Source: Curvularia clavata
Taxonomy: Eukaryota
DNA length: 64,000 bases
Assembly (NCBI GenBank): GCA_023920165.1
Contig: CP089276.1
Location: forward strand, 4,340,001 to 4,404,000
Reading direction: 5' to 3'
Shown: in pieces, positions 1-64,000 of the stretch
Layout of the letters: every line of letters starts with the position of its first letter
Position numbering within the stretch: the first letter of the stretch is position 1
Notes under the pieces: model-generated
Told to the model about the DNA's origin: nothing
The model's input: only the letters and a program-made list of their open reading frames with translations
Database searches by the model: none
Program-made: the position numbers and the translations under genes

Positions 1-3000
1 TCAAAGTCACCCCCCCAATCTGCATCCGTAGATCCAATCAGTTTAATCAGATCTAAGTTATTTGGTGCAGATTGACTGCTTTTGATGCTGTTTTGGTTAT
101 CAGTACTGAGCTGATAGAGTAGTCCTAGCTGTCTTGACTGAGCTAGATATCCCCATAGGTAGTCTAGACTGCTGAAATGCTCGGTGCTCGGATTGGCCAT
201 GAATCTGGATAGAAGATTGACTGCGTAGGTAATATCCGGCCGAGTAAAAATGGATAGATAGATGAGAGAGCCAATTTGCTGCTGGTACATATTGGTGGCG
301 TTTGGAGTAGCCGTTTGGCTGTTTCTGTTGAGCTTGATATTCTGTTGCAGTGGAGTCTGTCTTGGCTTAATATCTTGCTTATTGAATCTAGCAAGTAGCC
401 TTTGTAGATAGTTTTCTTGGGTAATATAGATCGCTCGTCTAGATCTAATTACTTGGACTCCAAGAAACTCTGAGACGTCGCCTAGATCTTTGATCTCAAG
501 CTTTGAGATAGCTGTTAGGTCTTTGAATAGCTTTTGAATACTTTGCTCTTGTTCTCCAAAAATAAGCAAGTCGTCTACGTGAGTAGCTATAACAAGCTTC
601 TGCTCGACATTGATATAAGTGGCAGTGTCAATAGACAGAGATTTGAAGCCTAGTTGTCCGAGTAGGCTTGCTAGTAGTTTCTGCCACTGTCTACTGGCTT
701 GTTTTAGCCCGTATAGAGCCTTGTTAAGCAAGCAGACGTGCTGTGGATAGTGCTGATCTTGAAATCCTTCTGGCTGCTCGACGTATATAGTCGTGTCGAT
801 TAAAGCATTTGGGAAAGCTTGCTTGACATCCCAGCTTTTTATATGCCAGTTTTGAGCTGCTGAAATGGCTAGTAGTAGCCGGATTAGATCAGGCCGAGTA
901 GTATTGGCAAATGTCTCGTAGTAGTTGACTCCAAGCTCTTGTTGAAAGCCTTTCGCTACCCAACGTGCTTTGAATATAAAATCGCCATTTTGCTGGTATT
1001 TTTTGTTAAGTACCCAGCGGCCTTTGAGAACTGGATATTCGGACGGTCTTGGTACAAGCTTCCAAGTGTCGTTCTTTTGCAGCTGGTCTAGCTCGTTTTG
1101 CATAGCTAATAGATAGTGTTGACTGTCTTGGTGCTGTAGCACTTGAGCGTAGCTTTTTGGATCAGTGATATCCTTTGAAGTAAATAAGACTTCTTCTAGG
1201 ATAATGTCCTCTGCTGCTATTTCTGGTGGAGCTTTTTGATTAGTGGATAGAGCTAATTCTGCTGGCTTGGCTTTCTTTTTGATCAAAACAATCGGATTTC
1301 TTCCAACTACTCTCATGGAGTTGGCTGGTGGATTTGACTGGCTAGTATTTGGCTCAGTATTTGGCTCAGTATTTGGCTCAGTATTTGGCTCAGTATTTGG
1401 CTCAGCATTTGGCTCAGTATTTGGCTCTTCGTCAAGCTGCAGTTCTTCATCAGGAGCTTGATCATTGAACACTCCTTCTAGTATTTGGACGTCTCTTGTA
1501 GTAGTAACCTTGTTAGTTCTAATATCGATTAGACGATATAGATTTTTACTAATATATCCAACAAGGTAGTACTGCTGGACACGAGAATCTAGTTTGCTAA
1601 GAAACTCTTTTGGCTCTTTCTTGTATGCTAGAGATCCCCAGATTCTAACATTGCTGACGTCTGGTTTATATCCATATTTGGCTTCAAATGGCGTCTTAAA
1701 GCCAATAGAGCTGTGCGGTGTTCTATTGTATAGATACACTGCCGCTAGTAGAGCTTCTGCCCATAGCTTATTGGGCATTTTGGCTTCAAATAGCAGAGCT
1801 CTAATCTTGTCAAATAGCGTTCGGTTGATCCGCTCGGCTCCGCCTTTGCCTTCTGGATTGAATGGAGGAGTAAATCGGAGTTTAAATCCCTTTCTAGTAG
1901 CTAGCTTTTGCAGCTCTAGCGTGTCCAACTCATTGTCTGATTGGATAGCTTTGATCTGCTTTGAGTCTTGGACTTCTGCTTTCTTAATAAAAGCTTTGAC
2001 TGGCTTGACTAGCTCTGATCTAGACGTGAGTAAGTCCACTTCTAGATATTTGGTGTAGTAGTCTAGAAAGGTAATATAATACCGATAGCCCTTATTCGTC
2101 TTTGGCTTAATTGGCCCCCCTAGGTCGCAGTAGATCAAATCACCAAACTGGTGGACTGGTGTAGATATTGGATCTCTGCTTATTTTGCTAGCAAATTTGC
2201 TTCTCAAGCAAATCTCGCAGTTGCTAAATCCACTGCTGGTTTTGGTATTTGATTTGACGCCTTTGGTATTCTCACTTAGCTTATTTAAGCTAGTTTTACC
2301 AATATGGCCAAAACGTCGGTGTAGAAGAGACGTTTGATCGTCTGGCTTAGACTGATCTGTTTGATTCGGTTGGACGGATTTGGCTGTCAGCTCTGTATTG
2401 TATGTCTCTGTATAGACTTGGCTAGTTTGGATATTGCTAACTGCAGTAAAAGTAGCAATATTTCTAGCGTATTGCCCCTTCGCTAGTATTTTGCTAGATA
2501 GCCTAATTAGGCTGCTAGTCTTTGAAAACTCGAATTCAGCTCCTTTTTGAACTGCTTGGTAGAGACTGAGTAGATTGACTTTGAAGTCCGGCACTAGTAA
2601 GACTTCTTTGAGTACTACTGTCTCGCCCGTACTCGTAAATTTAATTGGCACTTCGCCTTTGGCTGTTGCTTGTAGCAACGCAGTAGAGTTGCCCCATTTA
2701 ATATACGTATTACTAACGCTGGTAAGGCTTCTAAAAAGCTGTCGGTCAGAGCAAATATGGGAGCTGGCGGCGCTGTCTAATATCCACTCAATCGACTTGG
2801 AAGACTCAGTGGATAGAGCAGCTTTGATATCGGCGATATTTGGATCGACTGAGACTACTGTAGATAGAGCTGTCTCAGGCTTATAATATGTCCGACTGGG
2901 GCGTTTGCTGGGGTCTTTCTGCCAGCATTGGTCGACTAAATGTCCATTTCTCTTGCAGTGAGAGCAGTATTTTGGACTTTTGGTGGATTTTTGAGTAGCC

Positions 3001-3713
3001 AAAGTCATTTCGACGTCTTTTGACTGTGGAGCTTGGTTGGAGCTGCTAATTGGGCTCCTTTGGTATGGTCTGTAGCTCTTTTGGTAAGAGCTATTTGAGT
3101 TACTGCCGCTGCTGCTTCTAATCGATTTCTGGCGTCTTGATTCGTCCATAATTTGGTTGTATAAGTTCTCAAGATCAATCTCTTTGTTAGATCTAAAATC
3201 TTGAGTAATAGCTGTAACCAAATAGTCAAAGTCTGAGCTTAGATTATTGAGAATCAAAGCAGCAATGAATCGGTGCGGTAGTGCCAGATTTCGGCTCTCT
3301 AGACTAAGGACTAGTCTGTTGATTTTTTGGAGATATATTTCGACGTTGTTTTGGCACTGCTGCACGGTCGTATTGATAAGATCTTTGCAAATTAAGAAGT
3401 CAGAGCTAAAGCCTTTTGGGCTATATAGCTTCTTTAGGTGATTCCATAGACTATATGGAGTTTTCATGTCTTTTGACTGTAGTAGAGGCCCATCGTCTAG
3501 ACTGAGTCGTAGAGTAGACAGAGCTTTGATTTCTGAGCTTTTTAGCTTCTGATATCTCTCAGAGCCTTTACTTTGTTCAAGCTCTTGTGGGTCGACTGTT
3601 ATAATCTCGTAGCAGTCTTGCTGTATAAGCACTGCTTCGATCCGTAGTGCCCACATGTCATAGTTAGAGCTGCCTTTGAGCTTTGGCACTCTAAATATGC
3701 TACTGTCAGCCAT
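1..3713 (-). CDS. Copia Gag-Pol polyprotein (>1237 aa, 3' end outside window)
   Basis: ATG at 3713 (MADSSIFRVPKLKGSSNYDMWALRIEAVL). Motifs: zinc knuckle CSHCKRNGHLVDQC, protease WILDSAASSH, integrase HRRFGH..CEIC / DLGGP / SDNE / AERINRTL, RT KARWVAKGF / LYGLKQ / HVDDLL, and RNase H start TDADWGGD at the window edge. Start and edge are in the same frame, and the ORF track lists no closed ORF in this frame. Confidence 0.93.
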   Translation of the reverse strand, partial: MADSSIFRVPKLKGSSNYDMWALRIEAVLIQQDCYEIITVDPQELEQSKGSERYQKLKSSEIKALSTLRLSLDDGPLLQSKDMKTPYSLWNHLKKLYSPKGFSSDFLICKDLINTTVQQCQNNVEIYLQKINRLVLSLESRNLALPHRFIAALILNNLSSDFDYLVTAITQDFRSNKEIDLENLYNQIMDESRRQKSIRSSSGSNSNSSYQKSYRPYQRSPISSSNQAPQSKDVEMTLATQKSTKSPKYCSHCKRNGHLVDQCWQKDPSKRPSRTYYKPETALSTVVSVDPNIADIKAALSTESSKSIEWILDSAASSHICSDRQLFRSLTSVSNTYIKWGNSTALLQATAKGEVPIKFTSTGETVVLKEVLLVPDFKVNLLSLYQAVQKGAEFEFSKTSSLIRLSSKILAKGQYARNIATFTAVSNIQTSQVYTETYNTELTAKSVQPNQTDQSKPDDQTSLLHRRFGHIGKTSLNKLSENTKGVKSNTKTSSGFSNCEICLRSKFASKISRDPISTPVHQFGDLIYCDLGGPIKPKTNKGYRYYITFLDYYTKYLEVDLLTSRSELVKPVKAFIKKAEVQDSKQIKAIQSDNELDTLELQKLATRKGFKLRFTPPFNPEGKGGAERINRTLFDKIRALLFEAKMPNKLWAEALLAAVYLYNRTPHSSIGFKTPFEAKYGYKPDVSNVRIWGSLAYKKEPKEFLSKLDSRVQQYYLVGYISKNLYRLIDIRTNKVTTTRDVQILEGVFNDQAPDEELQLDEEPNTEPNAEPNTEPNTEPNTEPNTEPNTSQSNPPANSMRVVGRNPIVLIKKKAKPAELALSTNQKAPPEIAAEDIILEEVLFTSKDITDPKSYAQVLQHQDSQHYLLAMQNELDQLQKNDTWKLVPRPSEYPVLKGRWVLNKKYQQNGDFIFKARWVAKGFQQELGVNYYETFANTTRPDLIRLLLAISAAQNWHIKSWDVKQAFPNALIDTTIYVEQPEGFQDQHYPQHVCLLNKALYGLKQASRQWQKLLASLLGQLGFKSLSIDTATYINVEQKLVIATHVDDLLIFGEQEQSIQKLFKDLTAISKLEIKDLGDVSEFLGVQVIRSRRAIYITQENYLQRLLARFNKQDIKPRQTPLQQNIKLNRNSQTATPNATNMYQQQIGSLIYLSIFTRPDITYAVNLLSRFMANPSTEHFSSLDYLWGYLAQSRQLGLLYQLSTDNQNSIKSSQSAPNNLDLIKLIGSTDADWGGDF
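1345..1427 (-). repeat. 12-bp tandem repeat x7 (GTATTTGGCTCA) encoding (EPNT)n in the INT-RT linker
   Basis: Seven units read directly; one is an EPNA variant. Confidence 0.95.
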
Positions 3714-4080
3714 TTTGTGCTGCTAGTCTGTCTAGAAATATAGACTAGATAGCTGTTTGTAGTCTAGCGCAGTAAATAAGCAGTTACTGTTCTTACTATG
3801 AAGAACTCTGGCTGCTAGTCGATCGAGTTGATCTGTCTGCAACTAGCTACAAGAAGCTTCGGCTAACCCCTAACCAGAGTATTTAGCTGCGTTTGCGGCT
3901 CAGAGACTCCTAAACTGATAGGGTTTTTGCTTCAGTAGAGTTTCTCAGCTTTTTAGCCGTGGTTTACTCTTAACCCTTAGTAACCCTAGCTTTTACTAAG
4001 AGACTAGCTATATTTATACTAGCTCTTACTTTAGTCTTATGCTAAGACTTGCTAGAATCTTCGATCGATAGACACGTAAT

Positions 4081-4094
4081 CCGGGCTCATAACC
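4081..4094 (-). promoter_or_regulatory. Primer-binding site GGTTATGAGCCCGG directly after the LTR
   Basis: Abuts the LTR-terminal CA. Resembles the copia/Ty5-type PBS complementary to the anticodon region of initiator tRNA-Met. Confidence 0.8.
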
Positions 4095-4443
4095 TGTAAA
4101 AGTGTGGGGTAGCTACTTATTCTACTAGTAGTAGACTCAGAGGTAGCTTGATTAAAGACTCAAGTAAGTAGTATATGCTAGGGGAGAGAGTTGATGGACA
4201 CGATTGACTTTGTATAAACTGCTCTGGTTTCTATCTACTAGCTATTCTACTACTATATATATTGGCTGGAGTAGATTCTAGAAGAATCTATCTAGTAGTA
4301 GCTTGCGTAATCTTTGGCGTCATAGACAGATGTCTATAGATCGATTATAGTCTTGACAGATCGACTATAGACTAAGTTGATTCTGGGTATAGGAGTACGC
4401 ACCCAGATACTGTAGATTAGCTGACTAGCTTAGATCTACAACA
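4095..4443 (-). repeat. 5' LTR of the copia element
   Basis: TG...CA ends (plus strand TGTAAAA...TCTACA(ACA)). Bounded by the PBS on one side and gypsy integrase codons on the other. The outer end is 4440 or 4443. Confidence 0.8.
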
Positions 4444-7400
4444 GTTATATCTAATTATCTTGCTAATAATTGACGTATATTTGTAGGTATATTTTTATTA
4501 TACGGTTTATCCTTTCCATTTATCTATTAGTTTTAGGGTAGTATATTATAGATAGCTTTTACTTAGTACCTATTTCTACTTAGAGTGTGGTCTAGAAGTT
4601 AGATATAAAAAGCTTATCTCTATTACTAATAATTAATTTTAGTATTCTATATTATCTAATAATAACGTTTAGAAAGATATACGCTAGTTTAACTACGTTA
4701 TAGTCTTTCCTAAATTTCCTAAATTCTGCGTATTTTGTAAATCTATTAATAATAACTAGTATCGCGTTATAGATTACACTAGTAACAGGGTCTATTAATA
4801 GTGGTAACCCTGTGACGAAGTCTATGGAGATATATATCCAAAGGGTACTTAGCAGTTCTAGTGCTTGCATTTCTCTATATAGTGCGTGTGTGCTGTGCTT
4901 ATTCTTCTAATAGTGTTCGCATTTAGCAATAAAGGCTGCGACCTTTTCTTTTATTTTGCTAAATTCAAAATTCTTTTAAATTAATTCTATTATTCTAGCG
5001 ATCCTGGGATGTCTGTGTATAGAATTGTCGTGATATTACTAAATAATTACTTCCTACTAATCTTTAGATATATTATTTCTAATTATTATAAGTAGGTTAA
5101 GCTTGTATACTAGACTTAATATTCCGTCTTTATTTATCTAGAATATTAGTTAGTCTATAATAGTTTTTATTCCTGCGATATCTAGTTTTCTGCTAAAAGC
5201 GTCTACTCTACTGTTATCTTTTCCTAGTATATATATAATCTTGAACTTGTATTGTCTGAACAGCTTAGCCTATTAGGTCTGTCGGTAGTTAAGAACTTTG
5301 GTGGTGGTGAAGTAGGTTAAGTTCTTATAATCCGTATATATAGTAAGTTCTAAGCAGCTATATATATAGACTCTCCAGTGTTATATATAGGCTACTATAG
5401 CTAGTAGTTTTTTATTATATATATTATATCGTTCTTCTGGTCCTAAAAGCTTCCTTAAGTAGTATACTATTAGATACTATTTACTATTAATATAGATGCT
5501 GGCGCATCCTTCTAAAACTAGATCTAATATATTAGTTTTAAATTTTAGTAGTACTCCTAGAATAAATATTCTAAAGTATAGTAGTATAGTATATACTTTC
5601 TTAATTATCTTAAAGGCGTTATCTGCCTTTTTATCTCAATTTTATAGAGTATTTTTTTTTGTAAGCTGTATTATTAGTGTTATAATCTTCGAGTAATCTT
5701 TAATAAATTCTTAGTTAAAGTTTATAAATTCTAAGAATAACTAAATATTTCTAATTAACTTTAGTATTAGCTAATTCTTAATAATCTTAATTTTTTCTTC
5801 GCTCATTTATACTCGATTAGTCCCTACTACGTAGCCTAAGAAGTTGACCTTAGTCTTATAAAATTCACACTTCTTTAGCTTAAGTCGAAGACTATACTCG
5901 TCTAGGGCTTTTAGCACTTTTCTAATATGCTTAGTATATTATTTTTTATCTTTAGAGTAGATTAGAATATTATCTAGATAGGCGATAATAAATATATCTA
6001 GATAGGGTCTAAGTACGTTATTAATAAATTTTTAAAATGTAGCTAGGGCGTTTATTAGTCTAAACAGTATAACTATATATTTATAGTGTCTATATTGTGT
6101 TTAGAAAGCTATTTTCTATTCTTCATCTTTTTTAATTCTAATAAGGTGGTATCCGTCTCGTAGATCTAATACTATAAAAATCCCTATTTAAGATAGTCGA
6201 TTCCTAAGTTCTCTAATATTTGGTAGTAGATATTAATTCTTAACTATAATATTGTTGAGTTGTCTATAGTTAATGTATAGTTGATCTATTCCATCCTTCT
6301 TTAGTATAAATATAATAGGGTATCCCACTAGAGATTTTAATAGTTATATATAGCCTTTTACTAGTAACTTGTCTATATACTTTTATAGTACTATAAGTTC
6401 TTATTCTAATAGTTGGTAAATTAGGCTAAAAGTCGGTTGCTTTCCTTCTTATAAGACTATTTTATAGTTCTAGAGTTAATATTTTAGTAATACTTATTTG
6501 TCTACTACTTCCTAAAATAGATGCTCAAATTCTCTATATTATTCAGGGATTTCTAGAATTACACTCTTCTCCTTTCCTCTAGCTTTATGGTCTGTTGGCC
6601 TAGTTTCAGTATCTACTAAGTTTGGCTTCCTGCTCTAAGAACTACCTTTCAAGTACGCTCGTTTCTCTACGTTATTATACTATTTAGTAATATTACTTTT
6701 ATCTACTATCGAACTCTACTAATATATAGGCTAGCTTATAGTTGCGCCTAGTCCGCAGCACTTAAATTTAAATACTTTCGACTTCTAGTCAATCTATGGG
6801 TTATATTCTCGTAGCTATAGGAGTCCTAAAATAATATTATAGATAGCTAGTCCAAGGACGTCTAGGTCTATTTTCTCTTTATACTCTTAGATACTAAGTG
6901 TCACTTATCTAACCTCGTCTATAATTCTGTTTTCTTTAGATATTAGTTTGCCGCTAGCGACGTATAGTGGGTATGGCTCTCATTTCCACTATACTTTAAG
7001 TCCAGCTTATTATATAGCGTGCGCTAAAACGTAGTTTGTCTATAATCTTAAGTCTACTAATATCTACATCTATATTCCATTAAGCTTTACTATAAGCTTA
7101 ATTAATTTTAGAGAGTTTACTAAATTGATTTCCCTAGAGAGGCCCTATCTTTATAGTACTAGCCTAAAAAAGTCTATAACTTCTTTATAAATCTGTTATA
7201 GAGTTTTTCTACTTCGTGTTTCTCGTATTTATTTGAGAGACAAGTATGCTATGAGGGTTGGTTACATACTTATTGTACGTTGCCCTTACTTCAAATAATA
7301 TAGGTAGTTTGTATATCTACTACTTCTCTTAGGCTGTCTCTTCTGAGAAAGTGTATCGCGGTGCGTTTATTCTATAGATGTCTTGCGCATCCTATATTAG

Positions 7401-9546
7401 TATACTCTAACTATATCTAGCTGTATTTGGGGTATCCGGGAGTACTGGTTAGATTCTAGTCGGATCCTTGCTTAGCTTGCCAATGTGTTGGGCAAAAGTC
7501 GTGGACGTAACCCGTCCAGTAGATCCACGCATGCTTATAGTTATTTGCGTAGTACTAATAGGGGCTAAGTTAGTACTAATTATCGCGTATCCAGTCTGCT
7601 TGTGCCTTTTTGGCCTATTAAGGTGTCGTTGTGGAGTTCTTTTTCCGGGGTGTCTTCTTGTTTTCGGGGAACTCCGTGTTTCCTCGTAGTTGTTAGATGT
7701 TGGCCGTAATATGCGTGTAGTCTGGTAGTTTCTAATTGGTCATAATAGAAAAGAAATTGATATCTAATCTGAGATTCTATATATCTTTATATATATAAAG
7801 AAGTATATTAGACTTATTATAATTATACCCATAAAAAGGTTGACTCAAGAGTTGTCATAGTACGTTAGTCTGTAGTTCTACATATTTTAGGTCATCCCTT
7901 GCGTGTGGGATTTTGGGTGAGGCGCTATCATAGCGCGGAGTAGCTAGTTAGTATTTCTTCTTAAACTTAGCTATTTTCTTATATTTAGTTTTATGCGTAG
8001 GAGTTTCTTCTTTCTTGCTAGGTATTTTATACTCTTCGTCGCTATTTAGTTTAGCTTTAGTAGTGTTTTTGGATGTAGTAAGTATAACATTCTCTAGTCT
8101 ACTAATAAGTCCCTCATCGTCTAGGTGATATTGGATCTTGGCTGGGGTAATAACGTTCTATCTCTTGTCGTTATCTAATTCTGATTTCCTGCGTAGTACG
8201 TTAAGTTATTGTTTGACCTTATTGGTATTTTTACTTCGACAGTCTCGTGCCATATAGCCTTCCTTACTATAGGCGTAGCAGTTAAACTTCTTCTTACTTT
8301 TAAATAGTTTCTTATTAAACTTATAGTATCTATTATTTTTGTTAATATTATTAAGATGTATTAGTTCTATACTATATCTATAATAGGCTTCTAGGGTCCT
8401 GGGCGCGTAGTTTCGCTGTCGACCTTCGTTCGGGTAAGCACGTCGATAGCTATGCTTCTTAGGTTGTTTGTTCGTGTATCTCTAGCTGCGCGTTCCCTTA
8501 CTAAATAGTTATTCTTCTAATAAGAGTTCGTAGAGTTTATTGTCCAGTTGAATAGATTCTTTAATAAGTTCTTCTAGTATACTAATACTAGCTCTACTTT
8601 GTATGAGTTCCCTACGTATAGTAGATTTAAGACCTTACTTATATATGTGTATAAGGGTATTATTATCCTATTCTATAACTGTAGCGTACTGCTAAAATAG
8701 TATAGTATAGTTAGCAGTAGACTGCGTCTAGTAAAGTTTCTAGATTTTTTATTCCGCAATAACTGATTTTTTAAATAGTAAGAAGTTTTATCGTATCTTA
8801 GTTTTAAAGGCGTTCTAGTCCTCGACTAGGGCTATATTATTGGCGTTCTAGATAGAGTTATCTATATAGCGTTTAATAATAAGGTTAGCCTATTTCTTAG
8901 CATTACCGCGAAGGTATAAGATAGCTATAATAATCTTATTGGTGTTATTAATTTTATCTCTTTCAAGATAGAAGTATCAGTTGACCTAGAGGAGCTAAGC
9001 TTTAAGCTTCTTGCGTTTTCTATAGTATAAGTTAGACTTATATCTACGAGTAGTAGATCCTCTAGTCTAGGAAGCGTTAGAAGTATTTATAGTAATATTA
9101 CTTATTATAAAAGTATTTAAAGTATTAAAAGTATAATTTTAAGTAGAAGTAATATAAGACTTCTGGTGTTAAGACTTTCTTAGATTAGTTTTCGCGGATA
9201 AAGTAATAGTATGTTATAAATAAAGATTCTACAGTAACTATTATATTATAGGTACTGTACTCGTAACTTAAGTTGAATATATTAAGCCGTAAGGGCTTAA
9301 TGCCTATTCCTATATACTAAGGTGTTATATAGAGTGCTCTGTTGCTCTGTCGTGCTAAGCACTATAGATTAATAGATCAAATGCACGTTGCTCTATTGCT
9401 CTGTTCCGCCAAGTGTTACAGATTATAGAGCATATTACGTGACCTAGTGCGGCACGGCTGCAGGATTGCGGCGCAGTGCCCGTACGTGGGAATCCTCCAA
9501 ACTGCTTACTGGCTCGTGCGTGTCATGGTTTTCCAGGGTCGTAACA
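4444..9546 (-). mobile_element. RIP-degraded Ty3/gypsy LTR retrotransposon (5' part), interrupted by the copia insertion
   Basis: Minus strand order: gag, knuckle relic CYAYSKEGYMARDC (~8240-8282), protease (~7050), RT YLDNILIYS (YLDD mutated, ~5960-5980), RNase H, then integrase ISIDFVTGLP and YVNY*QDN*. Many TAA/TAG stops and strong TpA excess. Confidence 0.93.
9230..9546 (-). repeat. 5' LTR of the gypsy element
   Basis: Begins TGTTACGACCCTGGAAAACC on the minus strand. Homologous to 20045-20306. The inner boundary is approximate. Confidence 0.75.
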
Positions 9547-10750
9547 CTTAGATAGAAATAATACTCTATTTTATCCAGTTAAGACTACGCTAGTTAGACA
9601 ATAATATGGATACGGACGCGGAGGTAGATATAGACGGCGATAGCGACGACAATAGTGACGTAGATGGGGACGGCGATATAGAGATAGAGGATGTTAAGAT
9701 AGTAGACGTAAGGGAGAGGTTGGATAATATGCTAATATAGCGTTGCGGAGGCTGGGTCTAAATTATATTTATTAAATTTGATTTAAATATAAAAAATGAA
9801 ACCTAAAGTGTTTCTTAAAATGTTTCGCAAAAGGCCGAAGCTGGAAAGTATAAGTATAATATACGAGTTACTTGCAGACTCTATTTATAACACACTATTA
9901 CTTTATCCGCGAAAACTAACCCTAAGAGCTCTAGCACTGAAGTCTTATATTACTTCCGCCCAAGACCTTACTCTTAACAATATTCTTAGCCATTTTATTG
10001 TCCGAGTTATAGTTGTTCTAAAACTACTACTTTTTCTAGTACTTTTTTTTTATGAACCCCCACTGGAGTATGTAAGGTCTAGAGCCTAAAAGTCCTTATA
10101 TTTAGATTTCTACTTAGATAGAATCTTTTATCTTAACTTTTTAATATTCAGTAAGCTAAGAAATAGTCTACCACTCATTCAAATGATATATATTTTAGGC
10201 TAATCGCCGCAGGCGAGCCAATCATAGGAAATAAAAAAAGAAATAAATAACTAAATAAATATAACGTATATTTTAGACTAATCGCTATAGGCGAGCTACT
10301 TATAAGGATAAAAATATGAATCAATAAAAGTAAATATATGGTAAAAAAATCTAATATTATAAATATAGCGAGATATCTATCTATTTGCTACGCTAGATAG
10401 TTATATAATATATTATTATATAATATCTTAGTTAGCTACTTGAATTAGACTAGACTAACTAAGCTCTATAAATATTTTAACCTCATAGTCTATATAGTCA
10501 AGTCAATAGTCTTAATTTTATCAAATATAACCACTATTCTATAGTGCATCCCTCATATCTAATTATTAATATAATACATTATAAAAGCTTATCAACTTCA
10601 ATAAAAGTCTGTAACAATTTCTTAAGGTCGACGCATTGTAATAGCACGAGCGATTCTCTTAGATGAGCAATCAGCTTGTAAACCACTTCATATAATATAT
10701 CATCTAGTAAAGACAATTAATTGATTCAATCATTGTGTATTCGTGTCTGT
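9547..10750. mobile_element. AT-rich RIP-mutated repeat debris, family unresolved
   Basis: Very low GC and TpA-rich. Includes an acidic ORF relic at ~9606-9760, a duplicated 78-bp hairpin unit at 10189-10315, and GACT/AGTC-rich repeats at ~10445-10511. Confidence 0.6.
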
Positions 10751-11492
10751 ACACTATATGAGTTTTAATCGATGTAGGGACCTAGACAGATTTACGAAAC
10801 ATTCAAGTTTACTATTATAGTTCGCACTTAGGAACGTATCGTTTAGAGAGGTTCTTTCAACAACGCGACTAGGCTGGGATTGCCACAGGATACACCTCGT
10901 TTCAGTTGCAGGATATGGAAGCGATCTAAAAACTTTCAGAGCTTGTCCACAGAGATTGGACAGACGTTCGGATCCTTGGGCGGAATCGTGATTGGCTTCT
11001 TCACAAGCTTCGGTACTGCCGTTATGACACATGGCACGTGCTCTGTGTTATACGAGACACGTTTGAGCTTGTGGGTCAATCGAGGAGATCATGGTGATGG
11101 TGGATGTAGCCTTGCATTCACTATGCAAATGCTGTGACTATATAAATAGTGGCATCTCCTTCACAAGCTTCCCTGTAACATGGGATATTCTTGGAAGGCT
11201 TGCAGCCTGTCGAGACGATTGTGAACAAAATGAGATACTACAAACACGGTCGGATGCACTTGCCGGATCTGCCTGCGTAAAGTAAGGACGTCCTCAAGGA
11301 CCACAATAAGGCCACCACTCATAACTCTCAACGATAGTCTCTCCTCAACGGTCGTCGACCGTGCCGCCTTTCCGTCGTATGATGGGCATCCTGCGACAAA
11401 TCTAATCAAATCTCGTGGTCGGCCGAATGTCGGAGGTGGCATCGACAAGCCACAAGCTTGGCAAGAAGCGCCTGATCTTGAAAACTCTGATC

Positions 11493-11501
11493 TTATCTGA
11501 T
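11493..11501. promoter_or_regulatory. SreA-type GATA iron-repressor site (TTATCTGAT = ATCWGATAA reverse complement); a second near-match lies at 11723-11731
   Basis: Exact match to the SreA consensus, upstream of a siderophore transporter. Confidence 0.6.
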
Positions 11502-11861
11502 CGCGCTAGCCCATCCTTTGGTCCACTAACACTCCACTCTCACTGCGACTTGCCGTTTGCGATTGGCAATTTTACCTCTGACAGGCATACACTTACTATT
11601 GCCAAGTCGGCTGGAGCAAAGAAGGCGCCTATTCGAATGCGAAAAATGGGGTAACACACCACCTTGAGGCCTGAACGGATGTACCAGGATGTCGGAAGTG
11701 CCCCATCCACGTGAAATGTGGATTATCAGAGAAAATAGGAAGTGATCGGACGGTAAGAAATGGTGGTTTAAAAGCGCTGCAAGTATAGCTTTGAATAGTC
11801 AAGGTTGGCTACTTTGATCGGCTCTGGTTTCCTCGCAAAGTTCCGGCACCCCAACATCACC

Positions 11862-13745
11862 ATGGGTCTCTTTACAGATCTCACGCTCGCAAGAAGCAAG
11901 ACTAAGGAGGAAGCGATCCCAGTCGAGCCCGTCACTGGTGTTTCTATCGACGCCGAAAAGGCTGCGAAAGCGGCTGCCCTATCTGAAAAGAATAACAGCA
12001 ATGTTCAGTTCACTGCCAATGCTCAGGCGGGTGTCAAGAGAATTGAAGCAGCTGCGGCTGTCTGGTCGAAATGGCATCTTGTCGGTGCCTATGTGATGTA
12101 GGTTACTGTAACACTGCACCACGATATCACCTGCTGATAGCCTTCAGTATCTGGTTCATATACCTCGTGACTGCTTTGCAAGAATCCGTTGTTCGAGCCT
12201 TAAATCCCTACGTCGTCAGCGCCTTCAGGTTGCACTCCCTCACTGCCGCTACGAGTATTATGTCCTCGATCATTGGCGGTCTGTTCAAGATCCCACTTGC
12301 AAAGTTGCTTGATACTTGGGGACGCCCCCAGGGTCTCCTTGTCTCTCTTTTTGTCTGGATTGTTGGATACATCATGATGGCTGGCTGTCAGAATGTCGAG
12401 ACATACGCGGCTGCTCAAGTCTTCTCGTCTACAGGGTAAGTCAACTTCGAGTCCTCATAGACCACCATACTGATGCCAGTCCAGATCCCAAGCTGTTTCG
12501 TACATCATTACCGTCTTCATCGCCGACACCAGCACTCTGAGAAACCGAGCTCTCATGCTGTCGTTCGCAACATCGCCCTACATCATCACCACCTGGATAG
12601 GAGGTCCTGTCGCACAATCTACCTTGCACGGTCCCGGATGGCGATGGGGTTTCGGGATCTTCGCCATCGTGATTCCTATCGTCGTAATCCCACTCGCAGC
12701 TGTTGTGCTCTTCAACGATCGGAAAGCCGGAAAGCTAGGACTGCTCGACGAGAAAAAGGTCAAATGGACGCCAAATACCATCAAGAAGTTTTGCGTGGAC
12801 ATTGATCTCGTGGGAATTCTGATCCTGACCGTTGGAATGGCTTTATTCCTGCTACCGTTCAGCTTGTGGTCCTATCAAGGCGAGCAGTGGAGGTCGCCCA
12901 TGATTATATGCATGATCGTTTTCGGCTTCGTTCTTCTGCTGGCGTTCCCTATCTGGGAGAAGTTCTTCGCGCCTGTCACTTTCATTCCTTACGAGCTACT
13001 CCTTGATCGCACCGTCTTCGCCGCTGGCTGCATGTTCGTCTGCGTTTTTTTCAACAGCTCGGTGTGGGGCGCGTACTTCTCTTCTATGCTGCAGGTCGTC
13101 TGGAATCTTAGCATCACCGAGGCTTCGTATGTGACCCAGGTCTTCCGTGTCGTTCAGTGCGGATGGACCTTTTTCTTCCTCGGACCTCTCATCCGCTACA
13201 CTGGAAGATTTAAGTGGACCCTGGCATACTTTGCGGTGCCTCTCGACATTCTTGCAATCGGCCTTATGATCCACTTCCGCCAGCCCGGCACAAGCATCGG
13301 CTACATAGTGATGACACAAATCTTCACAGCCGTGGCTGGAGGAACCATTGTCATCGGCGGTGAGCTCGCCATGATGGCGCCCTCAGATCATCAGCACATT
13401 GCTGTCATCCTTGCCGTCCTCAATCTTTTCTGCTCTATCGGTAGTGCAGTCGGTTCAACTGTCAGCGCGGCGATCTGGACAGCCACTTTCAAAAACAACT
13501 TGACTCGGCAGGTTGGGATACCTTTCGGCGTCGACGTAAGCAACATCTACGCCTCCCTACCCAAGCAGCTGTCGTACAAATGGGGCTCTCCTGAGCGTCT
13601 GGGAATAGCGCTCGCGTACGGAGACTCGCAAAGGCTTATGCTCATTACCAGCCTCTGCATGTTGTCTTTGGCTCTCATTTGCACCATCTTCATCCGCGAT
13701 ATTAACGTCAAGAACAACAAGCAAGTCATTGGTCGTGTAGTCTAG
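11862..13745 (+). CDS. Siderophore-iron MFS transporter (SIT/ARN, MirB/Sit1-like); introns 12098-12147 and 12436-12484
   Basis: Motifs AQAGVKRIEAAAAVWSK, PLAKLLDTWGRPQG, FIADTSTLRNR, GWRWGFGIFAI and GSPERLGIALAYGDSQR. Many TM helices. Splice joins restore the frame. Confidence 0.92.
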
Positions 13746-14530
13746 GACGTTTGTGTTAGGTTGGATGTGGAGGATCGAGATCAAGCGTAATAGGGTGTTG
13801 AGGAAGCAGTTGTAAGAGAGAAATTCGAGTCGAGCGTCGCTATAAGATCCTTAGAAGTACTCTAGATGGTCAGAGCATGTTACACCTCCATAACTGCCTA
13901 TTGCCTAAGACGTAGCTCGGATAGACTGGCTTGTTTAAACCAGAATAAGACCTAGAGTAGATCTAATAAATATTCATACCAGAGTATATAATGTACCTCA
14001 CAGGCGGGTGAGTCATTTAAAATCTCGCCAAAATCTCAAAACTGCAGGGGTCTATAACTATGGATCTAAATAATAGAAGGCGAAAGGTCTTCTATGTTCT
14101 ATTCCAATTATGACGAACCACATGGAACGTATAGTATGGTAGAATAAAAGTTACATGCACCAAAGAGAATATGCATACTTCCATGACCGACTCTTTGCAC
14201 ACGCGCAACATCCGTCTTACGGAAGCTCCGGCCCTGCCCAACATATCTTGATCCCAATCGGTAGCTCAACATCTACGAATATTACTGCCCACAGAACAGA
14301 GCATCCAGGGCCTGCTAGTACTCTTCCGAGGTTTCATGATCAAACAAATCACGATCTTATCAGATTCAATAAATTAGCGAGGTAAATGTTTGTGCATAAT
14401 ATAATACCCACGTTTGAAATCTTAGATTCAAGTTTTGATATTTCTTTGTCGTTCCAAAGAACTGGCTACTTACGTGAGGCTGCTTACAATGGGCATGTCT
14501 AAGAAGTAATATACCGATTGTCGGTCACCT

Positions 14531-17500
14531 TTAAGATCCTGTGTTTCCCTGTTCAAATTCCAAACTCGCAAAATAGATACTCCAAAAAACTGAAAACGAA
14601 ACCACCATAATAGACAAAGGCACCGATGCCTTCTGCAAATCTCCGTCGTGGCCCCATGAGAAGAGCCGCATGAAGAAGAAAAGAATGCAAGACGACGCAC
14701 ATATGAAGTTGTACAGCAAAAGGCGTGGCACTGACGGTTTTTTGCGTGCAACGATACCCCCAAAAGTTTTATGCTTATCTGAATCTTCGACAACAGTCGA
14801 CTTACATTTGGGGAACAGTTTGAGAAAGTCTCGAGTGGACTCGTTGAAGCTTGTGCGCTTGTGATAGAAGTGGAAAATCGGGCGTAGATTGTAGCATGCG
14901 TGGAATCGATCGTAGAATTGGTGCTGGCCGATTGGGGGTATGAAATCCATTGGACTCGGCTCGAACTGATAGTCATACAGATTACTCCCATTTAGAAACT
15001 CCTCTCGTCTAGGTTCGTAACGATGAGCTTTGTACTTCTCGCACTAATATGAGTTAGTAGTGCTTTAATGCATAATTGACAAAGATATCGTTGCACAGAG
15101 AACATCTTACCCGATAAAAATCACAATGGGGATATTCCCAGATACTCACCCATCTTCTAGAAAGAGGCCGTAGATCGTTGTATTGCCGCCGCAATTCGTG
15201 GAAGAATTTGTACGTTGTGATAATGTCAAGTTTAATCTGAGCAAGACGACAATCATTTCCGGCAGCAACCAGAAAGAACACATGCTGAAGCGGTAAACGT
15301 AGAGGAGAAACACCGGTAGTGGTGTTCGGGCCTGTTCCAGGACCAGTTTCGTTAGAAGGCGAGCTACGGTTATCAAAGCTTTGGCTACTGTTTGCAATGC
15401 TTTCAGTAATTCCATCACTTGAAGTATTGGCATTAGATGGCGACGGCTGTGAACGAGCAACTTCGGGAGCTTGAATAGGTGCGTGGTATGCAACTCGTTA
15501 AAGTCGGGCGGCATATGCTATGGCGATCCGGGTCACTGTCTTTGCGAAACTTGAAGGAACTTCTGTCCATCTTTTCTCTCCGCACATCTGTCACGTATCA
15601 GACCACTTGATTTCGCAATGCCAGAATCTGGGAATCTACTGCTTACACAAGACCAGTGGAGTCGCGCTTCTCCAGAATCAAACGCTCGCTGTGGGCGCTT
15701 GAGCGGCCACCAGCCCCAGTCTTTTGTCCAATCTTCGAATTTGTTCTTGAGATCGTCAAAATAACTGATTGTGTTATTGTCAGACCATTTGATGGAGCTT
15801 GGGTCTGTGTCTAGCAGCTCAGCCATAACATGTTGCAATTTACCACTTCGGTTGAAACTATCCTTTTCAACATCATTTGGTTCGTGTGTCGTTATGAGTC
15901 CCATCAGAGACTTGCGAAAGGATGCAGATCTAGAAGGATCGCTACATATCTTCCATTCCAGATATGCATATGTCCTAGGCTCTTCCCAGCCTCGAAAACT
16001 CTTTTCAAGATCGTAGCTTAGCCCGCCATCAACGAAGCAATTTGTCGAAGATCCGACTGGTTTTATGTCCTGGATTATAAGCCGTTCTTTGCTTGATCAT
16101 CGAATACCTAAGAATTCTGTGGGTAATTGCAGTTCGACTTCGTTTCCAAACGTTCGTTGATGGAATAGCCAGAAGCAATACACAGGCCATCGAGTAGAGA
16201 TGTCCAAGAGGGTAAAGGCTCAGCTAAGTCAATCGGCACTGTGACATATGAAACAATAAAGATACCGGATTCAGAATTTTCCGACTTCCAAACGGTGTCG
16301 CAGTAGAATGGATATCGGCGTGCATCGGACGGCTGTTGTTGTTGTTCATTAGGTCTGCAGGTGGCGCCGAGCCATGCCAGTTGTTTGGCCACTGCAACTC
16401 GGAATTCTCTTACCCACCTGGTCGATACCGATACTCTACCTTTTTCCAAAACGACTCGTGTGCCTGAAAAATCTTCGTCCGAATGAGAGACTATGATCAA
16501 TGTGTTAAAAGAAAATATGCACATGTCAGCGATGTCAGGAAATACTAGAAAAGAAATCTCACTGTATGGATCTGATGTTGCTTTCTGAAGAGCAGGCAAA
16601 AAAGAACATTCAGTTGTATATTCCAGGTGTGGAGAACAAAATTCGCAACGGTTTCGAGCTGTGCAGCTTGTGTGTGACCCGTGATTGTAAAGACAGAGCT
16701 TAAATCATCGTTCAACCCATGACTTCGAGGCTCTTCCAGAAAGCCGACTAGGTCCCAGTCTGCGTGAAACTGTACCTTGAATGTCTCAGCAGTAAGTGCA
16801 GTCGGTTTTGATGTATTTCTTGTGATTCGAGAAAGACTTTGCCTGATGTGTTCCAGAGCATCATACTGGAAGTGCTTCATCAGTCGCTGTATATCTGAAT
16901 TCAAGGCCCCGAATGCAGGATGATTCTTAAAGTACCCATGTAGAGCTACAAAATCGAGACGAGTTTGCAATACGAAAGAGTGGCAGTCTGAGCTGTCTGA
17001 GCTCTCTGAATCAGCCTCATGTTCATGATTTAGATCGAATAAGGGTGCTTGACTTCCAACAACGATCGACTCCATTCTTTGGATTTTTTGCTCTATTGGC
17101 TCTAGCGGGATATCATATCCAAGGAGAGGTTTTTGCTGAATGCTCTCTGGTTCTGTACTAGTAGAACGCTGATCGCCAACAAGCAGCCTTCGTACAAACC
17201 CATTCAATATGGGTCGACGAAAGCGATATATAGCTTTGGCAATTTTCCTTTTTGGGTTTAACTCGATGACGTCCCGCGGATTATCCTTCTGGACCGTTTG
17301 ACTGAATTTCTTGATTTTCACCTGTAATATATCGAAGAGCATGCTCCAAATATTCAAGAGGAAGCCAGGATTGCAAGCTCTTTCGCAGAGTGCATCTGTA
17401 AAACACGCAATTACTTCTAAGTCTTCGTCTGGTGTCATCTCGAACGTATCATATGACGCCACTGAAGCATTGTCGTCTCCTTCAAAATCTCCTCCCGGAG

Positions 17501-19783
17501 GCTGGAAGACCGGGAAGGTGTGAGAATCACAAGCTGAGGTCCCCTCAGTCAGCTTCTCTTCTTCTGAGGAGAAAACAGTCGATGCTGATTCATCCAGATA
17601 ACGACTGTCTTTCCATGACGAGCCTGTACTTTGAGCCTGTTGCTTTGTGTTGTGGAAGTCAGGTTCGTTGTCCAAATGAAAAATCACTTCGTTGCCACGG
17701 CCTTCGTTCCCAACAGCTGCCACTACTGCCTCCTTTGTGATCGGAATGTCTGCTCCTTTTCGGTCAAAGAGGAGCGTCATAACTTCTCTATTCCATGCTG
17801 CTGCTACTACCTCCTTTGTAATTGGAATATTTGCTCCTTGCTGATCAAAGAGAAATCGAATAATTTCCTTGCCACTCCTTTGTGACTGGGATGTTCGCTC
17901 CTTTCTGGTCAAAGAGGAGTCTTAGAACGTCTTTTCCACTGCTTTCGTTCCTAGTAGCAGCAGCTACTACTTCTTTTGTGATCAAAATGTCTGCTTTTCG
18001 CCAGTTCCTGCGCTTGAAAAGAAGGCTCTTCCTCCCTATGTTCCCGGAAATAATTGCTTCTACCCACGGAAGGACCCCTGAAGAGCAAGCCATATAAAGC
18101 GCTGACTGATCAGAAGGCTTGAACCCTGAGTAGGCTGCCCACAAATGATTTCGTAGGGGAGAATCTTCCTTAAAGAATGGCTGAGCATATTCAAAGAGCT
18201 GGGTCGCAAACATTGGGCATTGGTTCGCATGCACCGGCCAGTTAACCACGGCATACAACAATAACAGTGATCCTCGATATGTTGATATTGTTTCCAAGTC
18301 CATGCTCTGATAGACTAAATCACTTTGCGTGATACAATTGAGGCACACTCGTGTTAGCTCATAATGCCCGTAGTGAGGTTCAAATCGGAACACCTCTAGC
18401 ACTGCAAAAGTGTCGCGCTCTTTACGCAGCAGGTAGCCTCGCGCTGACTGATGAACCAAGCGTATCTCTTGTCCTTGCATCTTTAAAAAAGACCCACACC
18501 TTACAACAGCGTCGCGGGTTGACTGCTCTACAGTTATATGAGATGGACTGGCCTGAAATCTTACTGCCGCAGCTAGTTGTTGAAGCGTTAAGGGAGAAAC
18601 AGCTATAGACACCCACTCTAAGATTGCACGGCTCAACTCCCTAGGGGTTGCTGGGATCTGCTGCAGCATGCGTTGATATATCGCTGAGAGACCACTAGGA
18701 AGACCTGTAAGAGCCTCCTGGATCTCCTTGTTCGTCCTCTTTTGTAACAACTCCTGGACTACGTAGCCTACCCACAGGAATGTATCTTCAGCATGCGCTA
18801 GGAGGTATTTTTGTATAAATGCTTGAGAATTGTCGTTCAAGCTATGGATCATTGATAGCTCCTCGACTCGGGCAGATTCGAACGGCTTGATATCTCTGTC
18901 CACTTTCTCGTTGTTGTCATGATCAAGTCTTATTCTAAGACAACCATGTAGACGAAGTATTTCTCTACTCACGATTACCAGTCTTAACGTACCGTTGCTC
19001 GACAATGAAGTCTCACTAGTAAGCATATCAACCACCTACAAAAATAACACTCTTGGTGTGCGCCCCTCCACGCCCTCGTCGAGCCCGTCAATCATACAGA
19101 ACATTGTCCCCAGCTCAGCATCAGTGACAAGTTTTACAAATATAAGCCATAGTGACTCTAGAGACGATAATATTTGCTGTGTCATATCCGAAGTCTCAAA
19201 GTATGGTAGCATGTGCTTTACTAGATGTGGTCGTTTTGTGATGATTTGGTGCACTAGTCCGCGCAGGACTGCTATAGCCGTGTTACGCTTCTCGTCTTCA
19301 GCGCAGAAGAAGAACACCAGCTCTCCATCAACTACGCGTGCTGTGTGCATCTCTAACACTTCTGTCAAGAAGACCGAGAGTATCGTCTTGCCCTTGCCTG
19401 GGCCACCAGAGATCCACAGCAGGCGTGTGTTGTTGTTACTGTCATTGCCATTACTATCCATATCGAGTCACTCCTTGTAGCTTCTATTCCGTATGGTTCA
19501 TTCGTAGGTGTCCGGGACTCTCGTACCCTTTGCGCTGATTACTTGCTCGCGGACGACGTAGGGATCAGTTATGAAGAGCGCGTTGCGACAGTTGACGGCT
19601 GCTCGTTCTGTTTCTATAAGGTGGGCATGTCAGTAGCGATTGTTATAACAAAGAACTAGTCAGTTTACCTCGGATTTCAGAACTGAGAGAATATAAATCG
19701 CCAACAGAAACTACAGAGGGTTGCGAGTGGTTATGAGCGGAGAGGCCGCTGATGCGCTCAGGGTGGAACAGATCTTCAGACAT
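14531..19783 (-). pseudogene. Disrupted chimeric NLR: short N-terminus + NACHT + ~35-aa helical repeats + long unrelated C-terminal region ending in two TM-like segments
   Basis: ATG 19783, intron 19614-19668. Walker A WISGGPGKGKT, Walker B MIDGLDE, plus FLWV, LPSGL..IY and LVHQSA. Repeats of type ITKEVVAAA..N...GK.V...LFDQKGANIP. Stops at 19498, 19468 and 19036; frameshifts near 17880, 16600 and 16140. Confidence 0.82.
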
Positions 19784-20044
19784 CTAGCTGGGGTGCAATC
19801 TTGGATACTTCCTGCACATAGCAATTGAGTACATCGAAAAGGGCCATTTCTCTGATGTGACGAAACGTATATGCTAGTCGCGCACGGATAGAGCAATGAA
19901 TTTGATAGATGCGACCTCATCTGCAGCCAAGAAGAGTAGGATAGGCCAAGATGCGGAGTTCCGCAACGTACAATGTCCATGCGCAATAGTACACGTCGCC
20001 GCGTCCTGCACGCGAAACCCATAACAAAACTGAAATCCTTAACA

Positions 20045-20306
20045 TGATAGCTAACTCGTGTATTTTACCTATACTCATAAATTAAATTAATAATCTAAGC
20101 TATTAGGGCTTAATGTTTAATATCATATACTTAGATAGTATACAAGATGCTCTGTTGCTGTGTTGCGCCAAGCACTACAGATTACAGAGCACGTTACGTG
20201 ACTTCTGATGTGATCTGCCTGCAGAATTGCGCCGCGGTGTCCTAGGTTGTGATCCTCCAAGCTGTCTACTACTCCATGCGTATCATCGTTTTCCAGGGCT
20301 GTAACA
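20045..20306 (-). repeat. Solo LTR related to the gypsy LTR at 9230-9546
   Basis: Shared blocks AGGGCTTAATG, TGCTCTGTTGCT, TTACGTGAC, ATCCTCCAA and TTTTCCAGGG..GTAACA. No clear TSD; left edge approximate. Confidence 0.8.
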
Positions 20307-21950
20307 TTTATATGCTTCCCCAGAAGGCTCCTTACACTCCCAGAACTGAGCTGAGTTTCAGCCTAAACATAGAGTTTAATCTTCCGTACCCTGACCGCTG
20401 AACCCTTTACTTTGGCTGTGATTCACTCACAGTAAGGCCAGACTCGATTGGCCTGGAATTGAGGATGTCTTAGATTAGCCTACAATTACGCAGGTATAGA
20501 CTCCAAAGCATTGAATTCCTAAGACAGTAGCCAGTAGGTATATAAGATATACGGCAAAACTGAACCATAATCGTATTATGAATCCAGCAAGTATTGGAAT
20601 TTAGAGTTCCTATATGTTGAGAATAGCTTGGTGAATGGATAGGAACGAGGGAAATGAAGCCGGGTAGTGTAATCAGGCTGTCATTTCGCTCTCGTCATTG
20701 TCAAACAAGGCTGAGCTGAAATATGCTGAAGGCTCGATGCCTTTTATTCTTGGTATTCAACATCACCAATGAGACCAGCCGTAGGGCTGCGCTGTGAGCT
20801 TCAGGTGTCGGAGACGCCTCCGCGAGGCAACCACAGGACAAAGTTATGCCTGAGAAGAACGGAGTTTGGTACACCTCTGCTTGTAGGAGCTTCTGTGGGA
20901 ATCAATAACAGCGCTACTGGCATGTCTTCTGACGCGGCGGTCACACCCTTCCAGATCCCCACTTCGGCCCAGTATCAGCCGTGACGCCCGTGCGAAACCT
21001 TCTCTCACGGTATCCGAATCAGCCGGGACTTTCATCCTCCCTGCCACGGCGACCACACAAGCTCCGGACTCGAATAAATGTATGGCGACGGTCACTGCAA
21101 TTGAGTGGATACGTCCTACGAACTGCCTAGGCGCAGGACATGCGTGAGATGGAGTGGAGATTTGCCGAGCCGATGCGATGGGGTGGCTGCCGGTAGCTAG
21201 GCGGTAAATGTGGTTACGGAACATATGTCTTGGGCTATAGGTTTCTTGCCAATGATTATCTATAGAGGCCTGTCAGTTCATTGTTAGTACTAAACAAGGC
21301 TACGTTGCAGCAGAAAAATCCTTTATTCGTATGTGTGAGTTGATACTCCATCCTCGAAGCAGCTCCAATGTACGCGTTGGCACGGTAGCTGTAGCGCGAG
21401 ATGGGAACTTTGCTTCAAGCACCAGCACAATTCCCCTTTGATTATCCGGCTGTCCTCGGCTTCAGTTTGATTGGCGTTGATTGCTATTACACCGCAATCA
21501 AGTCTTCGGCTGTTTAACCCGGAGCCTGCTTGTAATGGACACGCTTTTCCAAAGAGGTGACTCCTAGAGTAGCTTTTCCCTCAGGAATAGCAATCATGGT
21601 ATTATTTGCTTCTGCTAGTCATGGGGCTCATTAGGGCGAATTAGCGTGCTGTCAGCCTAGGGCTCAATTGAATGATAAGGCCATGTATTGTAGCTTCAAA
21701 ACCTGATACTTATTGAATGCAAAAGCTAATATTTTACCGGTGAATCATTCCGTGCCCTGTTCCGCTGTCCTCGCAAAGCCGTCATGCGTACGAAAAATTT
21801 CGTTTGTGCGAGGGTACGGTGTACAGCCACACCGCATAGCCCACTATTTATTGCCGCTTATGCCCCCTCCCTAGGCAGTTCTCTTTGCTTTATCGACACC
21901 GCGCGACAACAAAGCAACAGCAGCATATGTTTGCAACTCTTGTCTAGACC

Positions 21951-24075
21951 ATGATGAGAACGACCAGGCATGACACAGTTCAGAGCAAGTGCTGTCCTGT
22001 GTGCAACTGCTTGGGCTACTGCGCCGAGCAGAATCAAAATGATAGAGTCCCTCGATCTAGGCCGAAGGTTCTTACCTCGCGCACGTTTCGTGACTTCGAG
22101 GCATCTGCGAAAGACGGTTGCCGGTATTGCGACTATGCTTTTCAGGGTTTTGTCCTTTTGGGATCTACTGCAGAGAATCCGGAGGTAGAGCTGATATTAT
22201 ATGTTGACTCACCCACCGAGTTGCACTCAGCAACTAATGAGAATTTTTGCGATGTTGTGGAGATTTATCCATCTTCAGGTATGCTTGGTAGATAGTGAAT
22301 GTGTTAGCTTTGCTGGAGCTGATGTATGCATGGTAGATACGGAATCACCTTTTCCAAAAGTCGCAAATGATGTACCAAGAGACGATATCCGAAAAACATC
22401 CTTAGAATTCATTCAGGAGAATTACGACTGTTGCTGTAATTTCCATCCAACGTGCGCTGAGGACGCACCAAGCCTTCCAAAACGGGTTGTGGATATCTCC
22501 AAAGAAAGGTATCGACTTATTGAACCAGAAAACGGGACAAATGCGGCATATGCCACGTTATCTTATAGTTGGGGTGGCAAGAACTTCATGACAACTACGT
22601 TAGGAAGCTACGAAAGGTTAAAGGACGGCTTTGAGAAAGACGAGATGCCTTTGGCTTTCCAAGAGGCAGCCGTGATTGCTCAATATTTGGACATCGATTA
22701 TATCTGGATCGATAGCCTATGCATTGTCCAGGACAACGAAGATGACTGGGAGAGCCAAGCTGCCCACATGGGACAAATCTTCGAATCAGCCGCCGTCACC
22801 ATCGCTGCCTCTTTATCTCACAACCCGCACGAATCTCTATTTGTCAGGAAGAACCCTAGGTATGAAGAATTCGAGCTTTACAACGATTCTCATGGTAACT
22901 ACAACGGTGCTGTTTTCAAAGCAAGAAGAAAAACTACCTTTGGTATACATGCCAAGACTGGTCGGTCAAAGGATGTAGATCACCTCGATACACGTGCTTG
23001 GGGCTTGCAAGAAAAGCTTTTATCACGACGTCTGATAGCTTTTACCGGCGCTGAAATACAATGGACATGTCGAACATCAAAAGTATGCGAATGTCGCAGT
23101 AAGACTTACACGCCAGAACCACTGTTACTCCCATCTGCCAAAGAAGCTGATATTAAGAATGAACATGGGTATGCAAAGGCTTGGAGCAGAATTGTAGAGC
23201 CTTACTCAGATCGCAGTCTCACATTCCCAGATGATCGACTCCCGGCAATAAGTGGTTTAGCGAAGAAGTTCCAGCAGACCACAGATTTTACTTACATCGC
23301 AGGCCTATGGAAAGAAAACATTTGCTACGATTTGATGTGGCAATGCGACATCATGACTTCAGCCCTTCTAAGTACTCCAATGGTCGATTCTGCAGCATCG
23401 TATGTCACATCAACAAGAGCATACTTAGCTCCAAGCTTTTCCTGGGTTTCCGCACGTGGTGCCGTAAACTATAGGTTGGCACGCCATTCATATCCGGGCA
23501 CTCGCATTCAGCACATGAGCCTAGTAAATTATAGATGCAGTACTATTGGACTCAATCCGTTCGGCAAAGTTACGGACGGATCACTAGATGTACGCGGTAC
23601 CACCATCGAAGCGTGGTTGCGGAGCAGTTCCGGAACTCCTGATGATTATGAGCTATGTATCATGGATACTATATACCAGCCAAATGCTGATCAGCGAAAA
23701 GCCTGTGAATTCTCCATCGATTTGCAACATACGGCAGGGATATGGGCCAACACTGGAGAACAACCAGCACAAGCTTTGGGTAGTAAACGCCTACGTATAG
23801 GAATCGGAGATATAGAAACGCCAGTTGTATTGCTTGGTGTCTACTCGATCCACCACCGGAACTACTTGTATCAAAACTTCCTGATCCTGAGGTCATCTCC
23901 TCGAGCGATCAATACATACGAGAGACTCGGCATAGGGTCAGGCAAAATCTATAACAGAGACGAAATCCCTGCACAGTCGCAACTCGTCCAGCCGTTTGAA
24001 TGGCTCTCGGTTGACCTTGGGGAAAGAGCCCACGCTCTGAAAACTGTCGTTGATCAGGTGATCCGAATCACATGA
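21951..24075 (+). CDS. HET-domain (heterokaryon incompatibility) protein; intron 22279-22336
   Basis: N-terminal CxxC...SAxxGCxxC, then LPKRVVDI, YATLSYSWG, YIWIDSLCIVQD..DW, LDTRAWGLQEKLLSRR, YS.RSLTFPDDRLPAISGLA and APSFSWVS. Confidence 0.92.
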
Positions 24076-24710
24076 TCATTCGTCATGCTGTGTTGTGTTA
24101 AGACATGTCAGCTGAAAAGATGTGTCTTCGTACCTTCACATGGTGGCGGAAAGACTATGGGGATTCCTGTGGGTAGACATCTCAGAGATGCTCCACACAA
24201 TAGTCTTTATTTGTGGCAGCCCATTCATCGCATCCGTCGACTTTGCACCTTGAGGCTGGCATTGATATTAAATTTGGTCTGCAGGTCTAATGGCGCACAA
24301 TTGTTGGAGGGTGTGCGGGAGGGAGGGAGGGGGCGGGCGGGGGTGGAACCTCGTTATGTGAAGGATGAGACTAGTGGATGAGCTGGCAGCCGATAAGAAA
24401 GGGGTTTAGGAGATGAAGACAGACTTTGCTGCCTACAGTTCAGCCCAACCCCGCACTTACGTTGTCTTAAGCACAACTGAGCTGAAGCGCGCTTCGCGCC
24501 AGCCTTGCACCGGTCACACCACTTCGGTTAAGCCATACACGAAACGTATAAACTGCATATCGCTTCCAACGCCAAGAGACTAGGGATGGGTAGTGGTATT
24601 TTATATCTACAGCCTTTCGTAAATACCATACTGTATTTACACCCACCAGAGGGACCATACAGATGAGCTCGATGAGTAAGGTATGGATCTCGGAGATAGT
24701 TCGTCACACG

Positions 24711-24891
24711 GTTACGATCAAAGACCAGAGCAAGCAAGGTCAGAGGCCTGGCAGGTATTAGAAAGTTATGCGTAAGATAGAACAATAACAATCACAACAC
24801 GTGATTACATAGGCCACAGTGGGGCATGCCATGGGGCTCCTGGAAGAGGCACGTGCGCTAGTGGATCGCGCCCAGGAAATAGATCGTAACA
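24711..24891. repeat. Probable gypsy-type solo LTR; a second LTR-like end (...GTTCGTCACA, 24708) abuts it on the left
   Basis: Perfect 9-bp terminal inverted repeat GTTACGATC (24711) / GATCGTAAC(A) (24882-24891). Same TGTTACG-type terminus as the other gypsy LTRs in the window. Confidence 0.5.
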
Positions 24892-26065
24892 CGATCCCCT
24901 AGATCTGGTTCGGTCCACTAGGATGGGTCCGATCAACCACAAATGCTATGAGGAACCAAACTGTAGTTGAAGAGGATAGAGTCCGGCTTTCATTAGTTTA
25001 GTCCTTGGTAGTTATTGCTTCTCTTTTATTTGAGTGTAAGTAATAAACATATTGCCTCCCCTCATTCACTAAAGCACCTCACAAGCCACTGCCAGCCCCT
25101 TACACTTTTGATTGGCGCAATCTCCTGGAAAGTAGCTAAGCCAAACCTATCACAATAAGTTCATTACCAAGTCATCAAATTACTCTCTTCTGGGTCACGG
25201 TAAGGCAGCTCGTAAGCTGTAACAAGCAGCTAGTACAAGTCCATAGCAGTCTCTAGATTTCTCACTTCATATCAAGCTCTATGCATGAGTTTTCAAAATA
25301 CTATGGAAGTAGGACATGATAAGACAGACAAATATGTACAGCCTCAGCAGCGTACAGACCACGATACGGACATCTCTCTAATTATCAGGTGACTGGTATG
25401 GCCTTGTTAGACCTTATTTAGCCAAGAATTGCACATACACCATACAACATACGCGCAGTAATTACATAACAGCAATTAGAGTAACTATCAAACCAGAGGT
25501 GCAGATACCCCATCCCTATTCACACCCGCGTCTCATGCTTACGCTGCTAATCGCGTGCAGCCCTGACTGGACAAAGATTTTACCATACCGATTTAATAGA
25601 GCTACCCCAGTTGCGCACGGATTGGTCCGCTTCGAAATATTTGCCTTGTTGCCTTGCTCAGAGGGACACTATCATGGGATCAATTCTATTGGTTGATAAG
25701 GAATCCATCTGCAGCCACTGTATTGAGTGCATGCACCCGACTTTCTAGCCAATAGAAAATTGTGCAAAGAGCCTCGCTTTTCCGCGAAGTGCCATTCATT
25801 GATCGCATCATCCACCTCTTGTGAGTATTGTCTGAAGTTTGGTGTGGCATGTCCCTACCCAGCTGTATGCATGCAAGAATTTACGACAAAACCTTGTCAT
25901 AAGACGGCAACTATATGCGCTCAAGCATAAAATGCGCCCATCGCTCGTGGAAGTTTTGACCACTCCTTCTACTACCCTCTCCGCTCACTCAAAAAGGCGG
26001 TCAAGTCATTGCGTCCGCATTATCTTTTGCTGTTGTTCACATCCCCAACCAGTAGCTACGTGCCT

Positions 26066-29000
26066 ATGAAGAGCCAGTCGATCAGCAGCGACGAGAAAGA
26101 CATGTCTGAGATGACATCACAGACACTGCTAGTAAACTCCAGAATTCCTTCAGTGAGGGATAATGTTGGAGACACTGCAGCACATCAGCAAGGCTCAGAC
26201 CACAGCAACGGCACAGATAGTCACACAATTGATGGACATTATGGACGAAATCTTTGGGAAGAACTCGAAGATGCGATCGATGAAAAATTGGTCACAAGCG
26301 AGTTCGAAAGGACGCCCCACGATTTTCTCCCTGAGGGCGAATTGGAAAAGATTCTAAGATCCGTTGCCAAGCGACTATACAAAGGCAATTTGCATCAAGT
26401 CATATCCAGTCTTTTACTACTGAACACGCCTCAAACACCCAGAGAAGAGCTATCCGCTGTTGTGGAATACATCTTGGACGACGAATTCCCGGCAATAAAA
26501 CTTTTCTTCACGGTATTGTCCTCCAGGCATAGGGACCCTTATAACGCCATGATGATTTTCATGCGACAACGCAAGCCGATTCGCGACGCTGATCTCCCGA
26601 TACCATGGTCGAATGAACAGGTTCGAAAGGACGTTCAAAACCACCCTTTCTCTCTCCTGGAGAGATCACCAAGGGGGTTATGGCCAAAATCATCCATCTC
26701 AGAGTTCCATGATAAGCAACGTCGTTTCCAAGCAGCAGTATTGACTACCCACCCGGCAAAGATACCTGGACAATTTGGTCAAAACATTCTTCCGTTCACT
26801 CAAAGAGATTCCAGATGCAATCGAGGCGCATTTGGTATTGTTTCCAAATATACCGTTCATCCGAACCATTATGATGGTGACAAAAAGGTGGGTTGATTCA
26901 TGCTTCAAACATTAGGAATGTGAGAAGAAGACGACTAATTTGAGAGTGTAGATAGGCTCCCCTTGCGTTGTGGCGGTCAAGGAACTTACAAAGGATAACG
27001 ACAAAGTTGCACACCATTGGGCAAATGAGGTGAATGCCCTATCGAAGATGAACAGTCTTAATCAAGAACATATTGTTCGATTCCTGACGGCTTTTACACG
27101 CGGCAAACCGGAAGACCAACCAGAAGACTTGGAGTATTACGTAGTTTTCGAATGGGCAGAAGGTGGCAATCTAAAAGATCTATGGGGCGAGTTTCCACAT
27201 CCAGATCGAAGTGTTGCATTCATCCAATGGATCATGAAACAATTGTACGGACTGTGTCAAGCGCTTGCTGCAGCTCACTACTTGAGGGATGAAGACGGTG
27301 TATACAGGGGTGCATCGTACCGCCATGGTGATCTGAAACCTGAGAATATTCTTTGGTTTCCATGGGAGGGTGAAGATTGGGGAACATTGAAGATATGCGA
27401 TTGGGGAGAGGCCAAGATTCACCATGAGGTCACCGCACTTCGCCATGCAACAACCACCCAATTTGGAACAAGGAGATACGAGCCCCCCGAGGTTGTCGGA
27501 GGAAAGCCTGATCTTGATGAATCAGCAAAGGATGCGCGTTCCCGACTCTACGATATATGGAGCATGGGTTGTGTCATGATGGAGTGCATTATTTGGCTTG
27601 TATATGGTCTGGGAGAGCTCAAGAGATTCAACAAGAGCAACAAGGGGGACCACAGCATCTCTGAATTCTTTTACGAACCGTACAATGAGGGCTTGGTGAT
27701 CCATGGGATCGTAAAGCAATGGCTAAATTACATGATGAATGATCCGTTTTGTCGACCGGGCGAGACTGCTCTCGGCGACGCCTTGGAGATCATATCCAAA
27801 GGTTTGCTGGTAATTCGACTTCCACCGGGGGATATACAACCAGAAGATGTTCCCGGTATCGAATGCGCTTCAGTGCTGTCTAAAGAGCTGACTCCACGAG
27901 CTGCGCCAAAACCTACGTTGATGGTGTCCCCGCCCCTTGACGAAGATTCTGGCAACATTTACGCGTCTGCAAAAATCACGGCTCCACTCACGCCGATTCC
28001 AGTTTACAACAAAGTGCAAGACGCCTTAGCGGCAACGCAAAACTCCGCTGCGCGCCCCGGTATCAGCGTGACGTTAGCGGAACAACCTGTCGCCTCTACA
28101 AAGACCGAGCATCTTTCTGGTGAGCCAGCGCGATACCGTGCCACAGATTTAGTGTCTTGTCTTGCGAAAATTGTCGAAACTAGCCATAACGACCGATATT
28201 GGCGGGCTCCTGGCTCGCCTTTGCCCGCCCCGCAAGCATCAAGTGGCTCTCATTTAGTCCCAGGTTCGATTGCTAATAGGCATGCTGTCACCAAACAGCC
28301 CGATCAAGGCAACTACTCACATCCGGAGCTTAATCGAGAGCGGTGGACGTTTGTCGTGGATAACGACTTTGCTGCAAGGGTACTTTCCAATCGCATACAC
28401 ATCCAAGCTCTGTCGGGTGCTGCATCATCGACGCCGAAGTTGTGTGAAAAATGCGCTGAAATCCAAAAGAAACTCTGGAGCCCGTTGTTCAAAGAGACGT
28501 TCACAACCGAGACACTCAGGCATAATGCTGAAGCTAAGCTATGCGATCTATGTTGCCTCTTCTGGCAAGCTTGCATTCAACATAACGCTTCCGATCGCCG
28601 ATTGATAGTATTCGAACGAATCGATTCTAATCTGAAGATTAGCGGCAGCGGCACAGAGTTGCATGCTATCAGCCTCTTCCGAGGAAATGGTAAGTTAGCT
28701 AACGCCATGGGGATTGCATATTGCTAATTGTTGCTGACTTAGCTTCGTAGCCCACAGTCATGCATATAGTCTCCAGATCGGGTTTGGGGAACTGCCCGAA
28801 CCTGGGCATCCGGCACATCTCGATATCATTCGGGCTTGGATTGCCGATTGCGACGAGAACCATTCCGACCCCGTATGTAATCCATACGGGAAACGTAGAG
28901 ATTCTTTTCCGAAAAGTGATCTTACTCCATGCATGCCTACTCGGCTCATAGACGTTGGGTCTGGAGATGATCGACATGTTAGGCTAATACCGACAGAGCG

Positions 29001-30346
29001 AGGCAAGGATCTGAAGTGGATTGCGCTTTCATACCGCTGGGGAAGCCGACATCACTTTTCCACAACTCGGGCAAATATCAATGAACACATGGAAGACATG
29101 AGTTTGTCTGACTTACCAGAGGTTTTTCAAGATGCTATCCACATGACACGAGGTCTACAATGCCGATATCTCTGGATAGATGCCATTTGCATCATTCAGG
29201 GAGAAGATGGTGATTTTACGGCAGAATCAAAAAGAATGGAAAACGTGTACAGCGGCGCGTATTGTGTGCTCGCTGCAAGCTACGCCAACAGCTTTCGACT
29301 GTTTGATACCCGTGAAAAAAGAGCTCAGGTTGCGCTAGGCTCTATGGATAGCCAGACCGGCGTCATCTATGCTTGCGAGATGATCGACAACTTCAAAGAC
29401 CATGTGCTAGATGGTCCACTTAGTCAGCGCGGGTGGGTCTTGCAGGAGCATGCTTTAGCTCGTCGTACGATATTCTTTACAGAATACCAGACCTATTGGG
29501 AATGTGGCCATGGAGTTCGTTGCGAAACCATGGCGAAGATGAAAAAGTGAGTACTTCAAAATTGTTCAAAGTGCCTGGCCGCCCCAGTGCGACGAGGCTC
29601 ACAAGATGAACAGTGTATCGGCTGCTTTGCTAGGCGACCCCGATTTTCCGAAGATACTGAAGCCTGCTGAGCATGGAGAGAGGATACTGCGATATCAGGA
29701 ATTGTATCAACAATACTCACAACTTAGCCTTACGGCTGACTACGACCGACCATCCGCTATTGACGGTTTGGAACGACGACTGATTCGAGCCATGGGGGTG
29801 AATGGCGGGTTTGGCGTACTGGAAGACCTCAAGAATCCAGGGCTTCTACGTCGCAGTCTAATGTGGTATCGTGCCACAGATACTTTAAGGGTCATCAACT
29901 TCCCTGAGGGTCGTGAGAAAGTCCCATCATGGTCTTGGATGTCGGTCTCTGGTCCAATTCATTACTTTCGCTTGGAATTTTTTGGATACGAGTGGAAAGA
30001 CATACATTCACCGTGGTCGAAGTCTGGGGTTGACCACGCAGGTAATGTGATGATTGCAGAAGCTTGTCGTCTCAAGCATCCTGATTGTACTGAGGCTCCA
30101 GGAAAAGACATAAGCTTCGACATCCCGGAGAAAGTCAAAGATCCCTATGAGGAGAATTTACTAGCGGTTGTTCTCGGCATAGAGAAAGGCGACAAAAGTA
30201 TTCAAGACAAAAGGCACTGTGTCCTTATTGTAGAGCCGATATCGCAGCAGTATGTTACGGATTATAAAAGGTGCAGGAGAGTGGGGGCGGGTATCGTGAC
30301 GGGAAATCACTTATCTGAGAAATGGGGAATGTGGTCCATAATTTGA
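26066..30346 (+). CDS. Protein kinase-HET fusion (~1362 aa); introns 26888-26951, 28690-28750, 29547-29613
   Basis: Kinase motifs: RGAFGIV, VAVKEL, NEV, HIVRFL, FEWAEGGNL, YRHGDLKPENIL, KICDWG, YEPPE, DIWSMGC. HET motifs: MPTRLIDV, WIALSYRWG, YLWIDAICIIQG, LSQRGWVLQEHALARR, VPSWSWMS. Exons sum to 4089 nt in frame. An extra 5' exon from 25932 is possible. Confidence 0.9.
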
Positions 30347-31491
30347 ACATACGAAGCTGCAATCCAAGAAACATAAGATCTTTCTCATTGCTCATTCCAG
30401 TAACTAGAGCGTATATCTCCCCAACAGATAAGATGTTCCTCGCCTCTCCTTCTCCAATAGAACACGCGAGGCTGAGATTCGTCATCACCCCTGCCTGCTA
30501 CATTGCATTAGTGTGCATGGTTAGATCGCAGGGGTCGCGGTTTTTGAGGTGGCTCACACTCGTTTCCTGGGATCACTGCGATCCATTAATGCTTGGCGTA
30601 AATGCCCTCACGCACACGTCTCCACCAGGACTAGTGCGCCATATCATCCTTCATAGTCCTTTGGATCATGTGACATGCTTCGGCTTACCGCTTTTGCTGA
30701 GCTCTCAACCAGTGCGGATATCTGCTAAGCCGATGAGCTGGCTACTTACGATTTAAAATCGTACACTCAATTAGCTCATATGGTATGGTTCATCAGATGG
30801 CTGTAAACACGGTACAAAATACTACTACATCTATAGGTGTGAATGACCAGCCATTTCGACCCTGGTCACCCACCACTGCACTGTGACATCGCGCGCGGCT
30901 CGAAAGCAGCCACAGGCGCTCAGCCGGTTCTCTTCTCCGCAGCATCTCTTTGCCGTACTCCAGGTAGCGCAACTTCTTCGCTTTGTCGCGGAAGTGCGTT
31001 TCATCAAATTTCTTGTCAAACTTAAAACCCTCATTCATACCACAGTGCGCAGTGTAGTTATAAGACGAAGCGCCACACATTACAGGCGTGAAGAGCGACT
31101 AAAGTCCAGGTGTAAGGTTCGTCCCGCAATACGAGGTAATCCGAAGGGCAACCACACTCAAAGTCCTAAGGCCCACCATCTCTTGCTTAGCCTGCTACCG
31201 CCACCGCCGATACCTCCAAGGCTGAAGATGGACTGGGAAAAGGCTCAGGTATCGTGTGTGGTGCTTAGGATTTGTGATTGGACAAACATCATTTAGTGGC
31301 TTGCGTCGGGAGCAGAGGGGCTGAATTCTTACGCAAACTGTGTGCATTGAATTGCACTGGGAATGGGTCGACATCTATCAATACTGATAACGTTGCCAAA
31401 TATAATTCATATGATCATGATTTCTTGCCCCCTCTGACTGCCTTCATCATTTGCATTCCCATCGTACACTTGATGGCGAAAGGTTGGCACA

Positions 31492-33762
31492 ATGACCATT
31501 GAGACTATAGAATCGCAAAACATGGAGGTTTCGATGTCTCAGCCTGACCGTGGTACTACCGCTGAGTCTCTGACCGGTGGCAGTGAGGCTGGGCTGCATC
31601 AATCCCCTGAGGTGGGTGGATCGGACACCCATTACGTGTATAACGGTAATAAACCTATCGACGAGAGAACCCTTGCAATAGCTAAGTATCAACAGTCCAA
31701 ACCCCTAGCGGAAGTCCGTCGCAGATTATCCCAATGAATGACACCGCGATCCCCATATCTGCAAGGCAGGCTCGCAGGCCTGTAATCGAGAGCTCACTCT
31801 TGCGGGGAATGGCAACATTGAAACAATACGTCGCTTCGATCCCACCTCCACAACATAGGAGGCATAGAAAAACTCAATCGGATCACATTTTACAATCACC
31901 TCACACTTGGAATATTGCGAATGCGTCGAGCCCGCGTAGAAGTTTGACAAACGTCGAGCGAAACCCAAGATCTGAAATCGAACGGAGCGCAGGTCCTACC
32001 GATAACCAGCTGAGAGCTACTCTACTTTCATTCAGAGATGTACCAAAGAACACGGGTTCTCGTCTTGTAGACATGCTGACCGATGTCTACGCACAGGAGG
32101 CTTTGACTGATCAAAATTTCATACCAAACGGGCAGCTAGACGAAGTCGTCACGCAGGCGTCTGTTGACCACGAACTTTCACGGTTCGAGCATCTGCCTAC
32201 TTACTTACGTCATGGTCTATGGCGGAAGACGCGCCCTCAAATCGTCATACCGTCTTCTCCGCACGCAATCAGCAGCAGTGCTGCGAAAAGTGCAAGCAGA
32301 AGGAATTTTCAGAAAATATTTGCCATCCTTGTCTTGATGCGACGTCCGGAAAAGATTTTGAGATTTGTCAAGGAAAAGGTGCATGATGGTGATCTCCCAC
32401 TGTGCTTGGATGCCACAAAGGATTCCTTACGAAGGAAGACAGATCTGCATACCGCCCTACGATGTCTTAAAACGCGAAGCGATGTGCGGGATTTCGTGGA
32501 GCGTCAGTGGTGCGTGTTGGCACCATCATTCAACCCAAGTGAAGTAGTTCAGTTTCCACGATTGGTAATATCAAAAAGAGAGATCCTGCCATTTGTGTTT
32601 TGGGATAATAAAGGACACTCTGGTGGGTCTGGCTCAGTTCACCAGGTGAAAATACACCCCAATCACCACTCCTTCGATGAAACCTTGGTAGGTTGTGTTT
32701 TGGATTTGGGATTTGAGCATTTCAGGACTGACCTTGACAGGTCCCCAATAACGTAGTAGCAGTAAAAGAGATATCCAACAGTGATAAAGAGTCTTTCGAA
32801 CGCGAGTATAATATATTACGCCATCTGTGCAACCGCAATAAAAATACGCCTCACCATCTAGTAACACTACTCGCGGCCTATGAAAAAAACGACAAGTTTT
32901 ATCTTCTTCTGCCATGGGCTGAAGTGGACCTTGATCGATATTGGCGAGAAAAGTTCCCAGATGCGCCATGCCCGAATCCAGAAGTGTCTTCTTGGATTAG
33001 AACACAATGTTGTGGTCTTACTGAAGCGGTATCTTACATCCATCGCTATCACACGACATCCGCAACATCGATATTGCGAGCTGAATATTCGCCTCAACTG
33101 GGAAGCACACATGCCCCGGTGAAAAAGGTCGAGCTATTGGGCAGTCGCAGAGGCGAGCTTACCCTCAGCGGCCGACATGGAGACATAAAGCCTGCAAACA
33201 TCCTTTGGTACCCAGACCCATGGGATAAACGAGGCATCCTTCGTCTCGCAGATTTCGGCACTGCTCGTTTTAGTAAGGTCGATCGCATCTCTAACGGAAA
33301 AACCATTCCTAGCTCTAGACCTTATCGGTCTCCAGAGAGTATCTTGTCTGAAGATAATCTTTCCAGCCAATGCGATATCTGGGCTCTGGGATGCGTGTTC
33401 CTTGAATTTGTTTGCTGGTATGCTGGTGGTCGTGATCGATTGGAGGCTTTCGAAAAAGCACGCGCCCGTGGATATGAAAGTCCATCATTTTGTTATTGCA
33501 TACATGAAGGAATGGATAACAGAACGGATGCTCCACTACGCATGGCGATCAAAAGATCTGTCACCGAGGTCAGTATTTCACGTCAAAAGAACGCTCGTTT
33601 ACTGACCTGGGATACTAGATGATTGATAATTTACAGCAACAAGTTAAGATGGAGATAAATGTAGACATGATCAGCCTGATGAAGATAATACAAGATGAAA
33701 TGCTTGTTGTATCGCGAGGTCGAAAGAGCTCAGGGACCATTCTTCGAAACCTCGGATCTTGA
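31492..33762 (+). CDS. Fungal non-RD Ser/Thr-like protein kinase (~705 aa); introns 31646-31695, 32688-32740, 33569-33618
   Basis: Motifs SGGSGSVHQV, VAVKEI, FERE, HLVTLLAAY, LPWAEVDL, GRHGDIKPANILWY, LADFG, YRSPE and DIWALGCVFLE. Exons sum to 2118 nt in frame. The start is less certain. Confidence 0.85.
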
Positions 33763-33849
33763 ACGAGAACCCTGTAATCGCGTGTAAAGGCCTACCTCTA
33801 GCTCTTATCCAAATTGGGTTGTTTAATGTATAGTTGAAGCTACCTCTTC

Positions 33850-35336
33850 AAGACCTTCTCCCATTGTATATGCGCAAAGTGTCCTGAATTGATGCTCGTA
33901 AGACCAGCATGAGCGATCACCAGCATACCCTAAGTATAGTATGGGGCATGTGCATAAAGGAGCTTGAAGCCGGATGCTCCAATTCCCTTCACTATGCTGC
34001 TGTACCTTCAACCGGATAGCATAGATGAGATTATATCACCCGACGGGTTAAATATCTCCATGAGCCGACTTATCGCTTTCTTCAGGTCGATATGGGTTAA
34101 GCCAATGCAATCCTTTTAGTTTTCTTTTAGGTTTACTAACATACCCAAAAGAAGATCTCCCACATCCATGTTCGTGTCCTTAGCTGGTATATCCCTCATA
34201 CGTGGAGTAAGGACGTCGGCCACCAATTTAAGTCTGGACGAAATGCGAAAAATGCCTCCCGCATGTCAGTCACCATAGGATAGCTCTTACTTGTCCTCAA
34301 GAGTATGGAGAATTGCTTCAGCGATGTGGCTGGTAAGTACCTGCTGAGCCATGATTGCATTACCTACCATATTCTTCTTTTAAGGTACCTTGATAGGTGT
34401 GAAAACTATGGTATTACCAAACCACTGATTAATGCGGCGCTGAAGGCGTTCGATGATAAAAAACTCTCTTACATGCCAGTGCAGTCAACCTATCTAGTCT
34501 CTTTGACCTGGATATGAAAAATCTAGAGTTAGCGCTGATGACATTCAAAGAAGCGTTTGCAATACGCAAAAAGTTGTTGAATCCGACTGAGATGGGCGCA
34601 TCAGGTCTCAATGACATATCGCTTGCATACAGCGAAACGGGCGAACTTGACAAAGCCTCCACTGCACACGAGAAAGCGATTGACATCCGATTATGTACGA
34701 ACAGTGACAGGACCGGCAATTATTACGGTAATATGTCTATTCTGTTCTCGAGAATGGATGAATCCAACGAGGTGACGGATACGCTCAAGCGACGTACATT
34801 ATTTAAAGATTTTACGGATGAAACGCTCATAAAGACAATAAATTCGCGTTTTTCAGGGGACGTCGTGCTTGTTTCCCGTATCTGGGTCCAAAAAGGCAGG
34901 ATCGACTAGGCTCTTCAACTTGCGTCAAAAGCTCTAGATCTTCGAGAGAAACTACTAGGTAACCGCCTGAAAGCGGGTGATTCAATATATGGCGTAGCTT
35001 CACTGCTGCATGTACACGGGAACTCTTCTTCTGCCATGTGAGTAAAAACCAACTAATTTGTGACACTTGGAAGTCACTGACATGACGCGTTACAGTGAGC
35101 TACTGAGACAGCTGACGAATATCATGGGATCTTCTCCTGGGAGCAAGCTGACCCTTGCCAGGGCTTTTTATAATCTTGCAGTTTTCCAGAATGAAAGAGG
35201 AAGACATGAGGAAAGCTTGAGGGCTGCATCGAAACCAGATGCTGCAGGAGAGCCACTCGTTGAAGAAAGGTTCATGAAAATATCTGCACGATATTGTGGT
35301 AGTAAACTGAAGAACAATGAAAGTGTGCTTGTTTAG
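33850..35336 (+). pseudogene. Degenerate TPR-repeat gene, resembling the C-terminal half of a fungal NB-ARC-TPR NLR
   Basis: TPR-like peptides AFAIRKKLL, SGLNDISLAYSETGELDKASTAHEKAIDIR, GNYYGNMS and LARAFYNLAVF. Frameshift at ~34470-34515, in-frame TAG at 34907, intron-like 34332-34385 and 35038-35094. No recognisable nucleotide-binding domain remains. Confidence 0.75.
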
Positions 35337-36622
35337 GTTTTTGCAACTTCAGGTTGGTGTGTATCTGAAAACACAAAATCTGCCTCCAGGATATCCTGTC
35401 GAAAAAGAGGTATAAACCCTATTTAAAACTTATAAGATTGAAGCAAGCAAGCTCCACTTGTAGATTCGTGTCTCATTGCCCTGTAACATTATTCAATGTA
35501 CATAATAATAGTTCAAAAGCTTGTCGACGCAACGCGCTTAGGTCACCACAATTCTTGATCACAACTTGAAACCCATGTGACTCTACCAGACCACGACTCA
35601 ATCTCAACTTGATGCAAGTGAATCATGATTGGAGCTATTGATGCTTCGTCCAAGATGCATGAGACCCAATGACTGCGCTAAAGTGTGGCGACATACTCAG
35701 GATCAGCTCAACAGTTAAAGAGTTGGGTCTGGAAGCTGACCACTCACTCAACTTCAGGGCTACCCATCCAATCAGAATGTGAATATGTCCTATTGACCTT
35801 CTCTTTGCGTACCAGAGGGAGGTATTCTACTGGACTAAGGTCAAGTAAGGTGGATAGTAGATTGCAGTCATATTATGTGACTCCATGAAGTCTCTCCACT
35901 CTTTTGCAGTATGATCAGACACGCTACACTACGTGAAAACTGCGCCACGTTTATGCTGAGGTACTGGGCCATGCCCCTAAAGTATATTCTTATCATTAGC
36001 ATAATGTATCGCGGGTCAGAATGACTACAGGACAGTGCCCAACTCTACCATCCATGTCGTATCCAATTCATGCACCTACGTTAAGAAGCACTAGATCTTG
36101 CTTCATTTATGCCTCTTCACCATTCCTTTCTCGTCCGGCGCGATATCCATTGAGTATTATCGCCGGATCCGTGCGCAACACTGCACTCGGAAGAAGACTT
36201 GATAACTATATCCCTACCCAAGCATGGTTGCACTGTCTACTAACAAGACATTGGCCTTCTTTTGGCGCTAGATGCACTAATTAGTGGTTTGTACTTCGTT
36301 CAGTATTTACCGTATTTACGTAGCTCAGGGTCGTTATATAGCACTCTTGCGTGCTATTGGCTTATCATTGTGCGTGCCCTGCAGGTTTGCCTCCCGATAC
36401 TATAATCTGTATCCAATCTCAGAATGTTTATCAATAACTCGCACTAGTTGGCGATGTTGCCTACACGTCAACTTATTTGGGCAGCCCGTGTGATGGTGTC
36501 TTGTGTAGGTACCATAATGTATGTAATGTTTCTTCCTCCATTTACAAGGTGAGATAACATCATATTTGAATTCTAAAGATCATTTATTCGACTTCTGTCT
36601 ACTTGAACTCTAACCAGTTCGA

Positions 36623-37881
36623 CTATTTAGCGTTTGAGTAAGCTTGAAGTTCAAAGACAGTACTTTCATTACCGTTGTGGTTCTGGTGAAGTTCTTGGGT
36701 TTGACAGTAAGTATGATGTTTACCGCTTCGAGAAAGGAAGCCGAATAGCAGAGTGTTGGCCATTTTGAACATGAGTGACTGGCTCTCACTTTCATCCACT
36801 GCTCCGTTAACCTCTGTTCCGTCTTGTGTCAGGTAGACATGAGGGTCTGCGGGAAGGTACGGTCCAGGGTGTCTCATGTTCCAGAGGAAAGAATTGATCA
36901 GCATCAGGCTTGCTTCGAAGGCGTAAAAGTATGCTTCGTTCCGCACAATGGGACTGAGTTCCATCAAACGCTTCATGCTAGTAATATCCACACTCTGTGA
37001 GCTTGTTGCCATCTCTGTAAGCCGATAGATGCAGCGCACGAAGATCAAAGTCATACTCATATAGAGTGTTGTCAGGGTTGTCTTGACAGCATGACTTTGT
37101 GCAGAAACTCCAGTTTTGATGCATTGACGATGAAAAGCGACAGAGAGATAAGTGAAGACGCCGATAATGCAGACTTGAAGCACGATTGCCACAAGTACGA
37201 GGTAGTGCCCGATCTTCTTCGTTGACTCCCTCGCTTTCGCATTGGCGGTCAATGAAACTCCGGCTCCATTTAGCCCCTCTACTATGCCCATAAGCCCACC
37301 AAAAAAGGAGGTTACTCGTCTAGGGTCGAGTGGCGCAGCATATGGAACGTAATGGAATACCCGTCCAAGAATGTGATAGTTCGCGAGTTCAAGTAATGGG
37401 CTGAAGCAATAATTCAGTATAATAGCAGCTAAGGACGGCCAAAGGAAACTCGGCAATCCAGCCACGATAGAGTACAGACATTACTTACGGGCCTATGTAG
37501 ATACAGATTTGGCTAGTGATGAACACAGCGAACGGTACCTTGTTCGTACGAGTGTACATATAGTTATAGGCTCCGTATTCACGCAATGCGTATCCGAGAG
37601 TAAAGAGTGCTGCGCACGCGGGCTGTAGCCCTATCATCTTCCAAGCTTTGAAGCGGCTAGCAACAGCATGTCAGAAGCAACAAGTACAAAACCCGCAGGG
37701 TAGGCCTACTAGCACTGCCAGAGATGTAAAACGGTGGATGTAGCGAAGGCAATCGTAAAGAATATGGGAGCGCCCTTATTAGGTGCATAGATGTACAGGC
37801 TACCCACAACTACACCAGAGTTAGTCGATTGATTTGATGAATGGCTTGATAGAGCTTACTAGGCACATCATTGGCAGCCAT
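36623..37881 (-). CDS. RTA1-like (lipid-translocating exporter family) 7-TM protein, 3 introns
   Basis: Motifs YIYAPNKGAPIFF, GYALREYGA, PLLELANYHILGRVFHYVP, LIFVRCIYRLTE and EAYFYAFEASLM. Confidence 0.88.
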
Positions 37882-38695
37882 TGTTCGCACTTAAGAGATT
37901 TGTGTGGTTGAAAATGATGTTTTGGTAATATGCAGATGAAAACAAGAGCAGTTGTTTGCGTATTGGACCGGAAGTGTCTTTAACAATGTATTGACCGAGG
38001 GGACTCATTTCTGATCGAATGAAGACGTGCTTGTTTATAGACGAGACACGCTCTTGTTTAAATCGTCATCAAGCCCGAATAGGAACATCTGAGCGCCAAG
38101 CGGCAGACGGTCGCATAGAGTATGCAGTAATTCGCCTAGCCTTCCTAAAAGGGAATGAAATCACGCCAAGGAGAGCGACAAGACGAAACCGTGCGTCTAG
38201 TGAGTGGCTGTGCATCGAGTGAAATATACTTCTCAGTGCGATTGAAGCGTGCCTTTGTATACGTTGGGTTTCTTACCTGAACGAAATGTCAAAGCTGTCT
38301 CGGAAACAGCTTTGGCCTTCGGTTGGATAATTTAGGTTGCCATTTGTTTTCGAATAGATTAACTGGACCAATTGGTTTACCTTCTAACTACCTTGGAAGC
38401 ACCCATTCTACTCAACCCGATCCAGAGCTATTACGCAAGCTTGGAGTTTTTTTTCTGGTTCAATAAGATGAGTTTGGTGATCATTCTGCGATTTCACTTC
38501 ATCTTATGCAGCAAGAGGTTGGATGTGCTACGCATTGTGGTGCTATAACCTTCCTTGTTTTGGTTAGTGACTCCAGCACTTCTGCAACATACATCCATTA
38601 TACCTACTAAGATACGAACGTGCCAGTCGATAGCGTCTATGCAAGCTGCTTGCCAGTCTTCGAACAACCAATTTACACCGCCCATGGCTCCGAGA

Positions 38696-40399
38696 TTACA
38701 GCATCGATACTTGGCTAACGTCCACTGCAATCTGCATTGTGAAGGGGTACGGTTTGTCAAAACAGTTATCCCAGCGTCTGTTGCCTGATGCCCAAAATGA
38801 CTCAAGTATTTTCTGCGCTGTGAGTGGTATGGATGTGCCGACAGACCAACTCAGTTTTGACAGCTGTTCCGAGACAAAGGCACGAGTCGCTGTATCACTG
38901 TAAACCGCCTCCACACCTTGGACCACGAGTGGCCACAGCATAAACCTCTTTGTCCTTGCAGATGAGAGACTTTCAGCAAGATGGAACGACAGAGTCTGGC
39001 CATGACCAACGCAAATGTTCCTCAGTACCGTATTCTCAGGTAGTACGAACGCGCTCTGTAGTGAGAGAACGCAGTAAAGTGCTGTTGCAGATCTGTAGAC
39101 AGTGCCAATGCGCACCCAATCTGCTTTGGACGAGGATTTGGATCGTGCTGACTCTTCTGGTGAGTATGTCTCAATACAATCCAGTATGCTGTAAGCTTCT
39201 TGCAATAGATCTTGCTCGTTGCAATCTTTGTTGGTCTGAGCCCGCAGACGAAGGTGATTGATCTTGCAAACCTGGGCTAACAGTTTTGGAGGAAACATTT
39301 GTGTTGGTGTCTCTACGAACCGGTAGTGCCTTTGAATGAACTGTAACGTTTCAAAATGCGAGATCGGCGATGAGGCCAGGTGAGATGCTGGACATGTGGT
39401 ATTCATGATAATGCTCGTGCTAGACGAAAGAATTAGTACCCAGCCGTTGTCGCATTCAACAGCGTTGTATCTCAATTCACGTACTACCAGAGACAGTTGA
39501 TCAATGGGAGGAGACTTTTGGATGACGCCAATGTAAGGAATCCACCACGCAGGCTGACAAGTTTGTGAATTCCATAGAGATGATGCTGACATGAAACTTG
39601 ATCCCCATGCTGAATCTGCGAGCCAAAATTTCCAATTCAGTTGACGCTCTGCACCCCAATTCCCAGGGTTATACTTACATCAGAAAGTAAAAGGGTCAAA
39701 ATTCCGGCAAAGACCACATCGCTCGTGCGCTTGCTTTCGAAGTTGAAATGCTCGCTGAGTGAGCTGATCGTCATGCCCCGATGGATGTAATATCTCTGAA
39801 CCAAATCGGCTGGCCGCAGGTTGGATCCAGTCCCAAGTCGGTTGATCCGGTGGCTCAGGGTCATACAGATGAGGCCAGATCGTAGAAATTCTGGAACCGA
39901 TGTAGCTTCCCGAATGCGTGTAGATGATGCGTAGTGTATATGAGGATGTCTTCCAAGTTCGTGTATGGGATTCAGATCTTGTAAGATGCATGTATTGTCT
40001 GGAAAGTTAAAGTCAGTTGCTGGTCCTTGGGGGTGTGATTAGGTATGGTGACTTGCAGTACTCTGCAGCTTGAAACAAGTCAGTGATAGCACATTGTTCG
40101 GCCGTGATACATGATATGCGCCGATCAATTCTTCTCAGCCCGAAAGCCTGAACTGGGGCGGCTAAGCTGGACCGTGGTTTCTTGACTACCTTAACATCTT
40201 TCCTTCTGCGGCTGCGGGACAAAATCTTTCCAGGTGCAAGCCACTTCAATCTTCGGGGTTCGACCTTGCCGTATCCGGGGCATGATATACCAGCTGTCGA
40301 ACACCTACGGCATGCTGGTTCGGTGAAATCACACACTACGCAGCTTCGACGACATTGCCAGCAATGTTGCTTTCGCTCCAAGGACTTCGGCTCAGCCAT
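38696..40399 (-). CDS. Zn2Cys6 transcription factor with fungal-specific TF domain; 3 introns, the first GC-AG (39999-40056)
   Basis: CWQCRRSCVVCDFTEPACRRCSTAGISCPGY..LKWL; C-terminal LWPLVVQG and WDNCFDKPY. Confidence 0.88.
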
Positions 40400-41418
40400 A
40401 CTTTAGCGTAATCCAGGATATTGGTAAAGATTTTTTTTTAGGTATATAATTCCAAGCCCAATATATGTGAGGGTGGGCTCTTTTGGGGCTTGTACATAAC
40501 GAATGAAGGGTGCCTAGTTCTTGCTGCGGCGCAGCCAGCGATTACGCAGCGAGGTAGGCTTATGTAAGGTTATTCCCCACGAAAATGTTTGCATCTACGT
40601 TGCCTTGGGAAAGCGAGGAAATAGGAGTGAACACGAGACTAGCACGCATATGCGTCCTTGGCTACCTATCGTACGAGTATGACGCATGCCCATCAATTTC
40701 TTCCAAATAGAAACAATGCATGCGACTCTCTGATTCTGCGTAGTTGTTTCGATATACCCTCCAATGAAGCTTGTGGTCATTGACTTTGTTTAATGATGTT
40801 CTCGCATGAGCCCAGTCGCTCTACTAAGCTAGCTACTTTGCTACAGCTTGTGCGTCTCCCGAAGACTTGCAACGAAACAAGGCAAGAGATGACCAATATA
40901 GCTGTACCTGAGGGCTGGGTCAAACTCTACCAATCTAGTGCATCCACCCAACCTCTATAAGATAAGGTGCCTTGAATTATGCTTGCTCCGGGCTTTGACG
41001 CTTCGCGCTTTAAGCGCCTCCCACTCGCGTATTGCTATATGTTATGTATGTTCAGAATACGAGCTCTCGATTGATGACGTAAAGGTAGGTTCCATTCCTC
41101 TCTCCTTGGCGCCTCTAATTTCCATGTGTTGTCCGATCTTTAAACTGACTCATATACCGCCTGCTTTGCCGCATGTATTGTCCAGATGCAAAAGGCTAGC
41201 TAAGTAGGTCTATACTAGCACATTCCTTCCATCGGAGAGTGGAAATTGTTGAGGCGGAGATTGGGTGCTCTTGTATAGAATGCCGTACCGAACAAATGGT
41301 AGCCGTGATACTCCCGGTGGCGTATATTATATTAGTGGACAGCTTGGCTACAGACTTGTTGAAGCTGAGGGATAAATAGGGGCCGACGATGGGTGAGTCG
41401 GCTGCAATATTCACTCGC

Positions 41419-42825
41419 TCAGCCAAGAGTAAAGGACCAATTCCACTCTCTCACGACATCTTCCCAATCTCGTCTACGCCCTCCTTCAGATTTTGGTCGC
41501 CAAACCTCTTTGAGAACTTTCTGCACACACTCGACGTTCTCATAACGGTTACGCTTCTGGATGCCTTCCAGTCTTCTGAAGCACTGCTCGATGGCTGTTT
41601 CATCATCCAGCTCTGCACCGGCCAGGAATATTGGGTAGAGTAGACTTGATTCGGCAGCGCTTCCTGGTGGGATGCGAGCAATGAAATCCATGGTACGGGA
41701 TGCACAGCCTGGAATGAGCGACGCATGGCTAGGCGAAGTACGGTAAAGTTGAATGAGGGCAGCAAGACGGTAAGCCTCTGCTAATGAGATCAGGTCGAGG
41801 GCTATGGGAGTATCGACACCTAGGGTGAAGGGATTCTCGTAACTCCAGTGTTGTATACCCTGCTCAATGACATGGAATGAGGCTTGAGTAGCCAGCGGGA
41901 AAGCTGGATTTGGAGCATTGACATATTGGATGCGGGAAATGAGGTCGCACAACTGATATGAAATGCCCATGAGCGGATCGATGGTACCGGGCATGAGAGC
42001 AGCACTGATGGAAAGCAGGCCTTGTTCGGCTGAGCACGCTTTGCCGGCATTGGAAACACGCGCCATGAGGGAGGCAGAGGCAAAGTGGTAGGTAAAGTGT
42101 CGATGGAGGGAGTCAACCTCGACACAATCCATAATGCTCTGCTCTGGAGATAGCGAGCTTAGGATACGCTGAACGCTTTTCAATTGAGAGATCCATCTAG
42201 TAGTCTTGACTCCATTGAGAGCCTCGAGGCCAACCAAGATGAGAATGACAGCGGTGACCTGGTAGGTATCTCTTGGTAGGCCACCCGCAGGAGGCAAGCG
42301 CTCTCGAATGAAGTCGTAGCATTTCTTTTCGTGACGAGTAGAGACAGACCTGAGGTGCCTAGCACGGTCTGCATCTTGGCTTCTTCGTGCCAATTGGGCA
42401 GAAGAAATGGCGAGAATGGCATCGAGCATGCCTTCAATCTGGAATGACCAGGGCATATACAGGCTAGTGTAGAAACTAGTAGGTATGGGGGCTACTTGTA
42501 CACTGGGCACAAATGCCTCTATGTAGTATTGCAGTAGATGCATTCTCTCAGCTCCCGGGTCCCCAGGCAGGGCATCCCAAGGATCGAGCGAGGACCGCAA
42601 AGGAAATGCCAGCTCGAGGTCAGGACTTTTGGGAGGGGATGGAGGAGTGCGTGGTGGCGAGACAATCTTGCGTGGAGGCTGCCATTCGCACTTGAGGTTC
42701 AGTCGTTCGCAGTTGGCACACAGGGGTTGTGCATTGTCGCATCTCTTGCGCCGAGTTCGACAGGTCAAGCAGCCTGTGCGGGAACGAGGAGCAAACTTGC
42801 GCTGGCGCGGCTTGGGCTCAACCAT
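41419..42825 (-). CDS. Zn2Cys6 transcription factor (468 aa, intronless)
   Basis: SRTGCLTCRTRRKRCDNAQPLCANCERLNLKC; IDPLMG, AEAYRLAALI, LYPIFLAG and DWEDV. Confidence 0.93.
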   Translation of the reverse strand: MVEPKPRQRKFAPRSRTGCLTCRTRRKRCDNAQPLCANCERLNLKCEWQPPRKIVSPPRTPPSPPKSPDLELAFPLRSSLDPWDALPGDPGAERMHLLQYYIEAFVPSVQVAPIPTSFYTSLYMPWSFQIEGMLDAILAISSAQLARRSQDADRARHLRSVSTRHEKKCYDFIRERLPPAGGLPRDTYQVTAVILILVGLEALNGVKTTRWISQLKSVQRILSSLSPEQSIMDCVEVDSLHRHFTYHFASASLMARVSNAGKACSAEQGLLSISAALMPGTIDPLMGISYQLCDLISRIQYVNAPNPAFPLATQASFHVIEQGIQHWSYENPFTLGVDTPIALDLISLAEAYRLAALIQLYRTSPSHASLIPGCASRTMDFIARIPPGSAAESSLLYPIFLAGAELDDETAIEQCFRRLEGIQKRNRYENVECVQKVLKEVWRPKSEGGRRRDWEDVVREWNWSFTLG

Positions 42826-43424
42826 GGTCGGAGGGTTCGGAGATGTGCGAAGAGCTTGATGGAGATAGTCACCGAGGCGACATGAAGACGTGCATGGTGG
42901 TGCGAATGCGATTGTTGGCGGGCTCGACGATTGTCGAGCGGGTCAGATTGTCACGATGGCGGGCCCGGGCCGGGTGCGGTATCGATAAGCATGTTGTGTG
43001 ACTAATCGGGACGACTGACAGATGCGGAATAGCGCGACCGTCGTGGCATAGCACAGGCAGGCGCGACGGAATCAATGCATCCATGCATCCATTCATCCTT
43101 CGCCATTGTCCACCTGCAAGGTACAGTGTACAGTACACGCCTAGAATGTGCGAAGGATCAAGCCCAGGACTTGGGTCGGCCATGCTGCCGTGCGACGAGG
43201 CCAGCCAGTTGCTGCTTCTGCCCCCACGTGCCTCGTGTACCTGTCATGCCTTACCGCCTTAGGAAGCATGGCCTTATCCTCATCTCCGACACTAACGCCT
43301 CTGGTCAACACGACAAGCTTCATCCGCCATGGGTGCGTTTATCGGGCCTACATATAAGAATGCTTGTGAGCATGCAGCCTCGACTCGGTAGCCTCCTCCA
43401 ACCTGTCCACCCCAAAAAGCGGCC

Positions 43425-44946
43425 ATGAAGCTCCTCGCATTGGCTATTGCAGCCAGCAGCACTGCAGCTGTCGCCCAACAGGATTTCAACATCTTCCAGC
43501 ACATTGGAGGCAACGGACAATGGTACCCAGGCGAAGAGAGAACCGGCATCTCGTCCGAAGTGCCCGAGGGATGCAAAGTCGACTTGGCAGGTACGGCGGC
43601 CTCGTGATGCAGCCAGCATGAACACCTGCCGGATAAATCACACTGACACCAACCCAGCCTTCTTCTCCCGCCACGGCTCACGGTATCCCGACAGGGGTGC
43701 CTACAATGGATGGGTTGATTTCGCAAAGTACATCCAAGCCGCTGGCAACTTCACCGTTACCGACAACAAGCTTGCTTTCCTCAAAACTTGGAAGCCTGTC
43801 TTGTCCAAGCCCGATGCTCAGATTGCCAACCTGAGTCCGACTGGTTGGAAAGAGCTCCACGAGATGGGCACAACCTGGCGCCTTCGCTACCCGGATCTGT
43901 ACGAGTACAACACGCCTTTCACCATGTGGGCCAACTACTACACGTCTGCGCCTCGTGTGCGAGACAGTGCACGTCTATTTGCCCAGGGGTTTGTGGGGCC
44001 CAACGCGACTGACCTCACTACCATTTATGCCCTCAATGCGAGCGATCCCGCTAGCTGGGGCAATTCTCTCGCTACCAGTGATCTTTGCAAGGCCTACAAT
44101 GACCAAGGCGGTGACCCGGTGAAGCCAGTGTGGGACTCGATCTATCTAACACGCATTGCTGCTAGGCTCAATGCTCAGATCCAAGGTGGTCTGAACCTTA
44201 CAAACAGCCAAGTTGATCAGATCCCATACCTTTGCGGTTTCGAGACGCAGATCACTGGCCATCGCAGCCCTTTCTGCGACATCTTCACTGAGGAAGAAAT
44301 ACTGCAGTACGAGTATGCCCAAGACCTCCGCTATTGGTATGGGACTGGTCTTGGCTCGGATATCGAGAAGTACCAGATGCTACCAGTCATTGACATGACC
44401 GTAAAACGCTTCGTCGATGGGCCCAACGCTACATACAAGACTAGCAACGGAACCTTTGTTCCGCCAAAGATTATGGCCAACTTCGCCAACGATGGCCAGA
44501 TCAACCAGATAGCCGCCATGATTGGCGTCTTTGACAGTCAACGTCCACTGCCTGGCAACATGTCGCTTCCTGACCGCCTATTCCGCTCCTCTCAAGTGGT
44601 CAAAATGCGCGGAACAGTCGCCTTTGAGCGATTGTCTTGTCCAGCCGCAGCTGGTGCACGCAACAGCACCTGCGCCTACGGCAACGTGAGCAATAATACA
44701 ACCTCGGACAGCTCGTACATGCGCATTCGCATAAATGACGTCGTCTACCCCGTCGTAGGCTGCACCAGTGGGCCCGGCTCTTCGTGTCCGTTGTCAGAAT
44801 ACCAGCAGATTATTCAGAGAAAGCGGGCTGAAGCCGGTGACTTTACCAAGATTTGTAATATGACTGATGGGAGACTTGCGCCCCAGCCAAACGCGACGTT
44901 TTTCTTTGACAACACACTTCCGTGGCAGATAGTGGTCAAGCCCTGA
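43425..44946 (+). CDS. Secreted histidine acid phosphatase / 3-phytase-like; intron 43591-43657
   Basis: Signal peptide MKLLALAIAASSTAAVA, catalytic RHGSRYP, LCGFET, YEYAQDLRYWYGTG, and many N-glycosylation sequons. Confidence 0.92.
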
Positions 44947-45923
44947 TGGCGTCATCTGGTCTTATGTAGATGGACGAGTGAGGTGTCAACTACCTAATCA
45001 TAATTATAAATACCTTTTTCAAAATCATCGTATTCTTTTTTCACGCCACAAATTGCGCATCCGTGACACCTACATCCAGTTGCCAATCAAGTAGCTTGTC
45101 AGGTTGAGTCATCTAGCGATATCGCAGGTTTTCGACATCTCGTTTGACATGCAAAGGGCGCGCGCAGCTACCGGCCCACATGCTGTTTAGCGCATCTGGC
45201 TAAGGCGTACGCCCTACGCCCAGCTTGTTGATTTGTATGTACTCTTCACGCGCCGTTCGGCTCCTGCTCGAATAGATTCAGCGGGCCATTGCATCAAGCT
45301 CCTGCATCCACAGGAAATATACCCACTATTGGGACGGCTAACTGCAGAACCTGCATGGGTTGTCTCGCTTCGCTCGCTTTTCTGTGGGTTAGTGACTTAA
45401 GCACTGCGCACGCTGTTAGACAGACCATGCCTGTTGCCGGGGTAAGTGCGCATCCGGTGGCCTAAATTCTGACTTTTTGACATGATGGGCGCAAGGCATG
45501 TTCCAGTTGACACGTCGGAAAGGCGCAGTCACGTTTGATGGTGTAATCATGTGCTACGGATCCTCCATGGCTAGACATGATATACATTAACCATGGAGCA
45601 GAGGGTTAGGTATAAAACACGTACGGTGCCCACTCAGCATAACACAAGACCGTACCTGGAACGCAATACAAACGCAATTCAACGCGAGCATTGATTTACC
45701 CACGGTATTGCCAGTTGTAGCGACATCAAAGCCAGCTTTGGCTAATAGATTAGCAGATAATCTCTTTTCCCCCTTCGTTGGATATCCGTCACGCTCAATC
45801 ACTTGCATTGTAGCAACACGAAAAAGGCCTCCTTTTATCCTATACACGCACTCAGACCTTGAAACCTCGACATTACCAAACTCTATCGAGTCTTATTTCA
45901 GCACCACTCCACATTTGCCCGCC

Positions 45924-46199
45924 ATGTCCGCGTCCACGGCAACAACACCTCGAACCTCTTTGGAACTTCTCAAACCATATTCCTCATTCTCATCCTCATC
46001 CTCACCATCAGGATGCACACAGAAACATCCAAGCAAGACAAGAAGCATGTGGAACTCTATCAAGCAGCATGCGAGGGAACACCACGACAGCGTGAATGCG
46101 GCATATGCTACCTATTATGGCCAAGGCGCATGCAGGCGTGTCGACACAGGGATGGAGAAACAGGAGGTATGGCAATATCAAAAAAGTCAACGTAGCTAG
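45924..46199 (+). CDS. Small hypothetical protein (91 aa)
   Basis: GCC-ATG context. Ser-rich N-terminus followed by WNSIKQHAREHHDSVNAAYATYYG, which looks like a real coding motif. Confidence 0.6.
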   Translation: MSASTATTPRTSLELLKPYSSFSSSSSPSGCTQKHPSKTRSMWNSIKQHAREHHDSVNAAYATYYGQGACRRVDTGMEKQEVWQYQKSQRS

Positions 46200-47212
46200 T
46201 CTGGTCGCTACAGAAAGGCCAAGAGAAAACAGAGACTGGTGAACAGGTTGACACGGCGAATCTCATATCATGTGTATTTCGGTAATACGGTGTCTTTGGA
46301 GTTGGATCTATTCGCGCAATCTTCAAGTTGTCCTGCAACTTTGTAATACGATACACATTGGTTTTATTATTAGCTTCTTTCCTCCCTCATATCGCTAACT
46401 CGGAGTGTCAGTGACGTTCTTACTTATCTTGCGACGCATCATTCGCTCGAAGCCTTCAATATCCATAAATGCTATGTCTGGTTCTTGATCGAGCGTCAGC
46501 CATGGATCACTTCAATGAAGGTATCTTCGTTACAACGAAAGCCTAGGTAATAATGTAGTACCAATCTCAGGATCTGTATTGGGCCATGAGAACCTGGCAA
46601 AGTTACCTTCAGAATACTAAGTATTTGATTCTCTTCAACAAATCCAGATCGCCCGATAGCTGATATGTGATTGGTCTGCGAAGGTTACATCTGCGTGGGT
46701 TCCCTCCTGGCGCAATACTCACATCATGCCTCTATGCAGGCCGCCTGGGCCCCATCTAGATCTCCCTGCGTCCTTTTGATCATTTGCTGATTTTTCCTAT
46801 AGAAATCGCAACTCAACCCCATTATGAAGATTTCGCATATGTGCAGTCACAAGTTCTCGCCGTCCCAACATTAGCCGGGGGCGAATGGGTAAATATCGAA
46901 GCCACAACTCCCAGCTAGGTTTCGCGTCGGATGTATTCCCGCTGTTGTTCCCTCGTATATGCTAGGGCCCCTCCATCCGACCAAATATGACACCCAATCA
47001 TGTCGCGGGTGCAAATTGGGTATGCCTCCCAGATTCAGCCTCAAATCGACATTCCTCTAAATAACAGCAAATAGACACAATCGCGACGAGTCCGTTTCAC
47101 AGCAATCGGAATCACGAAAACCGCAGTGTGGTCCTCGAGCGCGTGCCTCTACAGAGTTGTGGCTCCGCCAATAGCGCTCATGGTTCAGGCTTTGCTGCTG
47201 TCGTTGTGGACA

Positions 47213-48411
47213 ATGACGTCACAAAAGCCAGAAGAAAGAATGCTTCTCGTACATAGAGATGTGCGAAGCGAAAAGCAAAGCTCAATCATGTTTGTAGGCA
47301 TCTGCCTCACGGTTATGATTGTTCTAGCAGCGCCAATGGTTTGGGTGTGGACAGCAGACCGTATCAAGAGAAGGAAACTGGACCCGTTTAGAAGGCTGAG
47401 AGATCTTGAGCGTAACAAAAAAGGCTCCGGCTCAAGTCCACCTCCTTACGAACACAAACCAATGGTTGACTCTATATGGGCGAGGCAAGAACAATATAAG
47501 ACACCCAAGCCTCCGAGAGCAATAACGGCCGATCAGGTTTTAGGCATTGATAAGGCGTCGTATTTGCAGCGCATTGTACCGCAGAGTGGTTCGTAAGCTG
47601 CACAGAAACTGTAAAGCTTTTGCTGATCAGCATAAACAGAGGGATCATCTCAGCTACTCACTGCAGCTCCAGCACACCTTGGCTGGGCGCGGCAAAGAGT
47701 TGCTGTGACGAAAAACGGTGAACAGTGTATCAGCCCCTGGGATGCAGAACATGCTCCCAATCCTGTAATCTTCCCATGGCTCTCAAAAGGAAGCTTGACA
47801 CCTGGGGACGCCAACTCCGAAAGCAAGCAAAGCTTGCAAATCCCGACAAGAATGAACTCGTCAACACCGGGAGCTTCTTCCTCTTCAGAAGATACGACAA
47901 GTCTTTCCGTTGATAGCGTATCTTTGGGCTATCCAATAGAATTCACCGATATCTCTGAGAGCAGTGAAAAATCATGTGAACTATCAGATACTTGCCCAGA
48001 AGAGGGAAACAGATCAACTCGATCACATGAAGCAGACGCACCTGCTTCTAAGTCATCTGACAGAGAACCAGCTTCACACTATTGTGATGTGTGTAAAACA
48101 AATTTTGCCACGCAGGGGAAACTCAAGTACGTCGATTTCAAGATTTTGAATGCCGACCCCCGGACTAACAGAGCTGTAGTATGCACTTGAACCGCAAGCA
48201 TCGCCGGCGCTATCATTGCCAACACTGCCCCTCAGCGTTTGCGCTCAAGGCCGATTTGAGGCGCCACGAGCGAAGCGTCCACAAGGACATGTATACTGCC
48301 CATGCATTCTACTGCCCTAACCCAACGTGCACGATTCCAGAAAAGATATTTGTACGGAAAGACAATTTGGAAAGACACGTGCGACGATGTCGCAATCGTG
48401 ACACAAAATGA
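47213..48411 (+). CDS. C2H2 zinc-finger protein with a predicted N-terminal transmembrane helix; introns 47589-47639 and 48127-48179
   Basis: Fingers CDVC..HLNRKH, CQHC..HERSVH and CPNPTC..HVRRC. A GTTCGT...GCTGAT...AACAG intron joins the TM-containing ORF in frame. Confidence 0.7.
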
Positions 48412-49068
48412 GAGGCCAGCAAGCATACGTGCATGCATGCTCTTGTTGATAAGGGATCTTGGCATCACATTCTGTCCAGCAGATGCAGCATGCCATACAG
48501 CCACCAGTCCTGACAGCAGCATCATAATCTCATCCGAAAATTCTTGCGTAATGCCTCATGAGCTGGGCGGTCTTTGCAAGGCGCTTGATCACGGGCAGAG
48601 AAGCGCAAACCCGGGATCGGAGACTTGGTTTCTGATGACTCTGGTGCAGAGAGCGAGAAATAATGGTTTACATGTTCCGGAAACTAGAGATCTAGATCGT
48701 AAACATTAAGGAAGCGCATAGACCCCATTGGTGGGATGAGGGGATGCTTTCCAAAGGACAGGTAGACTAAAAAGTCCCGCGGAATGACGTGCACTGGGTC
48801 TTGTTTACAACAACATATCTTGGACTCGAATTTCTGCTCTACCAATAGCAGACTTTGTATGTCGACTTGGCAAATATCCTAGGGTTTACACCTGTTATGG
48901 GAGATGGACGTGCTCTCTCCCACAACCAGTAAAATTGGAAAATGAAAATGAGCTCAAGATAGTGGATAATAAACAACTGTAACAACTACACCTACTTCCA
49001 AATCAGGTCACCATTTTCCGGTTTCACCAGCTGTAAAAGAGACATCATAGGACCAGTTCATCAAAGAT

Positions 49069-49640
49069 TTATTCTAAGTTTAGACTGGTCTTGGTAGAGC
49101 CAAGAATGGCGACATTGTGTTCCCCTGCGTCATAACATGATGCAAAGTCTTGCAGCGCCATTTTTCTTTTTAACATGAAGTGATGATAACGAAGAACCGT
49201 TGAAAAATCAGCGTGTGCAAATATCGGGGTTATGACGGAACTTGCATCAGCTAAGACTGGTGTATCGAACATTGAAGAAAGCTTTGGAAATTATTGATTG
49301 ATATAATGGTACAAGGCAATTGGGTATCCAAAACGTCAACGCTCTAATGGTGTATTAAAAAAAACTCTGGCCAGCGGCCGTCTTAAAAAGCAAGTGTCCG
49401 AGCACCGGGTTACTGAAATCTCATCGTGCACGGTTGTCCACTACCGAAATCTTTCCACAATGCACCCAAAAAAGCTGCCATTTGACTTTGCCTCAACCGC
49501 CACCGTATGATATGCGTGGGCGTCAATGTTGGGTTTTGGCAGAAGACAGTAATTCTTGATTGAATGAGTGTCGAAATGGAGATCTTCTTGGAAGGGACAC
49601 GAAGCACAGAGATGTGGCAACGAGCGTTGGGGATTCAACA
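49069..49640 (-). pseudogene. Possible relic of a flavin-dependent monooxygenase
   Basis: Broken frames. VLADASSVITPIF..F....HH followed by NVAILGSTKTS resembles the FMO signature / second dinucleotide-binding region. Confidence 0.3.
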
Positions 49641-50030
49641 AAGCAAACTCCTGCAGGCTTGTTCTTGTAAACTAGCAATGTTGGTTTCCTAACATTACAT
49701 TGTTGGGCTGTCGGAATGAAATAGTGCTTTTGTCGATCATGATTCTAGTGTGTGGAGATTGATGGTGCTGATATTACATGTTGCGGGTATCGTATAGTGA
49801 TAAACGTCGTAGTGCCTGCCAGACTTGTCGAACAAGGCAACACAAACTACGTTTGCATGTGAACGAAGGTTGGTTGTGTTGAGTGGATGATGGATGTAGA
49901 CGGCAACTGTGGGTCGCGACCTGTTTGGCGGGCCGGAGCCTTGCTGGCGGTCCACCCGGGTAATATGGAGGGTTTTGGGATTGTGTGCGCTAGCCGGGCA
50001 AACTTGTTTATGGGCTGCGTGTACAAGGGT

Positions 50031-50219
50031 CTACTCCTTGGGCTTTGGCAGCGACAGCTGGGTGGAGCTCCTTGACACGCTCGGCCTGGTGTTGGTATCG
50101 GTCTGGGTCGGCGCTGAGTCCTTCTTGAGCATCGACTGCCACTTGGAGGTTGTCATTTTGACCAAGTCCTTGAAGAGGGTGTGGTCCGACGGGGCCGGAT
50201 TGCCGTCTAGATGATACAT
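50031..50219 (-). CDS. Possible small protein (62 aa)
   Basis: C/G-ending codon bias and a good ATG context. No recognised domain. Confidence 0.3.
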   Translation of the reverse strand: MYHLDGNPAPSDHTLFKDLVKMTTSKWQSMLKKDSAPTQTDTNTRPSVSRSSTQLSLPKPKE

Positions 50220-51508
50220 TGAGGTTCGCGTGTAGCCGGGAAATGTGAGTTTGCGTTTGAGGAGCGCGCGAAATGCTGCGTCGAGAGGATATGGGAAAGG
50301 TCTTGGTGGTTGACGAGCAAAAAAAGAGTACAGTGGAGAGTGAATGGTGCCTTAGCGGGAGTGGAGCATTTTATGGCCGCGTGCTATTTGCGCCTTACTT
50401 TTTGCCGGCGGGTGGCGGAGCAATCTAGCCACTTCCCCTCTCGGAGCCCCGCGATTTTCCGATGATCACCTGCATCCTCGACCACCCCAGGGCTGACTTG
50501 TCCCATGTTCTCCCACGCCTCGTTACCATACACCTGCCTCATCTATGCACACACACATTGCTTCTGCTCTGCATGCAAAGACACGTCGCGGTTAAATGGC
50601 GCGTCCTGCACCAGAGTGCGTACTAACGCCGCTGCGCAGCCAGCCCCCTCGTCGTCACCGCACCTTTGCCATAGGCCTACAGCCACAGCAAGTCTGACGT
50701 CTCACCGCCGCCGATGCTCAGAGGCGGAAAGCTGAGAGACGGCTTCTTTTTCCAAGCATAGAAGAGATTCGCAGTCCAGTCGACTCAGCCAGTGGGGATC
50801 CATGTACTCTTGGTCTAGTCACGTTTTGGGAATAGAGCCGACTCTAAGACAACAGTGCCGAGCGCCAGGTACTCCTTGGATGTACATTAGACTCAAATAG
50901 GGCGAGCTGAATGATGGAACATTCAACTACACTTATTGCTGACCCAAGTATGTCTTCTCAGGTGCGAATCGTCTGCAACGTGAAAACATCTGCAACTTTT
51001 GCTCGACAAACTTCGTCTTGGCGGTCACAGCCCTGTCACATTTCCCAGGGAATATTACGCTTTTTCATATCGGATCTCACACTCGCCTTGTGACGAAGGC
51101 CGTATACAGATTTCTCGCGAGTAGGCTCTCGCAAACAACAAAACCAGAGGGTGGCGGCTTCCCAAGATTATATCCTGAGACGTGCTCATGGCCACGGTAG
51201 AGCAAAGCAACTCTGAGCCAATATGTATGTAATCCAAACATCACCACACAACCCAAGTTTGCATGTGTGGTTGGTTGGAGCCACTCACGGTTTGGCAACA
51301 GGCCATGCAGGCTGCTCCTCAGCGGTAGTGCCGGCATCAGACACTGAATCCTGGACCATGAGACGTGCAGGTACCCGTGTATTTGCATGAAGCCAAGTTT
51401 CTAACAAATGTCTACTTATAGCGGAAACGCATTCAACCTCAGACTAGCAGCTTCTTTTGGTCGCGCAATACCGCCCACGGAAAACGTAAAGTATAGCGAG
51501 TTACTGCA

Positions 51509-53599
51509 ATGGTCAAGTGAGTAGTGTGTGCTTCTCTTTCTACTGCCTTTGCTGATCCCTGAAAAAAGGCCACCTCAGAGATCAACCACACAGGTGTCTA
51601 GTGTTGACCTGTCAGAAAATGAGGATGACATTTGTAGACTACGACGAGTACGGGCCAGAGTCCCAATCATGGTGTGGATAGTAGCCGTCGTCGGGTTCTG
51701 GGAGAGAGCAGCCTTTTGGGGCAGTAAGTTTGACACCCATATTAGCTTAGTATTTGGACTGACTATTTTCTTTTCCTATAGTTACCGCCCCTTGGCGTAT
51801 GTTGCTTCCCCTTGCTTCCACATCAAATTCGAAAATGACAGCACTGACACTACAATACTGCAGAAAACTACATGGAGAATCGTCGAAAATACACTATGGA
51901 GAACACTCCAGGTGCTCTCAATCTCGGCCAAGCGACAGCGACCCGCATATTTTGTGGTTTCTTTGTCGTGTATTTCACTTCCCCAATCCTCTTCGCACCC
52001 TTGATAGATAGCCGTTTGGGTCAGTACAGGACCTTGGTCATCAGTCTGGGAGTGTACGTGTTAGGCTGCACCGCTTTGGTCATCAGCTCGTATCCAGACA
52101 TGCTTGACCGCGGATCCGGTCTGCCAGGCCTGCTTGTATCGATGGCTCTCATAGCCCTCGGAGGTGGATGTGTACGTCGCAGTTATTACATGGGTTTTGT
52201 TATAACGACTAACTTCCACAGTCGCAAGCCACTGGCAGATCCTTTATTGCCGCCCAATACACGGACAGAAAGCCACGGCTCCAAACACGCCTGGCATCAC
52301 AAAACAAGCCTTTACAGTTTCTTAGAAAGCGGTTAGAAGGTACAAGCTTCTCAAAATGGTTGCCAGCTGCTCCCAAAGAAGAGATCGTCGTAGTCGATCC
52401 TGAGCTTACACTCAAGTTCATATATACTTTGTTGTTTTGGGTAGGTAACTTAGGCGCATTGCTCGTGTTTCCAATCGTGTGTATCGAGAGATTTTTCGGT
52501 TTCTTTCCTGCTTATATTCTGGGTGGGAGCTGTGCAGTTGTTGCCTTTGTTATCATCGTCTGTGGCAAAAAGTTCTTCGGTATGTGGTCAGGCCCTGATT
52601 GATTGTTGGTTCAGACGCTAATTGCATTTAGTAAAACCGCCACTAGCAGACAACGTAATAGTGCCAGCTGCCAAAGTCCTTGGCTGTGCTGCACGCAATG
52701 GATTTAAGATGAAGCGTACAGATCCCAGTTACCAACTTGCACATTACGGAAAAGCAGTTTCATGGAGCAGCCAATTTTCCAGTGAGATTACGCGTGCGCT
52801 AGGCGCTTGCAGGGTCCTGTAAGTTTGACTTGGTAGCTATCAATATGATAACGCTAACTTACTTCTCAGCCTAGCATTTATTATATTCTATATCTGCTTC
52901 GACCAGATGCAGAACAATCTCATCTCCCAGGCAGGACATATGAACAAGGGGAAAACACCAAACGAAGTCGTGCCTAGCATGAATCAAGTTGCATGTATCG
53001 TTATCGGGCCATTGGTGGAATATGTTCTTGACCCCAAATTATCGAAACGAGATATTTATCTGAAGCCCGTGACTCGCATCACCATCGGCTTCGTTTTCAC
53101 GTCACTTTCCATGGTGTACGCAGCCGTGATACAGCACTACATCTACATCTCCCCGCCCTGCTTCGACCACCCGGCTTCTTGCGAAAACCGGCAATCAACT
53201 ACCCAACTCCGACCAAACATCTGGATCCAAACGCCGGTGTTCGTGCTCATGGCCGCAGGCGAGGTCTTTGCAATGACCACGGCCATGGAATATGCAGAGA
53301 CGCACGCACCCAAGGAGATGAAAGTCTTTGTCCAAGCTATCAACATGCTCATTACGGGCGTCGGATCCGTCTTCGCCATGAGCATTGCTGAAGCAGCGCG
53401 CGATCCACACCTGATGATATTCTACTCGGGCCTCGCCGGTGCCATGACTTTGACGACAATTGTATTCTACGTACTGTTTCGAAACAAGGACGAGGAAGAA
53501 CCGCAGTTACCGCCTCACCCAGAGAGTGACATGGAGCATGGCAATGGCAGCGTCAATTATGTGCCTTCTGCCAATACTTCCGCTAACCAAGTCTCTTGA
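51509..53599 (+). CDS. POT/PTR2-family di/tripeptide transporter, multi-intron, including a 15-nt micro-exon at ~51782-51796
   Basis: Motifs WERAAFWGITAPWQNYM, PGALNLGQATAT, DSRLGQYRT, VVDPELT, QMQNNLISQAG and MEYAETHAPKEMK. Confidence 0.88.
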
Positions 53600-54163
53600 C
53601 ATCGACATCAGACTATGAGCACTCAAACGGCACCTGCGGACAGTGCTTAGGAAGCTCCGGCCCAATGCACTTTTCCGCATATATGTTTCAACTCTCAATC
53701 TACCGATTCTAGTACTCAAGTGTGCGACTCAATTCTGTCTTGCCCGAGAACAGTTTGCTAGTCTATGTTTTTCATACTGTACGGAGGTGGCTTTTTTTTC
53801 GACCAAGATTGTTGGAATGTGGCATACAGGCCATAACGGTTCTAGTTAAGCAGCTTATATCTCTTTTGTTATGACAACAATATCATTCTCTACATTTTTT
53901 TTTTGACGGCGCACTGAATAGAAAAAAAAGGAAGGGGTAGCTATTCGAGCAGAGTTCTTAACAATATGGTCTTCCTTCACTTACAGCAATGAAGACGAAT
54001 AATTCGTACTTAATTCTGTTGAGAACATATAGCAAGCAAAAACACGTCTCCACGTCTTTCACTCTGTCGGGATGACATGTACGCTTCGCCAACAAAGCAC
54101 AAAAAGCGATCATGGGAACCAACGACAGCATTGGCATCCATGAGTAATCAAGGGCAAAAAGAA

Positions 54164-54235
54164 TGCCTTCGGCCAGAATTGAACTGACGGCCTCGTCATT
54201 ACTAGTGACGCGCTCTACCACTGAGCTACGAAGGC
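54164..54235 (-). tRNA. tRNA-Thr(AGT), intronless
   Basis: GCCTTCG/CGAAGGC acceptor stem, TAGCTCAGTGGTAGAGC D-arm, CGTCA-CT-AGT-AA-TGACG anticodon arm, GTTCAATTC T-loop, and a downstream T-run Pol III terminator. Confidence 0.97.
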
Positions 54236-54768
54236 ATGATTGGTTGTGTTCGATGAAGGAAAATCTAATTGAGCCCAATCTATTCTCGATTTGACTCTGA
54301 GCTCTCACGATAGCCCACAACCATGCTACGATAGCTTTCCCCTATCTATGCGCACCCCATTGAGAGTACCTTGCAGGTTGTTGTAAGAGAAAAAAACTTT
54401 GTGGTGGGGCTGCCTGCATCCACTACTAACTCAACAAAGTCAAGTCCCACTAACGAGTCATTGCCACTCCACTCGTTAGGACCTTTACTCAATTTCTTCG
54501 CCAGGACAAAAGGCGGTAAAACACAAGTGATGCTCGTTCAACAAAGAGATCATCTAATAGCCTATTCTACTCCTGCTCCCCGTAGGACAGAAGGGATATC
54601 AGTTGCAACGCCAATGTAAATGCAAGAGACCGGGTGCGAACATTGTTCGTGTATTTTTGGAAAAAAAAAACAATCCAAGGAGAGAAGAAAACAAGTTGTA
54701 CTAGCCCGCAACGAGACAGTACAGAAACGAGGAAGGAAACGAAAGGAAGCCGGGTTTCAGACGATGGC

Positions 54769-57641
54769 CTAGGCGTGATGGGATTTCTTTTCGTGTTCCT
54801 CTAGTTCTTTGACGTACTTGACGAAAGTCTTCTTGTGGACCTGGCCATTTTTTGTTAGTGCTGATCCGTTCGACTGTAGGCATTATGTATTACTCACCAG
54901 ACCGGCGTATTTGCCGTCTCTAAGTACACAAATATATCGCAAGCCAAGTTTGACAAAGCACTCGTACACAAGATCCATGGGCGAATGAATGTCCAATGCA
55001 ACTGGGGCGGGATCGATGTAAGGGGTAAAGTCGCTTGGGTCGTACGGTTCCTGTTCCTCCTCGTCGTGAGGCTCTCGTCCTGCTGCCCAGTCTACTCGTG
55101 GGGACATTAGGCAGAGCGTGTTTTCCTCATTTTCGAGTTTGTCAAGGGCGAACTCCAAATCTGGTGCGGGAATAAGCCCAACAAGAATACCGTTCTTGAC
55201 AATCGACAAGCCGCCATCCAGTTCACCTGCCATTTGCAGGGCACGCTGCTTTGCACGGAGTTCCACTGCGGGAATGAGGGAATCTTCTGAAATATCAATC
55301 ACGTGGTCGTTCTTCGAGCCAGTTGTAATGTCGCCTAATTCCGAGGTGAAAATCGGTCGGACCTTGTTGTCGAGGAATGGGTATGAGTTCATGTCTGTCA
55401 AAAGATCATAGATACTCAGCGGCTCGATGGCATCGGCTACCCACTTAGAGACAAGGATGCCCAAAGAAAATGGCAGTACATGATCCAAACTGCCGGTGAG
55501 CTCGAAAAGGATGACAGCCAGAGTGATACTGAGACGGGTGACACCAGTCATGGTTGCTCCAGCTGCTACCAGAGCGTAGACACCCGGAACGACGCAAGAG
55601 CCAGGTGGGCCATCGGGCGAACACTCGTTGAAAAGGTCGAGATGACTGAAGCGCAAAGCTACCAGTTGAACCGTGTGACCAATGAAGCGTCCAGCAAGAC
55701 CACCGACGACCATGGAAGGAACGTAAATACCTGCTGGTACTTTGATTCCAAAAGTGACTACGGTGAGGATGGCCTTTATGACGAATGCAATGAATAGAAG
55801 CTTCAGCACTCCAGGAATATGCTCAAGAGTGGGGCATAGACCGTCGCCTGTATCCGTATAAGTATCGCAAGGACTGGCGAGCTCGAAGAGTAGTTCGGTG
55901 ACGGGGAGCTTAGTATAGCGATTCCAAAAGCTGACGAGACCGGTAACGAGCGCGACAAGAAAAACTTCGAGTAGAGGATGCTTTTTGATGATGGGTATGC
56001 GGCGGAAAGTGCGTGCCCAGATACGAGATGCTTTAATGAAGAGAGCACCCAAGACACCACCAACAGCACCAGTGAAGATAAAAGTTGCCAATTCGAAGAA
56101 CTTCCAATCCAAGTGGTACCGCACTTCGAAGAGCACAATCTTCTTTGTTCCGTACGGATCGAGGAACTTGAGGGACAGAGCAGCTGCCTGATAGAAGGTT
56201 AACGTGGATAAATAGTATGGAGAAGTTTACTTACGATGCAGCAAAAGAAGGTCCGGAAGAGCGTCTTTGATGGGAAATAATAGCTGACCTCTTCGAGACT
56301 GAAGAGCACGCCACCGATTGGAGCGCCAAAGGCAACAGCCACACCACTGGCAGCACTGGCGCTCAGAATCTCCCTGCGCTTGCCATCGTTGTTGCTGTAC
56401 TTGGAGAAAATACGGCAGGCAATATTACCAATGCAAGTGGCGATATGGACGTAGGGGCCTTCTTTGCCGAGACTGAGGCCGGATGCGACACTGAGAATCA
56501 GGGCGAGGGTCTTGATGACGAGGGTACGCACACCCAGGTAACCGTGGAGGACAAAGCCACTTAGAATAACCTTGACTTCAGCCACACCACTGCCAGCAGC
56601 CGAGTAGTATACCATGGGCGGGCGGGCCTGGACCTCCTGGAAGCGTGACTCGGGGCTGATGCTGCGCTTGCGGCCATCCTCATCCTCTTGGTCGGAAAAG
56701 CGTCGGACGTCTGCACCAAGATTCTCGTCCAGAGTAGCGAGCGAGATGGCGGAAGGAATAACAGTCTTTGTGGTGAGGGTCAACAGGCACGAGGCCATGG
56801 AGAGTAGCACGACGGAAAAGACAAAGAAGCCATATTGAGTCTGCACGACATCCAGCCTGTCTGTGCGGACAGCCTCGGACCAGTGCACCCATTTGTCACA
56901 TATCGAAGCCCCATCACAGCACGTCTTGTGACTCTTTGTCCAACCAACGGAGCAGTATCCCTGCTTGAGATCAAACAGGGTTGTCTCGGTGGTGTTGACG
57001 ACGTAGGCGCAGACGGCAGTGAGAACGCCAATGATGGCGACCAAGACCCAGCCCTGGGCACCATCGAACCAAGCCGCGAGACGACCTTTGATATCCTTTC
57101 TGCTCCTCAGGGCTTTTACGCGGTAGGCGTCGGCGATGTTATCGTGGACCCAGTCCGTGGACGTGAACTGGTCGTACCATACGCGGTCGTCCTGGAAGAG
57201 AGAGGCCTTTGCCGAGTGCATGCTCTGTTCGAGACCGTGGCCTCGCTCGCCCAGGGCATTTACCAGGCGCTGGCTAAACGTGTGGCCGCCGGTGATGGAG
57301 CCTCGTCTGCTGGAGCGTATGCGGGACGTGGTGGGCAGCTGGCTGTTGTTGCGCGTCATGCCTGGGCGCGGGGTGCCAGGCGTGGTGCCGGGCAGACTCT
57401 TGTAGGACCTGGAGGAGCGCAGATGGGGCAGTCCGAGCAGCGCAGTGCGCTCATTGACGGTCTCTCTGGACCTGGCCAGGTCCGTGTCCGAGGCTCGCAT
57501 CTGCCTCATGGCGCTGAAAGTGAGGGTCGGGGACGTGGGCGTGGTGCTGCTGTACGTGTCATGACCCTCGCCGTGCTGGGAGGAGCCATGGCCGGCGTCA
57601 TAGTCGTCGACGCTGTGATAGGAGTGCGTCGACTTGGGCAT
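54769..57641 (-). CDS. CLC-family Cl-/H+ antiporter (Gef1-like); introns ~56189-56234 and ~54841-54897
   Basis: GSGVAEVK, GKEGP (gating Glu), GVLFSLEEV (proton Glu), PAGIYVP, SIYD, and CBS-type C-terminus. Confidence 0.95.
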
Positions 57642-57676
57642 AGCTGCAGAGTGGGGACGCGGAGGTGCAGCTCGCG

Positions 57677-57750
57677 GGTGGTGGTGGTGGTGGTGGTGGT
57701 GGTGAGGGAGAGGAGAGGAGAGGAGAGGGGAGGGGGTAAGAGGGAAGGAG
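57677..57750 (+). repeat. (GGT)n and GA-rich simple repeats in the CLC 5' region / divergent promoter
   Basis: Read directly. Confidence 0.85.
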
Positions 57751-58394
57751 TCAGTAGAAATGGGGCAAGGGCGATGTGGTTGTGGTGAGGTCAGTTTGAG
57801 ACATGCCGCCGAGCAGAGGCCGCGCTATCGTGGTCATCTGGGGAAATCATGGCGGTGTCACGATGGACTATGCGATGGCTGGGCAGCATGGCGCCGGTCC
57901 CCACCAGGGCGCAGATCCTCGAAACGACAGCGACGTAGGATGCGTGCAAGTGGTGGGGGGCCTTTGCTATCCAGTGTCGCGGGAGAAGGAAGACGTGGTT
58001 TCAGGCGAGCAGAGCCGAGCAGACAGGCAGACATGGATAGTAGAGGCTTTGATTTTTTGGCAGCAGCGTGCATGCACAACGACTGGCGGCGGTAGGCGCG
58101 TCCCATGTGATTATGGCAAACAAAGGCAGACAGGATAGGGTAGGCACGGGCACGGGCACGCACGTAAGGTAGGTGCGTTGCGCGCCAGCGGCGGCAGCCT
58201 GCAGGAAGCCGGGGCGCGCGCTAGCCGCTTCGGGCCAAGACCGTGCGTGTGCATCCCGCGGCCACTGGCGGCGAGCCATGATTGCATTGCATTCGATTCG
58301 TTTCTGATTCCCTTCGAGTGCTTGCTTACACAACGCAGGAACACATATTGCTCAACCTCTACACACCACACGTGTTTGCCCAACAGCGCTCGAC

Positions 58395-58813
58395 ATGGTG
58401 AGTGCCTGTTCACGTGCCCCGTCTCGTCTCTAGTCCCCGTTGACCATCCCGTCCCAGCCTGCTCCCCACGAACAATTCTTTTTGTTGGGTGACAGCATCA
58501 CCCAAGACTCTTTTTCCCAAGAACGCGGATTTGCCTTTGGGGCGGCCCTTCAAGCCGGTCAGTCCACCTCAGTTGATGCTTCTTCTTGCTTCCTGTTTTT
58601 TCCGCCCATACGGCTTCGCTGCGCTTCGGACCGGGCTTCTGCGCCCAATGCCATGCCATGCCATGTCATGTCATGCAATCATTGCTCTGCGACCAAATAT
58701 TGTAGCGAGAATTCGTCTAACACTCGGCACGGCCCACTGAAAGCTTGCAGGCTGACCACCCCCACCAGCATACATAAGACGACTCGATGTTGTCAACCGA
58801 GGCTTCAGGTAGC

Positions 58814-58845
<32 letters not shown>

Positions 58846-59667
58846 CATGTGCCCATCCCCAGCCCTCACCACGGGCGCTGATGTCATAAAGCGGGTACAA
58901 CACTCGTCAAGCTCTCCAGATTCTGCCGGCTATCGTGCCCCCTCCGGACCAAGCCAAGATCCGCTTCATGGTATTAGCACCATGCCCACATCATCCCATC
59001 CCATAATTGACCACGCAGACCGTCTTCTTTGGCGCAAACGATTCGTCCCTGCCAGATGCACCCAACAAGCAGCATATTCCGCTCGATGAGTTCAAGGCAA
59101 ACATCAAGGCCATCGTCTCCCATCCTCGCATCCAGGCCCACACCCCACGTATCATCCTAGTGGCCCCTCCCCCGATCAACGAGCATCTCTGGTGGCCCAG
59201 GGACCAATCCAATGGCTACACGACCGTCTCGCGATTAGCCGAAACCACAAAAGTCTACGCCGACGCAGTCGTCCAACTAGGCGCTGAACTGGGCCTTCCC
59301 GTCGTCAATCTTTGGAAAGCATTCATGTCGCAGACCGACTTCAACATGGACGCATGGAAGCCCGGACAGCATGTACCTGGCTCCTTGGCGCTGGCCCAGA
59401 GCGACGCATTGGCCGACCTCATGTACGATGGTATGTCTACTACTCGGCCCATTTTTGCATGTTAGACATGGGTGTTGACAGCAACCGACAGGCCTTCACA
59501 TGGGCCCAGCAGGCTACAAGATTCTGTATGATGACTTGGTCGCGGTGATTGCAGCCAATTGGCCCGACCAGATGCCGGACAAGCTTCCCATGGTCCTGCC
59601 GCCTTGGAATGACGAGGCTGCTTGGAAGGCGTGGGAACAGAGCCAATCTGCAGCAACGCGAACGTAG
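58395..59667 (+). CDS. SGNH/GDSL esterase, IAH1-like; first coding exon is ATG only, several introns
   Basis: FFLLGDSITQ, IRRLDVVNRGFSGYNTRQ, FFGANDS, ILVAPPP and YDGLHM. Confidence 0.9.
58817..58846 (+). repeat. 30-nt poly(C) tract inside an intron
   Basis: Read directly. Confidence 0.95.
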
Positions 59668-60386
59668 CAATAGAAGGCGTTGGATTGCATGGTCGGCCTC
59701 CTGGTCCAACGATTTTCCAAATGCGCGTCCAGCTGCCCACTGCGCTCATGTTTGCGGGGATGGCTGCGGGGACCGGGTGCACGTGTCATCCAATCGGACT
59801 TGAGCCGTAACTCCGGAACCGTTGCTTAGCGGCGTAGCCTCAAACCAACCTCAGAATACTATCCTAGTGAACATGTGCACATCACCACTCATAGCAAACC
59901 CTCCAAACTGACGCCCCGTTTCCCTTGCAGACGCATGTAAACTCTCTCGCACTCTGTTTCACCGCCTTTACAACGCCGTGTTGGTCGCTGGCACTCGCAA
60001 CTTGGGCATTAGCATCTTCTGCTTCCAACGCTTCTTGACTATTCCCCTTGGCCAACCATCGCCCTCTGCCCTGCGCATTTGCCAACTTCGCCCCAAGACT
60101 GCTCTCACATCTTTGCGCAATCTTGACTGCCTACCCAGCACCGCCATTCTAAACATCCACCTAACCCATAGCCACTGCATCCTCGCCGCTGCTTCGTCAC
60201 CGCTGCCCGACCGAACCCTTCGCATACATCCGTCACACGACAACCATCCGGCCGATATCACAGACGACACAGAGCTGAGGGGCTGAGGGGCAGCAGTCGT
60301 TTGGGGCTCGTCGGTAGGGGAGCGCCTACGCGAAGGTCGGGCTCTCTTTATTGTGCACGCCGCTGTGGAATGCGAGAGCTGGGGGC

Positions 60387-62188
60387 ATGGATCCCCAGAG
60401 CGTAGCTTTCCAGCCGCGCGACGATCTCTGGCGCTTCCAGAGCGAAATGCTTCGAGTACAAGAGAGCCAGGCCGAACTCGCTGACCGCGTCGCCCGCTTG
60501 GAGCGCAAGCAAGAGGACGACTCCCGCCTGAAGAACGTCTGGGGGACTTCCTCGCCCTTCCCTTCAGTCCTGGGTGGGACACCCCAACAAGGTACCGAGC
60601 CAGACTGTCCTCACCAATACCATTGAGCTAACACATCCGAGTGCCCCTGCAGCAGCCTACTGCCGAGCACTTTTCCAACTTCGATGATCACTCAAGCAAC
60701 CTCATCGGTAACCTGCAGCTCGATGACGACGAAGTGCCCCGCCGCGTAGGCGTCACGTCCCGCGCCAACAGCGTTCGCTTCGACGAGACAGCCAACCACG
60801 GCCACTGGGCTCATGCGTCGCGCTCCTCGCTCGATCTAATACCCCGCACAGGCAGTGGCTTGGGTGGGCATGCCATGAGCGAGCGCAGCTACTCGCACAA
60901 GTCGGATGGAAGGCAAAGCTCAGCTGGCCAGTCGGTACATTCCATGGCATCTGGTCGTGCAAACAGTCTGACAAGTTTTGGCCCCACAACGCCTCAGGAT
61001 GCCCCAGGGCTGGCTCCTGGCTTGTTCATCTTGGGTTCTGTGCCTGCCATCATACGTTGCTGGCTCAACACTAACTTCAAGCACGATACTTTGCTGTATG
61101 CAGCCGTGTGCTCCGGATCCTACGTCTCCTATTTGGATCTTCACCTGATCCAACGTCTCGGCTTCCAGGACCAAGTCGTGCTGGACGATGACGGTGTTCG
61201 CAAGATCAAACTGTCTGTTTATCTCCCAGAAGCCGTGCCAGTGTCGGCATCTACACGATCCAGCAGCTCTGCGCCACAATTGCCATCCGTTGGCGTAAAC
61301 TTCACCGTTATCCAGGAGCACAATCCAGACGCCAACCCAAAAGCTATTCAGATTTTCCTCGGCAGCGACATGCTTCGCGCACACAATGCCGATTTACTGT
61401 TTTCATCTAGCCAACTAACCCTTTACGACGAGGACCACGGAAAACTTCAGGTACCCTTGGTTCGCCCGGAAGACGAATGCGCCTTCAAGTCGTTACATGT
61501 TTCCAATCAGTGCCGCGCCCCGTCTACAGAGCAACACCAAAAAAGCCCAATTTCCGTATCTGCGCAACGGCATGCTATGAGTGAGGGCTCGGCCACCTCA
61601 GCAGCCCATGACACGTTTCTGTCTACTGACAAGTCGACCGACACAGGCACGGCACCCAACTCTGACGATGGAGGGTCGAGCGGCAGGGCCAGTCTTGAGC
61701 AGCGTCCACGTCTGAGCCTCTCACTTTCGAGTCGTTCGGAAAACAAGAGTGCACAGGAACCGGCGTCTGGCAATGGGGCTCCGCGCTCGGCGGCGCCATC
61801 AGCTATTTGGAGCAATTGGCGCCGTGATCAAGCAGAGAAGGCCGGCACAGGCTCGTTGGACTGGGCGAGTGTGGGTAAAACCACTGGCTCGAATCCCAGT
61901 TACCAACGACGTGATACGGGTATCAAGGTACTGAAGCCTTCAAAGCCTGCAAGGTCCATGTCTGCTTCCAACTCGTCACCTGCTACAGGGCAGTCACGCT
62001 TCTTCGATGATGGAAAGCGAAGGAGTGAGACTGAGACGAGCAGCAGCCCGGCACCCCCACAGGCAAAGAGAACAGCATCTGCGGAAAAGGCAAAAGAGAA
62101 CCATCCCCCGTCGACCAAGCCTCGGTCAGCGAATCCGGTTGGAGGTGCCTCTGCGTTTGCATGGCTAAAGAATGGTGGGCCGAAATAG
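60387..62188 (+). CDS. Hypothetical protein: N-terminal coiled coil + retropepsin/Ddi1-like domain lacking the catalytic Asp + disordered tail; intron 60592-60641
   Basis: AELADRVARLERKQ coiled coil; LLYAAVCSGSYVSYL...FTVI...IFLGSDMLRAHNADLLF...VPLV. Confidence 0.8.
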
Positions 62189-62711
62189 CGTTGCCGCACG
62201 GCTGACTGGTCTCGCCGCTTAGTAGTAGTAGCTATTTAGAGGGTTTCTGAGCTTAGCGCTTGCAGCCAGGCCATAGCAATAAAAATAAAAGCCAAAGCCA
62301 CACTGCGTTGCTGTCTGATGGTGAAGAGTGAAACGGGTTGGGTGTACATAGTATGTAGCAGCAAGCGAGACAGGGGACGGGCCTTCAGCTGCTGTCGCCA
62401 AGCTCGCTTATTGGCAAGGCTGAGCTGATAGTGCGAAGGGAGAGTGACGACGGCCTAGGGACAGTGTCAGTTGGTGTGCATCTCATTTTTTTGCGGAGCA
62501 TTGCACGTACCCGAAGACAAGAGGACCGACGCCTTAGCCATCGCCAGCCCTCGCGACGACGTGTTGCATATTCCTTCTCCCCTCACTCGTCTCGGCCACC
62601 CTTCACCGCATAATATACGAACGAGCATTCTACATACATACCTACATACATACCTAGTCTGTCCGGAAGCTCGTCACGTCACGGGCTTCACGGCAGGCAA
62701 CCAACTTCAAG

Positions 62712-64000
62712 ACGGCCTCCACTAATAATAAGAAGCGGAAGATCGTGGCCCCCGCAAAAGACTCGCCTGCGCCGAGGGACGACACTCATTCACCGAATGT
62801 GGGCAGCGCTGGCGTAGGGTCCCCTCGCTCCTCCTCCCCGCAGCCCTCAGCATCACCACCACGCTACTTGCCACCACACCTGCACGACGAGGTTCTCGTC
62901 GACGCTTCCGACTCTGGCAGTCAGTTTCCACGCGACTATAGTAACGGAGCAAGCTCTCCCAGCGAAGCCTACGCCAACCTCTCGCTCGACAGCCGCGACG
63001 GCTCCTCAACCACCGCCGCCGTCGATCTAGACCGTACACGCACCGCCGAACAGCTCTATACATCACGGCCCACGCCCCGGGCATCCTCACCCGCTAAGCG
63101 CTCTCATTCAGACATGGACGACAAGACTGGCACCAACACCACTTCCCGGACCACCGAAGCCACCAAGCCAACACTGCCCGGCGCATCACAACGCAGCGCG
63201 CGTGCAACATCGGTAGACATGGCCGACACACCCAACAGCGCCAGCTCCGAGGCTGATGGCGTCGTTTCTGGATCCTCGCCTACCACCACCGAAGCCACAC
63301 CGCAGACCGACCTCCCCAGCATAGACGAGCAGGTGACTCGCGTCATGGGCATGATGACAAGCGAGCCTCTGGTTGACCGCCAGGAGGGCTATATCATTTC
63401 CGAGAGGTGGCTAGAACGTGTCTGGGCGAGGACGTCGGAAAATGTTAGCAGGCCTCAAGACTTCAGCAAGGAAGCGACCCAAGGCCCCGTTGGCCCCGTG
63501 GACAACTCGCATTTAGTCGACACAGAATTGCTGCAAGAGGACCTGGCCGACCAGCGGGGCGAAGACTTCATTCCTCTGAACAAGGCTGCCACACTGGGTC
63601 AGGATTTCGAGGTTTTGCCTCGCAAAGCATGGGAGCTGGTCCTGAGCTGGTACGGACTCAAGAAGGGCACTCCAATCATCCGGCGGTACGCTCACAACAC
63701 AGTACCCGGTCAAGTCAACGAGGACATTTCCTATGAGCTGCATCCTCCTATTATTACTATCCGGAAAGTCCGGAAAACAGCAATCCCTGCCGACAACTCT
63801 AAGTTGGCTGAAAAAATCGTCGCCAGTCGATATGAAAGCTTTGTTACCTTTCTCGAGGCCGCCAAGAAGGCTGCGGGCATCGATCTGAACAACAAAGTGC
63901 GGATCTGGAGAATCCTCTCTACCGCACCCACTGACAACCCCCAAACATCTCAACCGTCTGGCATATTGACTCCAGACGCATCCCCACGTAACGGTTCGCC
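62712..64000 (+). CDS. Ubp12/USP4-11-15-like deubiquitinase, 5' part with DUSP domain; first in-frame ATG 63114, candidate ACG start 62712
   Basis: DUSP motifs LPSIDEQV, GYIISERWL, GPVGPVDNSHL, DFEVLPRKAWELVLSWYG and PIIRRY. The frame is open from 62658 to the window end. Confidence 0.85.

What the first reader, a model, noticed from the sequence alone, without database searches (positions are those of the whole stretch)
14531..35336. Compact fungal immune/allorecognition island: NLR - HET - kinase-HET - kinase - TPR
Seen: five consecutive genes, all from non-self/cell-death families, with no housekeeping gene between them and LTR relics interspersed. They are a NACHT NLR (divergent), a HET protein, a kinase-HET fusion, a related stand-alone kinase, and a TPR gene. 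Established: fungal NLRs and HET-domain effectors drive regulated cell death, and partners are often genomically adjacent. Inference: this is a linked sensor -> non-RD kinase -> HET module, functionally analogous to receptor/TIR/IRAK-Pelle signalling. I know of no characterised fungal pathway with this layout.
Basis: partly seen in the sequence, partly recalled or inferred. Interest (0 to 1): 0.85.

Follow-up and report, generated by a model that had tools for sequence, protein, structure and literature searches.

The report
Conserved fungal kinase pair with HET domain
Three working neighbour genes (a kinase, a related kinase fused to a HET cell-death domain, and a HET-only protein) stay together in many fungi and look like one death-switch module, while the NLR and TPR genes beside them are broken relics.

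Summary
All five loci exist at the stated coordinates. Only three are intact, and the NLR-to-kinase-to-HET reading does not hold.

- **Broken genes:** the NACHT-DUF7104 gene (14531-19467, minus strand) is a pseudogene with three in-frame stops and three frameshifts. The TPR locus is a transcribed remnant with an in-frame TAG.
- **Intact, spliced and expressed in RNA contigs:** a HET-only gene (688 aa), a kinase-HET gene (1362 aa) and a stand-alone paralogous kinase, K2 (643 aa).
- **Linkage elsewhere:** among dereplicated metagenome loci with at least 4 kb of upstream flank, 15 of 17 kinase-HET genes have a K2-type kinase next door. Three public genomes carry the pair under neighbouring locus tags. 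Eleven annotated proteins fuse the two as kinase-kinase-HET. The kinase tree mirrors these pairings.
- **HET-only gene:** it joins the pair only in the closest clade.
- **NLR and TPR relatives:** they are not linked elsewhere, apart from one NLR relic.

I read this as a two-kinase switch controlling a TIR-like HET executioner, functionally closest to plant tandem-kinase immune proteins.

One oddity: the only RNA contig across kinase-HET intron 2 uses an acceptor 8 nt upstream of the in-frame one. That would give a HET-less product.

This scan met a kinase-HET gene before on other DNA (e1-7577901). My literature searches found no paper on the pair.

The parts
14531..19467 (-). NACHT(NPHP3_N)-WHD-DUF7104-long C-terminal tail gene: a pseudogene. 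In-frame stops at 19036-19038 (TAG), 16097-16099 (TGA) and 15498-15500 (TAA). Frameshifts at about 17875-17881, about 16600-16620 (a T run) and about 16130-16150. Two genuine introns at about 15646-15588 and 15110-15044.
   Evidence: Pfam. Collinear tblastn with the 1486-aa homologue P0140. Junction-by-junction reading. DNA contigs of X4 and X7 cross about 16610 without gaps, and X7 also crosses about 16140. X4 carries 25 extra letters at 17881/17875 that read as the missing repeat residues. The public model P0137 (877 aa) covers only 27% of the 17848-19035 ORF.
20069..20313 (.). The only dispersed-repeat relic inside the island, about 74% like 9255-9553.
   Evidence: indel polymorphism here in X4 and X7
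21951..24075 (+). HET-only gene (HETo), 688 aa. Exons 21951-22278 and 22337-24072, then the stop. Intron 22279-22336 (58 nt).
   Evidence: Pfam HET 1.8e-24. Intron seen in RNA contigs of two studies, X8 and X16. Open frame of 688 codons. 24% identity over 358 aa to the HET half of the kinase-HET protein, E 2e-28.
26066..30346 (+). Kinase-HET gene (K1-HET): helical pre-kinase domain, non-RD kinase, Cys-rich linker, HET domain, C-terminal extension. Exons 26066-26887, 26952-28689, 28751 (or 28743)-29546 and 29614-30343, then the stop. The in-frame form is 1362 aa.
   Evidence: Pfam. 100% match of exon 2 to the public protein P0001. RNA contig of X8 shows introns of 64, 53 and 67 nt. The 53-nt form stops at codon 855 and the 61-nt form is open for 1362 codons. 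Family alignment A1.
28690..28750 (+). Intron 2 of K1-HET, with two acceptors 8 nt apart (ending at 28742 and at 28750). The RNA contig uses the first, which is out of frame for the HET domain.
   Evidence: In all 13 related loci whose equivalent intron I printed, it is phase 1, and by my reading of those sequences each has a single acceptor.
31734..33768 (+). Stand-alone paralogous non-RD kinase (K2), 643 aa. Exons 31734-32687, 32741-33568 and 33619-33765, then the stop. One 5'UTR intron at about 31645-31694.
   Evidence: Pfam. tblastn with P0157 and P0158. Splice sites read. All three introns seen in RNA contigs of X8 and X16.
34460..35336 (+). TPR-only remnant. TPR_12/TPR_10 ORF 34460-34906, in-frame TAG at 34907-34909, continuation 34910-35037, intron 35038-35095, last exon 35096-35333. 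No NB-ARC or NACHT upstream.
   Evidence: Pfam. Frames and stop. Intron seen in the RNA contig of X8.

Best explanation
The functional unit is a conserved cell-death module of three genes.
- K2: a stand-alone non-RD kinase with a helical pre-kinase domain.
- K1-HET: its paralogue fused to a HET (TIR-like) death domain.
- HETo: a HET-only protein, present in the closest clade only.

The NACHT-DUF7104 gene and the TPR locus beside them are decayed bystanders.

Shown:
- The three genes are intact, transcribed and spliced.
- The K2 / K1-HET pair is kept adjacent or fused as kinase-kinase-HET across Pezizomycotina.
- Both kinase families keep every catalytic residue together with an invariant HGD motif.

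Inferred:
- The two kinases act as a pair, by heterodimerising or trans-phosphorylating. The pair is itself the sensor or switch.
- Perturbing the pair, through an effector, a toxin or a non-self partner, releases the HET domain.
- The freed HET domain oligomerises and kills the cell, probably by TIR-like NAD+ consumption.
- HETo may co-assemble as a helper.
- In this species the choice between two acceptors 8 nt apart may decide whether the death domain is translated at all.
For: **Intactness and expression.** RNA contigs show the HETo intron and three K2 introns in two studies (X8, X16), and the three K1-HET introns in X8.

**Fusion family.** There are 228 long proteins at E<=1e-5. Nearly all of the 120 listed carry PF00069 plus PF06985, from Dothideo-, Sordario-, Leotio- and Eurotiomycetes.

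**Adjacency in metagenome loci.** The 80 loci were picked by K1-type motifs only and fall into 61 clusters at 97% nt identity.
- 35 clusters show kinase plus HET.
- Of the 17 with at least 4 kb of upstream flank, 15 have a K2-type kinase neighbour: 13 head-to-head and 2 co-oriented. The misses are L010 and L073.
- 17 of the 35 have a K2 neighbour in all.
- None of the 7 K1-like kinases without a HET domain has one.

**Public genomes.**
- SLS60_005864 / 005865.
- J1614_009608 / 009610.
- N0V89_010125 / 010127.
- In six further species the two proteins share the same longest-contig length.

**Fusion.** Of the 16 proteins of at least 1600 aa, 11 are [K2-like]-[K1-like]-HET and one has the window's order.

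**Tree (quick IQ-TREE).** The K1 and K2 clades split with SH-aLRT 100. The first kinases of tandem proteins fall with K2, and the second kinases fall with K1. Three species pairings mirror each other in the two clades.

**HETo.** Orthologues at 45-50% identity lie downstream in L001, L002, L003, L006/7 and L009. In L007 housekeeping genes flank the trio.

**Catalytic residues.** K, E, HGDxKPxN and DWG or DFG are invariant.

**HET fold.** The HET model has pLDDT 89. Its best matches are nucleoside deoxyribosyltransferases and many TIR domains, at Z 4-5.8.

**Literature.** Reviews call HET TIR-like and sufficient for cell death (PMC12881547, passages). PKinase is a listed N-terminal domain of fungal NLRs (PMC4986451, passage). 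K2-type kinases sit on NACHT-type proteins P0203 and P0217.
Against: - No function was tested. Binding of the two kinases is not shown.
- HET fold matches are weak (Z below 8), and HET biochemistry is listed as not determined in the review table.
- The only RNA contig across K1-HET intron 2 uses the 53-nt form. That form stops after codon 855, before the HET domain. In that sample the main message would encode no death domain.
- Gene order here differs from the relatives. The central gene is inverted relative to its two neighbours.
- Two kinase-HET clusters with long upstream flanks lack a K2 neighbour (L010, L073).
- HETo is next door in only 4 of the 14 clusters with at least 4 kb of downstream flank.
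- Some annotated tandem proteins could be merged models of two adjacent genes. ORF continuity in L046 and L052 was unclear.
- The metagenome contigs come from a limited set of studies, and their taxa are unknown.
Confidence: 0.55

Rival explanations
1. First reader's model. The adjacent NACHT NLR senses a signal and passes it through the non-RD kinases to the HET executioners, and the TPR gene is part of the pathway.
For: - An NLR-type gene lies next to HETo here.
- DUF7104 repeats and an NPHP3_N fragment lie beyond HETo in the closest related locus, L001.
- Kinase and HET domains are both known N-terminal effector domains of fungal NLRs (PMC4986451, passage).
Against: - The NLR has three in-frame stops and three frameshifts.
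- The frameshifts at about 16610 and about 16140 are shared by DNA contigs of other organisms.
- The L001 copy is only a relic of about 340 nt.
- The L007, L008 and L009 flanks hold housekeeping genes and no NLR.
- P0140 hit 1 of 80 loci and the TPR ORF hit 0 of 80.
- The TPR locus carries a premature stop.
Confidence: 0.06
2. The pair or trio is an allorecognition (het) super-locus. Tightly linked, co-adapted genes trigger HET-mediated death when mismatched alleles meet after hyphal fusion, as in other two-gene het loci.
For: - Tight linkage of a HET-domain gene with a partner gene.
- A structural rearrangement, the inverted central gene, relative to related loci.
- HET-domain proteins underlie several known het systems (PMC12881547, passages).
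Against: - The review stresses that most HET genes are not het loci.
- Orthologous pairs are kept across orders, with mirrored phylogeny.
- Strains differ by only about 1% SNPs in the RNA contigs. I saw no deeply divergent haplotypes, but the data could not have shown them.
Confidence: 0.2
3. In this species the fusion is being dismantled. Splicing at the upstream acceptor makes K1 a HET-less kinase, so the locus now works, if at all, as two kinases plus the separate HET-only protein.
For: - The X8 RNA contig uses the 53-nt intron, giving a stop two codons later.
- By my reading, the 13 related loci printed have a single acceptor at this intron.
- HETo is transcribed alongside.
Against: - This rests on one contig from one run, and contigs drop minor isoforms.
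- The HET-coding exons downstream remain open for 507 codons, with all conserved motifs.
- An acceptor 8 nt downstream would restore the frame.
Confidence: 0.12
4. There is no functional link. Fast-evolving non-self genes simply pile up in a plastic, transposon-rich region.
For: - An intact copia element and an AT-rich zone lie 5-15 kb away.
- Pseudogenes sit on both sides of the trio.
- A similar NLR/HET cluster is tabulated elsewhere in the named species (PMC10512319).
Against: - Recurrent adjacency in 15 of 17 clusters.
- Fusion proteins and the mirrored tree.
- In L007 the trio sits among housekeeping genes.
Confidence: 0.07

Closest known systems
[quoted passage not shown]
   Same: PF06985 HET domain with the conserved WID...C..Q and RGW.LQE motifs, followed by a C-terminal extension. 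The domain is reported as sufficient for cell death. It is often encoded next to a partner gene (PMC12881547, passages).
   Different: None of the named systems has a protein kinase fused to the HET domain or a paralogous kinase as the linked partner. No allelic polymorphism is shown here.
Plant tandem kinase proteins (for example Sr62, WTK1/Yr15, WTK4)
   Same: Two related kinase units act together as an intracellular immune sensor. Relatives of this locus carry both kinases in one polypeptide.
   Different: - The plant proteins signal to a separate NLR helper (10.1101/2024.08.30.610287, start of abstract only). Here a HET death domain is attached directly.
- Both fungal kinases look catalytically competent, not kinase plus pseudokinase.
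- In this window the two kinases are separate genes.
- No sequence relationship was tested.
Fungal NLRs with an N-terminal kinase domain
   Same: K2-type kinases occur on NACHT-type proteins (P0203, P0217). PKinase is a listed NLR N-terminal domain (PMC4986451, passage).
   Different: The intact proteins here have no NOD and no repeat domain.
MyD88 / IRAK-Pelle TIR signalling
   Same: A TIR-like domain and non-RD-type kinases in one pathway.
   Different: - The kinases are not close to IRAK by sequence.
- No death domain was found.
- The TIR-like domain is the C-terminal output here, not the receptor-proximal adaptor.
SARM1 (SAM-TIR NADase)
   Same: A weak structural lead. Residues of about 140-224 of the pre-kinase domain align to SAM domains, including the SARM1 tandem SAM (Z 2.7-4.2). 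The HET model aligns to the SARM1 TIR domain (Z 4.9).
   Different: The scores are in the range of common helical arrangements. This is no evidence of homology.

Membership tests
HET domain proteins (PF06985) | Match to the Pfam HET model above its gathering score | tested here: met
   HETo scores 87.2 bits and K1-HET 102.1 bits against a cut-off of 22.5.
HET domain proteins (PF06985) | TIR/NDT-like fold | tested here: inconclusive
   AF2 model pLDDT 89.1. Foldseek found nothing at E<=0.001. VIA-align: deoxyribosyltransferases at Z 5.8/5.1/5.1, and TIR domains at Z 3.7-5.1 (rmsd 3.2-4.8, 81-102 residues aligned).
HET domain proteins (PF06985) | Induces cell death when expressed | not testable with these tools
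   Needs expression assays.
Active eukaryotic protein kinases (PF00069) | Pfam match plus VAVK Lys, alphaC Glu, catalytic Asp/Lys/Asn and DFG Asp | tested here: met
   Pkinase 81.5 and 72.1 bits. K284, E300, D401, K403, N406 and D424 are invariant in 24 K1-HET sequences. E22, D148, N153 and D171 are invariant, and K9, K150 and F172 at least 90% conserved, in 38 K2-type sequences.
Non-RD kinases | Residue before the catalytic Asp is not Arg | tested here: met
   H-G-D is invariant in both families.
IRAK/Pelle kinases | Closest sequence relatives are IRAK/Pelle, with an N-terminal death domain | tested here: not met
   - Best solved relatives of K1 are Rad53/Chk2 (7 sequences matched at E<=1e-5).
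- The 60 rows shown of 302 matches for K2 are CDK2, GSK3, MAPK6 and one LAMMER-like kinase, and none is IRAK.
- The pre-kinase model gave no death-fold match. That part is inconclusive.
Fungal NLR (NACHT/NB-ARC plus repeats) | NOD domain, winged helix and repeat region | tested here: met
   NPHP3_N 2.9e-24, GPIID_WHD 4.8e-08, DUF7104 repeats.
Fungal NLR (NACHT/NB-ARC plus repeats) | Uninterrupted reading frame | tested here: not met
   Three stops and three frameshifts against homologue P0140. Two of the frameshifts are shared by other organisms' DNA contigs.
Tandem kinase immune proteins | Two kinase domains in one polypeptide | tested here: not met
   They are two separate, separately spliced genes here. 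The feature is met in 11 related annotated proteins.
Allorecognition (het) locus | Divergent haplotypes under balancing selection, and an incompatibility phenotype | not testable with these tools
   I saw only about 1% SNP differences between strains. There is no population sample.

The most novel reading that the evidence does not exclude
Pezizomycotina carry a widespread counterpart of plant tandem-kinase immune receptors that needs no NLR. A pair of paralogous non-RD kinases, split into neighbouring genes or fused, acts as bait and switch. It is wired directly to a TIR-like HET executioner. In this species an 8-nt choice of 3' splice site gates whether the death domain is translated.
Probability: 0.22. 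Interest if true: 0.85.

Novelty: new variant of a known kind. Interest (0 to 1): 0.64.

Why it matters
Most of the many HET-domain genes in fungi have no known trigger. A conserved, genetically compact kinase / kinase-HET pair gives a concrete hypothesis to test: how a HET (TIR-like) death domain is controlled without an NLR. The hypothesis can be tested with a handful of constructs. It also suggests that sensing through a pair of duplicated kinases may have arisen in fungi as well as in cereals. Finally, it corrects two public gene models and shows that the apparent five-gene island is three live genes plus two relics.

Tried and rejected
- **Whole-genome search:** no genome is held for this window. 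I could not compute the genome-wide density of HET and NLR genes.
- **Complex prediction:** K1 (residues 1-620) with the K2 kinase domain gave 'no answer', ipSAE 0.00. This is no evidence either way.
- **Foldseek against PDB:** nothing at E<=0.001 for the pre-kinase model or the HET model.
- **Protein atlas on the pre-kinase domain:** only unnamed Ascomycota clusters.
- **Representative search with the pre-kinase domain:** 109 hits. Most are proteins of 200-330 aa that cover the domain up to the glycine loop. I take them for first-exon fragments. No new architecture emerged.
- **Earlier scan notes:** nothing by place or by sequence.
- **RNA contigs over the NLR:** X8 and X16 gave no cover on 15400-19400. 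I do not count this as evidence of silence.
- **Search for a lost HET domain downstream of K2:** tblastn with 120 kinase-HET proteins hit nothing there.
- **Tandem loci L046 and L052:** I could not settle whether they are one gene or two.
- **Literature:**
  - 'kinase-HET', 'HET-kinase', 'Pkinase-HET' and 'HET-Pkinase' gave 0 papers.
  - 'heterokaryon incompatibility' plus 'protein kinase domain' plus 'domain architecture' plus 'HET domain' gave 1 paper, which lists PKinase only as an NLR domain.
  - 'tandem kinase' plus 'fungi' plus 'HET' gave only plant and pathogen papers among the 15 listed of 113.
- **Careful tree search:** it did not finish. The tree cited is the quick one.
Full report
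**What the window is.** The window is fungal. Its left end carries an intact copia-type polyprotein ORF (3-3722, minus strand) and an AT-rich zone at 4-10 kb. An MFS transporter gene follows, then the stretch in question. After that come an RTA1-like gene, two Zn2Cys6 regulators and ordinary metabolic and transport genes. Two database proteins that are 100% identical to window translations are named by their source as Curvularia clavata proteins: P0001 and P0137. No whole genome is held for the window.

**Observation.** Pfam confirms all five loci.
- NPHP3_N/NACHT, winged helix and DUF7104 repeats on the minus strand of 14531-19467.
- A HET gene at 22195-24072.
- A kinase and then a HET domain on the plus strand of 25931-30346.
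- A second kinase at 31686-33622.
- TPR_12/TPR_10 at 34460-34906.

I also scanned 101 further ORFs of at least 45 aa from the intergenic stretches and the AT-rich zone. They gave only chance-level hits. 'LTR relics interspersed' is not borne out. Self-comparison finds one repeated piece inside the island, 20069-20313. It is about 74% like 9255-9553, which is flanked there by inverted repeats.

**The NLR-like gene is a pseudogene.** It is collinear over its whole length with a 1486-aa homologue, P0140, named by its source as Exserohilum turcicum.
- Reading each junction shows two real introns, at about 15646-15588 and 15110-15044.
- It also shows six disablements that fall inside aligned coding sequence:
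  - TAG at 19036-19038, within the NACHT domain.
  - A frameshifting deletion inside a DUF7104 repeat at about 17875-17881.
  - A one-base shift in a T run at about 16610.
  - A shift at about 16140.
  - TGA at 16097-16099.
  - TAA at 15498-15500.
- DNA contigs from two other organisms bear on this. X4 and X7 both cross about 16610 without gaps, and X7 also crosses about 16140. Those two shifts are therefore real and shared. At 17881/17875, X4 carries 25 extra letters whose reverse complement reads as the missing repeat residues. That deletion is therefore specific to the window's lineage.
- The public model P0137 (877 aa) skips the broken parts and covers only 27% of the 17848-19035 ORF.
- I found no effector domain upstream of the P-loop.

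**The TPR locus is a remnant.** The TPR ORF runs into an in-frame TAG (34907-34909). The stop falls where the repeat pattern simply continues. The ORF then goes on to 35037, has an RNA-confirmed intron (35038-35095) and ends at 35333. No NOD domain lies upstream.

**The three intact genes.**
- **HETo:** 21951-22278 and 22337-24072, 688 aa.
- **K1-HET:** four exons (26066-26887, 26952-28689, 28751-29546, 29614-30343), 1362 aa.
- **K2:** three exons (31734-32687, 32741-33568, 33619-33765), 643 aa.

RNA-type contigs of the same species label from two studies (X8, X16) carry GT..AG joints at the HETo intron and at three K2 introns, one of them in the 5'UTR. X8 carries all three K1-HET introns. The 67-nt third intron (29547-29613) fits the family consensus around that junction. 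It shows that the public model P0001, which needs a 25-nt intron there, is wrong at that point.

**An unexplained splice.** For K1-HET intron 2, the X8 contig removes 53 nt (28690-28742). That places a stop two codons later, at codon 855, before the HET domain. The in-frame acceptor lies 8 nt downstream, giving a 61-nt intron. The equivalent phase-1 intron in 13 related loci shows, by my reading of the printed sequences, a single acceptor. Contigs keep only the dominant form. The minor form may exist, but in that sample the main message would encode a HET-less kinase.

**The kinases.**
- K1 and K2 are paralogues: 26% identity, E 2e-22. Their pre-kinase regions also align weakly, E 5e-6.
- Across 24 K1-HET sequences and 38 K2-type sequences, the catalytic Lys, Glu, Asp, Asn and DFG/DWG Asp are conserved, and the HGD (non-RD) motif is invariant.
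- Neither kinase is close to any solved kinase. K1 is nearest Rad53/Chk2 at about 2e-7. K2 is nearest CDK2/GSK3/MAPK6 at about 6e-9. No IRAK or RIPK appears among the rows shown.

**The fusion is widespread.** A search with K1 exon 2 among long proteins found 228 at E<=1e-5. Nearly all of the 120 listed carry both kinase and HET Pfam domains. They come from four classes of Pezizomycotina.

**The pair is conserved.**
- *Annotated fusions.* Among those 120 proteins, 16 are at least 1600 aa. Eleven of the 16 have a K2-like unit, then a K1-like kinase, then HET. One (P0103) has the window's order.
- *Stand-alone relatives.* A search with K2 found 74 relatives, mostly stand-alone kinases of 550-790 aa.
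- *Locus tags.* In three species the tags adjoin those of the kinase-HET gene: SLS60_005864/005865, J1614_009608/009610 and N0V89_010125/010127. In six further species both proteins report the same longest-contig length.
- *Metagenome loci.* Eighty loci were retrieved through K1-type motifs only and dereplicate to 61 clusters. Of these, 35 show kinase plus HET. Of the 17 with at least 4 kb of upstream flank, 15 have a K2-type kinase next door: 13 head-to-head and 2 co-oriented. L010 and L073 do not. Start-to-start distances could be estimated for 13 head-to-head loci, three of which are cut before the HET part; they are about 0.7-2.2 kb.
- *Control.* None of the 7 K1-like kinases without a HET domain has such a neighbour.
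- *Tree.* A quick maximum-likelihood tree splits the K1 and K2 clades with SH-aLRT 100. It places tandem first kinases with K2 and tandem second kinases with K1. It mirrors three species pairings between the two clades.

**The third gene.** Full-length HETo orthologues (45-50% identity) lie just downstream of kinase-HET in L001, L002, L003, L006/L007 and L009, the loci closest to the window. They are absent from ten clusters with at least 4 kb of downstream flank. The usual order is K2(-) K1-HET(+) HETo(-). The window has HETo(+) K1-HET(+) K2(+). This is the same trio with the central gene inverted.

**NLR and TPR are not part of it.**
- In L007 the trio is flanked by ATG7, a deaminase, a carboxypeptidase and a GGACT-family gene. 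The L008 and L009 flanks are likewise ordinary.
- Only L001 shows an NLR trace: about 340 nt of DUF7104 repeats and an NPHP3_N fragment.
- The TPR ORF has no relative in any of the 80 loci.

**Folds.**
- The pre-kinase domain models confidently as a helical domain (pLDDT 82.5). It has no clear structural relative. The best matches are SAM-like five-helix domains at Z of 4.2 or less, which is only a lead.
- The HET exon models at pLDDT 89.1. Its best matches are nucleoside deoxyribosyltransferases and a long list of TIR domains, at Z 3.7-5.8. This agrees with the published view that HET is TIR-like (PMC12881547, passages), but it is weak on its own.

**Mechanism.** Shown: conservation, intactness, expression and catalytic motifs. 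Inferred: the two kinases form a working pair that is itself the sensor or switch for the HET executioner. Its nearest functional parallel is the plant tandem-kinase proteins (10.1101/2024.08.30.610287, start of abstract only). The rivals are:
- a het super-locus;
- a fusion being dismantled by splicing in this species;
- mere co-location.

**Literature.**
- The reviews I read in passages (PMC12881547, PMC10197012, PMC4986451, PMC9815663) list kinases only as NLR N-terminal domains.
- Searches for kinase-HET terms returned no paper.
- Another agent of this scan noted a kinase-HET gene with one-codon exons in another genome (e1-7577901). I did not test that claim.

**Caveats.**
- There are no functional data.
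- The taxa of the metagenome contigs are unknown, and the contigs come from few studies.
- The tree is the quick version.
- Annotated tandem proteins may include merged models.
- The splice oddity rests on one contig.

Noticed in passing
28690-28750: Tandem 3' splice sites 8 nt apart in K1-HET intron 2. The only RNA contig uses the upstream one, which puts a stop before the HET domain. The 13 related loci I printed appear to have a single acceptor.
   Followed up: partly
24087-24134, 29948-30006, 30497-30558: RNA contigs carry CT..AC joints, that is, introns of minus-strand transcripts. One lies just downstream of HETo. Two overlap the last exon and 3' end of K1-HET, so a spliced antisense or convergent transcript exists there. 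No Pfam domain was found in the local minus-strand ORFs.
   Followed up: no
15641-15850 (minus strand): The long C-terminal tail of the NACHT-DUF7104 family holds a module of about 90 aa (EDWT..W.WWP motif). The same module occurs after the kinase in P0016, a K1-like kinase protein that lacks a HET domain (33% identity, E 4e-11). The homologue's tail (P0140), and the window's aligned copy, end in hydrophobic stretches that I read by eye as two helices; I ran no transmembrane prediction.
   Followed up: partly
17875-17881: DNA contigs of another organism (X4) carry 25 extra letters here that restore the DUF7104 repeat. The window's frameshifting deletion is therefore lineage-specific. X4 in turn has an extra A behind 18484.
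   Followed up: partly
29547-29613 and 14531-19467: Two public gene models look wrong. P0001 uses a 25-nt intron where RNA shows a 67-nt one. P0137 splices around the broken parts of the NLR pseudogene.
   Followed up: yes
3-3722 (minus strand) and 4000-10000: An uninterrupted 1240-aa copia-type gag-integrase-RT ORF runs off the window start. An AT-rich zone (GC 0.30-0.35) follows it and holds a unit of about 810 bp bounded by inverted repeats (9146-9250 / 9855-9956).
   Followed up: no
L001:10399-14741: In the closest related metagenome locus, DUF7104 repeats, a DUF6536 ORF and an NPHP3_N fragment lie beyond the HET-only gene. NLR debris next to the trio may therefore be older than the window's species.
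   Followed up: partly
31112-31167 and 31645-31694: Two plus-strand introns lie upstream of the K2 start codon, one seen in X16 only. This suggests a long, spliced 5' leader.
   Followed up: no

Follow-up and report, generated by a model that had tools for sequence, protein, structure and literature searches.

The window, the 64,000-nt stretch of Curvularia clavata contig CP089276.1 analysed here, contains a gene that seems to join a protein kinase to a HET domain. It raises the question of whether the two halves are made as one protein and what the kinase might do for the HET module. The initial annotation described an intact non-RD, DWG kinase fused to a HET cell-death domain and proposed that phosphorylation gates HET activity in cis, or that the kinase acts as a sensor or decoy.

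Results

Gene structure

The DNA model of this gene, K1-HET, comprises exons at 26066-26887, 26952-28689, 28751-29546 and 29614-30346 and predicts 1362 aa when intron 2 ends at acceptor 28750, or a HET-less 855 aa when it ends at 28742 (Table 1). The NCBI protein P0001 (‘HET-domain-containing protein [Curvularia clavata]’) equals the 1362-aa model plus 14 extra residues at intron 3, where RNA (runs X1 and X6) backs the four-exon model and not the P0001 version. K1-HET itself has a single kinase domain, its partner kinase K2 being a separate gene on a separate RNA contig. Pfam searches of all four exons found no NACHT, NB-ARC or C-terminal repeats, and K1-HET is therefore not a fungal NLR.

Table 1 Features of the kinase–HET locus (window coordinates)
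Feature	Position	Strand	Remarks
Stand-alone CxxC-HET gene, 688 aa	21951..24075	+	25% identical to the HET part of K1-HET
K1-HET gene	26066..30346	+	Four exons; spanned by a single X1 RNA contig of 4531 nt
N-terminal domain, aa ~62-240	26249..26785	+	Conserved; no Pfam match; common to K1 and K2
K1 kinase domain, aa 241-692	26786..28205	+	Pfam; interrupted by intron 1 (26888-26951)
Pro/Ala/Ser-rich disordered insert, aa 565-667	27822..28130	+	Within kinase C-lobe; followed by R668 and last kinase helix
Putative zinc module, CxxC...CxxC, aa ~736-854	28335..28689	+	Precedes HET
Intron 2	28690..28750	+	Zinc/HET boundary; acceptors 28742 (out of frame, ends in stop) and 28750 (in frame)
HET core	28751..29546	+	Pfam PF06985 at 29017-29448; GWVLQE with E1086 at 29446
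C-terminal extension of HET module	29614..30346	+	PSWSW ... RVGAG; no Pfam match
K2 partner kinase gene, 705 aa	31492..33762	+	N-domain and kinase, HET-less; three RNA-supported introns

The initial annotation overlooked both the N-terminal domain of ~180 conserved residues and the adjacent partner kinase gene. A profile of this N-domain matches 115 of the 120 listed K1-HET relatives and 75 of 99 K2 relatives; the K1 copy here deviates from the family motif QWxFxAP at two positions (W219R and P224A). An Atlas search with the window's N-domain gave no match, and one with a relative's N-domain gave only unnamed Ascomycota clusters.

The kinase domain

The Pkinase match (Pfam, E 8e-23) lies above the cut-off, and the reported motifs are all in place: besides an RGAFG G-loop, K1 carries VAVK with K284 (26979), the αC Glu E300 (27027), YRHGDLKPEN (27318), in which Gly and not Arg precedes the catalytic Asp, and DWG (27399) instead of DFG. 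Judged by its residues (VAxK Lys, αC Glu, Asp/Lys/Asn, DxG Asp, APE Glu and subdomain XI Arg), K1 is predicted to be catalytically intact. Of the 120 listed relatives, 111 retain the full set of six catalytic residues (K, E, D, K, N, D); HGD occurs in 116 and DWG or DMG in 110, with DWG replacing DFG in 79, and activation-loop residues T435, R438, T441 and T447 are 98-100% conserved in the family. On sequence comparison, the motifs are real but are family traits. The argument that a non-RD loop implies immunity is weak, because HGD marks the entire kinase group, including the largely HET-less K2 relatives (HGD in 97/99, of which 87 lack HET). A review gives the non-RD share of kinomes as 9-29% (PMC8872720).

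Residues 36-484 of a model of the relative P0050 align to solved kinases with Z 24. Solved kinases closest in sequence are RAD53/CHK2/CDKL5/NEK2 (CAMK/NEK/CDKL-type matches), and the nearest folds to the P0050 kinase are TGF-beta receptors (Z 24), ahead of IRAK1 (21.5) by a small margin. The Pro/Ala-rich stretch originally taken for the kinase–HET linker is instead a variable insert in the C-lobe, 5-124 residues long among relatives and with pLDDT<50 in the matching stretch of P0050. R668 behind it is 97% conserved, and the helix that follows falls within the kinase domain by structural alignment; the true linker to the zinc/HET part comprises only aa ~693-735.

The HET module

As initially described, a CxxC...CxxC segment (CxxC at 28443 and 28542) lies ahead of a complete HET domain. 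All four Cys are present in 104/120 listed relatives, and the module probably binds zinc. The HET match covers 146/146 Pfam positions (E 4e-29; 102 bits vs cut-off 22.5) and includes the conserved motifs ALSxxWG, WID and RGWxxQE. D997, R1080 and E1086 are kept in 110 of the 120 listed relatives, E1086 alone being 93% conserved. In a model of the HET core (pLDDT 90.5), E1086 sits on helix 227-235, and GWVLQE belongs to the helix that follows core strand three, which we take to resemble the WxxxE helix of TIR domains. Reviews state, in the portions available, that HET and TIR have a functionally important Glu in common (PMC9153377, PMC9815663); from these statements and the motif likeness, E1086 may be the equivalent of the TIR catalytic Glu.

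In a fold search with the HET core, the top 19 matches were mostly nucleoside deoxyribosyltransferase/MilB or TIR/ThsB chains at Z 4.5-5.7; the best (Z 5.7, rmsd 4.0, 104 aligned) falls in the range (Z<8) where, according to the tool, a match may be merely a common arrangement. Foldseek gave no match for the core at E<=0.001 and Pfam no TIR match at E<=5; when PDB sequences were searched with the family profile, all 60 matches listed were kinases. The suggested TIR relationship is favoured by the identity of the top chains but not by their low Z scores or by Foldseek, and the model of the core weakly resembles TIR and nucleoside N-glycosidase folds while retaining the WxxxE Glu. The listing from a fold search with the 1167-aa P0050 model was taken up by kinases, which swamped the zinc module, C-terminal extension and N-domain. 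The pTM of that model, 0.72 over 1167 aa, is more than either half alone could give, a weak hint that kinase and HET may adopt a fixed arrangement; a complex prediction of kinase (P0001 206-692) and zinc-HET (735-1246) made without an alignment scored 0.00 and was uninformative.

A family of kinase–HET proteins

With 228 relatives longer than 1015 aa at E<=1e-10, K1-HET is not a chance fusion. We examined the 120 listed of these 228, 120 of 662 mid-length matches and 150 of at least 543 further matches. HET is present in 116 of the 120 listed long relatives, and the family spans Dothideo-, Sordario-, Leotio- and Eurotiomycetes. An in-frame fusion is seen in intron-free 1301-aa ORFs on short Logan/ENA contigs (P0245, P0254), the P0245 ORF occurring on 18 contigs, none longer than 5.6 kb, while other cluster members break at intron positions. 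Full-length ORFs also come from Bipolaris relatives, a single genomic frame at locus L003 runs from kinase through HET, and FGSG_02152 of F. graminearum is a family member (P0093). By these alignments, kinase–HET fusion is common in filamentous fungi, and K1-HET belongs to a widespread Pezizomycotina family of the order N-domain–K1–zinc–HET. A literature search largely outside subscription journals turned up no account of kinase–HET fusions or of the kinase pair, nor any enzyme assay of HET, and the main text of Kosti et al. 2010 does not mention kinase–HET fusions.

Splicing of intron 2

The sole RNA joint at intron 2 in four runs, on one X1 contig, skips 53 nt to acceptor 28742 and not 61 nt to 28750. 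In the window sequence this skip shifts the frame into a TAG stop at 28748-28750 after 855 aa, yielding a kinase–zinc protein without HET. X1 depth in the intron 2 bin (139.5 vs 157.6) is consistent with 53 rather than 61 nt, and no indel is listed; X1 is another strain, ~1.4% different (40 changes in 2958 bases). What stands of the initial description, then, is the motifs, the HET domain and a fusion in the in-frame 1362-aa DNA model, but neither the linker nor a fusion seen in RNA: kinase and HET share a transcript rather than lying on separate ones, yet in X1 HET is out of frame.

Two branch-point motifs (28723 and 28733) precede the two acceptors, and the intron position at the zinc/HET boundary holds across the family. 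The two-acceptor layout recurs at loci L001 (80% aa identity) and L002 (72%), as does the stop from the TAG of the second acceptor; this stop-giving layout is found in 2 of the 7 loci examined, the upstream AG of L003/L004 being in frame. P0125, a predicted Epicoccum nigrum annotation, ends in ...RDNVS like the 855-aa product. Among the 120 mid-length matches listed, most of which are ORFs of exon size on genomic contigs and do not point to split genes, there was no near-identical 855-aa protein and hence no second support for the short isoform. Special conservation of intron 2 was considered and rejected, as intron 3 is about equally conserved between the window and L001.

The partner kinase K2

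K2 (RHGDIKPAN, DFG) belongs to a sister clade of non-RD kinases and lies within three accession numbers of the kinase–HET protein in 5 of 6 named species checked: Phaeosphaeria (KAH7398887/888), B. sorokiniana (XP_007696936/937), B. maydis (KAH7550928/929, KAJ5022156/157), Podospora australis (KAK4186814/816) and Immersiella caudata (KAK0613670/669). In eight assemblies of Alternaria alternata, K2 is ~34-43 accessions from a HET-less K1. L003/L004 and L006 have no second kinase within 3.6 kb upstream and ~5 kb downstream, and the second kinase of L007 is in divergent orientation and scores higher with the K1 than with the K2 profile. The possible F. graminearum pair FGSG_02152/Fg02153 was left out of the count; Fg02153, a tag guessed from its numbering beside FGSG_02152, is a listed kinase whose deletion is given without a sexual defect in the available part of PMC3245316.

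Two kinase domains occur in one annotated chain in 14 of the 120 listed long relatives, although some of these chains may be merges made by gene callers. K1 and K2 form two clades in a quick tree (support 100 and 100), and 15/15 two-kinase proteins place one domain in each. Window-type Pleosporales pairs cluster with Sordariales pairs, away from fused Pleosporales pairs, and K2 appears to track its K1 partner rather than host order. Over 21 pairs, the K1 and K2 distances correlate (Mantel rho 0.78, reached in 0/5000 shuffles, shared ancestry not removed), and mean identity is 45% for K1 vs 39% for K2. Seven fused proteins have lost the catalytic-loop Lys of K2, and because of this K2 can hardly be an ordinary upstream kinase in them. 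K2-type kinases are also joined to HeLo/NACHT and other HET types, at least in annotations, as in P0461 (kinase, HeLo and NACHT). Around K1-HET lie another HET gene, a broken NACHT gene and a TPR remnant, in a region near a retrotransposon and broken NLR genes.

Discussion

Starting from the observed architecture, conservation and K1–K2 linkage, we tentatively favour, at slightly less than an even chance, a model whereby K1-HET is the downstream half of a two-kinase module in which a K2→K1→HET phospho-relay serves fungal defence or cell death. In this model, K2, adjoining K1 or fused in front of it, would meet K1 via their common N-domains and phosphorylate the Thr residues conserved in the K1 activation loop; K1, once active, would release or assemble the HET module, and HET would cleave NAD+ or another nucleotide as a Glu-dependent N-glycosidase of TIR-like kind, with cell death or defence signalling as the outcome. 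In this lineage, the choice of acceptor at intron 2 may also set a limit on how much HET-bearing protein is made. The original interpretation thus survives in part: gating of HET by the kinase in cis remains plausible with both active sites conserved (111/120 and 110/120), while the immune inference from the non-RD motif and the decoy role fare less well.

A rather unlikely alternative is non-lethal signalling in stress or development, in which HET would act as a scaffold or as the sensor or producer of a small molecule and the kinase would provide the output. Deep conservation across four classes, good expression in X1, the adaptor role proposed for HET by Dyrka et al. (PMC4986451, in the text available) and the fact that most HET genes have no known role would suit it; conservation of the putative catalytic Glu and pocket residues, the reported sufficiency of isolated HET for cell death (PMC10197012), the neighbouring HET, broken NACHT and TPR sequences and the annotated K2-type fusions to HeLo/NACHT and HET argue against it. 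Unlikely too, and compatible with the two-kinase relay, is a splice-gated safety switch whereby the usual mRNA uses 28742, giving the kinase–zinc protein or decay, and the HET form arises only after a shift to 28750, triggered, for example, by non-self contact. The 53-nt skip in X1 with its matching depth, the paired branch motifs and acceptors, the layout and stop repeated in L001 and L002, the end of P0125 and the family-wide intron at the zinc/HET boundary all fit such a switch, but the joint comes from a single contig and run of a diverged strain that may have lost acceptor 2, and contigs lose minor forms. Moreover, with intron 3 about as conserved, no special selection is apparent, the stop layout is confined to two of seven loci, Bipolaris has full-length ORFs and P0125 is a prediction.

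That K1 is a decoy or guardee, so that a foreign effector modifying it trips HET, seems improbable. Its non-RD and unusual DWG motifs and the variable N-terminal additions (second kinase, long extensions) are what a decoy might show, and the degenerate K2 of the seven fused proteins may suit such a role there; the near-invariant catalytic and activation-loop residues of K1 and its stronger conservation than K2 fit it poorly. More improbable still is that this is a decaying lineage copy with a fusion that exists only as a prediction and a splice shift due to noise or to a lesion in one strain. The HET-less RNA-supported form, the two N-domain motif departures, HET-less K1 annotations in Alternaria and the nearby retrotransposon and broken NLR genes are in line with decay, but the frames of exon 3 and exon 4 are open, with 73% and 65% identity to P0002 (insert, 24%), and the exon 3 protein is 80% identical to that of L001 despite differences at 39/95 four-fold sites, which argues for purifying selection on HET.

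As a single gene K1-HET is ordinary; what makes it of interest is the conserved two-kinase module and the possible control by splicing. We speculate, as a doubtful extension of the relay model, that filamentous ascomycetes have an NLR-independent death or defence module in which two sister non-RD kinases, adjacent or fused, relay to a fused HET acting as a TIR-like nucleotide glycosidase, with splicing at the intron ahead of HET as a second safety catch; if true, this would give fungi an equivalent of RIPK/IRAK relays and plant tandem kinases. The killing mechanism of HET and the role of most of the ~100 HET genes per genome are given as open questions in the available text of PMC10197012 and PMC10890737, and few HET genes act in incompatibility (4/132 in P. 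anserina, according to the same part of PMC10890737). K1-HET proteins offer a HET with a built-in switch that can be altered by kinase-dead and activation-loop mutations, and a genetic partner, making HET enzymology testable without an NLR trigger.

Comparison with known systems

K1-HET resembles the HET incompatibility proteins (Neurospora TOL, PIN-C and HET-6; Podospora HET-E/D/R and BH; Cryphonectria vic1/6/7) in its full Pfam HET domain (PF06985) and conserved Glu, but HET here forms the C-terminal part, preceded by an intact kinase and a zinc module; NACHT, repeat and lectin domains are absent, and the genetic partner is a kinase. The HET-lectin BH1 is an example of a non-NLR HET fusion in the part of PMC10890737 available. 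Kinases in an immune-type architecture are also found in fungal NLRs with an N-terminal PKinase (Dyrka et al. 2014, PMC4986451, in the text available), from which K1-HET differs in having no nucleotide-binding or repeat domain. TIR NADases (SARM1, ThsB, SpbK) and nucleoside 2'-deoxyribosyltransferases/MilB head the fold matches of the HET core, with the weak scores given above, but HET differs in its long insertions and in its C-terminal extension of ~240 aa; no enzymatic activity is established for HET in the available text of papers on HET proteins (PMC10197012, PMC10890737).

Like the non-RD immune kinases XA21, FLS2 and Pelle/IRAK, K1 has no Arg before the catalytic Asp and is associated with a domain that may be TIR-like; unlike them, it has no receptor ectodomain, and its nearest solved kinases are of other types by sequence and, by a small margin, by fold. 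Its invariant activation-loop Thr residues suggest phospho-control, in contrast to the usual non-RD picture in the available part of PMC8872720. K2 and K1 are also reminiscent of RIPK1-RIPK3-MLKL (PMC10197012), where two related kinases act upstream of a death effector; here the second kinase has its effector, HET, fused to it, and the likeness is one of analogy. In the case of K1-HET and K2, a further parallel is offered by plant immunity. Plant tandem kinase resistance proteins likewise comprise two related kinases, adjacent or fused, one of which is sometimes degenerate.

Results

The K1-HET gene model joins a non-RD kinase to a HET domain

All motifs named in the initial annotation were recovered in place in our four-exon model of K1-HET from the fungal window, and Pfam confirmed both the kinase and a complete HET domain. 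P0001, a HET-domain protein of Curvularia clavata according to its source, is identical to this model except for 14 residues at intron 3. A conserved domain of ~180 aa without a Pfam match lies N-terminal to the kinase (K1). The Pro/Ala-rich stretch (aa 565-667), previously read as a kinase-HET linker, is instead an insert in the kinase C-lobe, because solved kinases align through the helix beyond it: in a model of the relative P0050, used in place of the focal chain, which is too long, this part is disordered and a confidently predicted helix comes after it, and the alignment spans residues 36-484, past this helix to the solved kinases' own ends. The stretch ranges from 5 to 124 residues across relatives, and R668 beyond it is 97% conserved. 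In the activation loop, T435, R438, T441 and T447 are kept in 98-100% of relatives, and R398 and R472 are nearly fixed; K1 may thus be under phospho-control although the RD Arg is missing.

Features of the K1-HET locus
Feature	Position	Strand	Description
Ty1/copia retrotransposon ORF	3-3722	-	adjoins AT-rich stretch
AT-rich stretch	4-11 kb		GC 27-36%
NACHT-type NLR gene, broken	16545-19467	-	NPHP3_N/NACHT piece, in-frame stop, winged-helix domain, DUF7104 repeats
Antisense transcript	23734-24849	-	spliced, across 3' end of upstream HET gene
K1-HET gene	26066-30346	+	four exons, GT-AG introns, 1362 aa as modelled
Spliced joints	30497-30558, 30781-30836	opposite strands	low depth, between K1-HET and K2
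K2	31492-33762	+	next gene after K1-HET, 705 aa, own spliced RNA contig
TPR_12-bearing fragments	34460-35336	+	several frames

With its broken NLR, two HET genes, K2 and TPR remnant, the region at 16-35 kb looks like a defence cluster. The TPR_12 fragments, through which the K2 RNA contig of run X1 continues as far as 35037, are probably an NLR relic within a long 3' region. The antisense transcript has a CT..AC intron (24088-24133) in three runs, and a search for ORFs from ATG longer than 65 aa within it found none. The two joints are faint intergenic transcripts. Within 1-11000, the AT-rich stretch beside the retrotransposon possibly consists of RIP-mutated repeats.

The family is broad and K1 is accompanied by K2 in several species

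Exon 2 of K1-HET matched 228 proteins longer than 1015 aa, and the 120 listed ones that we examined contain HET (116/120), the zinc module (113/120) and the N-terminal domain (115/120), and come from Dothideomycetes, Sordariomycetes, Leotiomycetes and Eurotiomycetes; an unindexed search returned at least 543 cluster representatives at E<=1e-30. Because the family is broad and HGD occurs in 116 and DWG in 79 of these 120 (DMG in 31), the non-RD loop, like DWG, is a lineage trait, and DWG is mostly limited to one K1 subclade. Among 99 K2 relatives, 97 have HGD, 72 have DFG and only 12 have a Pfam HET domain; judged by sequence, HGD is no marker of HET fusion.

K2 is 25% identical to K1 across N-domain and kinase. 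In a quick tree of 77 kinase domains, K1 and K2 separate with full support, each two-kinase protein places one domain in either clade, and K2 tracks its K1 partner across host orders; K1/K2 distances correlate over 21 pairs (rho 0.78, 0/5000 shuffles), a value inflated by shared ancestry. By accession number, K2-type proteins lie at most three from K1-HET in five of six named species (Phaeosphaeria sp., Bipolaris maydis, B. sorokiniana, Podospora australis and Immersiella caudata), a count that gives no rate because the six were picked once contigs of equal length had given a hint of linkage; in Alternaria alternata, the K2-type protein is 34-43 accession numbers away from a HET-less K1. Two kinase domains occur in 14 of the 120 listed long relatives, 12 of them ordered K2-K1 (one without HET) and two K1-HET-K2, the latter perhaps adjacent genes merged into one. 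The catalytic-loop Lys of K2 is missing from seven fused proteins of Pleosporales. No second kinase appeared in the flanks of three metagenome loci, of which two match over the gene; one further locus has a divergently oriented one.

In several assemblies of A. alternata, the P0150 cluster comprises HET-less K1-zinc proteins, 762-820 aa long and ~36 accessions from K2; here, HET was possibly lost once the K1/K2 pair split. Fusarium and Xylariales annotations with a second arrangement, an N-terminal HET and a C-terminal K2-type kinase (P0407, P0408, P0413, P0420, P0424, P0427, P0441, P0462 and P0475) are candidate fusions or merged neighbours.

Kinase and HET are co-transcribed

Among assembled contigs of 4 of the 18 listed RNA runs, a single 4531-nt X1 contig covers the whole K1-HET gene, and kinase and HET are therefore on the same transcript, not on separate ones, which the initial annotation had named as refuting its reading. 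Introns 1 and 3 agree with the model and are also seen in X5 and X6. The intact fusion stands in the DNA model only, whereas the X1 contig cuts intron 2 at 28742, not 28750, which in the window sequence gives an 855-aa protein ending ahead of HET. In relatives, the full-length fusion is real: locus L003 has a single open genomic frame across kinase-HET, and a Bipolaris cluster has intron-free 1301-aa ORFs on short contigs that would represent mRNA. Because the HET exons are under purifying selection, some in-frame mRNA is likely made in the window lineage.

Discussion

Our analysis establishes the architecture of K1-HET, the conservation of both active sites, the linkage to K2 and kinase-HET co-transcription. 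We tentatively propose a mechanism, to which we give somewhat less than an even chance as a whole, whereby K2 would engage K1 via the common N-domain and phosphorylate its activation loop, K1 would license HET, and HET would cleave a nucleotide via E1086. A non-lethal signalling role for K1-HET is an unlikely alternative that still deserves weight; a decoy role for K1 is improbable, and decay of K1-HET in the window lineage slightly more so.

A little less likely than non-lethal signalling, and compatible with the K2-K1-HET mechanism, is a splice-gated switch by acceptor choice at intron 2. The X1 cut at 28742 argues for such a switch, as do the two branch motifs and two acceptors in this intron, a layout that recurs with the same stop in L001 and L002 (the other five of seven loci carry no clear sign), and an Epicoccum annotation that terminates at this stop. 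However, the support comes from one contig of a strain ~1.4% different, minor splice forms get lost in assembled contigs, and intron 2 is no better conserved than intron 3. In L007 (~5920-5990), the intron 2 equivalent apparently starts with GC, not GT.

Neither HET proteins nor non-RD kinases are new, and annotations that join a kinase to HET exist already. Our literature search found no account of the K1-HET family, the kinase pair or the splice choice, one of which subscription papers or the supplements of PMC3245316 and PMC2838846 might contain. How HET kills is unknown according to the accessible text of PMC10197012 and PMC10890737. The predicted HET core (pLDDT 90.5) had zero matches in Foldseek; a fold search of 48,161 chains ranked nucleoside deoxyribosyltransferases, MilB and TIR domains (SARM1, SpbK, MyD88, ThsB) best, at Z of only 4.5-5.7. 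These matches offer a lead that the HET substrate need not be NAD+, and they agree with the remote HET-TIR homology (PMC4986451) and the Glu common to HET and TIR (PMC9153377, PMC9815663) described in the accessible parts of those papers.
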